36,546 nucleotides of DNA from Methanolinea sp. UBA477. Its GTDB lineage: Archaea; Halobacteriota; Methanomicrobia; Methanomicrobiales; Methanospirillaceae. The position numbers and the translations under genes were made by a program. The stretch covers positions 5,357 through 41,902 of the forward strand of contig DAWO01000072.1 of the NCBI GenBank assembly GCA_002509485.1, given 5' to 3'. Positions 1 to 36,546 of this stretch are shown here, piece after piece. The notes below the pieces were generated by a model. That model did not search any database. It worked only from the letters and a program-made list of their open reading frames with translations, and was not told the origin of the DNA. How positions within the stretch are numbered: position 1 is the first letter of the stretch; the number at the start of each line of letters is the position of its first letter.

Positions 1-159
1 CATAGTATCCATATACCTCCACCCCCACTTTCACGATGGGTCCAGGTGCAGTTATCAAGATCCCAGCCGACATTCAGGTAAGAAAACCCGTGGAGGCCAG
101 GACCGATCACGACACCCAATGATCGCCGACCGGGCCCGGGATTCACGGTATTCGCGAAG

Positions 160-981
160 TCAGATCCAGGCAACCGAGAGTGGTTTTCGTCTTGGGATCG
201 CATGCACCCTGTACTGCGGATGTCCAAACATCATCGCGTACGCAAGCTCCCTCCCGTCCGGCAGGCCGAGTTCCTGCCGGAGCGGTGCATACTCCCGTGC
301 TGCGCCTGCGACGAATCCCGCCCAGCATGTCCCGATCCCGAAAGCCGGTGCCGCGAGATCGAAATGCGCGAGCGCTATGATCGCATCAAACACTGCCAGC
401 GGGTTGCCTTCTGGAATGTGGGCGACGAGGAGGTGCGGGGCTCCGCGGCAGATGACGTCGTGCCCGGCATCCCACGCACTGATCAGGCCATGCACAAAGC
501 CGCTCATCGGGTGGTCTCTGTTCTGTATCGACCTCATCCAGTCGATGGTCAGGCGGGCTACCTCATGTACCTTCGCCGGATCGTGCACGACAATCCATTC
601 CACCGGCTGGCCGTTGCATCCCGAGGGTGCGTACCTGGCGATGTCGAGAACTTCTGCGATCGTCTCCCTCGGAACGGGCTCTCCCGTGTAATGACGGACA
701 GACCGCCGCATCTTCATGTAGTATCCCAGGTCATTGGGGGAGATGGTTCCTGCACCGGCGGGAAGCATCTCCTTTTCGTCCGGTCGAATGTTCAATACGA
801 GTGCGTCCGACGGGCAGTAGGCTTCACAATGGCCGCACTGGATGCACAACCCTGCTTTTTCTTCTGCAACTTCCGGCACACCAGCTCCACCGGCAGGATC
901 GATAATCCTGCTTGGGCATACCTCCGAGCAGATCCCACACCGGGTGCAGAGATCCCGGTCAACACGTATCGTTGCCATCAT
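160..981 (-). CDS. Ferredoxin-domain / nitroreductase-family fusion oxidoreductase
   Basis: 273-aa ORF. The N-terminus has two 4Fe-4S motifs (CTRCGICSEVCP and CIQCGHCEAYCP), followed by a nitroreductase-like body (RRSVRHYTGEPV, APHLLV). GGAGG lies just upstream of the ATGATG start. Confidence 0.8.
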   Translation of the reverse strand: MMATIRVDRDLCTRCGICSEVCPSRIIDPAGGAGVPEVAEEKAGLCIQCGHCEAYCPSDALVLNIRPDEKEMLPAGAGTISPNDLGYYMKMRRSVRHYTGEPVPRETIAEVLDIARYAPSGCNGQPVEWIVVHDPAKVHEVARLTIDWMRSIQNRDHPMSGFVHGLISAWDAGHDVICRGAPHLLVAHIPEGNPLAVFDAIIALAHFDLAAPAFGIGTCWAGFVAGAAREYAPLRQELGLPDGRELAYAMMFGHPQYRVHAIPRRKPLSVAWI

Positions 982-1087
982 TCATCTCCTCCAGCTATTT
1001 TGAAAAAACAGCAGATCGAGCTGGTACATTTTCTTCAACGGAATATATAGATATGACATTTTAAAACACGTATAGGGGAATCAAAGA

Positions 1088-1555
1088 GTGCCTTCATTCG
1101 TTTATCGTACCGGAGATATCACCGATATCGCGATAGTCAGCCCGCTCTGGTACCAGCTCAATGACCACCATCATGCTCATGCCCGGGCGCATCAAGCAGT
1201 ATACGAGCGGATGACCTTTGAGAAGCGAAAGGAGCATTTTGAACGGATCGCGGCGGCCGGAGCCCTCCGCGTAGATCTTGCCCCTGATACCGCTGCGGAC
1301 AGGTACATCGGATACTGCATCACATCACTTTCTCCCGACGGGACAGGCGAGATCGAGTCGATATTTGTCGAAGAACATTATCACTCGGCCGGGATTGGAA
1401 CAGCCCTTGTTCAACGGGCGCTCGCATGGCTGGAGAAGAACAGCCCGGCCAGAATCCAGGTCTCGATCGCCGACGGAAACGAGGAGACCTTCTCCTTTTA
1501 CCGGCGGTTCGGGTTTTACCCACGAAGAACGATACTCGAGCAGAAAAGGGGATAG
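1088..1555 (+). CDS. GNAT-family N-acetyltransferase
   Basis: 155-aa ORF with a GTG start. Acetyl-CoA motif A-like HSAGIGTALVQRAL and C-terminal FYRRFGF are typical of the GNAT fold. Confidence 0.75.
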   Translation: MPSFVYRTGDITDIAIVSPLWYQLNDHHHAHARAHQAVYERMTFEKRKEHFERIAAAGALRVDLAPDTAADRYIGYCITSLSPDGTGEIESIFVEEHYHSAGIGTALVQRALAWLEKNSPARIQVSIADGNEETFSFYRRFGFYPRRTILEQKRG

Positions 1556-1636
1556 AACGCAATCCGTCGGCCTGCCGTATCATTTATCTCACTTTCCCGC
1601 GAATATTCGATTACGGGAAAAGAGGCTTTTTAAGGA

Positions 1637-2136
1637 ATGGACTTTTTCATACGGGAGATGGCCGATGTCGACAGGGGAGATGTCCGCCGGATTCTCCCTG
1701 AGAGCCATTGCCACCGGCAACGCAACATTCGAATCGGAGGCCCCTTCATGGGAGCACTGGGATGCAGGCCACACCCGATCCTGTTGCCTGGTTGCCAAAA
1801 CGCGATGGAAAAATTCTTGGCTGGGCGGCACTCTCACCCTTCTCCGGGCGATCCGTTTACTCCGGCGTGGCTGAAGTCAGTATCTACGTTGGAAGTGACG
1901 CCAGGGGGCTGGGAGTCGAAGATGGACTCCTGGCGGGACTCGTCACCGAATCTGAACGAGAGGGTTTCTGGACGCTGCAGGCAGGGATCTTTCCTGATAA
2001 CCGGTCCAGCCTCGCCCTTCACGAGAAGCATGGTTTCCGCGTCGTCGGCTGCCGTGAACGCCTGGGCCGGATGAGGAGCGGTACCTGGCGTGATGTGCTG
2101 CTGCTTGAGAGGAGAAGCGGGAGAACAGGTCTCTGA
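1637..2136 (+). pseudogene. Phosphinothricin/MSO N-acetyltransferase-like (PAT, GNAT) gene disrupted by two +1 frameshifts
   Basis: PAT-like sequence is spread over three frames. MDFFIREMADVDRGDVRRI is in the frame of 1637. AIATGNATFESEAPSWEHWDAGHTRSCCLVAK is in the frame of 1278. RDGKILGWAALSPF...VAEVSIYVGSDARGLG...IFPDNRSSLALHEKHGFRVVG is in the frame of 1708. The shifts lie near 1700-1706 and in the A4 run at 1797-1800. Confidence 0.7.
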
Positions 2137-2289
2137 TTCCCAGCTGCTTTTGTATCCCGGAGCAAGGGAGGGGTGTTCCTGCACCGCCCGTGTGCATGAT
2201 ATACCGCCTGGATATTCCGGATTCAATGTGTATCATGATACCGGACCCGGATCTTTATATTTTATTACCATTCCTCCTGAACTTGAGTC

Positions 2290-3003
2290 GTGGACCCAGT
2301 CATCGGACGCATACGCCAGGAATTAAAAGAGAATGCAGATCCGGAGATCAAAAGAAGTTCACAGCGCTTCTTCAGGGAGCTGATCACCTGTTATGGCATG
2401 AAGACTGCCAGGGTCACTGCCATCGCAAAGAAGTACTGGAAGGATATTTCTGAGCGCGATAAAAACGACGTCTTCTCACTCTGCGAAGAGCTCTACCGCT
2501 CGGGGTACATTGAAGAATCTTTCATCGTATCAGACTGGACATACCGGCTGAAAGACAGGTATGAACGGGAGGATCTCGAGGTCTTCCGGCACTGGATCGA
2601 CACGTATATCACCAACTGGGCATCATGCGACGGGTTCTGCAATCACACAATGGGTGAATTCGTAGAAAAGTTCCCTGAAACGATCGAAGAGCTGAGAGAC
2701 TGGACCCGATCCGGGAACCGCTGGATGCGGAGGGCGGCAGCGGTCTCCCTCATCATACCCGCAAAACATGGCAGGTTCCTTGACGAGTCGATCGGGATTG
2801 CCCGTCTCCTGCTGACCGACGATGATGACATGGTGCAGAAGGGCTATGGCTGGCTTCTCAAGGAGGCGAGCCGGAAGCACACTGATGAGATATTCTCGTT
2901 TGTCATGGCCAACAAGCGGGGGATGCCACGTACCGCACTTCGCTATGCGATCGAGCTGATGCCAAAAGAACTGAAAGCCGAGGCGATGAAGAAGGACTGG
3001 TAA
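2290..3003 (+). CDS. DNA alkylation repair enzyme-like (AlkD/HEAT-repeat family) protein
   Basis: 237-aa ORF with a GTG start. N-terminal IRQELKENADPEIKRSSQRFF, plus WMRRAA and KGYGWLLKE, are as I remember for this family. Confidence 0.65.
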   Translation: MDPVIGRIRQELKENADPEIKRSSQRFFRELITCYGMKTARVTAIAKKYWKDISERDKNDVFSLCEELYRSGYIEESFIVSDWTYRLKDRYEREDLEVFRHWIDTYITNWASCDGFCNHTMGEFVEKFPETIEELRDWTRSGNRWMRRAAAVSLIIPAKHGRFLDESIGIARLLLTDDDDMVQKGYGWLLKEASRKHTDEIFSFVMANKRGMPRTALRYAIELMPKELKAEAMKKDW

Positions 3004-3038
3004 CCCTGCGCGAAAAAGGGGTTTTCAGGGACAATTCG

Positions 3039-3341
3039 TCAGTTCGTTCTTCCGAGTTTTTCTCTTACGTAGTCAAAATCGCCTTCCTGTGCATCCACTT
3101 CATAGAGCATGGGTCCAAAGCAGGGTTTTTTGAAGGGAAGAAGGATCTTCTTTCGTTTTATCCTGAGTCCCAGGAGCATAGGACTATCCAGGAGAATAGT
3201 GATTCCCCGGAAATCGAAACCTGGAGGTATTTCGTAGTACTCCGCGCACGTCCTTTTCACGTAATCGTTGATCTCCTCTTCTGAGCTATCCTTCAGGATT
3301 ATGGTGGAGCTGAGCCTGTTTATGCAACGGGACTGCGACAT
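3039..3341 (-). CDS. Hypothetical protein
   Basis: 100-aa ORF with ordinary protein-like composition filling an otherwise empty interval. No recognisable motif. Confidence 0.4.
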   Translation of the reverse strand: MSQSRCINRLSSTIILKDSSEEEINDYVKRTCAEYYEIPPGFDFRGITILLDSPMLLGLRIKRKKILLPFKKPCFGPMLYEVDAQEGDFDYVREKLGRTN

Positions 3342-3660
3342 CAGGAATCTGTTTTGGCGTCATCAGATAAAAAAGGTATTTTCCGAGAGATCTCATCAAT
3401 CACTGCTCATTCCAGGCGGTATTCTCCACGATTGGGTGTATCACGATTCCGGGAAGACCCCTACGAAGCCGGAGGAAAAGCCGTATGATCGTGATGCCGG
3501 AGTGCTGGTGAAACTGACTGCCGCTGCTCCTTTCCCGAACAGCTGCGTGCGTTGCACAGTCCCATGATAGGTTTGATCCATGGCACGAGGACACGAAATT
3601 CACTCGTAAAAATGGGTTTTGCTCGTTCAACACGCGATGAAATGGAAAAACCACGGGATG

Positions 3661-3700
3661 TATTTATATACTATGAATTCATCATTGAGAATAAAGGTGG
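3661..3700 (+). promoter_or_regulatory. Candidate TATA box (TATTTATATA, 3661-3670) and SD-like site (AAAGGTGG, 3693-3700) for the giant surface-protein gene
   Basis: The A/T-rich octamer lies about 40 nt upstream of the ATG at 3706. GGTGG lies 5-6 nt upstream of that ATG. Confidence 0.4.
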
Positions 3701-3705
3701 CATTT

Positions 3706-6700
3706 ATGAAAATTGAACGCATCGTGCTACTGTTAGTACTCTTGGTGCCTATTTTGGGGATCCCCTGTGTGAGTGCCACAGCGGATATCCCACAGGATGG
3801 TGCACAACTCTTTCCATATACCTGTCCCTGTGACGGGATGGAATGTGTAACACAACCCGATCCGGGTGACCTGAACAAGACATTCGCCTCGTTTCCCCTT
3901 ATTTTTATCAGGAATGCAGGCCAGTTCCCAGAGGATTTTCTCTATATGGTCATCTCAGATGCCGGTCCGATCTCGTTTGGGAAGAACGGGTCAGAGCTCA
4001 TAATGACCTCTCCGGGGACGTTGGAGCCTGCACGGTCCGGCTACCGGTTCGACGGTGCAGATGGCGAATGCCTGGTTGAAGGAGTAAATCCGCTCGCCTG
4101 CGAGGCCAACTTCTTCTACGGGAGGGACTCGTCGCAATGGGTGACAGGTGTTGATACATACCGTGCGATTCGGTATACTGATCTCTACCCGGGAATCGAT
4201 CTCCTCTACGAAGGAGTGAGCGCCGGTCTCAAGAGCACATATTTCGTCGATCCGGGTGCAGACCCGGGACAGATCGCTCTTGTATACCATGGCCAGGACG
4301 AGATCTCGGTTGCGGATGACGGGACACTGGTATTGTCATCAGTGAACGGAACCATCACCCACAGTGCCCCGTACTGTTACCAGGTGATCGACGGATCGGT
4401 TGTGGAGGTGTCCTGCGACTATACAATCACCGAGACCGGATCCGTCGGATTTATAGTCGGCGACTATGACCGGAGCCGCGAACTTGTCATTGACCCGGTA
4501 CTCCAGTACAGCCTCTATCTCAAGGGTGTCGGCATGCACGATGCCAATGGCGTAGCCCTCGATTCGGGGAGAAATGCCTACGTTACCGGGGTAACCTATG
4601 AAACACCTTACACGGTTCCGGCCGGAAGCAGCGGGGCCAATGCCGGCGGGACCGACGTCGTCGTCGTCAAGATAAACTCCGGCGGGACCGCTCCCGTCTA
4701 TATCGCCTATCTCGGAGGCACCGGAGATGAAACAGGATGGGGTATCAGGGTAGATGATAGCGGCAGCGCCTATGTCGTGGGGACAACCGACTCCCCCGAT
4801 TTCCCGGTGGAAAATGCGCTCCAGCCCAACCTTGCCGGACTGAATGATGCGTTCATAGCGAAACTTGCGCCGGATGGAAGATCCCTTGTCTATTCCAGCT
4901 ACATGGGCGGACCCGACGAAGATTACGGATATGCAATTGCACTTGACGATGCGAACAATGCATATATCACCGGGTCTACCCAGTCCTCGTCGTTCCCTGT
5001 CCCGGCCTCTCTCCAGAGGACAACCCGTCACGGAATATCAGATGCGTTCCTGATGAAGGTCAGCAGCACTGGCGACGAGCTTCTCGACAGGGAATTTATC
5101 GGCGGATGGATCAGGGAGACCGGGTACGGCATCGCCGTCGATGAAAGCGGCAATGCATATATCGCCGGTTCGACCGATTCACGTGACTTCCCTGTTACTC
5201 AAAATGCATTCCAGACAACTTGGGGAGGAAACTGGGATGGATTCGTTACAAAGATCGCGCCCTCCGGTGATCCGTTCGTCTACTCCACCTTCCTTGGGGG
5301 AACTGAAATCGATAACTGCCGGGCGATCGACATCGACAGCGAGGGATATGCCTACGTGACCGGCCAATCCCAAAAGAGTACACTTGGGACAAACTTCCCC
5401 ACCACACCCGATGCATTCAAGCCTGAAAATCCCGGCATTATCTCCTCTTATTACACACGTATTATGCCATCAGGAAGTGCTCTCGCGTATTCGACCTTCC
5501 TTACAGGACCGCGGCTAGATGAGGGACGCGGTATCTCTGTCACCCCGTCCGGTTCCGTCTATATCACCGGGATCACCAAGGCAAAAAACATGGAGACCAT
5601 CAACGCGATCCAGCCGACCTATGGCGGCGACCCGGAAGACGCATTCGTCGCAAAGTTCGTGAACGGGGAGCCGATCCCCGTATACCTCACCTTCCTCGGA
5701 GGGGATGAGAAGGATGAAGGGCATGCGGTTGTCGCAGACGGGGTGTGCGGCGTCTATGTCGTTGGATGGACCAGGTCCACCGACTTCCCGACCTCGGATC
5801 CCTATCCAGATCCCTTCCTCCCGACGGGTGAGATAGCCGGGTTCATATCACTTATCTGGGACTATCCTGACTGCTGTATTCCGCCCGTAGCAGACTTCGA
5901 TGCCGACCCTGACTCAGGGTACGCTCCACTGACAGTCCAGTTCACCGACAACTCGCAGAACAACGTGAATGCATGGTTCTGGGAATTCGGCGATGGGGCT
6001 ACGTCTACTGAGCAAAACCCAATGCACACCTACCAGGAGATCGGTACATATACCGTCACCCTGACCGTGACGAACGACTGCGGGTCCGATTCTGCGTCTG
6101 CACCAATCAATGCCATCTGCCTTGAACCGGTAGCAAATTTCACCGCAGACCCGGAGTCAGGATATGCTCCCCTTACTGTCCAGTTCACCGACACCTCGCT
6201 GAATAACGTGACTTCATGGTTATGGGACTTCGGTGATGAAACGACATCCGAGGAGCAGAACCCGACTCACACATTCAATGAAATCGGGACATTTACCGTT
6301 ACACTGACAGTGAACAACGACTGTGGTTCTGACTCAACTTCCGCTCCAATTACTACAAGCTGTCTTGAACCGGTAGCAAATTTCACCGCGAACCCGGAGT
6401 CAGGATATGCTCCCCTTACTGTCCAGTTCACCGACCATTCGGAAAACAACGTGAACTCATGGTTATGGGACTTCGGTGATGAAACGACCTCCACTGTGCA
6501 AAATCCAGAACATACTTTCAGCGAGGTCGGGACTTACAACGTTACTCTCACTGTCTGGAATGACTGTGGAACCGACTCTACCTCGGCTCCCATCAATACC
6601 GAATGTCTCGAGCCGGTTGCACAGTTCACCGCAGACCCGACTTCAGGGTACGCTCCACTCACCGTCCAGTTCACTGACACCTCGCTGAATAACGTGACTT

Positions 6701-9700
6701 CATGGTCCTGGGAGTTCGGGGATGGGGCTACGTCTACTGAGCAGAACCCAACGCACACCTATCAGGAGATCGGGACATATACTGTCACCCTGACCGTGAC
6801 GAACGACTGCGGGTCCGACTCCACTTCCGTTCCGATTAACACGAGCTGCCTTGAACCAATCGCCCAGTTCACGGCAGAGCCGACTTCAGGGTACGCTCCG
6901 CTCACCGTCCAGTTCACCGATCAATCAACCGAGGATCCGGACTCCTGGTTCTGGGACTTCGGCGACGGAGCAACCTCCGAGGAGCAGAATCCTGAACACA
7001 CCTTCGATGAGGTCGGGACTTACACCGTAGAACTCACCGTGTGGAATGACTGCGGTACCGATTCTACTTCGACTCCGATCGAGGCCATCTGTCTCGAACC
7101 GGTCGCGGCATTCACCGCGGACCCTGACTCAGGGTACGCTCCGCTCACCGTCCAGTTCACCGATCAATCAACCGAGGATCCGGACTCATGGTATTGGGAC
7201 TTCGACGATGGATCAAACTCCACTGTGCAAAATCCAGAACATACTTTCAGCGAGGTCGGGTTATACAACGTTACTCTCACTGTCTGGAATGACTGTGGAA
7301 CCGACTCTACCTCGGCTCCCATCAATACAGAATGTCTCGAGCCTATCGCTGCATTCACCGCTGACCCTGACTCAGGGTACGCTCCGCTCACCGTCCAGTT
7401 CACCGATCAATCAACCGAGGATCCGGACTCCTGGTTCTGGGACTTCGGCGACGGAGCAACCTCCGAGGAGCAGAATCCTGAACACACCTTCGATGAGGCC
7501 GGGACTTACACCGTAGAACTCACCGTGTGGAATGACTGCGGTACCGATTCTACTTCGACTCCGATCAATGCCTATTATTGCCCGCCGCCGGTCGCAGATT
7601 TCACCGCGGACCCGACTTCCGGACGTGCCCCACTCACCGTCCAGTTCACCGATCAATCAACCGAGGATCCTGACTCCTGGTACTGGGAGTTTGGGGACGG
7701 CGCTACGTCCACCGAGCAGAACCCGGTGCACACCTACACTTCGGTGGGAACCTACACCGTGAAACTGACGGCGTATAACGACTGTGGATATGACTCGACA
7801 ACGGCTCCGATCAACGCCATCTGTCTCGAACCGGTCGCACAGTTCACCGCGAACCCGACTTCCGGACCTGCCCCACTCATTGTCCAGTTCACTGACCAAT
7901 CCCAGAACAATGTTCAATCGTGGCACTGGGACTTTGGCGATGGAACGACATCCAATCTGCAGAATCCGACGCACACATTCGATGAGGTCGGAACATACAC
8001 CGTGACCCTGACTGTCCAGAACGACTGCGGATCTGATTCCACATCGGCTCCGATCAATGCCATCTGTCTTGAACCCGTTGCGCAGTTCATCGCTGACCCT
8101 GACTCAGGGTACGCTCCGCTCACCGTCCAGTTCACCGACAACTCGCAGAACAACGTGGACACGTGGTTCTGGGACTTCGGCGACGGAGCAACCTCCGAGG
8201 AGCAGAATCCTGAGCACACGTTCGATGAGGCCGGGACATACACCGTAGAACTCACCGTGTGGAATGACTGCGGTACCGATTCTACTTCGACTCCGATCAA
8301 TGCCTATTATTGCCCACCGCCGGTCGCCGCATTCACCGCCGAACCCGACTCAGGATACGCTCCACTCACCGTCCAGTTCACCGATCAATCAACCGAGGAT
8401 CCGGACTCCTGGTTCTGGGAGTTTGGGGACGGCGCTACCTCTACCGTGCAGAACCCGACACATACCTTCACCGAGGTCGGGACATACACCGTGAAACTGA
8501 CAGCCTACAACGAGTGTGGATCTGGTTCAACAACGGCCCCGATCAACGCCATCTGTCTCGAACCGGTCGCGGCATTCACCGCGAACCCGACTTCCGGAGG
8601 TGCCCCACTCATTGTCCAGTTCACTGACCAATCCCAGAACAATGTTCAATCGTGGCACTGGGACTTTGGCGATGGAACGACATCCAATCTGCAGAATCCG
8701 ACGCACACATTCGATGAGGTCGGAACATACACCGTGACCCTGACAGTGAACAATGACTGTGGTACCGACTCGGCTTCCAGCGATATCCAGGTTCTCGATT
8801 GCCCACCGCCGGTGGCCGACTTCAGTGCTGAACCCAACTCCGGGTATGCACCACTGACAGTCCTGTTCACCGATCTCTCGACCGAGAACCCCGAATCGTG
8901 GTTCTGGGAGTTTGGAGATGGATCTACATCAGAGGAGCAGAACCCAGAGCATACCTTCACCGGGGTCGGAACGTACAACGTGAAACTGACCGTCTGGAAT
9001 GAATGCGGATTCGATTCAAAGACACTCCCGGTCCAGGCCATCTGTCTTGAACCAGTCGCCCAGTTCACGGCAAATCCCACTTCCGGGTACGCGCCGCTCA
9101 CCGTCCAGTTCACCGACAACTCCTTAAATGACGTCATCTCGTGGAACTGGAACTTCGGAGACGGAACAACTTCCACGGAACGAAACCCGACACACACGTT
9201 CACTGAAGTCGGGACATATACCGTGACCCTGACCGTGACGAACGACTGTGGGACCGACTCCACTTCCGCTCCAATCAATGCGATCTGCCTTGAACCGGTC
9301 GCAGATTTCACGGCAAATCCAAATTGGGGAGATGTTCCGCTCACCGTCCAGTTCGCTGACACCTCCCAGAACAACGTGACTTCATGGTTCTGGGATTTCG
9401 GGGATGGTACCACTTCAACAGTGCGAAACCCCGAGCATACGTTCACTGAAATCGGGACGTACTCGGTAACTCTGACCGTGGAGAACAACTGCGGTACCGA
9501 TTTCATATCCAGGGACATCGAGGTCGTCTACTGCCCGCCGCCGGTGGCCGACTTCACCTATGAAGGGAATCCGTGCCCGCCACCGCTCAATGCCCAGTTC
9601 AACGACCGATCGACAGGAGATCCAACCTCCTGGTACTGGGAGTTCGGCAACGGTGACACCTCCACGGAGCAGAATCCGTGCTACACCTACTACGACCCGC

Positions 9701-11976
9701 CGGGGGTGTACATCGTGAATCTCACGGTGACCAACGAATGCGGATCAGATACCATATCAAAGCCGGTCACGGTCCTCTCCTGCAACCCGCCGATCGCTGA
9801 CTTTGCAGCCAGTCCCAGGTCCGGCTCGACTCCGCTTGCAGTCCAGTTCACGGATCTCTCCGAAGACTACCCGTTCACCTGGTACTGGGAGTTCGGCGAC
9901 GGCCAGACCTCCAGTCTCAAGAACCCGACCCACATCTATACCAATCCCGGAACTTACACAGTGAGGCTCACGGTCACCAACAACGCGGGGGCCGACTGGA
10001 AGGTGAAGTCTGATTACATCGTTGTCGAAGGAGGCCCCGTTCCTTTGCCGGTGGCAGCATTCACTGCAACCCCAACTTCCGGGACACCTCCGCTCACCGT
10101 CCTGTTCACCGATCGCTCGACCGGGCAGCCGAACCAGTGGTCATGGGATTTCGGTGATGGTTCGAGCTCAACTACCAGGAACCCGAGCCACACGTACACC
10201 CAGGCAGGGCAGTATTCGGTGACGCTTACCGTCTCGAGTGATGCTGGCAGCGACTGGATCACAAAAGAAGGATTCATAAACGTAAATATCGGGCCGACTC
10301 CTCCGAACGCCGATTTCACCGCTGACCCGGGCTCCGGCACGGCACCGCTCATTGTCCAGTTCACCGATACGTCCACCAACAACCCGGATACCTGGTTATG
10401 GGAGTTCGGTGACGGTGCCACATCCATGGAGCAGAACCCGGAGCATACCTATGTCAATACCGGGGCCTACACCGTCAAGCTCACCGCCAGCAATGACGAC
10501 GGGAGCGATTCTGTCACAAGACCGGGTCTGATCGTCGTATCACCGCCGCTTCCACCGCTTCCTCACGCCTTCTATGGCAACATCTCCATAGCGGGTGAGC
10601 CTGCACCAGCAGGCACCCAGATCACCGGCGTGGTCGCTGAAGGCGGCGGATACGTCATAACCGATGTCGAGGGATGGTACGGAGACGCCGAGGATGATTC
10701 CAGGAACCTGATCATACAGGGTTCGATCCCGGAGGGCTCTCCTATCTCGTTCTATGCAGACGGTATTCGCGCGGAATGCTATGATGTCGCCCAGGGCAGC
10801 GGCTGGCAGCTGACCTATCCCTACGAGTGGGGCGGGTTGACCGAACTGAACCTGCGGGTTCCCGAGATACCGATCATCGAACCACCGGTTGCACGGTTTA
10901 CCGCGAACACGACGAGCGGGACCCCTCCGCTTGTCGTCCAGTTCATCGACGCGTCATTGAACTCCCCTGTCTCCTGGAACTGGGAGTTCGGTGACGGTGC
11001 CACCTCAACCGGGAGAAACCCTGTGCATACCTACCTGAACTCTGGTACATACACCGTGAGCCTCTCCGTCAGCAACCCGGCAGGGAACGATTCCACGACT
11101 ACGGCGGATTATATAACCGCTGTATCGAGCCCGGTACCACCGGTTGCCGGCTTCACCGCCGACCCGAAATCCGGGTATGTACCGCTCACCGTCCAGTTCA
11201 CCGATACCTCCACCAACGACCCCGATACCTGGTACTGGGAGTTTGGCGACGGATCGTCTTCTGAACTCCAAAATCCGCTGCATACCTACACAGAAGCGGG
11301 TACCTACACGGTGGAACTCGGGGTTGCAAACGAGTTTGGCGGGGACATCATCTCAAGGGCGGGATACATCAGCGTCGAACTGCCGTCCGAGTACTTCTAC
11401 ATCAATGCCACGGCAGGACCGGGAGGAATGATCGTACCTTCCGGGCAGATTGCAGTCCCGCCGGGAGGAAACCAGACCTTCACCATCACTTCATACTACA
11501 ATTACATCATCCAGAACGTGATGGTCGACGGCGATGCGAAGGGTGCGATCAATGAATACACCTTCTCCAATGTCACAACCGATCATACCATATCCGCCAC
11601 CTTCAAGCAGTACGGCAGCACCGGTGGCGGTGGCGGAGGGGGAGGTGGTGGTGGCGGCAGTTACTACGCCCCCGCAGCGACCACCACCATCACGACCGTG
11701 CCGACGACCACTCTGGTCGCAGACAGCGCCAAATCAGGAGCTCAAGGTGAGGATGGAGCCGATGGAGCCGATGCCACCAACGGGACCGCCGAGGTGACCA
11801 TCGGAACGACGGTGACGACCGCGGTTCCGACAACCGTCGCCGCTGCCGCGACTCCGACGCCCGCCCAGCCCTTCTGGTCAAGTTTCCCGCTCACCTGGCT
11901 GATCGGTGGAATCGTGGGAATCATCATCCTCGTGGCGATTGTCGCATATATCCTCTACATCTACATGAAAGAGTGA
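3706..11976 (+). CDS. Giant cell-surface protein (2756 aa): signal peptide, SBBP-like beta-propeller repeats, 21 PKD domains, Ig-like module, Gly12, Thr/Ala-rich stalk, C-terminal TM anchor
   Basis: The ORF is uninterrupted from 3619. I place the start at ATG 3706 (MKIERIVLLLVLLVPILGIPCVSATA is a signal peptide) because of the SD-like site. There are 21 copies of the W-x-FGDG-x-TS-x(2)-NP-x-HTY PKD signature. The C-terminus is LIGGIVGIIILVAIVAYILYIYMKE. Confidence 0.95.
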   Translation: MKIERIVLLLVLLVPILGIPCVSATADIPQDGAQLFPYTCPCDGMECVTQPDPGDLNKTFASFPLIFIRNAGQFPEDFLYMVISDAGPISFGKNGSELIMTSPGTLEPARSGYRFDGADGECLVEGVNPLACEANFFYGRDSSQWVTGVDTYRAIRYTDLYPGIDLLYEGVSAGLKSTYFVDPGADPGQIALVYHGQDEISVADDGTLVLSSVNGTITHSAPYCYQVIDGSVVEVSCDYTITETGSVGFIVGDYDRSRELVIDPVLQYSLYLKGVGMHDANGVALDSGRNAYVTGVTYETPYTVPAGSSGANAGGTDVVVVKINSGGTAPVYIAYLGGTGDETGWGIRVDDSGSAYVVGTTDSPDFPVENALQPNLAGLNDAFIAKLAPDGRSLVYSSYMGGPDEDYGYAIALDDANNAYITGSTQSSSFPVPASLQRTTRHGISDAFLMKVSSTGDELLDREFIGGWIRETGYGIAVDESGNAYIAGSTDSRDFPVTQNAFQTTWGGNWDGFVTKIAPSGDPFVYSTFLGGTEIDNCRAIDIDSEGYAYVTGQSQKSTLGTNFPTTPDAFKPENPGIISSYYTRIMPSGSALAYSTFLTGPRLDEGRGISVTPSGSVYITGITKAKNMETINAIQPTYGGDPEDAFVAKFVNGEPIPVYLTFLGGDEKDEGHAVVADGVCGVYVVGWTRSTDFPTSDPYPDPFLPTGEIAGFISLIWDYPDCCIPPVADFDADPDSGYAPLTVQFTDNSQNNVNAWFWEFGDGATSTEQNPMHTYQEIGTYTVTLTVTNDCGSDSASAPINAICLEPVANFTADPESGYAPLTVQFTDTSLNNVTSWLWDFGDETTSEEQNPTHTFNEIGTFTVTLTVNNDCGSDSTSAPITTSCLEPVANFTANPESGYAPLTVQFTDHSENNVNSWLWDFGDETTSTVQNPEHTFSEVGTYNVTLTVWNDCGTDSTSAPINTECLEPVAQFTADPTSGYAPLTVQFTDTSLNNVTSWSWEFGDGATSTEQNPTHTYQEIGTYTVTLTVTNDCGSDSTSVPINTSCLEPIAQFTAEPTSGYAPLTVQFTDQSTEDPDSWFWDFGDGATSEEQNPEHTFDEVGTYTVELTVWNDCGTDSTSTPIEAICLEPVAAFTADPDSGYAPLTVQFTDQSTEDPDSWYWDFDDGSNSTVQNPEHTFSEVGLYNVTLTVWNDCGTDSTSAPINTECLEPIAAFTADPDSGYAPLTVQFTDQSTEDPDSWFWDFGDGATSEEQNPEHTFDEAGTYTVELTVWNDCGTDSTSTPINAYYCPPPVADFTADPTSGRAPLTVQFTDQSTEDPDSWYWEFGDGATSTEQNPVHTYTSVGTYTVKLTAYNDCGYDSTTAPINAICLEPVAQFTANPTSGPAPLIVQFTDQSQNNVQSWHWDFGDGTTSNLQNPTHTFDEVGTYTVTLTVQNDCGSDSTSAPINAICLEPVAQFIADPDSGYAPLTVQFTDNSQNNVDTWFWDFGDGATSEEQNPEHTFDEAGTYTVELTVWNDCGTDSTSTPINAYYCPPPVAAFTAEPDSGYAPLTVQFTDQSTEDPDSWFWEFGDGATSTVQNPTHTFTEVGTYTVKLTAYNECGSGSTTAPINAICLEPVAAFTANPTSGGAPLIVQFTDQSQNNVQSWHWDFGDGTTSNLQNPTHTFDEVGTYTVTLTVNNDCGTDSASSDIQVLDCPPPVADFSAEPNSGYAPLTVLFTDLSTENPESWFWEFGDGSTSEEQNPEHTFTGVGTYNVKLTVWNECGFDSKTLPVQAICLEPVAQFTANPTSGYAPLTVQFTDNSLNDVISWNWNFGDGTTSTERNPTHTFTEVGTYTVTLTVTNDCGTDSTSAPINAICLEPVADFTANPNWGDVPLTVQFADTSQNNVTSWFWDFGDGTTSTVRNPEHTFTEIGTYSVTLTVENNCGTDFISRDIEVVYCPPPVADFTYEGNPCPPPLNAQFNDRSTGDPTSWYWEFGNGDTSTEQNPCYTYYDPPGVYIVNLTVTNECGSDTISKPVTVLSCNPPIADFAASPRSGSTPLAVQFTDLSEDYPFTWYWEFGDGQTSSLKNPTHIYTNPGTYTVRLTVTNNAGADWKVKSDYIVVEGGPVPLPVAAFTATPTSGTPPLTVLFTDRSTGQPNQWSWDFGDGSSSTTRNPSHTYTQAGQYSVTLTVSSDAGSDWITKEGFINVNIGPTPPNADFTADPGSGTAPLIVQFTDTSTNNPDTWLWEFGDGATSMEQNPEHTYVNTGAYTVKLTASNDDGSDSVTRPGLIVVSPPLPPLPHAFYGNISIAGEPAPAGTQITGVVAEGGGYVITDVEGWYGDAEDDSRNLIIQGSIPEGSPISFYADGIRAECYDVAQGSGWQLTYPYEWGGLTELNLRVPEIPIIEPPVARFTANTTSGTPPLVVQFIDASLNSPVSWNWEFGDGATSTGRNPVHTYLNSGTYTVSLSVSNPAGNDSTTTADYITAVSSPVPPVAGFTADPKSGYVPLTVQFTDTSTNDPDTWYWEFGDGSSSELQNPLHTYTEAGTYTVELGVANEFGGDIISRAGYISVELPSEYFYINATAGPGGMIVPSGQIAVPPGGNQTFTITSYYNYIIQNVMVDGDAKGAINEYTFSNVTTDHTISATFKQYGSTGGGGGGGGGGGGSYYAPAATTTITTVPTTTLVADSAKSGAQGEDGADGADATNGTAEVTIGTTVTTAVPTTVAAAATPTPAQPFWSSFPLTWLIGGIVGIIILVAIVAYILYIYMKE
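4540..5810 (+). other. SBBP-like beta-propeller repeat region of the giant protein
   Basis: The blade motif recurs, for example GNAYVTG-x-T-x-S-x-DFP and DAF-x-K: NAYVTGVT, SAYVVGTTDSPDFPVENA, NAYITGSTQSSSFPV, NAYIAGSTDSRDFPVTQNAF, YAYVTGQS, SVYITGIT, GVYVVGWTRSTDFPTS. Confidence 0.7.
5884..11390 (+). repeat. In-frame tandem array of 21 PKD-domain coding units (about 243 nt each), interrupted by a non-PKD insert at 10564-10881
   Basis: Units begin P-[VI]-A-x-F-[TSD]-A and contain APLTVQFTD and W-x-FGDG. Units 1-16 are head-to-tail with an 81-82 codon period. Confidence 0.9.
7432..8744 (+). repeat. Higher-order 732-nt (three PKD units) direct duplication inside the PKD array
   Basis: 7869-8012 is identical base for base to 8601-8744 (144 nt, checked by eye). 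Shadow ORFs 7532/8264 and 7784/8516 mirror each other at a constant 732-nt offset. Confidence 0.85.
11623..11658 (+). repeat. Twelve consecutive glycine codons (GGN)12
   Basis: ggt ggc ggt ggc gga ggg gga ggt ggt ggt ggc ggc, in frame with the giant ORF. Confidence 0.95.
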
Positions 11977-12000
11977 GAGAGAAGATCCGGAGTGATCATC

Positions 12001-12015
12001 TTTTTTATCCTTTTT
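12001..12015 (+). terminator. Oligo-T tracts (T6 and T5) 25 nt after the giant gene stop
   Basis: ttttttatccttttt. Archaeal termination commonly uses oligo-T. Confidence 0.4.
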
Positions 12016-12051
12016 GTGAAGTCATAAATTTTCATGATTCCTGACTGAAAT

Positions 12052-12077
12052 CCGCAAAAAAGCATAATTGCGGTTTT
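12052..12077 (+). terminator. Hairpin CCGCAA-N9-TTGCGG followed by T5
   Basis: A 6-bp stem followed directly by ttttt. This may be a backup terminator. Confidence 0.3.
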
Positions 12078-12386
12078 TCTCGTGAGCGAGGAGCCGGCGG
12101 GGTTCAGATGCCTACGCAGAAGACAGTTGTGGAAAAAATCCGGGTTGTCCGATTAGGGAAGGCAGAGGATGCCTCCACAGATGAAGATGAGACAGCCGTC
12201 TTCACGTCAACTGCGGGGGATTTATGTGCGATCATGCTTTAGCATGAGGATGCCGGAGATATTTCATCACTGAGCAGCAGACTGGATAGATTCCTGGCTT
12301 GGCTTGAACGGTTCACTCCTCTATCCTTACCCTGGTCCAGGCGAAGGCAGAGATGGTTTTTTAACCACCCGAAAACAGTCTAATCT

Positions 12387-12722
12387 ATGGATATCCCCAT
12401 TGTCTCCGGGATAATTTACTGGTTTGCCATCGCCTTCAGCGTGATAGGTTCTGCATTGATAATTTTTGGGGGATTACAGGCGGCGATAGGGCTGATCCGC
12501 TCAGCGCTGGGGCGGGAGACGAAGGAGAAGGGCAGGCTGAAGAGACAATTCACCTCGTACATCATATTCGGCCTTGAGTTCTTCATTGCCGGCGATGTGC
12601 TCACCACGGTGCTTGACCCAAGCATCGAGGACATTACCCTCCTTGGAGCAATTGTCCTGATACGGGTGATACTGGGATATTTCCTTGAGAAAGAAGCTGT
12701 GGAATTTGATACAGCAGGGTAA
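12387..12722 (+). CDS. Small integral membrane protein, DUF1622-like
   Basis: 111-aa ORF with three or four hydrophobic helices. FGLEFFIAGDVL and IVLIRVILGYFLEKE match my memory of DUF1622. Confidence 0.55.
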   Translation: MDIPIVSGIIYWFAIAFSVIGSALIIFGGLQAAIGLIRSALGRETKEKGRLKRQFTSYIIFGLEFFIAGDVLTTVLDPSIEDITLLGAIVLIRVILGYFLEKEAVEFDTAG

Positions 12723-13127
12723 TGGGCAATCCGGTTTGAAGGGGAGATTATGCTCCCGTATATTGCCTCCTCGCTGTTTTGTGTGGAAAGACCGAATCGA
12801 ATTGTTATCTACATACCAATTCAGTCACTCACAACCGCCGCCGGGGCGTCCTCACATAACTCATACCCAATTGCTCAATTATGACAGTCAATCTGAAGGT
12901 GACCGCAGGTCACCCCGGGTCGAGGGCGGAAGCCTCGCGGCATTTTCGGGGGCGGCGGCACGGCATCGCACATGGGGGTGTGGGGGCGGATAGCCCCCAT
13001 AAAATGTATCCGGTTCATCAATCCTACACACACCAGCTGGCGAAGAGCCCCTGTATCTATTATCCTAAAGAAAAGAGATGATAACGAATGACAGGCGTCA
13101 GCGCACCGGTGATCGACAGGGAATATA

Positions 13128-13867
13128 TTGCAGGGTTTTATTGAAGGGTTTTCCCATGACCGTGAGATCGAGGAATACGCGGTCGTCTCCGCATCATCCC
13201 TCCATGCACCCGCCGGCCGTGCGACCTGCTTGCCCCGCAGAGACGATGATCCTGTTTTGCCTTGAGATGGACAAGGATCTCTTCTCCGGAACCCGCCCTG
13301 AGATTTCCAGGAAAGTCCGCGACTTTGTCACAAAAATCAGGGGCGTGGAGGATGACCTCGCATCTGCCCTGAAAAGCGGAGGTTTCGATGCAACACCTGT
13401 CCGTTCGGTCATACTCTCGGATGGGACAATCAAGGGTGAACTCTCACTCCCGCATTGCGCTGCAGATGCAGGACTCGGTGAGATAGGGGACAACCGGCTG
13501 CTCATCTCGTACCGTCACGGATGCAGGATCGGACTTGGGGCTGTCGTCACGAGCATCGGCATGGAGGAGACTCCGCGGCCGGAACCGTCCGGCGAGACCT
13601 GTAACCACTGCAAAAAATGTATCAGGGCATGTCCCGAACACGCTCTGTCGCCAGGCACTCTCGATCTCTCCAGATGCAGGAACGTGACCGGCCCGGTCCC
13701 CGGATTCGTCCTGCCCGGTCATGGTCCCGTTCATGCGGTCAGGGATTCGTATCCCGTTCTCGAATTGGCTCCTCAATCTTCTCGCGAAACGCAAGGTCAA
13801 TACTTGTGCCGACTGCCTGACTTCATGCCCGCATTTTCATCAGAAACCATCAGACCAGGGTTCATGA
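13128..13867 (+). pseudogene. QueG-like / reductive-dehalogenase-related 4Fe-4S protein gene, disrupted by at least two +1 frameshifts
   Basis: N-terminal REIEEYAVVSASSLHAPAGR is in frame 0 and stops at 13263. The core, AETMILFCLEM...HCAADAGLGEIGDNRLLISYRHGCRIGLGAVVT...CNHCKKCIRACP, is in frame 1. The second cluster motif, KVNTCADCLTSCPHF, is in frame 2 and ends at TGA 13865-13867. Confidence 0.6.
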
Positions 13868-14022
13868 ACACATCGAGGGGTTCAATGGTATGATTATATG
13901 GACGCACCACACAATCCTGTGGGTAATTAACCGTATCACACCCCTTTACAGATCTGTCCCGTGAGGGGCGGGTACACAAAATGTGAGACTACATGACGAT
14001 GTTTCGAGGGAGGACCAACACC

Positions 14023-14658
14023 ATGAATCACGAAGACATTGCAGGAAAATGCCTGGAACTTGGGGAGAAGACAACACGAGGCGAGCTTGGGCAGGCAATT
14101 GCAGAGATCGTGCTGTCGTACTCCACGAGGGACCTTCAGCAGATGCGCTGGAACTTTTCCGGTTCGATCCAGGATATCAACCCGGAACTCCGGAAGAGAC
14201 TCGAAGAGACGATCACCGCACACCTGCACGGCACCTACCAGGCACTCCGGCTCATGAACCAGCAGGGGGCATTTTCCCGCATGGAAGAGCCTCTTTCAAC
14301 GAATTCGGGCGCATACTGGAAGATGGTAGCCGATCAGTGTTCTGCAGGTGATGAGGAGAAGGCCACGTTGCGGTTCCTGAAATACCTTCTCTCCGGGTTC
14401 TGCATGTTCGTCCAGGATCTCCCGGGCCACCCGGTCGGCATGCCGTTTCCCGGCGGCGACAGGGTCCAGTTTATAGACGGAGTCTATTACTGCCCGGTCA
14501 GGGAGAAGGCAAACGATGTCGATTCCGCACTCTGTCCATTCTGCCCGGCCCTCCAGACCCCTGATATGGGTTACCTGAAACCGCCGGTCAGGGCGAGCAG
14601 ACAGCGGAAGGAAGAGTTCCTCCGCCAGACCTTTGATAAACACCACTACAACGGGTGA
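14023..14658 (+). CDS. DUF2115 / UPF0305-like archaeal protein
   Basis: The ORF opens at 13993. I prefer ATG 14023 because GAGGGAGGA (14006-14014) lies 8 nt upstream. PGHPVGMPFPGG, YYCPVREK and CPFC are as I recall for UPF0305. Confidence 0.55.
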   Translation: MNHEDIAGKCLELGEKTTRGELGQAIAEIVLSYSTRDLQQMRWNFSGSIQDINPELRKRLEETITAHLHGTYQALRLMNQQGAFSRMEEPLSTNSGAYWKMVADQCSAGDEEKATLRFLKYLLSGFCMFVQDLPGHPVGMPFPGGDRVQFIDGVYYCPVREKANDVDSALCPFCPALQTPDMGYLKPPVRASRQRKEEFLRQTFDKHHYNG

Positions 14659-14792
14659 ACTGCCGGGGATTCTCTGTCAGGTGTGAATGGCGATTTTGCA
14701 CTGATACGGATAGGTTCGACCGGGCTATCTGTTCTTTCTTATTATATCCGGATCCAGGCACGCTCGCTTCCCGGCCGGCATATCCGTCTGTA

Positions 14793-15512
14793 TTACACAA
14801 TCCCAACGAGCGGTCCGTATACGATGACAATATAATACAATCCTATCACGATGAACACTGCCGCAACGACCAGTTTTACCCCCTTCTCCATCTTCTGCAC
14901 CACAGACATCATTCCTGATACCCGGTTTATCCCCTGCACGAGAACGAGGGAGATGATGATAACCGGGAGTGCGGTGGCAATCGCAAAGACGGCGGGAACA
15001 AAGAGTGCATCGCCGGTCTTCAATGCAATGGGAATGAGCATCCCGAAGAAGAGGACCGCAGAGAATGGGCAGAGGGCGAGGGCGAAGACGACCCCGAGCA
15101 GGAATCCCCCGAGATATCCCTTTTCTCCAAGATAGAGCTCGAGTTTCTGCAGCCAGCCGTGCCCCCTGGTACGTGGGATATCGACAATCTCCAGCATCAG
15201 GATTCCCATGACGACCAGGAACGGCCCGATGAGCTTCTCGCCATACTCCTGGAGGAAGAATGAGACGGCCTGGATGTTCAATCCCGCATAGACGATCAGT
15301 GCGGTAAGCCCGATATAGGCAGCCATCCTCCCGAGACTGTAGAGCGATCCGACAAGGAAGGTGTGCCGGCTGTCGCCGATCTTCCTGGAGATGAAGGCGA
15401 TCGCGGTGATGTTTGTCGCAAGGGGGCAGGGAGAGAAGGTCATCAGGAGCCCTATGAAGAACGCGGCGACCAGGGGAATTCCGCTGGTCCCGAGCGCCTC
15501 CATGCCGGCCAT
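14793..15512 (-). CDS. DsbD_2/CcdA-superfamily membrane protein, ArsG-like (putative thiol-relay or arsenical efflux permease)
   Basis: 239 aa with about six TM helices. Membrane-embedded Cys motifs are TFSPCPLATN and ALALCPFSAV. It lies immediately downstream of the ArsF-like gene (8-nt gap). Confidence 0.6.
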   Translation of the reverse strand: MAGMEALGTSGIPLVAAFFIGLLMTFSPCPLATNITAIAFISRKIGDSRHTFLVGSLYSLGRMAAYIGLTALIVYAGLNIQAVSFFLQEYGEKLIGPFLVVMGILMLEIVDIPRTRGHGWLQKLELYLGEKGYLGGFLLGVVFALALCPFSAVLFFGMLIPIALKTGDALFVPAVFAIATALPVIIISLVLVQGINRVSGMMSVVQKMEKGVKLVVAAVFIVIGLYYIVIVYGPLVGIV

Positions 15513-15520
15513 CAGGTCCG

Positions 15521-15991
15521 TCAGGAGAGGTCACCTGCCAGTCGCTTTTCGATGACCTCTCTGAGGTAGGTCATGTATTCGTCCCGGTCATCAAGCCTGT
15601 ACCATACCTTTATATCCTGCTCCTTGTGGAACCCGTCCCCGTCATACACACCGATCCAGATGGATGAGCCGGTTGGCCGGTATTTTTCCACGATCTCCCT
15701 GTTCTCAGGGAGATCGACGTTCACATGGGCAAACACGATCCTTCCGGAAGCCAGTTCGGGAGCAAAGTACGTATTCACCGTCTCTTCAGCATATTCGCCG
15801 AGTATGATGCAGGAGGTACATTGCCGGGTTGCATGAAAGTGGTAGACCTCTACCTTTTCCACTGCGCTGGATACATTATTCGCGGGGTTTTCGCTCTGTT
15901 CAACAGGAGTGGTGCATCCTGTGGCAAGTACCGCGAGTGCAACAACCAGCATGGCGACGGGTATCAGGAAAAATCTTTTATCGGTCTTCAT
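15521..15991 (-). CDS. ArsF-family-like CxxC lipoprotein (thioredoxin-like)
   Basis: 156 aa. Lipobox LATGC, then VEVYHFHATRQCTSC. This resembles proteins NCBI labels as the nitrophenyl-compound nitroreductase subunit ArsF family (from memory). Confidence 0.55.
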   Translation of the reverse strand: MKTDKRFFLIPVAMLVVALAVLATGCTTPVEQSENPANNVSSAVEKVEVYHFHATRQCTSCIILGEYAEETVNTYFAPELASGRIVFAHVNVDLPENREIVEKYRPTGSSIWIGVYDGDGFHKEQDIKVWYRLDDRDEYMTYLREVIEKRLAGDLS

Positions 15992-16376
15992 TGATCACAC
16001 TCCCCTCTCTTATTCCATTCCTGATTGCCTTGATGATGACCTGGCAGAGGCTCTCGATCTCATCGTACCGTGGCTCATCCATCCCGCGTTTGGTGATTCC
16101 TTCCCTTGTTGCGATGATGTATGCATCAGGCACCTTCCCGATCAGGTCCATCCTCTTCTTCGCACAGCATTCCTCGCATCCATCCACTGCGACAAGATAC
16201 TCGTCAGTATCAAGTTCCTTCTCCAGGGCGCGTTTGAGGGCGGTGAGCCGTACATGCCGGGAGACGAGGACCGGGTGCCGGCAATGGAGCGAATGCCCGG
16301 CCAGGGCCGTTAGTTGCCCGGTGTGGGAGATGCCCGAACAGGTCAGGAGGAGGACAGGCAGTTCTTCATCGGTCAT
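15978..16376 (-). CDS. DGC-domain putative zinc-binding protein (possibly ArsE-like)
   Basis: 132 aa. LLTCSGISHTGQL and VAVDGCEECCAKK (DGC motif). The start overlaps the arsC stop (ATGA). Confidence 0.65.
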   Translation of the reverse strand: MTDEELPVLLLTCSGISHTGQLTALAGHSLHCRHPVLVSRHVRLTALKRALEKELDTDEYLVAVDGCEECCAKKRMDLIGKVPDAYIIATREGITKRGMDEPRYDEIESLCQVIIKAIRNGIREGSVINEDR

Positions 16377-16795
16377 CCCGACTCCTCCGTTCCGAAGTAT
16401 TCATCAACCCACCTGGTGATCCTGTCCCGCACATCCCTGAATGTGGGAATAATCAACTCATCGGCCCCTTTCTCTCCCGTTGGATCCGGGAATTCTTTGT
16501 GCAGGGTCTCTTTTGCCCACGGAAAGAACGGGCACGCCGCCCGGGCAGAATCACAGAGCGTGACGGCCAGGTCCATCTCCAGCCCAGCGAACTCTGAAAG
16601 TGATTTCGAGCGTTGACCTGAAATATCAACGCCGATCTCCCGCATTACCTCAATTGCAATCGGATGAATTTGGGAGACCTCTGTCCCTGCCGAGAATGCC
16701 TCGTATCGATCGCCATACCGGGCCCGCAGGTATCCCTCGGCCATCTGTGAGCGTGCGGAGTTATGGGTGCAGATAAACAATACAGTCTTTTTCAT
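16373..16795 (-). CDS. arsC: Arsenate reductase, LMW-PTP family, thioredoxin-coupled type
   Basis: 140 aa. P-loop CTHNSARS near the N-terminus, with a downstream Cys pair in LCDSARAACPFF, as in pI258-type ArsC. Confidence 0.9.
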   Translation of the reverse strand: MKKTVLFICTHNSARSQMAEGYLRARYGDRYEAFSAGTEVSQIHPIAIEVMREIGVDISGQRSKSLSEFAGLEMDLAVTLCDSARAACPFFPWAKETLHKEFPDPTGEKGADELIIPTFRDVRDRITRWVDEYFGTEESG

Positions 16796-16844
16796 CTTTC
16801 GTCACCCATCACTTCACCTGTAATATCGTCTATCAACACAGTGT

Positions 16845-17003
16845 TCATCCTTTCAGTTTCTGATAGAGTGCCGGCAGCCGTTTCCAATACATTTCTTTGA
16901 TGACGGCTTCATCCTCACCGAGCGGGCAGACCGGGATGAGGTCCACGACCTGCTCGGGAGTCAGGGCCAGTTTCCAACTTGTTTTTCTGTCTGTTTTATT
17001 CAT
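16845..17003 (-). CDS. Small hypothetical protein (52 aa from ATG 17003)
   Basis: The ORF runs from 17048. ATG 17003 avoids overlap with the upstream gene. No recognisable motif, one Cys (VCPLGEDE). Confidence 0.35.
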   Translation of the reverse strand: MNKTDRKTSWKLALTPEQVVDLIPVCPLGEDEAVIKEMYWKRLPALYQKLKG

Positions 17004-17010
17004 ATACCCA

Positions 17011-18219
17011 TTAACCTCCCATGAATGTACTGATGAGGAAGACTCCAAGGCCGATCAATATGATCCCCATCACCACACGGACTGCCCTCCGGTTCTCCCG
17101 CCGCCAGCGATCAACCCGCTCAAGTGGGAGGCCCCAGGCAACGGCGGCGAGGATAAGGACCAGCGGAAGGACAAAGAAGACATTATAGATCAGCAGGAGC
17201 GGGATTCCCTGGAAGAGTGTCGTCTGGTCCGAGATCAGGGAGAGGATTGCGAGGTAGATGCCCCCGGTACAGGGCAGCTCGAACATCCCCACAAGCACCC
17301 CGAGAATGAGGGCGGCGGGAACCGATCCCATCTGGATGTAGCGCTCGATGATTCCTTTACGGGAAGCAGGAATCGCCAGGGATTGCTTCTCATCCTTCCG
17401 GAACGCGTCGTGGAAGCTCACCACACCCAGCACGATGGCGATGGCTGCAGCGATGATGCCGATGAACCGGGATATCTCTGCCGACTGGATGACGTAGAAG
17501 AGACCGAGGCCCGAGAAGAAGTAGAAGAGGAACACGGTGGAAATGTAGCAGACGCCCACCGTGAGCATCCTCGTCCGGGAACCCGCAGCAGTCAGGGTGA
17601 ACAGGAGGATGATCAGGACCGAGAAGGCGCAGGGATTGATCCCGTCGACCAGGCCGGCAGTCACTACCAGTGGAAGATTCAGGGACTGCTGCAGGCTGCC
17701 GGTATTCGGGGGTGCCGCTTGTGTGGGTGATGGAATAATTGTGCTCACAGCTCCTCCCCGCTGCGATTGCACTGCTTCGTCAAGCAGGGGTACTATCTCA
17801 TCATACCCGACAAGAGCACGGTCTCCGACAAAGAGTGAGGGCACAGGGATAGGTCCTGTCCCAAAAGCATCCTTGTAGTCATTGAAAAGCTGCCATGCAG
17901 CATTGCTCTCCCGTATATCGAGGAGGTGGCACTCAAGCTCCGGGTGATCCCCCACGAATTGCTGGATGTAGGGGAGTATCTTGAGACAATCCCCACAGTT
18001 GGTATTATAGAAGAATACCAGCACCGGCCCTTCTTCAGTAAACCGGTGATCGGGATGCAACGAAATCGGGGCGGTATTCAAGCCGGGAGGCACGGTTTCC
18101 ATCACGGGGAGATCGGCAGCTGATGCTCCCGGAAATGAGAGGAGGTAGAGGAGCAGGAGCACGAAACCAGATCGAATTGCCTTATTCGAAGAGATCCTGT
18201 GATCGTGTGTAATTGCCAC
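17011..18219 (-). CDS. Fusion of an extracytoplasmic thioredoxin-like domain (CGDC) with a CcdA/DsbD-type transmembrane thiol-disulfide transporter
   Basis: 402 aa. Signal/anchor LLLLYLLSFPGASA, Trx-like FFYNTNCGDCLKILP, then six TM helices with GINPCAFSVL and ELPCTGGIYL. Confidence 0.8.
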   Translation of the reverse strand: MAITHDHRISSNKAIRSGFVLLLLYLLSFPGASAADLPVMETVPPGLNTAPISLHPDHRFTEEGPVLVFFYNTNCGDCLKILPYIQQFVGDHPELECHLLDIRESNAAWQLFNDYKDAFGTGPIPVPSLFVGDRALVGYDEIVPLLDEAVQSQRGGAVSTIIPSPTQAAPPNTGSLQQSLNLPLVVTAGLVDGINPCAFSVLIILLFTLTAAGSRTRMLTVGVCYISTVFLFYFFSGLGLFYVIQSAEISRFIGIIAAAIAIVLGVVSFHDAFRKDEKQSLAIPASRKGIIERYIQMGSVPAALILGVLVGMFELPCTGGIYLAILSLISDQTTLFQGIPLLLIYNVFFVLPLVLILAAVAWGLPLERVDRWRRENRRAVRVVMGIILIGLGVFLISTFMGG

Positions 18220-18582
18220 TAAAAAGCTCCTGAAACTGTGTTAATCGGCCTCGTCCTCTGTCCGCGATGCATAAAGTGAAAGTAATTCAAGTATTATTGA
18301 AATCTTTGTTTATTGAGAATAAATACTTTTTCCGGGGCTTGAAATGGTCACATTGTCCCCCTGTCATCCGGTATCAGGGGCCGATCTCCTGTATACCTGG
18401 TAGAACCCGACGGCCAACCGCCAGGAGAAGGGTTGCAATAATAATTATCGGGAAATATTCTCTCATGAACCCGGCATATTTCATTACGGCCCTTTTCAGG
18501 TTCATGTTACCGTCCACACCAGTCGCGGTTTTCTATTCTCGCACCTATTCTGTTCATGTCTTTCATTGATCATCCACACTCG

Positions 18583-18837
18583 TCACAGCGACGAGCAGGA
18601 GCCCCCGTCCCCTCCCTTCTGCTGTTTCATAAACAGCGAGAGCGCGTCCTTGTCCCGGGAATGCGGGAGTGCCTTCTTGTCCAGGTATTCCATGTGGGTG
18701 ACGGTTGAAGGCAGTTCATCGATGGGGAACCCTACAATTACCTCACCGGGACCGATATCGGTTGCATCCCGGCATCCATAGCACCCGAAGTTGAAGTTGA
18801 GCCGCTGTTCGATGTAGGGAATAATCGTCGCGTCCAC
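18583..18837 (-). CDS. Hypothetical small Cys-containing protein (84 aa)
   Basis: The ORF starts 17 nt after the USP stop, on the same strand. It has GCYGC (CxxC) and a C-terminal GGDGGSCSSL. No family recognised. Confidence 0.45.
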   Translation of the reverse strand: MDATIIPYIEQRLNFNFGCYGCRDATDIGPGEVIVGFPIDELPSTVTHMEYLDKKALPHSRDKDALSLFMKQQKGGDGGSCSSL

Positions 18838-18854
18838 GCGGCTGATTCCCGTTC

Positions 18855-19703
18855 CTACCTCACCACCATCACGTGGGCGCCAGCCCGGTGCACCACCGTC
18901 TCGGTCACGCCTCCCAGGAGGGAACTCACGCTGCTGGTGCGACCCTTCGCCCCCATCACAATAATCGTAGGTTGGAACGAGTCCTCCACTGCCAGGATCT
19001 CATCGATGGCATTGCCGGTCACGAGCTCGGTCACGACCTGCGGAATGGCCAGGCTCTCAAACCTGGCTTTCAGATCCGCGAGCCTTTTCGCGTCTTTCTG
19101 GTTGAATTCCAAGATTTGATCCTGTGAAGTGGTCCAGAGGCGGCGGGTGTCCTGGACGTGCATGATGACCAGTTGATTCGGCTTTGCACCGGCCATCCAT
19201 TCGATGAAGGGGATGCATCGTTGGGCCTCGGCCGAGAGATCCGTGAGATAGAGGATGCGCTGGAAGATACGGGTGTTCAGTGTGCAGGTAGTGGGATCGC
19301 CTTCCTTCATAATTGAGATCCGGAGGATAAGGAGCGGGACCTGTGCCTGGTGAAGGACGTTCTCCGTCTGGCTCCCGAGAAGCATGCGGCTGATGAGGGA
19401 TTTCCCATGGGATCCCATCACGATGAGCGATGGCGGTGCCGCCTCTGCCCGTTCCAGGATTTCAAGCCAGGGGATTCCTTTGGCAACCTCCACGTTCACA
19501 TCGGTCACCCCGCATGCTTCCATCCGGTTCTTCCAGTCATTCAGCATTTTTTGATCGCGGGCAAGGAGACCCGCATCAGTTGCTTCAACATACAAGAGTT
19601 CTACCCGCTTCACACCGAGACGGGCAATCTCCTCGACGGCAGGGACCATCGCCCCTGCAGCGCCATGTAATTCCAGCGGAACTAACATCGAATCTTTCAT
19701 CAT
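18855..19703 (-). CDS. Tandem universal stress protein (2 x UspA domain)
   Basis: 282 aa. Two copies of the USP C-terminal signature: [34 protein letters not shown] and [34 protein letters not shown]. The start overlaps the ACR3 stop. Confidence 0.85.
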
Positions 19704-20779
19704 AATGGTTCACCTTTATACATTCCCTGCGTCCGCAGACAGATCTTCACCAGCATCAGCATCACCGGCACCTCGATCAGGACACCGACGACCGTCGCAA
19801 GCGCCGCGCCCGAGCCCAGCCCGAAGTGGATGGTCGCCGTGGCAATGGCCACCTCGAAGTGGTTCGAGGCCCCGATCATCCCGGCAGGTGCAGCGTCCCG
19901 GTAGGGGAGCTTCAGCCAGCGGGCGAGGACAAAATAGCCGAGAGTGAAGATGAGCACCGTCTGGATGAAGAGGGGGATTGCGATCCAGAGGATGGTCGCC
20001 GGGTTCTCTACGATGACGTTCCCCTTGAAGGTGAAGAGGAGGACGAGCGTTCCGAGCAGCGCGACAATCGAGACCGGGGTGAGCAGGTGCAGAAACCGAC
20101 TCTCGAACCACGCCATCCCCTTTTTAGCGATGATCCACTTCCTGGTAACATACCCTGCAACCAGCGGAAGGGCGACATAGACCGCGACCGAGAGGAGGAT
20201 GGTCTGCCAGGGGATGGGCATGGCGTTCACCCCGAGGAGGAAGCCGCCGAGCGGGGCGTAGAGGACGAGCATCGTGAGGGAGTTGATGGCGACCATGATC
20301 AGGGTGAGACCATCGTTTCCCTTCGCAAGGTAGCTCCACATCAGCACCATGGCGGTGCAGGGCGCGATGCCGAGGAGGATGCACCCCGCGACATAACTCC
20401 TCCAGAGCTCGACCGTGGTCCCGTCAGCAAGCACCTCGGTCCCGGGAATGAGTGACACAAAGACATATCCCAGGAAGAACGTGGCGATGAGGTACATCGT
20501 GAACGGCTTGATAGCCCAGTTGACAAAGAGAGTCATTGCCACCGGTTTGGGGGTGCGGGCTGCTTTCAGCACTTCGGCAAAATCGATCTTCACCATGATG
20601 GGGTACATCATGAAGAAGAGGGCGATCGCGATCGGAATCGAGACCTGGTAGACCGAGAAAGAATCAAGTGCTACGGCAACGCCGGGCGCAATCGCTCCAA
20701 GAGCGATTCCGGCAACGATGCACAGCGCAACCCATACCGTGAGGTATTTCTCAAAGGTACTCAGGCGGCGTTCGGTCAT
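19700..20779 (-). CDS. acr3: ACR3-family arsenite efflux transporter
   Basis: 359 aa with about 10 TM helices. N-terminal [12 protein letters not shown], the conserved Cys in GIAPCTAMV, and NHFEVAIA. Confidence 0.9.
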
Positions 20780-21161
20780 GGTCCCACATCTCTGATGGCA
20801 GCACGCCTGATCAAATCGGCAGGAATTTTCTCATACATCTGGTCTCCGCAGACGAAAGCCCGGCATTCGGTATCATTTTTTGTCATGAATGCGCAGAAGG
20901 GGAAGGATCTCGTTTCGATCCGCACCTCGTCGAAAAGATCACCGAGAGGAATCGGTTGAAGGAGAGGGTGTTGGACTCTCCGATCTTTTCGTGGAAGGGG
21001 ACCATTTCCCTGACCCTGATCCGTATCCTTCGTGCCGAGAATATCGGACGGATCTCCCAAAAGACTTCCTTCAGAGGCCGGACAGTCGATGAACACCGCT
21101 CGCAGGTCGCATCGACGCTCTCTCCGATGTGCCACCATTCAACATTGAGGGCATCTGTCAT
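20776..21161 (-). pseudogene. DUF2703-like ars-associated protein, split by a 1-nt frame offset
   Basis: The N-terminal half is MTDALNVEWWHIGESVDATCERCSS...ESNTLSFN, in the frame of ORF 20883-21305. The C-terminal half is IPLGDLFDEV...[23 protein letters not shown], in the frame of ORF 20776-21138. The junction is at about 20950-20957. Confidence 0.7.
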
Positions 21162-21174
21162 GGTTTCTCGCCGT

Positions 21175-21639
21175 TCAGCAAGAGCCGTCGCAGCCGCAGC
21201 CGCAGCCGCTTCCCGGTTCCGGCGCGGCCTTTTTATTTTTCCCGGCATCCGCCCATCTCCCTGCCCCAGCCCAGCAGGCCGCAACGACCTTCTCGATATC
21301 GTCATCGCTATAGGATTTCGAAGGTCCTTTTACGATCCCGAGCTCAGTCATGACGAGGTGCTGCCCAATGGGGACGCCTTGGGCTTCGGCGATCTTTTTT
21401 GCACAGACCATCGGACATCCGTCAAGGATAACGACTTCATCAACGTTCTTCGCACTGGCGACCAGTCCTTCTGATCCAATCGCGAGCAGGGATGCACCGG
21501 CGATGCTCCCGAATCCTTCCTCTGTTAACTGGAGAGCCGCAAGGTTGGTGATCTGCCCGGTGTTTGCCTGTCCCGCACAGGGAAAGATGATCCGCCTCTT
21601 CTCGTTCTGCCCGCATGTGCAGATGGGAGTGTCGGCCAT
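21175..21639 (-). CDS. DGC-domain putative zinc-binding protein with a Cys-rich C-terminal tail
   Basis: 154 aa. FPCAGQANTGQI and VILDGCPMVCAKK. The tail is GSGCGCGCDGSC. Confidence 0.7.
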   Translation of the reverse strand: MADTPICTCGQNEKRRIIFPCAGQANTGQITNLAALQLTEEGFGSIAGASLLAIGSEGLVASAKNVDEVVILDGCPMVCAKKIAEAQGVPIGQHLVMTELGIVKGPSKSYSDDDIEKVVAACWAGAGRWADAGKNKKAAPEPGSGCGCGCDGSC

Positions 21640-21640
21640 T

Positions 21641-21880
21641 TCAGGTACCTCCGGTAAGAATACGCTTTATTTCGGCAACATCTGCGACCCTGCCCGATAC
21701 CTTGAGTTCCCCGTCGACCATCATCGCAGGGGTGAGCATAATTCCCCGGTCCATGATCGCGGTGATATCTTCTACCTTCTGGATATCCGCACTTATTCCC
21801 AGTTCGGCAACTGCCTTTTCTGTATTCTTCGTCAGTCGTTTGCACTTCATGCATCCGGTTCCGAGAATTTCTATCTTCAT
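21641..21880 (-). CDS. Thioredoxin-fold redox-active disulfide protein 2-like
   Basis: 79 aa. MKIEILGTGCMKCKRL (CxxC) and TPAMMVDGELKVSGR are typical of the small Trx-like partner of DUF318 permeases. Confidence 0.8.
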   Translation of the reverse strand: MKIEILGTGCMKCKRLTKNTEKAVAELGISADIQKVEDITAIMDRGIMLTPAMMVDGELKVSGRVADVAEIKRILTGGT

Positions 21881-22137
21881 GATTTCACCTTTTTTTCATA
21901 TTCCCTGAGCAGGGCGGATCGGTACGCCGCTTCCGCCGCTTTCGGGACATAATTATAGACTTTTACTCGTTTCAGCAGTTCTTCTGCGATCGAATCTTTC
22001 GCGGTGAGACGCAACCCTTGCACTTCATCGATGATATCATCGAGCATCGCGAGCCCTACTCTGATGCCGCCGACATCCACCTGGCGGATGCGGCGCAGCG
22101 CTTCTGCCGCACAGCATGGTTTTTCTTTTCCAGTCAT
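21877..22137 (-). CDS. Hypothetical 86-aa protein with an N-terminal vicinal Cys pair
   Basis: ATG 22137 lies 17 nt after the permease stop, and the stop overlaps the next start (ATGA). The sequence begins MTGKEKPCCAAEAL. The longer track ORF (to 22557) would overlap the permease. Confidence 0.55.
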   Translation of the reverse strand: MTGKEKPCCAAEALRRIRQVDVGGIRVGLAMLDDIIDEVQGLRLTAKDSIAEELLKRVKVYNYVPKAAEAAYRSALLREYEKKVKS

Positions 22138-22154
22138 GTTGTTTATCACCTCTT

Positions 22155-23225
22155 TCAAAGGAACAGTCCATAGGCTGCACCCGCAAAGGCCGAGAAGACG
22201 ATCACAAGCACTGCATAGGTGGCGGTCTTTCTTGCGCCCATAATCCGGTACAGGACGAGGAGGGACGGGAGGCTGACAGTCGGGCCAGCGAGCAGCAGGG
22301 AGAGTGCCGGGCCGCCTGCCATAAAGCCATTCAAATAGCCAAAAGTCGTTCCGATGACCGGCACCTCGAGGAGGGTCGGCATGTAAAGGATTGTGCCGAC
22401 GAGGGAGGCGAGCAGGCAGGAAAGGAAACTGTTCGACCCGAAAAACGGCCGGAATGTCTCCGGAGGCAGGAAATATGCAAGCATCCCCAGGAAGAACGTT
22501 CCCACTACAAGAATAGGAAAGATCTTTTTGGTAAGGTCCCAGGTCTCGTACCCCCACTCTGTGACCTCATCACGCTCGAAGAAGTAGAGCAGGAGATACG
22601 CCGTTCCAAGGGTGAGCGCATAGATGATGGGGAACTTGATCAGCCAGTCTAGTTTCGCCGTACCCGCGAGGAGGATGCCGATGAGAAGAACAAAGAAGAG
22701 GGGGACGATCCAGCGGGGCCGCTCCGCCTTCTCGCCAGCCGGAACTGACGGCATGAGTTTCATCTTCTCTCTTGTCTCGGTATCATACGAGCGGAATAAC
22801 GCAGCCATCAAGAGGCCAATGGCGACAGCCATCACGATGGCAAATACTGCCCTTGCAAGCCCGAGTTCGAACCCGAGCACTTTTGCCGTATAGATGATTG
22901 CGAGGATGTTGATGGCCGGCCCGGCATACAGAAACGTGGTGGCCGGCCCGATCCCGCTCCCACGCTTGAAGAGACCGGCAAACATGGGGAGGATGGTGCA
23001 GGAGCATACCGCCAGCACCGTTCCCGAGATCGAGGCCAGACCATAGGCAATTGACTTTGGCGATTCCGGGCTGAAATATTTCAGGATTGCTTCCTTCTTG
23101 ATGAACGCAGCAATGGCCCCCGCGATGAAGAAGGCCGGTACAAGGCAGGTGAGCACATGCTCTGCAAGGTACTCGGCCAGGGTTTCCCAACCCAGAAGGA
23201 GGGCGCCGATTATCGGATCGGCCAT
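22155..23225 (-). CDS. DUF318 / ArsP-type permease
   Basis: 356 aa, polytopic. The membrane Cys motif is AVCSCTILPMF. It is followed by the Trx-like protein, as is common for this family. Confidence 0.75.
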   Translation of the reverse strand: MADPIIGALLLGWETLAEYLAEHVLTCLVPAFFIAGAIAAFIKKEAILKYFSPESPKSIAYGLASISGTVLAVCSCTILPMFAGLFKRGSGIGPATTFLYAGPAINILAIIYTAKVLGFELGLARAVFAIVMAVAIGLLMAALFRSYDTETREKMKLMPSVPAGEKAERPRWIVPLFFVLLIGILLAGTAKLDWLIKFPIIYALTLGTAYLLLYFFERDEVTEWGYETWDLTKKIFPILVVGTFFLGMLAYFLPPETFRPFFGSNSFLSCLLASLVGTILYMPTLLEVPVIGTTFGYLNGFMAGGPALSLLLAGPTVSLPSLLVLYRIMGARKTATYAVLVIVFSAFAGAAYGLFL

Positions 23226-24086
23226 CAGAACACCCCACCTGACCTTGAATGGTGCATGTGCATCCCCCTGCTGACAGAAAACCGTGAATCTCTTTCCGTG
23301 AGATCGCGGGATTGGATAATTGCGGGGATGGCACTCTTCGAACGACGCGTCAATTGAGGTTTCATACCAAATCTGCTCATTTGTTGTATCGCATTAACAG
23401 CCGTGACAGAACATGACGACCACTGATTCCTCCTTTTTTACCCTGATTTTATCAGTTGTTTCAAATCTACTTGAAATAAGTACTGCGGTGTACATAATCA
23501 AGATTGCGGAAGTGACAAAATCTGGCTGTTATGAGATCCACAGACAAACTTCTTCAATTTGGCTGAAAGACGTATCTTCAGGCTCAAGGGCGGAGACAAA
23601 CCCATCTTTTGATCCCTGCCACCAATACTGAAGCCGGGCTTTTTTAGATCCTGGATCCGGCAGATGGATCTTCATGCTGTTTTCAACCGCCTTTTTCGCC
23701 ACATTAACAAAGATCCAGCCGGTCCCTCAAAAACGGGGAGAGAGAGGATTCAGGAACCGTACCCACTTCTTCCTGACATCCGCATATGTGTCTCCGATAA
23801 AGGGATAGAAGGTGCTCCTTCTGCTTCGAAACGCAATCATCGCAGAGGAACACATTCCCATACCTCTCATGATTGACCCGGATAAACCGTGTGCCGGGCT
23901 TTCCGCATAGACCACACTGCATGCTCATTCTTCTTTGGTAAAATCCTCGATCTAATCTACTCGTCTCATCCTGTCATTTTTATCAGGTTCAAATATGCCT
24001 TACTCCAATTAGTCACAACTCCCAGTGAAATTGGTACAATCCATTGAATCGTATTTCATACTGTGTGAGCCCCCATATTCCACCAT

Positions 24087-24842
24087 TCATTCGACTGTGA
24101 CCGCTTCTCCTCCAATATATCCATAGAAGAACGCTGCAACGACCGCACCGACTATTGGACCGATAACGTAGATCGGGAAGTACACCCAGAGGTCCGGTCC
24201 GCCGAGCAACGAATCTATCAGGTAAGGACCGAAAGTACGGGCTGTATTCAGGGATGAGCCGGTGAGGTTGCCGATGGTGGTGATCACTCCTCCCACCGTC
24301 AGACCGATAACAAGCCCGGCAAACCCCTGTGGCGCTTTTTTATCCACCGCAACACCCATTATAACCATCATCAGGACAAAGGTGCCGATAGCTTCCGCGA
24401 GGATAGCCTGACCGTAACCTATCCCCGGGAATGGGGCAGTTGCGCCGAGTCCGCCCACCGTGACCGCGTCCATGCCGGCACTTGCGGCAAAGAGCAGGCT
24501 ACCGAGTGCACCTCCTATCAGCTGGGCAACAATGTAGGCGCCGGTCTCTCCGGGGGGAAACCTCTTGGTGGCCCAGAGCGCGATGGTCACTGCAGGGTTG
24601 ATATGGGCACCCGAGACCCTGCCCATGGAATAGATGACTGCAGCGATCACAATGGCGAACGCCATCCCGATGGCGAACCAGTCACCGAGCCCTCCCAGGG
24701 CGCCGATCCCACTATTGAATGGCGTGCCGGTATCAGTCCCTCGTGCAATCATAAGCGTGATGGCTGCGGCACCTGCCCCGAAATACACGAGGAGCGCAGT
24801 CCCGGTAAGTTCTGCAATGCAACGCTTTGCGAGATCGCTCAT
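24087..24842 (-). CDS. MIP-family channel (aquaporin/aquaglyceroporin-like) with NPA and NTA motifs
   Basis: 251 aa with six TM helices. SGAHINPAVT is the first NPA. The second motif reads SSLNTARTFGP, encoded by AAT ACA GCC on the minus strand at 24248-24240. Confidence 0.85.
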   Translation of the reverse strand: MSDLAKRCIAELTGTALLVYFGAGAAAITLMIARGTDTGTPFNSGIGALGGLGDWFAIGMAFAIVIAAVIYSMGRVSGAHINPAVTIALWATKRFPPGETGAYIVAQLIGGALGSLLFAASAGMDAVTVGGLGATAPFPGIGYGQAILAEAIGTFVLMMVIMGVAVDKKAPQGFAGLVIGLTVGGVITTIGNLTGSSLNTARTFGPYLIDSLLGGPDLWVYFPIYVIGPIVGAVVAAFFYGYIGGEAVTVE

Positions 24843-24846
24843 CGTC

Positions 24847-25056
24847 TCACTTCCCCTTTAGCGCATGGTAGCACTCGGGACAGAGTATCCGCGGGATCTT
24901 TGCCTTCACCCTCCGGGCCGGGAAGGGATAGCCCCCTTCCCACATATCGAGCTCTTCGCGCATGGCATGTTCGGTACAGAGCCCCATGCCGCAGATGATG
25001 CCGACCGCAACGGCATCCGGGGAACGCCCTTCCTTCGCACAAACATAACATTTCAT
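24847..25056 (-). CDS. Small Cys-ribbon protein, DUF2180-like
   Basis: 69 aa. MKCYVC, CGMGLC and CPEC give three Cys pairs. It lies 4 nt upstream of the MIP gene. The family name is from memory. Confidence 0.55.
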   Translation of the reverse strand: MKCYVCAKEGRSPDAVAVGIICGMGLCTEHAMREELDMWEGGYPFPARRVKAKIPRILCPECYHALKGK

Positions 25057-25081
25057 GGCTTTTCACCTGAATTTTGACAGT

Positions 25082-26581
25082 TCATACCGCTTCCTTCCAC
25101 TGGCAATAACAGTGCCGGAAGTCCATCAGCGCTGCCGATGCACAGTCCTTGCAGATCCTGGCCGGGGCCGCTGCGACCTCCTTGTGCAGGGCAATGATAT
25201 TGGTCATCAGGGTCGCGGTGACCGGCTCGCTCGTCAGGAGACACGGGTAGTCGGCGAGACGGAGCATCGCAGATGCACGGACCGTGATAGCGCAGGCAGG
25301 GTAGGCATACCGCTGTGGGTTCATCAGCACCTCGTTCTCGTGGATCGGCGAGAGGTCAATCTCGAACCCGGCAACTTTCGGTTTCAGCATGCCGTCCTGG
25401 CCATTCTGTCCTCTCCGTGCCTTGTCTACATACTTCCAGCCCCGGTAGATCATGTCCATGAAGTCGCAGTTATGCAGCTCGGCTGCCGCCCCTCTCCGCG
25501 GGTAGAGCTGGACATAGTTATGCCACCTCTTGGTGAGGAGGTCCACCACCATGATGGCGTTGAACCCGTCCAGCTCAAGCAGATATTCGGCAGCGCATGC
25601 CGACGCCCCGGTAGCGAGTGAAAGGATATCGTACTCGTTCTTGAACTTCGGCACCGCCTTTGTCAGGTTCCGGTCCATCACTTCGGTTGCGGCCTCGATG
25701 GTCGCCATGATGACGTCATCCTTGCACATGTTGAATGTGGACTGAGCGATATGGTGTGCGATGTCTCCGACACAGTAGGCGGGGATGGTGACGATATTCC
25801 CGTAATGGATATCATCATCGATCGCTGCCCTGACTGTGGACTCCATCTTCTTCCGGTATCCGGCCATGTACTTCCTGCAGTCGAACGAGGTCATGCCAGC
25901 ATCGTCCATCAGCCGAGCCTGGGTCTCGACCGGCTCATCATAGATCGCCTGGAGCGTCGTTATCTCGGCCTTCACCGCATCGGCAAGAGTGGCGCCCTTT
26001 TCGGTCTCATGGGCAAACACCTCGCCTATACCGTAGGACGTGTTCATTCCCCACGACTTCGAGGCAAGGATCGCCTGTTTATGCGCTACGGGGATATCCA
26101 CGGTCTTAAGGATCTGGTTGACCACGTTGCTGGTGCTCCCGGGGATGAGCGCAAAGTCCACCACACAGGTCGGGCCATAGAATCCCGCATACCGGCGAGC
26201 AGATTCCCGGCCGATCAGCGCCTCGGACTTTCCGATCGCTTTCACAAATGCATCGACGCTCTTTCTGAACGCATGATCCTGGTCATACAGGATCTCCAGG
26301 ACAACCGGTGTCTGGTAGTGCTCTACGAAGGGATCGTCCTCAGGCCTTACGGTCTTTGTCAGCCCTTCGAGGACGTCGAAATGGGCTTCGACCGAACTGG
26401 TATGAAGATCGAAGACCGCCTTGGACTGGTCCCCGACTGGCTTCATCTTGTTCACGGCATCAAGGTACACCCTGGCATCGTCGACGACGAATGGCTGTCC
26501 CCGTTTCTTCTTTATGGCCCCTACGTCTGCCCTCTGGGCAGCCATCGCTTCGTCAATCATCTTTTTATAGAGTTCTTTCAT
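25082..26581 (-). CDS. Large uncharacterised archaeal protein, DUF2193-like
   Basis: 499-aa intact ORF with no catalytic family I can name. C-terminal Cys cluster is CKDCASAALMDFRHCYC. The family name is from memory. Confidence 0.5.
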   Translation of the reverse strand: MKELYKKMIDEAMAAQRADVGAIKKKRGQPFVVDDARVYLDAVNKMKPVGDQSKAVFDLHTSSVEAHFDVLEGLTKTVRPEDDPFVEHYQTPVVLEILYDQDHAFRKSVDAFVKAIGKSEALIGRESARRYAGFYGPTCVVDFALIPGSTSNVVNQILKTVDIPVAHKQAILASKSWGMNTSYGIGEVFAHETEKGATLADAVKAEITTLQAIYDEPVETQARLMDDAGMTSFDCRKYMAGYRKKMESTVRAAIDDDIHYGNIVTIPAYCVGDIAHHIAQSTFNMCKDDVIMATIEAATEVMDRNLTKAVPKFKNEYDILSLATGASACAAEYLLELDGFNAIMVVDLLTKRWHNYVQLYPRRGAAAELHNCDFMDMIYRGWKYVDKARRGQNGQDGMLKPKVAGFEIDLSPIHENEVLMNPQRYAYPACAITVRASAMLRLADYPCLLTSEPVTATLMTNIIALHKEVAAAPARICKDCASAALMDFRHCYCQWKEAV

Positions 26582-26677
26582 TTGATTTCACCTTCGAAAC
26601 ACCACCCTGGAGAGTTTTCCTTGTTCGGAGAGGTGTTAATTGTCCAATACCTTCCCCATGATATATCAATGTTGTTC

Positions 26678-26685
26678 AAAAAAAA
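26678..26685 (-). terminator. T8 tract (minus strand) downstream of the FTR-like gene
   Basis: A plus-strand A8 run sits 110 nt after the FTR-like stop and upstream of the TGATATATCA element. Confidence 0.4.
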
Positions 26686-26795
26686 GTTGAATTGGATTTT
26701 CTACCGGCTTACCCTTCAGAAGTCATACGTAGTTTATCATCCAGGGGATGAAGAAAGGGGGATACATTTTTTAGTTCCATGCCCTGTTTTGCTTT

Positions 26796-27122
26796 TCACG
26801 GACCTGGCCCGAAGAAGAGATTGCAGTGGCAGTGACCGTCTTTGATGACCTCGTCCTGGTGATAGATACAGGGACAGATGATATCCTGACCTTTTTCCGG
26901 GTCACCGCTCCGAATCCGGCACGGACAGTACGGTTTTCCGAATCTCTTGCAGTTCCGGACAAGACCCCGAATAACCAGATCCAGGACACGGGAATCGGGG
27001 TTGAGTTCCCAGCCATGGTCCTCCGCATATCCTGCAGTTGCTCGGTGTATCGCCTCTTCAAGCTTCCCGGAATCTGTATCGGGATCACAGGGTACGTGAA
27101 ATGATTTCACCGTTGGCATCAT
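26796..27122 (-). CDS. Ferredoxin:thioredoxin reductase catalytic-subunit-like protein
   Basis: 108 aa carrying the CPC...CPC...CHC signature (YCPCRIRSG, IICPCIYHQ, GHCHCNLF). GGAG lies 6 nt upstream of the ATG. Confidence 0.85.
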   Translation of the reverse strand: MMPTVKSFHVPCDPDTDSGKLEEAIHRATAGYAEDHGWELNPDSRVLDLVIRGLVRNCKRFGKPYCPCRIRSGDPEKGQDIICPCIYHQDEVIKDGHCHCNLFFGPGP

Positions 27123-27175
27123 CCATTCTCCGGGTAAAACTGTTTATAGGAAAAGATATTTTATATTTGTTTGAA
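27123..27175. promoter_or_regulatory. 53-bp divergent promoter region with two TATA-like elements
   Basis: TTTATA at 27143-27148 lies about 30 nt before the arsR ATG at 27176, which implies a leaderless or very short leader. ATTTTATATTT at 27158-27168, read on the minus strand, lies about 40 nt before the FTR-like ATG. Confidence 0.4.
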
Positions 27176-27580
27176 ATGTCCAATCAACAGCCACGCTCCC
27201 GGATGGTGCTTAAAGATGTGGGGGATCTCTCAATTCCGAAGGAGATCGCAGACTCTATCTGTTCATGCGGGGGCGTCGAGGGCCTGATCGAGAGTCTCCC
27301 GCCCGATGATTCCATAGAGCGTATGCAGAGGTGGTACCAGGCCTGTGCAGATCCCGTCCGTCTGAAGATCCTCTCCCTGCTCATGGTCCGGCCGCTCTGT
27401 GTCTGCGTGATCAAGGCGGTGCTTCAGATGGCCGACTCAAAGCTCTCGTACCACTTGAACATCCTGAAGAAGGCCGGGATGATCAAAGGGGAGCAGCAGG
27501 GCTATTATATCATATATAATCTCACAGACCAGGCGCGGATGTTTCTCGAGAGGGAGAGAGAACGTTTTTCATCCAGCTGA
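27176..27580 (+). CDS. arsR: ArsR/SmtB-family metalloregulator with a CVC motif
   Basis: The start is placed at ATG 27176 (134 aa). ADPVRLKILSLL, PLCVCVI, SKLSYHLNILKKAGMI and an extra N-terminal CSC. Confidence 0.85.
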   Translation: MSNQQPRSRMVLKDVGDLSIPKEIADSICSCGGVEGLIESLPPDDSIERMQRWYQACADPVRLKILSLLMVRPLCVCVIKAVLQMADSKLSYHLNILKKAGMIKGEQQGYYIIYNLTDQARMFLERERERFSSS

Positions 27581-27624
27581 CCAGTGCCGCAAAAGAGTAT
27601 GATTTCCAGGCCCCGACGTGTTGA

Positions 27625-28023
27625 TCAGGTATTTTTTGCCATCCGTGCAATCTCTTCAGGCTGCAGTCCTGCACATCGATCATCGGTTGCCACGGATGCC
27701 ATCAGATCTTCATCAGCCTCGAGGACGGAGGTGAGATCCCGGACGAATGCACGGAGGGGGGGGTTATCCGGAAGAGCTTTGCTGTAATACATCCATTGAC
27801 CCTCCCGGCGGGCATTCACAAGACCTGCATGGCGGAGCACGGTCAGATGACGCGAGACCTTTGTCTGGGACATCCCGAGGGCGACCTGTATCTGGCAGAC
27901 GCAGATCTCGCCCTTTCCCAGCAGAAGATAGATTCGGAGCCGTGTCTCATCCGAGAGGGCCTTAAAAATTGTCGTATAGGTGTGAAGACCCGGGGCATCT
28001 GTTCGTTCCGTGCGGTCTTTCAT
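27625..28023 (-). CDS. arsR: ArsR/SmtB-family metalloregulator with a CVC motif and an extended C-terminus
   Basis: 132 aa. LSDETRLRIYLLL, EICVCQI and TKVSRHLTVLRHAGLV. It lies 40 nt downstream of the permease gene on the same strand. Confidence 0.85.
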   Translation of the reverse strand: MKDRTERTDAPGLHTYTTIFKALSDETRLRIYLLLGKGEICVCQIQVALGMSQTKVSRHLTVLRHAGLVNARREGQWMYYSKALPDNPPLRAFVRDLTSVLEADEDLMASVATDDRCAGLQPEEIARMAKNT

Positions 28024-28063
28024 ATTTCAATCTCACCGTATGGAGGGATATACCCTGGGATGT

Positions 28064-29263
28064 TCATGCAATAATCCCTGAAACCTGGATAAGCTGGAAC
28101 GCGACTCCGGTGATAACTGCGACTCCCAGGATTGTGATGACGAACGCCGCGACCAGCCTTCGCTCGAAGATAGAGGCAAGCAGGGTAACTTCGGGTATGC
28201 TTGCTCCCGCACCTCCAATAATAAGGGCCATGATCGCACCGATTCCCATCCCCTTTGCAAGGAGCACGGCGCTGATGGGGATGATCGTCTCTGCCCTGAT
28301 GTACATAGGAATGCCGATGACAGCGGCAACCGGGATAGCGAGGGGATTATCGGGGCCGGCAATACCGACAATCAGGTCTTCGGGAACAAACCCATAGATA
28401 AAGGCCCCTATTGCGGCTCCCAGGATAAGGTAGGGCAGAACCTGCCGGAAAAGCGACAGGGCAAACCTGGAGGCGGACCGGAACCTGGTGCGATGGATCG
28501 AGGTATCCGAACCCTCCCGGGATTCGGGTGGGCCCTCGGGATTGGGGACCGTTTCAGAGCCGCACGAACACCCGCCTGTGACCAGTTTCAATCCGGTTGA
28601 GGTGATCTCCGAACTGCTGGCAACTGTTGAAGGGGATGTATTTTCGGAGCAACAGGTGGCTGGTGAAGGCGACGTGTCTTCGCAACAACCGGAACTGACC
28701 GGTGGGGGTGAAGGCGTCTCCTGACAGCAGGTGACCGGTGCGACTGGCACCGGACTGGAGGCGCATGAACATCCGATAGATGATTCTGCAGCGGCTGAAT
28801 GGTTTTGCCTGCCCGCTATAACCGGTTTCACAAAACGCAGGTAATTTCGGCGTTCAAGGGAAAGTCCGGCGAGGACTGCGATACAGAATGTCATGACGCA
28901 GTACATGAGAGTCAGTGACGGGCCGAGGAAGGCAAGGATCAGGAAGACGATGACCGGGTTTAGGAGGGGTGATGCGAAGAGAAAAGCCATGCACGCCCCA
29001 AAAGGCACCTTTGAGTTGATCAGGCCGACGAGGAGAGGAATCGTGGAGCAGGAACAGAATGGGGTGAGCGCCCCGAAGAAGGCACCCATCGCTGTCCCGG
29101 TAACCCGATGCCTGGTGGAGAGCGTTCGCCTGATCTTCTCTTCAGGAACGTATTCCTGGATAAGACCCACAAAAAAACTGACTGCGATAAAGAGAAGGAC
29201 CAACTCTGCGGTGATGATAAGAAAAAATTCGCCTGCAGTGAAGAGATCGTTGATAGCTGTCAT
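28064..29263 (-). CDS. DUF318 / ArsP-type permease with a Cys-pair-rich central loop
   Basis: 399 aa. The TPFCSCSTIPL motif sits in an early TM helix. A hydrophilic loop of about 110 aa carries CSC, 3 x CC and CSC. Confidence 0.75.
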   Translation of the reverse strand: MTAINDLFTAGEFFLIITAELVLLFIAVSFFVGLIQEYVPEEKIRRTLSTRHRVTGTAMGAFFGALTPFCSCSTIPLLVGLINSKVPFGACMAFLFASPLLNPVIVFLILAFLGPSLTLMYCVMTFCIAVLAGLSLERRNYLRFVKPVIAGRQNHSAAAESSIGCSCASSPVPVAPVTCCQETPSPPPVSSGCCEDTSPSPATCCSENTSPSTVASSSEITSTGLKLVTGGCSCGSETVPNPEGPPESREGSDTSIHRTRFRSASRFALSLFRQVLPYLILGAAIGAFIYGFVPEDLIVGIAGPDNPLAIPVAAVIGIPMYIRAETIIPISAVLLAKGMGIGAIMALIIGGAGASIPEVTLLASIFERRLVAAFVITILGVAVITGVAFQLIQVSGIIA

Positions 29264-29508
29264 TATAATATTACTATAATCGAATATTCAAATATACTTA
29301 TCTGTTCATTCCTTCCGAAATTTTTTTGAGAACCATTCCTATACTTTCATGCCCTGGCGGAGATCCTGGCGCCGCAAACTGATCCGATTGAGAATGAGGG
29401 ATATAGCGATCGGTTCATGAAAGCATCTCAAAACAGCTCACAGAAAAATGTTCGCCCTGTCCCTTCATTCCGCAAAGCCTAATTCTTTTCAATTCCCAGG
29501 AATCAGGT

Positions 29509-29727
29509 ATGCAGTCGATAGATGGATACACCGATTATACCCGCCGGGAATATTGTCATGACATACAATGCCCGGTTCAAATGCTCTTAGATAAAGAAGT
29601 GGAAAAATCTCCGAAATATGAAGAGATCCGGTCGATATGTGCATCAAATTGTCTGCACACAACCCATGGATTCCATCGGTGGCTGATCGAGAAGGGATAC
29701 CTCATAGTCAGGCCAAAGGAAGAATAA
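29509..29727 (+). CDS. Hypothetical small 4-Cys protein
   Basis: 72-aa ORF with Cys at positions 16, 21, 44 and 48. Protein-like composition. No family recognised. Confidence 0.4.
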   Translation: MQSIDGYTDYTRREYCHDIQCPVQMLLDKEVEKSPKYEEIRSICASNCLHTTHGFHRWLIEKGYLIVRPKEE

Positions 29728-29777
29728 TCCCAACTTTTTTACAATTGTGTATTCATTACTTCTCGTGAAGTGTCCCC

Positions 29778-30602
29778 ATGCCAAACGCGTATCTTGATAC
29801 TGGAATTCAGAGCCGGATGAACCGGATCATCAATCCGAAGGATAACCGGGTCGTTATGCTTGCGGTAGACCACCCCTATTTCCAGGGGCCTACCACAGGC
29901 CTGCGGAACATGAGCAACACCATAAAGACACTCCTTCCCTACTGCGACTGCCTGATGACGACACGCGGGGCGGTTCGGAGCAATATCGCACCGGAAGACC
30001 TCGGGTCAAAACCCGTCATGTTACGGGTTACCGGGGGAAACAGCGTCTTGTTCGAGGAGTTGAGTGATGAAAGGCTCACGGTCACCATCCGGGAAGCCAT
30101 CAGGATGGATGCGGCCGGTGTCGCAGTCAGCGTGTTCATCGGCTCTGCCAACCAGCAGCAGACCATCATCAATCTCACCGACATGATCAACCAGGCCGAG
30201 GAATTCGGAATTCCGGTCCTGGCTGTAACGGCCGTCGGGAAGGACATGGTCCGTAACCTGCGCTACCTGGGGCTTGCATCCCGTATCTGCCAGGATGCCG
30301 GGGCCCGGATCATCAAGACCTACTACTGCGAGGATTTTTCAAGACTGGTCGACTACGTCGCTCCCACTGCCGTCGTCGTTGCAGGAGGAAAGTATTCAAG
30401 TCCGCCCGACGCTCTCCGGATGGCCTACGACTCCGTCCAGGCGGGTGCGGCAGGAGTCGATTTCGGGCGGAATATCTTCCAGGATGACAATCCGGTCGGC
30501 ATGATCAGGGCAATCCGTGCAATCGTCCATGACGATCATACGGTAAAGGAAGCCATGGATATCTACAATGCATATCTGCCCGATGCATCAAAACTCGACT
30601 GA
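29778..30602 (+). CDS. Class I aldolase, DhnA/FbaB/ADH-synthase (DeoC/LacD-like) family
   Basis: 274 aa. It aligns by eye to archaeal MJ0400-type proteins: AVDHPYFQGP, AIRMDAAGVAVSV, the Schiff-base Lys context ARIIKTYY, VVVAGG and AAGVDFGRNIFQ. Confidence 0.7.
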   Translation: MPNAYLDTGIQSRMNRIINPKDNRVVMLAVDHPYFQGPTTGLRNMSNTIKTLLPYCDCLMTTRGAVRSNIAPEDLGSKPVMLRVTGGNSVLFEELSDERLTVTIREAIRMDAAGVAVSVFIGSANQQQTIINLTDMINQAEEFGIPVLAVTAVGKDMVRNLRYLGLASRICQDAGARIIKTYYCEDFSRLVDYVAPTAVVVAGGKYSSPPDALRMAYDSVQAGAAGVDFGRNIFQDDNPVGMIRAIRAIVHDDHTVKEAMDIYNAYLPDASKLD

Positions 30603-30644
30603 ATCTCTAAAATTTTTTAAAATGTACTTTCCACGGTGAATACA

Positions 30645-31700
30645 ATGAAAGCAGCGGTCTATTACTCGAACAGTGACATCCGGATCGAAGATGTTGAAGA
30701 CGTAACCGCGGGACCAGGTGAAGTCAAGGTAAAAATCATGGCATGCGGGGTCTGCGGGTCTGATGTCATGGAGTGGTACCGGATAAAGCGTGCGGGAAGA
30801 CCCGGTGGTATCGGTGCATTCGGGCACGAATGCACGGGAATCATCGAAGACATCGGGCCCGGTGTTGATCCGAGATGGAAGCTGGGAGACCGTGTCGCAG
30901 TCACCCATCACGTGCCATGCAATACGTGCGATGCCTGTATCCGCGGGCATACGACCGCATGCGATACGCTGCATACAACAAAATTCAAGAATGCGTACGG
31001 GGCGTTTGCAGAATACGTGGTGCTGCCCGCAATCAACGTCGACCGGGGTATTTTACGCCTTCCCGAATCGGTCTCTTTCGATGCGGGGACCTTTGTCGAA
31101 CCCCTTGGGTGCGTGGTGCGTGGGCAGCGAATGGCCCCGACCGGTGACGGCCGGTCGGTCCTGATCCTTGGAGCCGGGATAACGGGGCTGTTGCATCTCC
31201 AGGCGGCCCGGCAAAATGGCGCGGGCTTCATCGCCGTCTCCAATCCGAGCCCGGAACGGCTCGGGATCGCCCGGCAATTCGGTGCCGATGCAACAATTTC
31301 CGCCAAAACTGAAGATGTCCCGGAGAGGTTCAAAGAGTTAAATGGCGGATCGGGCGCAGACACCGTCATAATGACCGCACCGGTCCCCGTATGCGTGAAA
31401 CAGTCGCTAGACGCGGTCGGGCCGGGGGGCACGATACTCTTTTTCGCCCCCACGAATCCTGATGTCCAGTCCGGGATCAACCTCTGGAACCTGTGGCAGA
31501 AGGAGGTGACGATCACCCATTCCTATGCGGCCGATTATCATGACCTGTCAACTGCCCTGATATGGATCCAGTATGACAGGATCAACGTAGCCGACATGAT
31601 AACCCAGATCTTTCCATTAAAAGATACGGTCGAGGCTTTTTCCCTGACTGCCCGGCACCGGGATGGGAGCCTGAAGGCAATCGTCCATCCGCAGGAATAA
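30645..31700 (+). CDS. Zinc-dependent alcohol/polyol dehydrogenase (MDR family)
   Basis: MKAAVYY start (an in-frame GTG at 30636 is also possible). GVCGSD, GHECTG, structural-zinc CNTCDACIRGHTTAC, and a Rossmann GAGITG. Confidence 0.85.
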   Translation: MKAAVYYSNSDIRIEDVEDVTAGPGEVKVKIMACGVCGSDVMEWYRIKRAGRPGGIGAFGHECTGIIEDIGPGVDPRWKLGDRVAVTHHVPCNTCDACIRGHTTACDTLHTTKFKNAYGAFAEYVVLPAINVDRGILRLPESVSFDAGTFVEPLGCVVRGQRMAPTGDGRSVLILGAGITGLLHLQAARQNGAGFIAVSNPSPERLGIARQFGADATISAKTEDVPERFKELNGGSGADTVIMTAPVPVCVKQSLDAVGPGGTILFFAPTNPDVQSGINLWNLWQKEVTITHSYAADYHDLSTALIWIQYDRINVADMITQIFPLKDTVEAFSLTARHRDGSLKAIVHPQE

Positions 31701-31716
31701 TTTTTTTGAAATTTTT
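31701..31716 (+). terminator. T7 and T5 tracts immediately after the dehydrogenase stop
   Basis: taa tttttttgaaattttt. Confidence 0.45.
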
Positions 31717-32660
31717 CACTGTTTTGCAATGCAAATCATCGGGGAGATTGCGGAACCCTATCTTCCCGAATGAATTGTCCAGAACAAAAATACCTCCAGC
31801 CCTTCAACAACGCAAGCCTTCCTTTGCACTCTTTACCAGGACGTCCGTCACCGGTGTCAGAAGTTCCATGCACAAAAACGGATTAATAAAAAAATACACA
31901 TTTCCCGGGGGATGACGGGGGGGTCGGCATACTATCAACACAACCGGGAATCTGTGCTGGTCTGCGAGAGAAGAACGTATCGCCCGTTCACTGGCAGAAG
32001 ACAAAACTATATCCGGCAGTGTCACGAAGATGTATCAACAGATTTCCGGAATATACATCATTCTCCTGGACGCCACACAATATCCAATACCACCGATATG
32101 AGGTGGACAATGGCGCAAGAGACCATTGTGGCAGACCCACGGCTTTCAGAGAAGATACTCATGGCGGTTCAGGTCCTGATGATCCACGTTTCGTGGTGAT
32201 GGCTCACCCGCCCGAGAAATGGGAAGGCCAAGAGGCTCGCACCGGTTCCGGGTATGACGCATTTCAAAGATTACACATACGTCTGTAGTTCGAGGCAGGG
32301 TGTCGGGATTTCGGATTTCCCGGGTTTAACCCTGCCTTTCGGGAAAAAGCCGCGGATTGTATGCATGATGGTGCGACGGGTTTGCCATCCTTTGGCCGTC
32401 CAGGATTACACTCTCTTTCTTCCCACAAACGCCGGCGGAGGGCAGAGTGGATACGGACAGCAACGAGCACCCTGCAGGATCCTGCAAGATGCTGAAAAAT
32501 GATCTTCGGGACCGGGGCCCACTCTCGAGTCAGGTCCCCCGGATCTCATGATTGAGGCGGTAAACGAGATGGAGAACCCCAAATGATTGGACGGCATTCA
32601 TACATCGGGGCCTGATACGGGAAGTAAACTTCACATACACAATACAGGAGAGAAGACACA

Positions 32661-33998
32661 ATGGATATAGAAATAATTGCCGTGGGAGGGTATGAAGAGG
32701 TCGGCCGGAATATGACCGCTGTCCGCTGCGGAAAAGAGATCGTGATCTTTGACATGGGGCTCCGCCTGGATCAACTGATGATACATGAGGATGCCGAGGT
32801 TGACCAGATGCACTCCCTTGATCTCATCCGGATCAAGGCTATCCCCGACGACACGGTGATGCAGACGGTCGAAGGATCGGTGAAGGCCATTGTCTGCTCA
32901 CACGGACATCTGGACCATATCGGGGCTATTCCGAAACTTGCACACCGGTACAAGGCACCCATCATCGCTACTCCGTATGCCACCGAGCTTATCCGCCAGC
33001 AGATATCGGGGGAGAGGAAATTCGACGTCGGCAATAAACTCTTCGCGCTTGCAGCCGGGCAGAAATACACAATCTCCCGGAACCTGGTTCTTGAGTTTGT
33101 CCGGACGCAACACTCGATTATTGATACGGTCACCCCTGTGCTGCACACCCCGCGTGGTGCGATCGTCTATGCATGCGATTTCAAGTTCGACCGGACACCG
33201 GTAATCGGTCAGCCGCCTGATTTTGCCCGCTTCCGGCAGATCGGCAAGGAAGGGGTCCTGGCACTCATCGTGGAGAGCCCATATATCCATCATTCAGGAC
33301 GGTGCCCGAGCGAACGGATTGCCCGCGATCTTGTTCGTGATGTTATCACAAGTTTCGAAGACGATAAAAACACGATGATAGTATCTACGTTCTCCTCGCA
33401 CATCTCCCGTGTGAAGACCATTGCGGAATGTGCACACGAGATCGGCAGAAAACCAGTCTTTCTCGGACGTTCGATGGAAAAATACGGAGTTACTGCTGAA
33501 CAGATGAAATATGTCTCCTTTCCAAGATCGACCAGCGTATTTGGGAACCGGAGGACCGTCGATCGTTTCATGCGACGGATGATGAAAGAGGGAAAAGAGA
33601 AGTTCCTCCCGATTGTGACCGGTCACCAGGGCGAGCCTGGATCCATTCTTACCCGCATCGCGCTCGGAGACACCCCCTATTCCCTGAGTAAGGGAGACAA
33701 GGTACTCTTCTCGGCAAATATCATCCCAAACCAGATGAATTTCGCACAGCGTTACCGGATTGAACAGTGCATCAAAAATGCCGGGGGCCGGATTTTTGAT
33801 AATCTCCACGTCAGTGGGCATGCGTACCGCGAGGATCACTTCGAGTTTCTCCATATGCTCAATCCACAGCATATTGTCCCTGCACACGCAGGACTGAACA
33901 TGACCTCCAACTATATCGAATTTGGAGGAGAACTCGGCTATACACTCAACAACGATATCCACCTGATGAAGAACGGAAAGCAGCTGTTGATACAATAA
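32661..33998 (+). CDS. rnj: Archaeal RNase J (metallo-beta-lactamase / beta-CASP ribonuclease)
   Basis: 445 aa. The HGHLDHIG motif, an N-terminal IIAVGGYEEVGRNM, and HVSGHA near the C-terminus. Confidence 0.85.
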   Translation: MDIEIIAVGGYEEVGRNMTAVRCGKEIVIFDMGLRLDQLMIHEDAEVDQMHSLDLIRIKAIPDDTVMQTVEGSVKAIVCSHGHLDHIGAIPKLAHRYKAPIIATPYATELIRQQISGERKFDVGNKLFALAAGQKYTISRNLVLEFVRTQHSIIDTVTPVLHTPRGAIVYACDFKFDRTPVIGQPPDFARFRQIGKEGVLALIVESPYIHHSGRCPSERIARDLVRDVITSFEDDKNTMIVSTFSSHISRVKTIAECAHEIGRKPVFLGRSMEKYGVTAEQMKYVSFPRSTSVFGNRRTVDRFMRRMMKEGKEKFLPIVTGHQGEPGSILTRIALGDTPYSLSKGDKVLFSANIIPNQMNFAQRYRIEQCIKNAGGRIFDNLHVSGHAYREDHFEFLHMLNPQHIVPAHAGLNMTSNYIEFGGELGYTLNNDIHLMKNGKQLLIQ

Positions 33999-34420
33999 CC
34001 TGCTCTTCACCTCACCGCTATCAGGTGTGGAAAAGATGAGTGTTTGGTTGATATTGATGCAGGAGCACTGAATAGCAAAAATCCCTGCCGAGAACTACCG
34101 TGTTGAAAATCTGATTGAACTCTGCAATATGAGTTCCAACCGTATTTCAGAAAATTATCGTGAATTTGAACCACAAATAATTGAGATGCTCGGTCTCTTT
34201 AATTACCTCGACCAGGATGAAGAAATAGACCTTGCAGGAAAAATCCGGGAATCGATTGACACGAACAGTTTCTTTCTCACGAGTAATATATCACCAGATA
34301 GTGAACAGCAATTTCGATCGCTGACGGGGCGAAAAACAGCAATGTTTATCTGGATTCACCCTTTAACCGGGTTATCCACTATACATGGAGCAACCGGATA
34401 TTCCCGGGGAGAGGTTTTTC

Positions 34421-35311
34421 ATGAACAAGACAATGATGAATATCCTTGTTGTGGCCGCCACCCTCTGTTTCGTTCTTGCGGCCGGGTGCACGACCGGCAT
34501 TCAGAATGGGCCGGCCAGCCAGAGTGGCCAGGAGTATGAGAATTTTTGCCAGGGAATTGCACCGGTGCCCAGCGTATCGATCAACGGGACGCCCATCCAG
34601 CACGCCGAGGTGAACGGGGTCAGGCTGGCATACCGCGAGTTCGGGTCCGGCGAACCCATCCTGATGCTGAACGGGTTCGGCGCCACCATGGACAGCTTTT
34701 ATAACGAGTCGTTCCTCGGCATCCTGGCCACCCATTACCACGTGTACATCTACGATCACCGGGGGATGGGCTACAGCAGCGACAATGACGCACTGCCGAC
34801 CATGGCACTCTACGCGGACGACGCGGCCGGATTGATGTCTGCCCTCGGGTACGACAGCATGAACGTGTACGGGGCTTCCATGGGATCCTCTATCGGCCAG
34901 CAGCTTGTCATCGACCACCCCGGGCGTGTCCGGAAGCTGATCCTTGAGTCCGCCACCTACAGCGTGCGTATTCCCGAGACCAGGCTTCTCTTCGATCTTA
35001 TCCAGGCGACGGCACTGAATGCTTCGGAGCCCGCCGGCGTCCGGAGAGAGGCGGAGGCCAACCTGGCATGGAACGGCACGTGGGATGACCTTTCCGGGAT
35101 CGACAAGGATGTTATGCTCGTCGTCGGTACCGATGATATCCTGACGCCCCAGTCTGCAGCCGTCCAGATCGCCGGGCAGATCGACGGGTCCTGGCTTGTC
35201 CGGTTCAAGGACGAGCCGCATGTCGGGTCCCGGTTCGCACCGGTCGAGTATGGCGAGATCGCACTCGACTTCCTCTGCATGAACGAATCACCGCCGTATG
35301 CGACGGTTTAA
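34421..35311 (+). CDS. Alpha/beta-hydrolase lipoprotein
   Basis: The start is placed at ATG 34421 (GGGGAGAGG upstream). Lipobox VLAAGC, nucleophile elbow GASMG, and a late D/H pair (GTDDIL, EPHVG). Confidence 0.8.
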   Translation: MNKTMMNILVVAATLCFVLAAGCTTGIQNGPASQSGQEYENFCQGIAPVPSVSINGTPIQHAEVNGVRLAYREFGSGEPILMLNGFGATMDSFYNESFLGILATHYHVYIYDHRGMGYSSDNDALPTMALYADDAAGLMSALGYDSMNVYGASMGSSIGQQLVIDHPGRVRKLILESATYSVRIPETRLLFDLIQATALNASEPAGVRREAEANLAWNGTWDDLSGIDKDVMLVVGTDDILTPQSAAVQIAGQIDGSWLVRFKDEPHVGSRFAPVEYGEIALDFLCMNESPPYATV

Positions 35312-35339
35312 TTTGGCATGAAAATCCCGATCCTAAAAA

Positions 35340-36546
35340 GGTGAGGGAAATCAATAATCACCCATTTCCCGGATCAGGTTCTTTTAGCACAATAGCAGTC
35401 TCCTTAAAGATCTTCAAGATTTCTTCCAACGTGACAACTGAAGGAATTCTCACTTTGACCATTTTGGCTGGATTGTGGACATCCTCACCCTTATGGTTGA
35501 AGAATTCATCATTAGTAATCAGATGCCAGATAAGAACGGCAATTTTACGGGCCAATGCAATAATAGCCTTTCCTGTACCAATGATTGGCTTCTTACGATC
35601 ATAGAACCTGCGAAAATCATTATCATGACTTCTTGCAGCCGCATGTGCAACCTGAGTGAGGATTCACCGTGCATGTTCGGATCCTCTCTTCGTGATCGAT
35701 CCAGTTCTCAGTTTATCGGCAGATTGGTAAACATTCGGTACGATCCCCAACCAACTTGCGAGTTTATCACCTGAAGGAAAATCAGAGAAGTTTCCAATTT
35801 CCGCAATCAATGTAACGGCTGCGATGTTTCCGATTCCAGGAACAGATTTGAGAATCATCATCTCGTGGTGAAAATTCTCTTTAGCAAAGTGTAAAATTCC
35901 TTTCGTGAGAGCATCAATCTCTTCATTCATGCACTTCAGCAGATTCAGACAGTGTTTGAGACGAAAAATCGCACCGGGGGATATCGTTGTTTGAACAATC
36001 TCATTGAGTTGATCTGTTTTCTTACGATACGAGGGGGAAGCATTTCAATCACTTCATCCATCGGCATCCCGTTGACAAGGGCCTGAAGAATCAACGTTCC
36101 ACTCTTCCCAAAAAGATCTGTGAGTACAGATGAGAGGCGAAATAATTCTGAATCCAGGATATGGTGGATCTCATTTTTAATATCGGTTCTTTTCTGAACC
36201 AATTTATGGCGAAGTCGTACGAGAGACCTAAATTCACGGTGTTCCCGCGGAAATACCCGGGAGGGTCGGATCATCCCTTTCAGGGCAAGTTGTGCAATAA
36301 GTTCTGAATCTACTTTATCGGTCTTTTTATGTGAAAACATCTTGATATCACGGGCATTTCCGACAATTACCGTAACATGACCTTCCAGCATATCATAAAC
36401 CGGTACCCAGTAATCACTCGTTGATTCACATGCAACTATTTCACATTTGTTTTCTATTGTCCATTCCTTGAGCGCAAGAAGTCCATATTCAGTCCGTTCG
36501 AACCTTTGTTGTTTTTTTAGCCCTGTATCTGATAGTACTGTTGCAA
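35340..36546 (-). mobile_element. IS110-family insertion sequence remnant (boundaries unresolved, truncated by the window end)
   Basis: It contains the transposase pseudogene. The composition is visibly more A/T-rich than the flanking hydrolase gene. No terminal inverted repeats are expected for this family. Confidence 0.6.
35358..36546 (-). pseudogene. IS110-family transposase, degraded (one frameshift, one in-frame TGA), N-terminus beyond the window
   Basis: The N-terminal DEDD-like part (36546-35945) includes ACESTSDYWVPVYDML and VIVGNARDIK. The middle part (35930-35664), in another frame, includes SVPGIGNIAAVTLIAEIGNFSDF. The in-frame TGA at 35664-35666 is followed by ILTQVAHAAARS...ARKIAVLIWHL. 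Confidence 0.8.

Follow-up and report, generated by a model that had tools for sequence, protein, structure and literature searches.

What does a 14.5-kb run of genes that combines arsenic resistance with many cysteine-bearing proteins do for a methanogen, and how is it controlled and how did it come together? The interval in question, from 14793 to 29263 of the window (the whole 36.5-kb stretch of DNA analysed), was examined by ORF mapping and Pfam/NCBIfam scans, which gave about 20 minus-strand genes and a single plus-strand gene, encoding a second ArsR (ArsR2). The gene list and coordinates of the single-strand cluster described in an earlier note were thereby reproduced, as were its intergenic gaps and 4-nt overlaps, and no ORF matched ArsA, ArsD or ArsM, as that note had said. 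Our analysis reveals a locus pieced together from genes for arsenic and thiol-redox resistance, and we judge it probable, though well short of certain, that these genes form a mosaic regulon for metalloid and thiol-redox resistance, controlled by ArsR and built up at one chromosomal site of a Methanolinea-like methanogen.

Gene content of the cluster

The ars core is genuine and comprises two CVC-type ArsR proteins, ACR3 and a thioredoxin-type ArsC; ACR3 scores above its equivalog cut-off, and the ArsC catalytic cysteines and the ArsR CVC sites are kept, which upholds the proposal of a composite metalloid-resistance locus. The unit that starts with ArsP1 and the stretches on either side of it contain the following.

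23529..23928, minus strand: two small ORFs, 74 aa (7 Cys) and 57 aa, doubtful genes
22155..23225, minus strand: ArsP1, ArsP_1-family permease with a CSC motif (PF03773, 233 bits)
21877..22137, minus strand: CC86, 86-aa CC protein with near-invariant N-terminal KPCCAAEALRRIR
21641..21880, minus strand: Trx3, 79-aa MTH895/ArsE-family thioredoxin with CMKC (PF13192)
21175..21639, minus strand: DGC1, DGC-domain protein with a CGCGCxGxC tail (PF08859, 107 bits)
20776..21161, minus strand: DUF2703 pseudogene, frameshift near 20955-20964, cysteines lost
19700..20779, minus strand: ACR3 arsenite efflux transporter (TIGR00832, 386 bits against an equivalog cut-off of 283)
18855..19703, minus strand: tandem universal stress protein (2 x Usp), 282 aa (PF00582, two stretches)
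18583..18837, minus strand: DUF169 relic, 84-aa ORF, covering only Pfam profile positions 163-207 of 209
18374..18505, minus strand: N-terminal relic of a second SBF/ACR3-like transporter, first ~30 residues (tblastn)

A core of divergent ArsR2, ArsP-type permease, CC protein, MTH895/ArsE-type thioredoxin and DGC protein is conserved across archaea, with ArsP1 as the first gene of this core and ArsP1 homologues 54-87% identical in 48 archaeal genomes. Trx3 exceeds its family cut-off (TIGR00412, 104 bits versus 62), and the CC86 family, with 294 homologues that are every one annotated 'hypothetical', is unnamed and confined to Methanomicrobiales; CC86 gave no Pfam or NCBIfam match, and its AF2 model (pLDDT 87) no PDB fold match. 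The DGC1 model adopts a flavodoxin-like alpha/beta fold whose fold matches are merely generic. ACR3 and the stress-protein gene overlap by 4 nt and are also paired in seven related loci, and the two small ORFs at 23529..23928 had no family match and no homologue in any non-identical locus.

What had been counted as a string of nine genes is eight ORFs, because the two stress-protein domains form one 282-aa gene, and two of the eight (DUF2703 and the 84-aa ORF) are relics, so that with a third relic in a presumed gap, three genes listed or implied in the original inventory are dead. The DUF2703-like gene is a pseudogene in which a frameshift separates profile positions 1-67 from 71-120 and the family CxxCxC cysteines have been lost; intact copies occur in three related loci. 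The 84-aa ORF is not a gene of its own but what is left, at the C-terminal end, of a deleted DUF169 gene. Relatives have the intact protein of 269 aa, to whose residues 186-269 the ORF corresponds, and in the related locus L009 this part is 86% identical. The apparent gap at 18374-18505 holds the start of an SBF-type transporter, which matches residues 4-30 of a 344-aa protein of L009 (63% identity, E 1e-5, tblastn). None of the three relics is an assembly error, since each recurs in six contigs of independent metagenomes that match the window at 99.9-100% identity. By alignment, Gly48 in DGC1 of the window replaces a near-invariant family cysteine; with this cysteine lost and DUF2703 dead, selection on part of the core unit may have relaxed.

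Conserved CxxC, CC or CxC motifs are indeed found in most products, as the earlier note had stressed, but that their density is unusual is not supported, the same set being annotated in Bacteroidota plasmids. Nor is the description of the accessory two-thirds as uncharacterised supported: much of this part falls into named families (ArsE, ArsF, ArsG, ArsP, FTR-like, AqpM, DUF2193), leaving only the two DGC proteins, the CC protein, DUF2180, the stress protein and a 52-aa ORF without an assigned role.

Regulators and the shared promoter palindrome

The two regulators, their neighbours and the promoter elements are as follows.

28064..29263, minus strand: ArsP2, ArsP_1-family permease (Pfam PF03773, 211 bits)
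27625..28023, minus strand: ArsR1, ArsR/SmtB repressor downstream of ArsP2 (HTH_5 and NF033788, 98.9 bits)
29280..29291, no strand: palindrome TTGAATATTCGA in the ArsP2 promoter, candidate ArsR1 operator
27203..27580, plus strand: ArsR2, 125-aa ArsR/SmtB regulator, called in identical metagenome contigs (NF033788, 69 bits)
26796..27122, minus strand: FTR-B-like single-domain ferredoxin:disulfide reductase, CPC..CPC..CHC (PF02943, 78 bits)
25082..26581, minus strand: DUF2193 protein (PF09959, 914 bits)
24847..25056, minus strand: DUF2180 small Cys-rich protein (PF09947, 120 bits)
24087..24842, minus strand: AqpM-type MIP channel (3ne2 AqpM, E 1e-108)
18286..18301, no strand: operator copy 1, ATTTCAA-TAATAC-TTGAATT, about 70 nt upstream of Trx-CcdA
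23460..23475, no strand: operator copy 2, ATTTCAA-GTAGAT-TTGAAAC, upstream of the ArsP1 unit
26675..26691, no strand: operator copy 3, TTCAA-N7-TTGAA, about 100 nt upstream of DUF2193

Both ArsR proteins have an alpha-3 CVC site (residues 41-43 in ArsR1), and in about 30 ArsR2 orthologues the motifs PLCVCVIK and ADSKLSYHL, and with them the CVC site and the recognition helix, are invariant. The main operator, ATTTCAA-N6-TTGAAAT, is presumed to be bound by ArsR2, whose gene in most related loci is divergent to the ArsP promoter that bears the operator. Palindrome matches number three in 36.5 kb against 0.2 expected, and the whole window holds none outside three cluster promoters, namely those of the ArsP1...ACR3-USP unit, the Trx-CcdA-ArsC-DGC-ArsF-ArsG unit and the DUF2193-DUF2180-AqpM cassette. 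This observation was further strengthened by an independent test in related loci of Methanomicrobiales, Thermoplasmata and Methanomassiliicoccales, where the N6 palindrome stood no more than 300 nt upstream of an ArsP homologue in 40 of 45, at a density of 4.3 per kb versus 0.022 per kb elsewhere (about 190-fold). Copy 2 is the sole conserved block in an intergenic alignment of 13 loci, and in a second intergenic alignment the palindrome is again the sole one; copy 1 has a counterpart upstream of Trx-CcdA in locus L023. The occurrence in three cluster promoters and in 40 of the 45 related loci therefore predicts a probable regulon of an ArsR2-type regulator. Two observations count against this reading: in copy 3 the spacer is N7 and the half-sites are weaker, and no full operator belongs to the FTR-B-like gene itself. 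An orthologous N6 element lies at the same distance from DUF2193 in four related loci, and a palindrome precedes DUF2193 in 5/5 ars-linked cassettes versus 0/6 stand-alone cassettes.

The ArsP2-ArsR1 pair has its own promoter element, TTGAATATTCGA, which is distinct from the main operator and by itself shows no enrichment within the window; the block TATATTTGAATATYCGATTATA is kept upstream of a 66%-identical ArsP2 in L023, and the ArsP2 gene is intact in locus L001. The FTR-B-like protein aligns with 7pwe FTR-B and 4tpu (M. acetivorans FDR) with all six cysteines kept. DUF2193, reported as a [4Fe-4S] protein and habitual neighbour of a MIP gene (PMC12375889), carries here the C-terminal CX2C..C motif of that site, and the DUF2180 gene always lies between the two; the "Cys-ribbon" of the earlier note is this DUF2180 protein. 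The MIP channel is an AqpM orthologue; its second NPA box reads NTA, a clade trait also seen in cassettes unlinked to ars genes.

We regard as unlikely, but as the strongest contender, a reading in which the core (ArsR2, ArsP-type permease, thioredoxin, DGC) is a general export system for soft metals or thiol/sulfane stress and not one for arsenic, with Cd, Zn, Cu or reactive sulfur species as substrates and ACR3 and ArsC merely joined in some lineages. The conserved core frequently lacks ACR3 or ArsC, the core with its operator occurring without them in eight related loci, among others, and in many Thermoplasmata. Both permeases score far below every NCBIfam equivalog cut-off, their nearest families being the SO_0444 Cu/Zn exporter (for ArsP2, also below cut-off) and SaoE, with no arsenic equivalog; ArsP_1 relatives include Cu/Zn exporters, and the Cys-rich loop of ArsP2 (CSC, three CC, CSC) is typical of metal binding. 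CVC sites are not arsenic-specific either, as CadC-type ArsR/SmtB relatives also sense Cd, Pb and Zn. Against this, the identifiable neighbours are ars genes in both archaea and Bacteroidota, the same operator precedes the ArsC unit in the window, and the ArsE, ArsF and ArsG assignments lie above curated cut-offs.

A proposed thiol relay and mechanism

The remaining unit holds the arsenate reductase together with the membrane thiol proteins.

17011..18219, minus strand: Trx-CcdA fusion (PF02683, DsbD_TM)
16845..17003, minus strand: 52-aa ORF with one homologue only (56%, in one related locus)
16373..16795, minus strand: ArsC, thioredoxin-coupled LMW-PTP-type arsenate reductase (1jl3, E 7e-25)
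15978..16376, minus strand: DGC2, second DGC-domain protein (PF08859, 64 bits)
15521..15991, minus strand: ArsF-family protein, lipobox signal LATGC and thioredoxin-like CxxC domain (NF040494)
14793..15512, minus strand: ArsG-family membrane protein, DsbD_2/CcdA-like, cysteines SPCP and LCPF (NF040495)

The Trx-CcdA fusion consists of a signal peptide (present also in orthologues), an extracytoplasmic thioredoxin domain (CGDC) and a DsbD_TM domain with two membrane cysteines, in NPCAF and LPCTG; residues 58-139 align with thioredoxins, CGDC falling on CGPC. ArsC aligns with B. subtilis ArsC and retains the three catalytic cysteines, Cys9 of the CX5R motif, Cys81 and Cys88, and its 119 bits against a TIGR02691 cut-off of 174 count against the assignment. 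In relatives, DGC2 is always upstream of ArsF-ArsG or after ArsC (synteny). ArsF (NF040494, 106 bits against 60) matches the thioredoxin structure 2lst (E 0.003), and its lipobox and thioredoxin-like CxxC domain therefore predict an extracytoplasmic protein. The lipobox is kept in six orthologues, and among the best 150 family representatives an N-terminal hydrophobic segment occurs in 129 and CxxC in 138. ArsG (NF040495, 261 bits against 200; PF13386 at 1.9e-16) keeps both cysteines in orthologues; its similarity to solved CcdA, insignificant alone (E 4.4), counts against the comparison. From these sequence features, the extracytoplasmic placement of ArsF across its family suggests a CcdA-type thiol relay.

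A more literal use of the annotation, in which Trx3 (ArsE) and ArsF would reduce nitro-aromatic arsenicals (roxarsone, nitarsone) and ArsG would export the amino products with no transmembrane electron relay, appears improbable. All three proteins do exceed the NCBIfam ArsE/ArsF/ArsG cut-offs, these families are said to be named after Chen, Zhang and Rosen 2019, and Shewanella putrefaciens ArsEFG reportedly performs nitro-aromatic arsenical reduction with efflux of the amino product. ArsF, however, is a secreted or lipid-anchored protein, as are the six orthologues and the 129/150 representatives, and bears a thioredoxin-like CxxC with neither flavin nor nitroreductase domain; ArsG is DsbD_2/CcdA-like with both relay cysteines; the thioredoxin gene belongs to another transcription unit, 5 kb from arsFG; and synthetic nitro-aromatic arsenicals would be unlikely as a long-term selection on methanogens.

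In the relay reading, As(III) or Sb(III) binding at the CVC site would release ArsR2 from its three operators. Arsenate would be reduced by the thioredoxin-type ArsC, with electrons passing from ferredoxin through the FTR-B-like protein and the small thioredoxin, and As(III) would leave via ACR3 and, down its gradient, via AqpM. Trivalent methyl-arsenicals may exit through the ArsP-type permeases; methanogens methylate arsenic as a side reaction, and ArsP specificity and the AqpS precedent are covered in the same review (PMC6205960). ArsG and the Trx-CcdA fusion, as CcdA-type membrane proteins, would move reducing equivalents outward to extracytoplasmic thioredoxin-fold CxxC proteins, namely the lipoprotein ArsF and the N-domain of the fusion, which could maintain reduced thiols at the surface or carry out extracellular reduction of arsenicals. 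Binding or shuttling of the thiophilic substrate is the probable role of the DGC and CC proteins.

Chromosomal site and relation to known systems

A deoC-like aldolase gene and a DUF2115 gene flank the cluster. Inside these same flanks, Methanolinea sp. SDB carries a version of 3.9 kb, the window holding 9.7 kb extra. The flanks are collinear with those of SDB at 87-93% identity and the core is only 68-70% identical; in related archaeal loci, synteny holds module by module, only the core being conserved, which bears out the composite make-up proposed earlier, and in one relative deoC adjoins a DUF2193 cassette without ars genes. That the 14.5 kb is a mobile genomic island, recently acquired and transferred as one piece, is very improbable, for although gene content differs sharply among close relatives, a homologous Prevotella set adjoins an integrase and a relaxase, and an IS110 transposase fragment lies at 35945-36391, 6.7 kb from the cluster, the GC content of the cluster is flat (0.52-0.58) and in line with its flanks, no tRNA was found in the window and no integrase or repeat at the cluster borders, both cluster ends (ArsG-ArsF-DGC2 and ArsR2) are 87-90% identical to SDB with only internal blocks differing, and the DUF2193 cassette appears native to the deoC neighbourhood. 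The locus is no island of the classical type; it has a mosaic structure and occupies a conserved site of the chromosome, and the pattern fits stepwise accretion and recombination rather than one insertion.

New in this analysis are the operator palindrome, the mosaic at the conserved site and the extracytoplasmic placement of ArsF across its family. The published naming, in which ArsE/F is said to be a nitroreductase and ArsG an efflux permease (reportedly Chen et al. 2019), differs from the relay reading given here. In gene content, Bacteroidota plasmids carry an annotated trx-arsF-arsG-permease-arsC-acr3 set, the same as in the cluster, and the cluster represents the archaeal version of this annotated bacterial set.

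Gene content and state of the cluster

The cluster at 14793-29263 is probably a mosaic arsenic-resistance regulon controlled by ArsR2, fed by ferredoxin and thioredoxin, equipped with a transmembrane thiol relay and partly decayed in this lineage. An ORF map combined with Pfam and NCBIfam scans reproduced the gene list and coordinates of the earlier note, the gene spacing agreed with its figures, and the absence of arsA, arsD and arsM that it had reported was borne out, no ArsA-, ArsD- or ArsM-like product being found in the cluster.

Genes of the cluster (coordinates, strand, product; basis of the call)
28064-29263, minus strand: ArsP_1 permease (ArsP2); ORF map and Pfam/NCBIfam
27625-28023, minus strand: ArsR (ArsR1); ORF map and Pfam/NCBIfam
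27203-27580, plus strand: second ArsR (ArsR2), the sole plus-strand gene; called in identical metagenome contigs
26796-27122, minus strand: FTR-B-like protein; PF02943
25082-26581, minus strand: DUF2193; 914 bits
24847-25056, minus strand: DUF2180; Pfam/NCBIfam scans
24087-24842, minus strand: MIP channel (AqpM orthologue); E 1e-108
22155-23225, minus strand: ArsP_1 permease (ArsP1); PF03773
21877-22137, minus strand: 86-aa CC protein; ORF map
21641-21880, minus strand: Thioredoxin_3 (Trx3); TIGR00412
21175-21639, minus strand: DGC (DGC1); Pfam/NCBIfam scans
20776-21161, minus strand: DUF2703 pseudogene; Pfam matches in two frames
19700-20779, minus strand: ACR3; TIGR00832
18855-19703, minus strand: tandem USP, single gene; Pfam/NCBIfam scans
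18583-18837, minus strand: 84-aa ORF, DUF169 relic; DUF169 profile, last quarter
17011-18219, minus strand: Trx-CcdA fusion; PF02683
Between Trx-CcdA fusion and ArsC, minus strand: 52-aa ORF; ORF map
16373-16795, minus strand: LMW-PTP ArsC; 1jl3 alignment
15978-16376, minus strand: DGC (DGC2); Pfam/NCBIfam scans
15521-15991, minus strand: ArsF; NF040494
14793-15512, minus strand: ArsG; NF040495, PF13386

Six contigs from independent metagenomes match the window at 99.9-100% identity along as much as 20 kb, so that its sequence-level oddities can be taken as real. The DUF2703 gene is a frameshifted pseudogene, one reading frame covering Pfam positions 1-67 and a second one 71-120 (the related loci L008, L011 and L017 have one intact frame), and the CPSCAC (CxxCxC) cysteines of the family are gone, the motif now reading FPFCAF; this state is common to the six contigs. 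The match of the 84-aa ORF is confined to the last quarter of the DUF169 profile, and the ORF corresponds, at 86% identity, to residues 186-269 of the DUF169 protein (269 aa) encoded after USP in the related locus L009. Within the 363-nt "gap" 5' of Trx-CcdA, positions 18416-18496 encode residues 4-30 of a second SBF/ACR3-like transporter (63% identity, E 1e-5, to the L009 transporter whose gene comes after DUF169). Two deletion relics adjoin at 18374-18837, one preserving the final 84 residues of DUF169 and the other the first ~30 of the SBF/ACR3-like transporter; both genes are intact in L009 (14140-16112). The "nine-gene string" of the earlier note survives as a co-oriented run, which in fact holds six intact genes plus two relics, the count falling to eight because the tandem USP is one gene. 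Two small ORFs at 23529-23928 (74 aa with seven Cys; 57 aa), between AqpM and the second operator copy, had a homologue in no non-identical locus and may not be genes, and Rfam and tandem-repeat scans of the cluster interval gave no matches.

In DGC1, Gly48 replaces a Cys that is near-invariant in ~20 homologues and presumably one of four metal ligands; together with the neighbouring DUF2703 pseudogene, this replacement may be a sign that selection is relaxed over part of the core operon. The DGC1 model has a flavodoxin-like alpha/beta fold (top match lumazine synthase, E 3e-3, TM 0.35) that is too generic to allow functional inference, and PDB sequence searches with DGC1 and intact DUF2703 returned no matches. 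The 86-aa CC protein belongs to an unnamed family of ~294 clusters, restricted to Methanomicrobiales and marked by a near-invariant KPCCAAEALRRIR N-terminus, and its confident fold model found no counterpart in the PDB (best E 0.58). Methanofollis and Methanoculleus are among the genera whose species carry the operon of this protein.

By sequence, the cluster holds the elements of an ars operon, namely a CVC ArsR, an arsenite efflux transporter and an arsenate reductase with its catalytic cysteines. ACR3 scores 386 bits against the TIGR00832 equivalog cut-off of 283. ArsC aligns with B. subtilis ArsC (1jl3; E 7e-25) and keeps the CX5R cysteine and both downstream cysteines, and is, judged by this alignment, of the thioredoxin-coupled type; its score lies below the TIGR02691 cut-off, so that the equivalog assignment is not established.

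ArsP1 and ArsP2 match PF03773 with 233 and 211 bits and share a vicinal cysteine pair, CSC, in an early TM helix (residues 74-76 and 70-72, respectively), which we take to be the functional motif of C. jejuni ArsP. Export of MAs(III) is their predicted role. ArsP is described as an exporter of MAs(III) and Rox(III), and methanogens as methylating arsenic via methylcobalamin and CoM chemistry (PMC6205960), which would explain ArsP-type permeases without arsM. No arsenic-specific NCBIfam equivalog was matched by either permease, and the nearest named NCBIfam relatives, below cut-off, are Cu/Zn and SaoE exporters; the main alternative, which we consider rather unlikely, is that the conserved core is an exporter of wider scope, for soft metals or thiol stress, and that the ars genes became attached to it. 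An arsenic-resistance regulon is the interpretation we prefer. ArsP2 also contains an ~80-residue Ser/Pro/Cys-rich loop (residues ~160-240) with CSC, three CC pairs and another CSC. A mutation had been considered for the metagenome contig L001, where the gene caller splits ArsP2, and was rejected as the L001 protein is identical.

A shared operator and its candidate regulator

The pattern TTCAA-N6/7-TTGAA occurs exactly 3 times in the 36.5-kb window versus 0.2 expected, a count that 0 of 100 shuffles reached.

Operator copies in the window
18286-18301: operator copy 1, before Trx-CcdA
23460-23475: operator copy 2, before ArsP1
26675-26691: operator copy 3, N7 spacer, before DUF2193

Since the window had itself supplied the pattern, 48 independent loci served as the test. 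Of the 45 loci having upstream sequence, 40 carry an N6 palindrome no more than 300 nt ahead of the ArsP homologue, with a density of 4.3 per kb upstream (57 in 13.3 kb) versus 0.022 per kb elsewhere (14 in 628 kb). Alignment of 13 ArsP1 upstream regions left ATTTCAA-N6-TTGAAAT as the sole conserved block, the same holds upstream of DUF2193 (five loci), and in the related locus L023 the palindrome is also found ahead of TrxCcdA. Paired palindromes upstream of the ArsP homologue (L018, L019, L025, L028, L030-L034, L039-L051) are usual in Thermoplasmata, Methanocalculus and the Methanomicrobiales MAGs L018 and L028, with a spacing of ~50-62 nt that is most often 52 nt, or roughly five helical turns, and two palindromes so placed suggest cooperative binding. 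Three relatives have an extra palindrome (TTCAAGATTTGTTGAA or TTCAAGAATTGTTGAA) 3' of ArsG or ArsC, near small secreted-protein ORFs (L007 10535, L023 9842, L029 9847); these ORFs may represent further members of the regulon, not found in the window.

Both regulators score above the NF033788 cut-off and carry CVC, the thiolate metalloid site of helix alpha-3. Across ~30 ArsR2 orthologues the recognition helix ADSKLSYHL and the PLCVC site are invariant, and in most loci the gene is divergent to the operator-bearing promoter; on account of this position and invariance, ArsR2 is the obvious candidate to bind the palindrome and would be expected to respond to arsenite. A palindrome upstream of ArsP2, TTGAATATTCGA, is not significant within the window and, on the strength of its conservation in L023, is treated as no more than a lead. 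The ArsP2 promoters (29280-29291 in the window; ~4200-4235 in L023) have in common the block TATATTTGAATATYCGATTATA, which differs from the main operator and could be a site for ArsR1. A mini-ORF encoding MFCHGC, with a strong Shine-Dalgarno sequence and lying between operator copy 2 and ArsP1, was rejected as a leader peptide, as it is not conserved in 12 relatives.

Mosaic structure and the DUF2193-DUF2180-AqpM cassette

A genome scan with ArsP1 yielded 48 archaeal loci, the best in Methanolinea and Methanoregulaceae MAGs (82-87% identity), followed in order by Methanocalculus, Methanoculleus, Thermoplasmata and Methanomassiliicoccales, and all window proteins were mapped onto them. The synteny check that the earlier note had called for gave a divided answer: only a core is widely conserved, consisting of the divergent ArsR2, ArsP1, the CC protein (confined to Methanomicrobiales), Trx3, DGC and, in some loci, DUF2703, and the rest consists of optional modules in varying combinations, namely ACR3-USP-(DUF169), DGC2-ArsF-ArsG, TrxCcdA-ArsC, (FTR-B)-DUF2193-DUF2180-MIP and ArsP2-ArsR1. 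Both cluster ends have collinear counterparts on a 6.1-kb Methanolinea sp. SDB contig (L027), with identities of 87% at 14509-16377, 89% at 27148-27568 and 90% at 29423-30310 and of only 68-70% in the central core; window blocks 16378-21255, 23151-27147 and 27569-29422 have no counterpart in it, and 3.9 kb separates the same flanks there versus 13.6 kb in the window.

GC is flat, the window has zero tRNA genes, and no integrase is found among the flanking genes. The composite island that had been proposed is retained as a mosaic of shuffled modules and not as a mobile island of the classical type: accretion and recombination have formed this mosaic at a chromosomal site that is conserved, nor is the cluster an operon of the core genome. 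A 72-aa ORF beside deoC (29509-29727, plus strand) is conserved together with deoC in the loci L058 and L001-L003, which sets the right-hand limit of the variable region somewhere from 29263 to 29509. The window's sole mobile-element trace, 6.7 kb beyond that side of the cluster, is an ORF at 35945-36391 matching the DEDD domain of an IS110-family transposase over positions 71-152 of 155 only. Elsewhere in the window, 3619-11976 encodes a giant surface-type protein of 2785 aa, in which 21 PKD domains occur along with DUF7948 and beta-propeller repeats; its gene holds a 243/486-bp tandem array at 5906-9354.

The order DUF2193-DUF2180-MIP, with adjacent genes and DUF2180 always in the middle, is found in the window and 10 further loci, and the window MIP is an AqpM orthologue (E 1e-108). 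DUF2193 is a [4Fe-4S] protein, and 91% of its methanogen homologues adjoin a MIP or porin gene (PMC12375889). The cassette of the window and of four relatives carries an ArsR2-type palindrome and is embedded in an ars cluster, neither of which holds for the cassette in six other genomes; counted by cassette, the palindrome is present in 5 of 5 ars-linked copies and 0 of 6 stand-alone ones (Methanothrix, Methanoregula, Methanosarcinales and three others). At L058, the flank genes deoC and ADH (88% and 80% identical) lie 2.5 kb from the cassette, and this locus has no ars genes at all. The AqpM channel reads NTA at its second NPA box (residues 199-201), as in L009, L013, L014, L026 and L058-L060 (Methanoregulaceae-type AqpM), and NPA is kept in Methanothrix, Methanoregula L056, Methanosarcinales and the solved AqpM structures. 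NTA was rejected as a mark of capture by the ars regulon and is a clade trait, since it also occurs in the three stand-alone cassettes L058-L060, which have no operator or ars genes.

A putative thiol relay and comparison with known systems

Trx3 (TIGR00412, MTH895/ArsE; 104 vs 62 bits), ArsF (NF040494; 106 vs 60) and ArsG (NF040495; 261 vs 200) all score above the NCBIfam cut-offs, given second, of the named families. ArsF has a signal sequence with the lipobox LATGC, a CxxC motif and weak thioredoxin similarity, and the lipobox is kept in six orthologues despite a varying hydrophobic core. An exhaustive search gave 2434 family representatives, and among the best 150 of these an N-terminal hydrophobic segment precedes the CxxC in 129, CxxC is present in 138 and a lipobox in 51; Bacteroidota ArsF proteins have signal peptides likewise. 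ArsG matches PF13386 (DsbD_2/CcdA-like) and has two kept cysteines (C29 and C148) in the PC-type motifs SPCP and LCPF; its assignment as CcdA-like rests on this Pfam match, and the solved CcdA (5vkv) was matched at E 4.4 only. In the Trx-CcdA fusion (PF02683) the membrane cysteines lie in NPCAF and LPCTG, and the N-domain has a signal peptide and a thioredoxin CGDC that aligns with CGPC. Each pair thus combines a two-cysteine membrane domain with a predicted extracytoplasmic CxxC acceptor. From this anatomy, shared with the CcdA/DsbD-ResA relay, we infer that ArsG/ArsF and the Trx-CcdA fusion would move reducing equivalents outward. The predicted location of ArsF makes a cytoplasmic reductase role doubtful, and, given the topology across the whole ArsF family, what the widely propagated labels "nitroreductase subunit" and "efflux permease" denote may instead be a thiol relay of the CcdA type. 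The FTR-B-like protein, a 108-aa single domain with CPC..CPC..CHC (PF02943), keeps all six cysteines in alignment with FTR-B (7pwe) and the M. acetivorans FDR (4tpu); no partner subunit or fused domain (variable chain, rubredoxin, flavin) was recognised in the window.

A single joint reading, which we put forward tentatively and with more doubt than confidence, would combine an archaea-wide ArsR2/ATTTCAA-N6-TTGAAAT regulon with its Methanolinea expansion and an outward reductive relay. The ArsR2-type repressor would control an ArsP-type permease and a small thioredoxin across archaea; in the Methanolinea lineage the regulon would have grown to three promoters and recruited the AqpM-DUF2180-DUF2193 cassette. 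ArsF, ArsG and Trx-CcdA would form an outward relay arm instead of a nitroreductase and permease, with electrons passing from ferredoxin through the FTR-like protein, thioredoxin and a CcdA-type membrane protein to an extracytoplasmic thioredoxin-fold protein. Its targets could be arsenicals (e.g. thioarsenates) or arsenic-damaged thiols outside the membrane.

If true, this would give DGC, the CC protein, DUF2180 and DUF2193 a first functional context. In methanogen habitats arsenic is reduced, thiolated and methylated; to our knowledge, methanogens lack glutathione and their arsenic handling is poorly described. The locus offers a testable regulon, made up of a conserved operator, one candidate for the regulator and three promoters as targets; it also offers a plausible way for ferredoxin to supply the electrons of arsenate reduction, and a first link of an arsenic-type regulator to the DUF2193-MIP cassette of methanogens. 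Three points go beyond the routine: an operator shared across phyla, the recruitment of the DUF2193-AqpM cassette at the level of regulation, and the argument from topology on ArsF/ArsG.

The ArsF and ArsG names reportedly come from the work of Chen, Zhang and Rosen in 2019 on ArsEFG of Shewanella putrefaciens 200. All three NCBIfam family memberships are shared with that system, but the arsE-type gene of the window (21641-21880) lies in the ArsP1 transcription unit and arsF-arsG (14793-15991) in another, whereas arsE, arsF and arsG are contiguous in Fulvitalea and Prevotella; moreover, ArsF is predicted here to be extracytoplasmic and part of a proposed thiol relay instead of nitro-reduction and efflux. 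With the B. subtilis skin and S. aureus pI258 operons the window shares a CVC ArsR, ACR3 and an LMW-PTP ArsC with a Cys10/82/89-type triad, and it differs in having ACR3 and ArsC in different units, one operator in copies, two regulators and, as predicted electron source, ferredoxin via the FTR-like protein instead of NADPH thioredoxin reductase. As in CcdA/DsbD-ResA, there is a PC-motif two-cysteine membrane protein, an extracytoplasmic CxxC partner and a cytoplasmic thioredoxin donor; the window has two such pairs, ArsG with ArsF and the Trx-CcdA fusion, and unlike that system they lie within an ars regulon with no cytochrome c maturation genes nearby.

AqpS, encoded in an ars operon, is a channel through which arsenite leaves the cell (PMC6205960), and in Sinorhizobium meliloti arsR-aqpS-arsC-arsH, as here, a MIP channel under an ars-type regulator adjoins an arsenate reductase system; the window channel differs as an AqpM orthologue accompanied by ACR3 and belonging to the pan-methanogen DUF2193-DUF2180-MIP cassette, which is normally unconnected with ars genes. 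The DUF2193 (Mvol_0354)-MIP pair of Methanococcus voltae shares with the window the DUF2193 family (914 bits for the window protein), the MIP adjacency and DUF2180 in between, but the window cassette lies inside an ars cluster with an ArsR2-type palindrome.

The closest gene sets were found by tblastn of plasmids with ArsG. Prevotella nigrescens F0103 (NZ_CP072340.1) has wHTH regulator-ArsF-ArsG-thioredoxin-permease-ArsC-ACR3 on a mobile element, beside an integrase and a relaxase, and Fulvitalea axinellae pFA1 (NZ_AP025315.1) has ArsR-thioredoxin-ArsF-ArsG-permease. These Bacteroidota ars operons resemble the window in Trx3 (40-47% identity), ArsG (39-41%), ArsF (27-33%), ArsC (34%), ACR3 (50%) and an ArsP-type permease. 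Since the Prevotella and Fulvitalea proteins are all homologous to the window's, the combination of thiol and ars genes, described earlier as unusually dense, proves to be recurrent and already annotated. Unlike the window, the Bacteroidota sets form one compact operon with a bacterial ArsR and without the archaeal palindrome, and they have no DGC, CC86 (86-aa CC protein), FTR-like, DUF2193/DUF2180/AqpM, USP or Trx-CcdA genes. The locus is thus not a new kind of system, its gene set recurring in Bacteroidota and partly decaying here; what is particular to the archaeal version is the three-promoter ArsR2 operator regulon, the DGC and CC proteins, the FTR-like gene, the Trx-CcdA fusion and the recruited AqpM cassette.

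Follow-up and report, generated by a model that had tools for sequence, protein, structure and literature searches.

Channels of the MIP family are found in arsenic resistance operons, the precedent being AqpS, whose operon in Sinorhizobium meliloti has the gene order arsR-aqpS-arsC-arsH; GlpF, another member of the family, has a wide filter composed of Trp/Gly/Phe/Arg. As for the archaeal channel AqpM, it is a poor conductor of glycerol (PMC6912568, PMC3287591), and the protein from Methanothermobacter marburgensis, to which the permeability data refer, conducts water and has a low permeability to glycerol. In 2025, the DUF2193 protein of M. voltae (Mvol_0354) was reported to bind one [4Fe-4S] cluster via its C-terminal motif, defined as CX2CX6DX2(H/C)X2C; the protein is a tetramer in the apo form and a monomer in the holo form, and 91% of its methanogen homologues adjoin a MIP gene (PMC12375889).

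The window considered here is the whole stretch of 36,546 nucleotides analysed from Methanolinea sp. UBA477 (GCA_002509485.1), and it contains a DUF2193 gene followed by a DUF2180 and a MIP gene, separated by 25 and 4 nt, respectively (Table 1). This trio is a conserved archaeal aqpM operon, partly described in 2025; it is best explained, with somewhat better than even confidence, as a general module formed by a channel and an iron-sulfur partner, which in the Methanolinea-like lineage has been wired into the ars regulon. A previous interpretation, hereafter the sequence-only reading, had described three tightly packed minus-strand genes preceded by a palindrome and a T8 tract, an FTR-like gene with CPC/CPC/CHC motifs upstream, and CVC sites in two ArsR proteins; the analysis confirmed the coordinates and spacing of the genes, both promoter elements, the FeThRed_B match of the FTR-like protein with its three motifs, both CVC sites, and the assignment of the three products to DUF2193, DUF2180 and MIP.

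Table 1. Position of the trio, of its promoter elements and of the arsenic-related genes in the window.
Feature	Position	Strand	Details
DUF2193 gene	25082-26581	-	499 aa ORF; Pfam PF09959
DUF2180 gene	24847-25056	-	69 aa ORF; Pfam PF09947
AqpM-clade MIP gene	24087-24842	-	251 aa ORF; NPA and NTA boxes
GGTGA, ribosome-binding-site-like	26588..26592	-	6 nt upstream of the DUF2193 ATG
TATA-like box, palindrome TGATATATCA	26659..26668	-	TTGATATATC on the gene strand; ~87 nt upstream of the DUF2193 ATG
Inverted repeat TTCAA-N7-TTGAA	26675..26691	.	spacer is the T8 tract; directly upstream of the TATA box
T8 tract	26678-26685	-	A8 run on the + strand
FTR catalytic-subunit-like gene (CPC/CPC/CHC)	26796..27122	-	Pfam FeThRed_B, E 6e-22
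ArsR/SmtB regulator with CVC	27176..27580	+	HTH_5, NF033788; divergent from the FTR-like gene
Second ArsR/SmtB with CVC	27625..28023	-	profile matches; downstream of the ArsP_1 permease
ArsP_1 permease	28064-29263		upstream of the second ArsR/SmtB
Second palindrome copy	23460..23475	.	upstream of the ArsP-Trx-DGC-ACR3 transcription unit
Third palindrome copy	18286..18301	.	~74 nt upstream of the DsbD_TM gene, then ArsC, DGC, ArsF, ArsG
Downstream part of the ars island	14793..23225	-	ArsG, ArsF, DGC, ArsC, DsbD_TM, Usp, ACR3; also frameshifted DUF2703, DGC, MTH895/ArsE-type thioredoxin, small ORF, ArsP_1 permease

Regarding the first gene, its product matched Pfam DUF2193 with 913.6 bits (E 3.5e-275; cutoff 25 bits) over residues 2-499 and profile positions 1-498 of 498, that is, end to end. 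It shared 72-92% identity with its homologues from Methanoregulaceae and Methanothrix, and the family is very highly conserved, with 59% identity between bacteria and archaea and with invariant polar residues. The CKDC...CYC cluster noticed earlier at the C-terminus is present and corresponds to C477-x2-C480-x6-D487-x2-H490-x2-C493 (C477-KD-C480-ASAALM-D487-FR-H490-CY-C493), in agreement with the CX2CX6DX2(H/C)X2C motif, with three strictly conserved Cys plus Asp/His. The protein is orthologous to the [4Fe-4S] protein of M. voltae. Its AF2 model was all-alpha (pLDDT 78.7, pTM 0.82), with a C-terminal tail predicted to be disordered (pLDDT <50); the fold search gave no match that ties it to a known enzyme, and no relative in fold or sequence was found in the PDB.

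A different role for DUF2193 is that of a cytoplasmic regulator, sensing redox or Fe-S status and binding nucleic acid, of which the channel gene would be a target or a bystander: E. coli RNA polymerase subunits, Hfq, CRP and ribosomal proteins came along when the recombinant protein was purified, and the authors likened it to FNR and IscR and raised nucleic-acid binding themselves (PMC12375889). However, neither profile search nor AF2 model nor fold search detected a DNA-binding domain or fold; besides, 499 residues at 59-92% identity, with a gene order fixed before the MIP gene in both bacteria and archaea, are unusual for a transcription factor, and the bacterial operon described below already has a sigma-54 activator, so that this role appears highly improbable.

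The second gene encodes a protein of 69 residues that matched DUF2180 (PF09947) with 120 bits (E 4e-35; cutoff 22), in line with its earlier description as a Cys-ribbon protein. Its cysteines have a zinc-ribbon-like layout, C3xxC6 ... C59xxC62, with a second C/H site made of C22, C27 and H30; seven of the eight residues of the family pattern (C3, C6, C19, C22, C27, H30, C59, C62) are present, and in the alignment of 31 homologues Cys19 is replaced by Gly in the window sequence only. The AF2 model had a pLDDT of 91, and Foldseek returned weak, non-significant matches to the zinc-ribbon proteins eS26 and eS21. The term DUF2180 was not found in any paper covered by the literature search.

As for the channel, the 251-aa protein matched Pfam MIP (E 9e-45), exceeded the cutoff of TIGR00861, and in phmmer searches had as nearest solved relatives the AqpM of Archaeoglobus fulgidus (PDB 3NE2, E 1e-108) and that of M. 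marburgensis (2EVU/2F2B, E 2e-99), with AQP4 next at 6e-24. Its ar/R filter, F62/I187/S196/R202, is of the AqpM type Phe-Ile-Ser-Arg (reference residues from PMC6912568 and PMC3287591), and F/I/x/R is kept by all the DUF2193-linked MIPs. On alignment and filter, the channel is thus an AqpM orthologue. The aquaglyceroporin-type channel that had been proposed was not what the data returned: a GlpF/AqpS-type protein was rejected for its filter (F/I/S/R vs W/G/F/R) and for the score with the Gla model (65 bits vs a cutoff of 400), and the GlpF clade for its E-value (~1e-22 vs 1e-108 for AqpM). The NPA/NTA pair noted earlier is present, the first box being NPA and the second NTA instead of a second canonical NPA; NTA occurs in 18 of 64 related loci, which makes it a clade variant rather than a defect.

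The published hypothesis for this pair of proteins is the acquisition and trafficking of iron and sulfur: H2S or small Fe-S species would enter via the channel, and DUF2193 would capture them on its three-Cys [4Fe-4S] tail and at the same time signal the Fe-S status. M. voltae contained 13-fold more DUF2193 on pyrite than on Fe(II)/sulfide, and the protein binds [4Fe-4S] (PMC12375889); moreover, its C-terminal motif is shared with a COG2122 ApbE-like protein implicated in sulfide assimilation (PMC9431491), and three strict Cys plus Asp/His would suit a cluster with one free iron site. However, A. fulgidus AqpM did not facilitate H2S, which bilayers pass freely (Mathai 2009, as cited in PMC3287591 and PMC6912568), the pore, with a radius of ~1.4 Å, is too narrow for Fe-S clusters, and the C1 operon of the Peptococcaceae is left unexplained; as a whole, this hypothesis is possible but rather doubtful.

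The occurrence of the module was surveyed in the other genomes. Unbiased neighbour clustering placed a MIP gene after DUF2193 in every one of the 18 lineage groups and at 79 of 91 loci. The trio holds up as a separate unit, conserved as such; no other family occurred in more than ~5 of the 18 groups, and no ars family recurred across them. Among the methanogen loci with enough downstream sequence (n = 73), 67 had both DUF2180 and MIP, with DUF2180 between the other two genes, one had MIP only, and five were solo paralogues, all from Methanoregula and all lacking MIP; DUF2193 can therefore exist apart from a neighbouring channel gene. The same trio is present in Methanocorpusculum and in Methanothermobacter, the genus in which AqpM was characterised. 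In the deeper branches DUF2180 is absent, and DUF2193 and MIP occur without it in Methanocella, Methanoperedens, a Thermoprotei MAG and four Peptococcaceae genera.

Desulfitobacterium, Ca. Formimonas, Desulfosporosinus and Dehalobacterium have an operon that opens with DUF2193 and an AqpM-like MIP and is preceded by a sigma-54 promoter and a DhaR/AcoR-like activator; its next genes encode a beta-RFA-P synthase, a dihydromethanopterin-reductase-like flavoprotein and a DHPS-like protein, followed by DUF447, Mpt_N, an ATP-grasp protein and FwdD/B/A-like genes. All the DUF2193 organisms found use, or in the case of bacteria encode, the tetrahydromethanopterin/methanofuran pathway. The module could accordingly handle small neutral one-carbon species, such as formaldehyde hydrate and possibly CO2, feeding or draining this pathway; however, neighbour clustering gave no recurrent C1 neighbours for the archaeal trio, the four bacteria are related and their operon may reflect a single transfer, and the literature search turned up no description of the Peptococcaceae cluster. 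A one-carbon function is thus quite unlikely.

The arsenic context of the trio in the window is genuine. It sits inside a 14.5-kb island with ACR3 (386 bits vs a cutoff of 283), ArsC, ArsF/G (ArsG, 261 vs 200), two ArsP and two ArsR. The first ArsR could also be read from TTG 27038, overlapping the FTR-like gene, and its true start is likely ATG 27176; only the closest relatives (loci L003, L004, L009, L011, L012 and L013) have the FTR-like gene ahead of the trio. As a general feature, instead, the ars linkage does not hold: ars-type neighbours were found at 12 of 87 DUF2193 loci, and the other 75 had none. The placement of the trio in the island, with the promoter sequence it has in common with the ArsP operon, is kept in L002-L004 and L011 and reappears in rearranged form in L006, ACR3 directly follows MIP in L013, and ArsC and ArsR are nearby in L077; the arsenic context is confined to a few lineages. 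Of the two linkages on which the earlier proposal depended, the one with MIP is universal across lineage groups and the one with ars genes is not.

The trio has a promoter-like region of its own. TT[GA]ATATA is kept at the same position (~-87) in L001-L004 and L011, the perfect palindrome is not, and GGTGA or GGGGGA is found at the place of the putative ribosome-binding site in the relatives. The TTCAA-N7-TTGAA repeat is likely operator-like, and its T-run may serve as terminator of the FTR-like gene too. TTCAA-N6/7-TTGAA occurs three times in the window against 0.36 expected, a count reached in none of 100 shuffles, and the two further copies are located at ars-type promoters; ~30 nt around the second resemble the DUF2193 promoter. 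In L002, L003, L004 and L011 the repeat is retained ahead of both ArsP and DUF2193, and in L006 ahead of DUF2193; overall, it precedes DUF2193 in 5 of the 12 loci with ars neighbours and in none of the 75 without, statistics that are not phylogenetically independent, the palindrome being confined to one clade plus L006. Since the trio promoter shares this element with ars-type operons, an ArsR-type regulator probably releases the trio and these operons from repression at the same time.

These data bear on the proposal of the sequence-only reading, a metalloid- or reactive-sulfur-handling system, whose sulfur half agrees with the published iron-sulfur hypothesis. Its metalloid half, in which AqpM would conduct As(OH)3 and Sb(OH)3 and both DUF2193 and DUF2180 would use their cysteines in binding or processing the metalloid, draws on the trio being sandwiched in a bona fide ars island, on the promoter sequence in common with the ArsP operon, on the persistence of the ars linkage in the loci listed above and on the AqpS precedent; but most loci, including all those of the deep branches, have no ars-type neighbour, the filter is not W/G/F/R, AqpM is poor with glycerol (PMC6912568, PMC3287591), the NTA variant occurs also at loci without ars genes, and the island already has an active ACR3 pump. 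A function dedicated to metalloids is, therefore, unlikely. A further reading is that AqpM and DUF2193 could form a gated pathway through which small, neutral, hydroxylated solutes that react with thiols would pass, with DUF2193, by its cysteine-lined cavity and Fe-S tail, as cytoplasmic sensor-gate or trap; one device would then serve different detoxification regulons per lineage. In Methanolinea-like archaea it would pass As(OH)3 and answer to an ArsR-type operator, and in Peptococcaceae it would pass formaldehyde hydrate and answer, like the oxidation genes for H4MPT/methanofuran, to the sigma-54 activator. If true, this would provide a physiological substrate class for AqpM and a new kind of regulated aquaporin complex; it is a speculative and very unlikely possibility.

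In conclusion, the preferred explanation is the general channel and iron-sulfur-partner module under local ars control. In it, an AqpM-type channel would work with a dedicated cytoplasmic partner, DUF2193, and with the small zinc-ribbon-like DUF2180. DUF2193 would be a soluble all-alpha protein, with a fold lacking solved relatives and a [4Fe-4S] cluster on its flexible C-terminal tail; it may work where the AqpM tetramer opens to the cytoplasm (in its published apo form, DUF2193 is tetrameric as well), either capturing the permeant as a sink or gating the pore according to the iron-sulfur or thiol state. However, the 59% identity between bacteria and archaea and the invariant polar residues would suit an enzyme as well as a gate, or better. 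DUF2180 may serve as an adaptor for metal or electrons that one large clade of methanogens has gained, and the core job of the module would not be specific for metalloids.

Compared with the known systems, the window DUF2193 and MvoDUF2193 (Mvol_0354; Dieter et al. 2025, PMC12375889; Payne et al. 2022, PMC9431491) belong to the same Pfam family, end to end and with equal length; the numbering of Cys139/270/372/447/477/480/493 is identical, and both have the CX2CX6DX2(H/C)X2C tail and an adjacent MIP gene. Those papers neither name a DUF2180 partner nor identify the channel as AqpM, and report neither the bacterial C1 operon nor an ars linkage; here, unlike there, the module lies inside an ars island and shares its palindrome. 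The channel aligns over nearly the full length with AqpM of M. marburgensis (2F2B/2EVU) and A. fulgidus (3NE2), with identical filter and first NPA, and differs from both in its NTA second box; moreover, the published work deals with AqpM as a lone channel, whereas both in the window and in Methanothermobacter itself the other two genes of the trio precede it. Like the AqpS/GlpF-type MIPs near ars operons, it is found among ars genes and probably under ArsR-type control; unlike AqpS, which has no DUF2193 or DUF2180 partner, it belongs to another MIP clade, with another filter, and in most genomes its trio has no ars neighbours. Finally, although no enzyme fold can be recognised in DUF2193, nor a cofactor site other than its Fe-S tail, the module resembles GlpF-GlpK, PduF-Pdu and LarD-Lar, pairs of a MIP with a trapping enzyme, in having the gene of a passive channel fixed beside that of a cytoplasmic protein that could direct the flux.

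The three minus-strand genes that form the trio were assigned unambiguously by Pfam searches to DUF2193, DUF2180 and MIP (table below). The sequence-only reading had placed them exactly, with intergenic gaps of 25 and 4 nt; the other elements it had described are also present, namely the perfect palindrome TGATATATCA, a T8 tract on the gene strand, and, further upstream, a gene resembling the FTR catalytic subunit with CPC/CPC/CHC motifs and two ArsR/SmtB regulators, each with a CVC site. With gene positions, elements and families as described, that observation is therefore confirmed. The trio is almost certainly a conserved aqpM operon; the best matches of the window are Methanolinea and Methanoregulaceae MAGs, at 89-92% identity.

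As for the channel, AqpM has been used as a structural model since 2003-2005. Judged by sequence similarity, the window MIP is an AqpM orthologue, with E values of 1e-108 against A. fulgidus AqpM and 2e-99 against M. marburgensis AqpM, versus ~1e-22 against GlpF or AQP4. Its selectivity filter is of the AqpM type (F62/I187/S196/R202), the reference residues being taken from the literature (PMC6912568, PMC3287591). NTA replaces the second NPA, as it does in 18 of 64 related loci, which marks it as a clade variant. An argument that the AqpM filter excludes As(OH)3 was withdrawn as too strong; Lee et al. in 2005 reportedly described AqpM as intermediate in size.

Regarding gene neighbourhoods, the close-relative scan used one genome per species and found 438 loci encoding a relative, of which 80 were fetched; downstream genes were counted only in the 73 fetched loci with at least 1.1 kb of downstream sequence. 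DUF2180 and then MIP follow on the same strand in 67 of these, MIP alone follows in one, and five are solo Methanoregula DUF2193 paralogues. Methanoregula genomes hold multiple DUF2193 copies, some of them solo, without DUF2180 or MIP (loci L025, L034, L043, L044 and L066); the MIP ORF is truncated in two loci (L018, L029), and one MAG carries three complete trios (L041/L054/L080). The same trio occurs in Methanocorpusculum and in Methanothermobacter, the genus whose AqpM was characterised. On the deep branches, DUF2193 is followed directly by an AqpM-like MIP, without DUF2180, in Methanocella, Methanoperedens and a Thermoprotei MAG, and likewise in the Peptococcaceae Desulfitobacterium, Ca. 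Formimonas, Desulfosporosinus and Dehalobacterium; these archaeal and bacterial DUF2193 proteins are 53-61% identical to the window protein, and F/I/x/R is kept in all the linked MIPs. Finally, in an unbiased clustering of every ORF of 90 aa or more from 91 loci in 18 lineage groups, MIP alone was linked to DUF2193 in 18 of 18 groups, any other family in at most ~5; therefore, the core unit is DUF2193 plus AqpM, to which DUF2180 was added in one large methanogen clade. The pairing with a MIP extends well beyond the window, and the ars linkage that had been suggested along with it is absent in most lineages. The FTR-like gene and ArsR were rejected as conserved partners of the trio, being present only in the closest relatives.

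The module had been called uncharacterised; the DUF2193 family has already been characterised by Dieter et al. 2025 (PMC12375889), who expressed the Methanococcus voltae protein. It has one [4Fe-4S] cluster per subunit, held by a C-terminal CX2CX6DX2(H/C)X2C motif, and is a tetramer when apo and a monomer when holo (PMC12375889). The corresponding motif of the window protein is C477-KD-C480-ASAALM-D487-FR-H490-CY-C493. AlphaFold models the window protein with confidence (pLDDT 78.7, pTM 0.82) as all-alpha with a disordered tail; a Foldseek search of this model against the PDB gave no match at E <0.1 (TM <0.15), and a sequence-profile search of the PDB returned noise only, with no solved relative, so that DUF2193 has no assignable known enzyme fold. 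DUF2193 is a small, isolated family (168 clusters at 50% identity among 1.84 billion representatives, ~14 of the 168 full length), and NCBIfam has no model for it or for DUF2180. In M. voltae, DUF2193 abundance on pyrite is 13-fold that on Fe(II)/sulfide (PMC9431491); these proteomic data, and the presence of the DUF2193 tail motif in a sulfide-assimilation protein, lend partial support to sulfide or Fe-S supply as what the channel serves. This candidate is contradicted by the H2S facilitation test of A. fulgidus AqpM, negative according to the passages of PMC3287591 and PMC6912568 that cite Mathai 2009.

The DUF2180 model is also confident (pLDDT 91) and displays a CxxC...CxxC zinc-ribbon-like site, a long beta-hairpin and a second Cys/His site. 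Foldseek matched it to zinc-ribbon ribosomal proteins only, weakly (E ~0.5), matches that are suggestive of the fold class only; no mention of the family was found in the literature searched. Residue 19 is Gly in the window protein and the Cys of the second CxxC in 29 of 30 other aligned homologues, the remaining one (P0337) having a deletion that spans this position; a single-base change, GGC versus TGC, can explain the Gly.

Around the trio, a genuine ars island spans ~14.8 to 29.3 kb of the window, only part of which had been noted before. In order, it holds ArsG (261 bits, cutoff 200), ArsF, a DGC protein and a thioredoxin-type ArsC; DsbD_TM, Usp and ACR3 (386 bits, cutoff 283); a frameshifted DUF2703, another DGC protein, an MTH895/ArsE-type thioredoxin and an ArsP_1 permease; and then the AqpM trio, followed by the FTR-like gene, the two ArsR genes and another ArsP_1 permease. 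The T8 tract proved to separate the arms of an inverted repeat, TTCAA-N7-TTGAA, and palindromes of the form TTCAA-N6/7-TTGAA occur three times in the window versus 0.36 expected, a count reached in 0 of 100 shuffles. About 30 nt are common to the DUF2193 and ArsP promoters, comprising the palindrome, GAA(A/C)CAAC and then a TATA-like box, TGATAWAWTCA; both palindromes are kept at orthologous positions in four close relatives (L002, L003, L004, L011), and in the Methanoregula locus L006, which has a different arrangement, the palindrome lies ahead of ArsP, ArsR, ArsF and DUF2193. Of the 12 loci that have ars-type neighbours, 5 carry the palindrome no more than 400 nt upstream of DUF2193; of the 75 that lack them, none does (Fisher p 2e-5, for loci that are phylogenetically non-independent). 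This shared, conserved palindrome and its association with ars neighbours make the trio look wired into the ars regulon in the window's lineage, not in most lineages; the palindrome itself is a candidate operator on the basis of motif sharing and of conservation in a few related genomes. The ars context, local to this lineage, partly supports As(OH)3 as the solute, and the metalloid model of the sequence-only reading gains partial local support from that context and the shared palindrome, but is not supported as the general function.

Other elements of this region were also considered. The perfect palindrome TGATATATCA was rejected as an operator, its conservation being limited to the TATA-like core. 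A scan for sigma-70 promoters and intrinsic terminators gave matches at chance level and is uninformative for an archaeon; an Rfam search of the window and four bacterial loci gave no match. Within the island, DUF2703 is either a pseudogene or affected by a sequencing error, as overlapping ORFs in two frames match profile positions 1-68 and 71-120. Just downstream of the palindrome and TATA box of the ArsP operon, a strong Shine-Dalgarno sequence, AAGGAGGA, precedes a 9-codon ORF, MVVMFCHGC, ~170 nt ahead of the ArsP start, which may be a Cys-containing leader peptide. A 74-aa Cys-rich ORF (CGLCG ... CDDC ... CGC) had no Pfam or NCBIfam match and no tblastn match among the fetched loci; it may be spurious or lineage-specific.

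Coordinates of features in the window and, in the last three rows, in the Peptococcaceae loci L085 (Desulfitobacterium), L086 (Ca. Formimonas) and L091 (Dehalobacterium)
Feature	Position	Strand	Remarks
Giant ORF	3619-11976	+	2785 aa; 21 PKD repeats, DUF7948 domain, beta-propeller repeats; probably a surface protein
Palindrome copy	18286-18301		Upstream of minus-strand DsbD_TM-ArsC-ArsF/G unit
DUF2703	20776-21164	-	Apparently frameshifted
AAGGAGGA and 9-codon ORF	~23395-23430	-
Palindrome copy	23460-23475		Upstream of minus-strand ArsP-Trx-DGC-ACR3 unit
74-aa ORF	23704-23928	-	Between MIP and ArsP promoter
MIP gene	24087-24842	-	251 aa; Pfam MIP match
DUF2180 gene	24847-25056	-	69 aa; Pfam E 4e-35
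DUF2180 codon 19	24999-25001	-
DUF2193 gene	25082-26581	-	499 aa; Pfam end-to-end match, 913.6 bits
TGATATATCA	26659-26668
Palindrome copy	26675-26691		Upstream of minus-strand DUF2193 trio
T8 tract	26678-26685
Imperfect 19-nt palindrome with TTGAATATTCGA	29270-29301		Just upstream of second ArsP_1 permease gene; half-sites resemble those of TTCAA-N-TTGAA in reversed order
IS110-family transposase fragment (DEDD_Tnp_IS110)	35945-36391	-	Close to window end
MIP-to-next-gene gap with stem-loop	L085 8408-8569
MIP-to-next-gene gap with stem-loop	L086 8365-8505
MIP-to-next-gene gap with stem-loop	L091 3053-3186

In each of the four Peptococcaceae genera, an operon opens with DUF2193 and then MIP; it has a sigma-54 promoter (TTGGCAT-N5-TTGC at -55 to -65 in three loci, a GG-N10-GC variant in the fourth) and a DhaR/AcoR-like activator upstream. 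The pair is followed by genes for beta-RFA-P synthase, a dihydromethanopterin-reductase-like flavoprotein, a DHPS-like protein, DUF447, a methylene-H4MPT-dehydrogenase-like (Mtd-like) protein, an ATP-grasp protein and FwdD/B/A-like genes; literature searches found no description of this H4MPT/Fwd cluster. By its gene content, the operon links the DUF2193-MIP pair to tetrahydromethanopterin/methanofuran C1 metabolism, a pathway also used by all archaeal DUF2193 hosts, and this context partly supports a neutral C1 species as the solute. The operon is a second recruitment of the pair, unrelated to that of the ars island. FwdB is in two parts, of 111 and 284 aa, a break that may fall on a selenocysteine codon, and a conserved GC-rich stem-loop (GGGGCAGG ... 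CCTGCTCC) between MIP and the next gene, which had no Rfam match, could be a terminator or attenuator.

Strict pairing across domains, no other conserved neighbour, and a published apo tetramer that matches the AqpM tetramer all argue for DUF2193 as a dedicated cytoplasmic partner of AqpM; it would act as a sink for the permeant, or as a gate under Fe-S or thiol-state control, and DUF2180 would serve as an adaptor for metal or electrons. We lean moderately towards the joint reading of DUF2193 as a functional channel partner and of the module as one regulated together with the ars island in the window.

In conclusion, the module is not undescribed, its two main parts and their pairing having been published in 2025, with a MIP/aquaporin gene adjoining 91% of methanogen DUF2193 homologues (PMC12375889). 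Not found in the literature consulted are the identity of the channel as AqpM proper, Methanothermobacter included, the embedding in an ars island with a shared palindrome, and the Peptococcaceae sigma-54 C1 operon; the same holds for DUF2180 as a conserved third gene, the supplementary neighbour list of PMC12375889 aside. For genome annotation, a DUF2193-DUF2180-MIP run is to be read as an aqpM operon, arsenic channel not being the default label. From methanogens and ANME relatives to some Firmicutes, the AqpM gene hardly ever stands by itself: a dedicated iron-sulfur protein is encoded beside it, in most cases along with a zinc-ribbon protein, so that the question of the role of AqpM becomes testable as complex formation, channel gating or a trapped solute, and the ars island with its palindrome and the Peptococcaceae H4MPT/methanofuran operon provide concrete candidate conditions and solutes. 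The DUF2193 proteins of the window and of M. voltae agree in length, cysteine numbering and motif. Passive MIP channels are typically fixed beside a cytoplasmic protein that gives the flux its direction, as in GlpF-GlpK.
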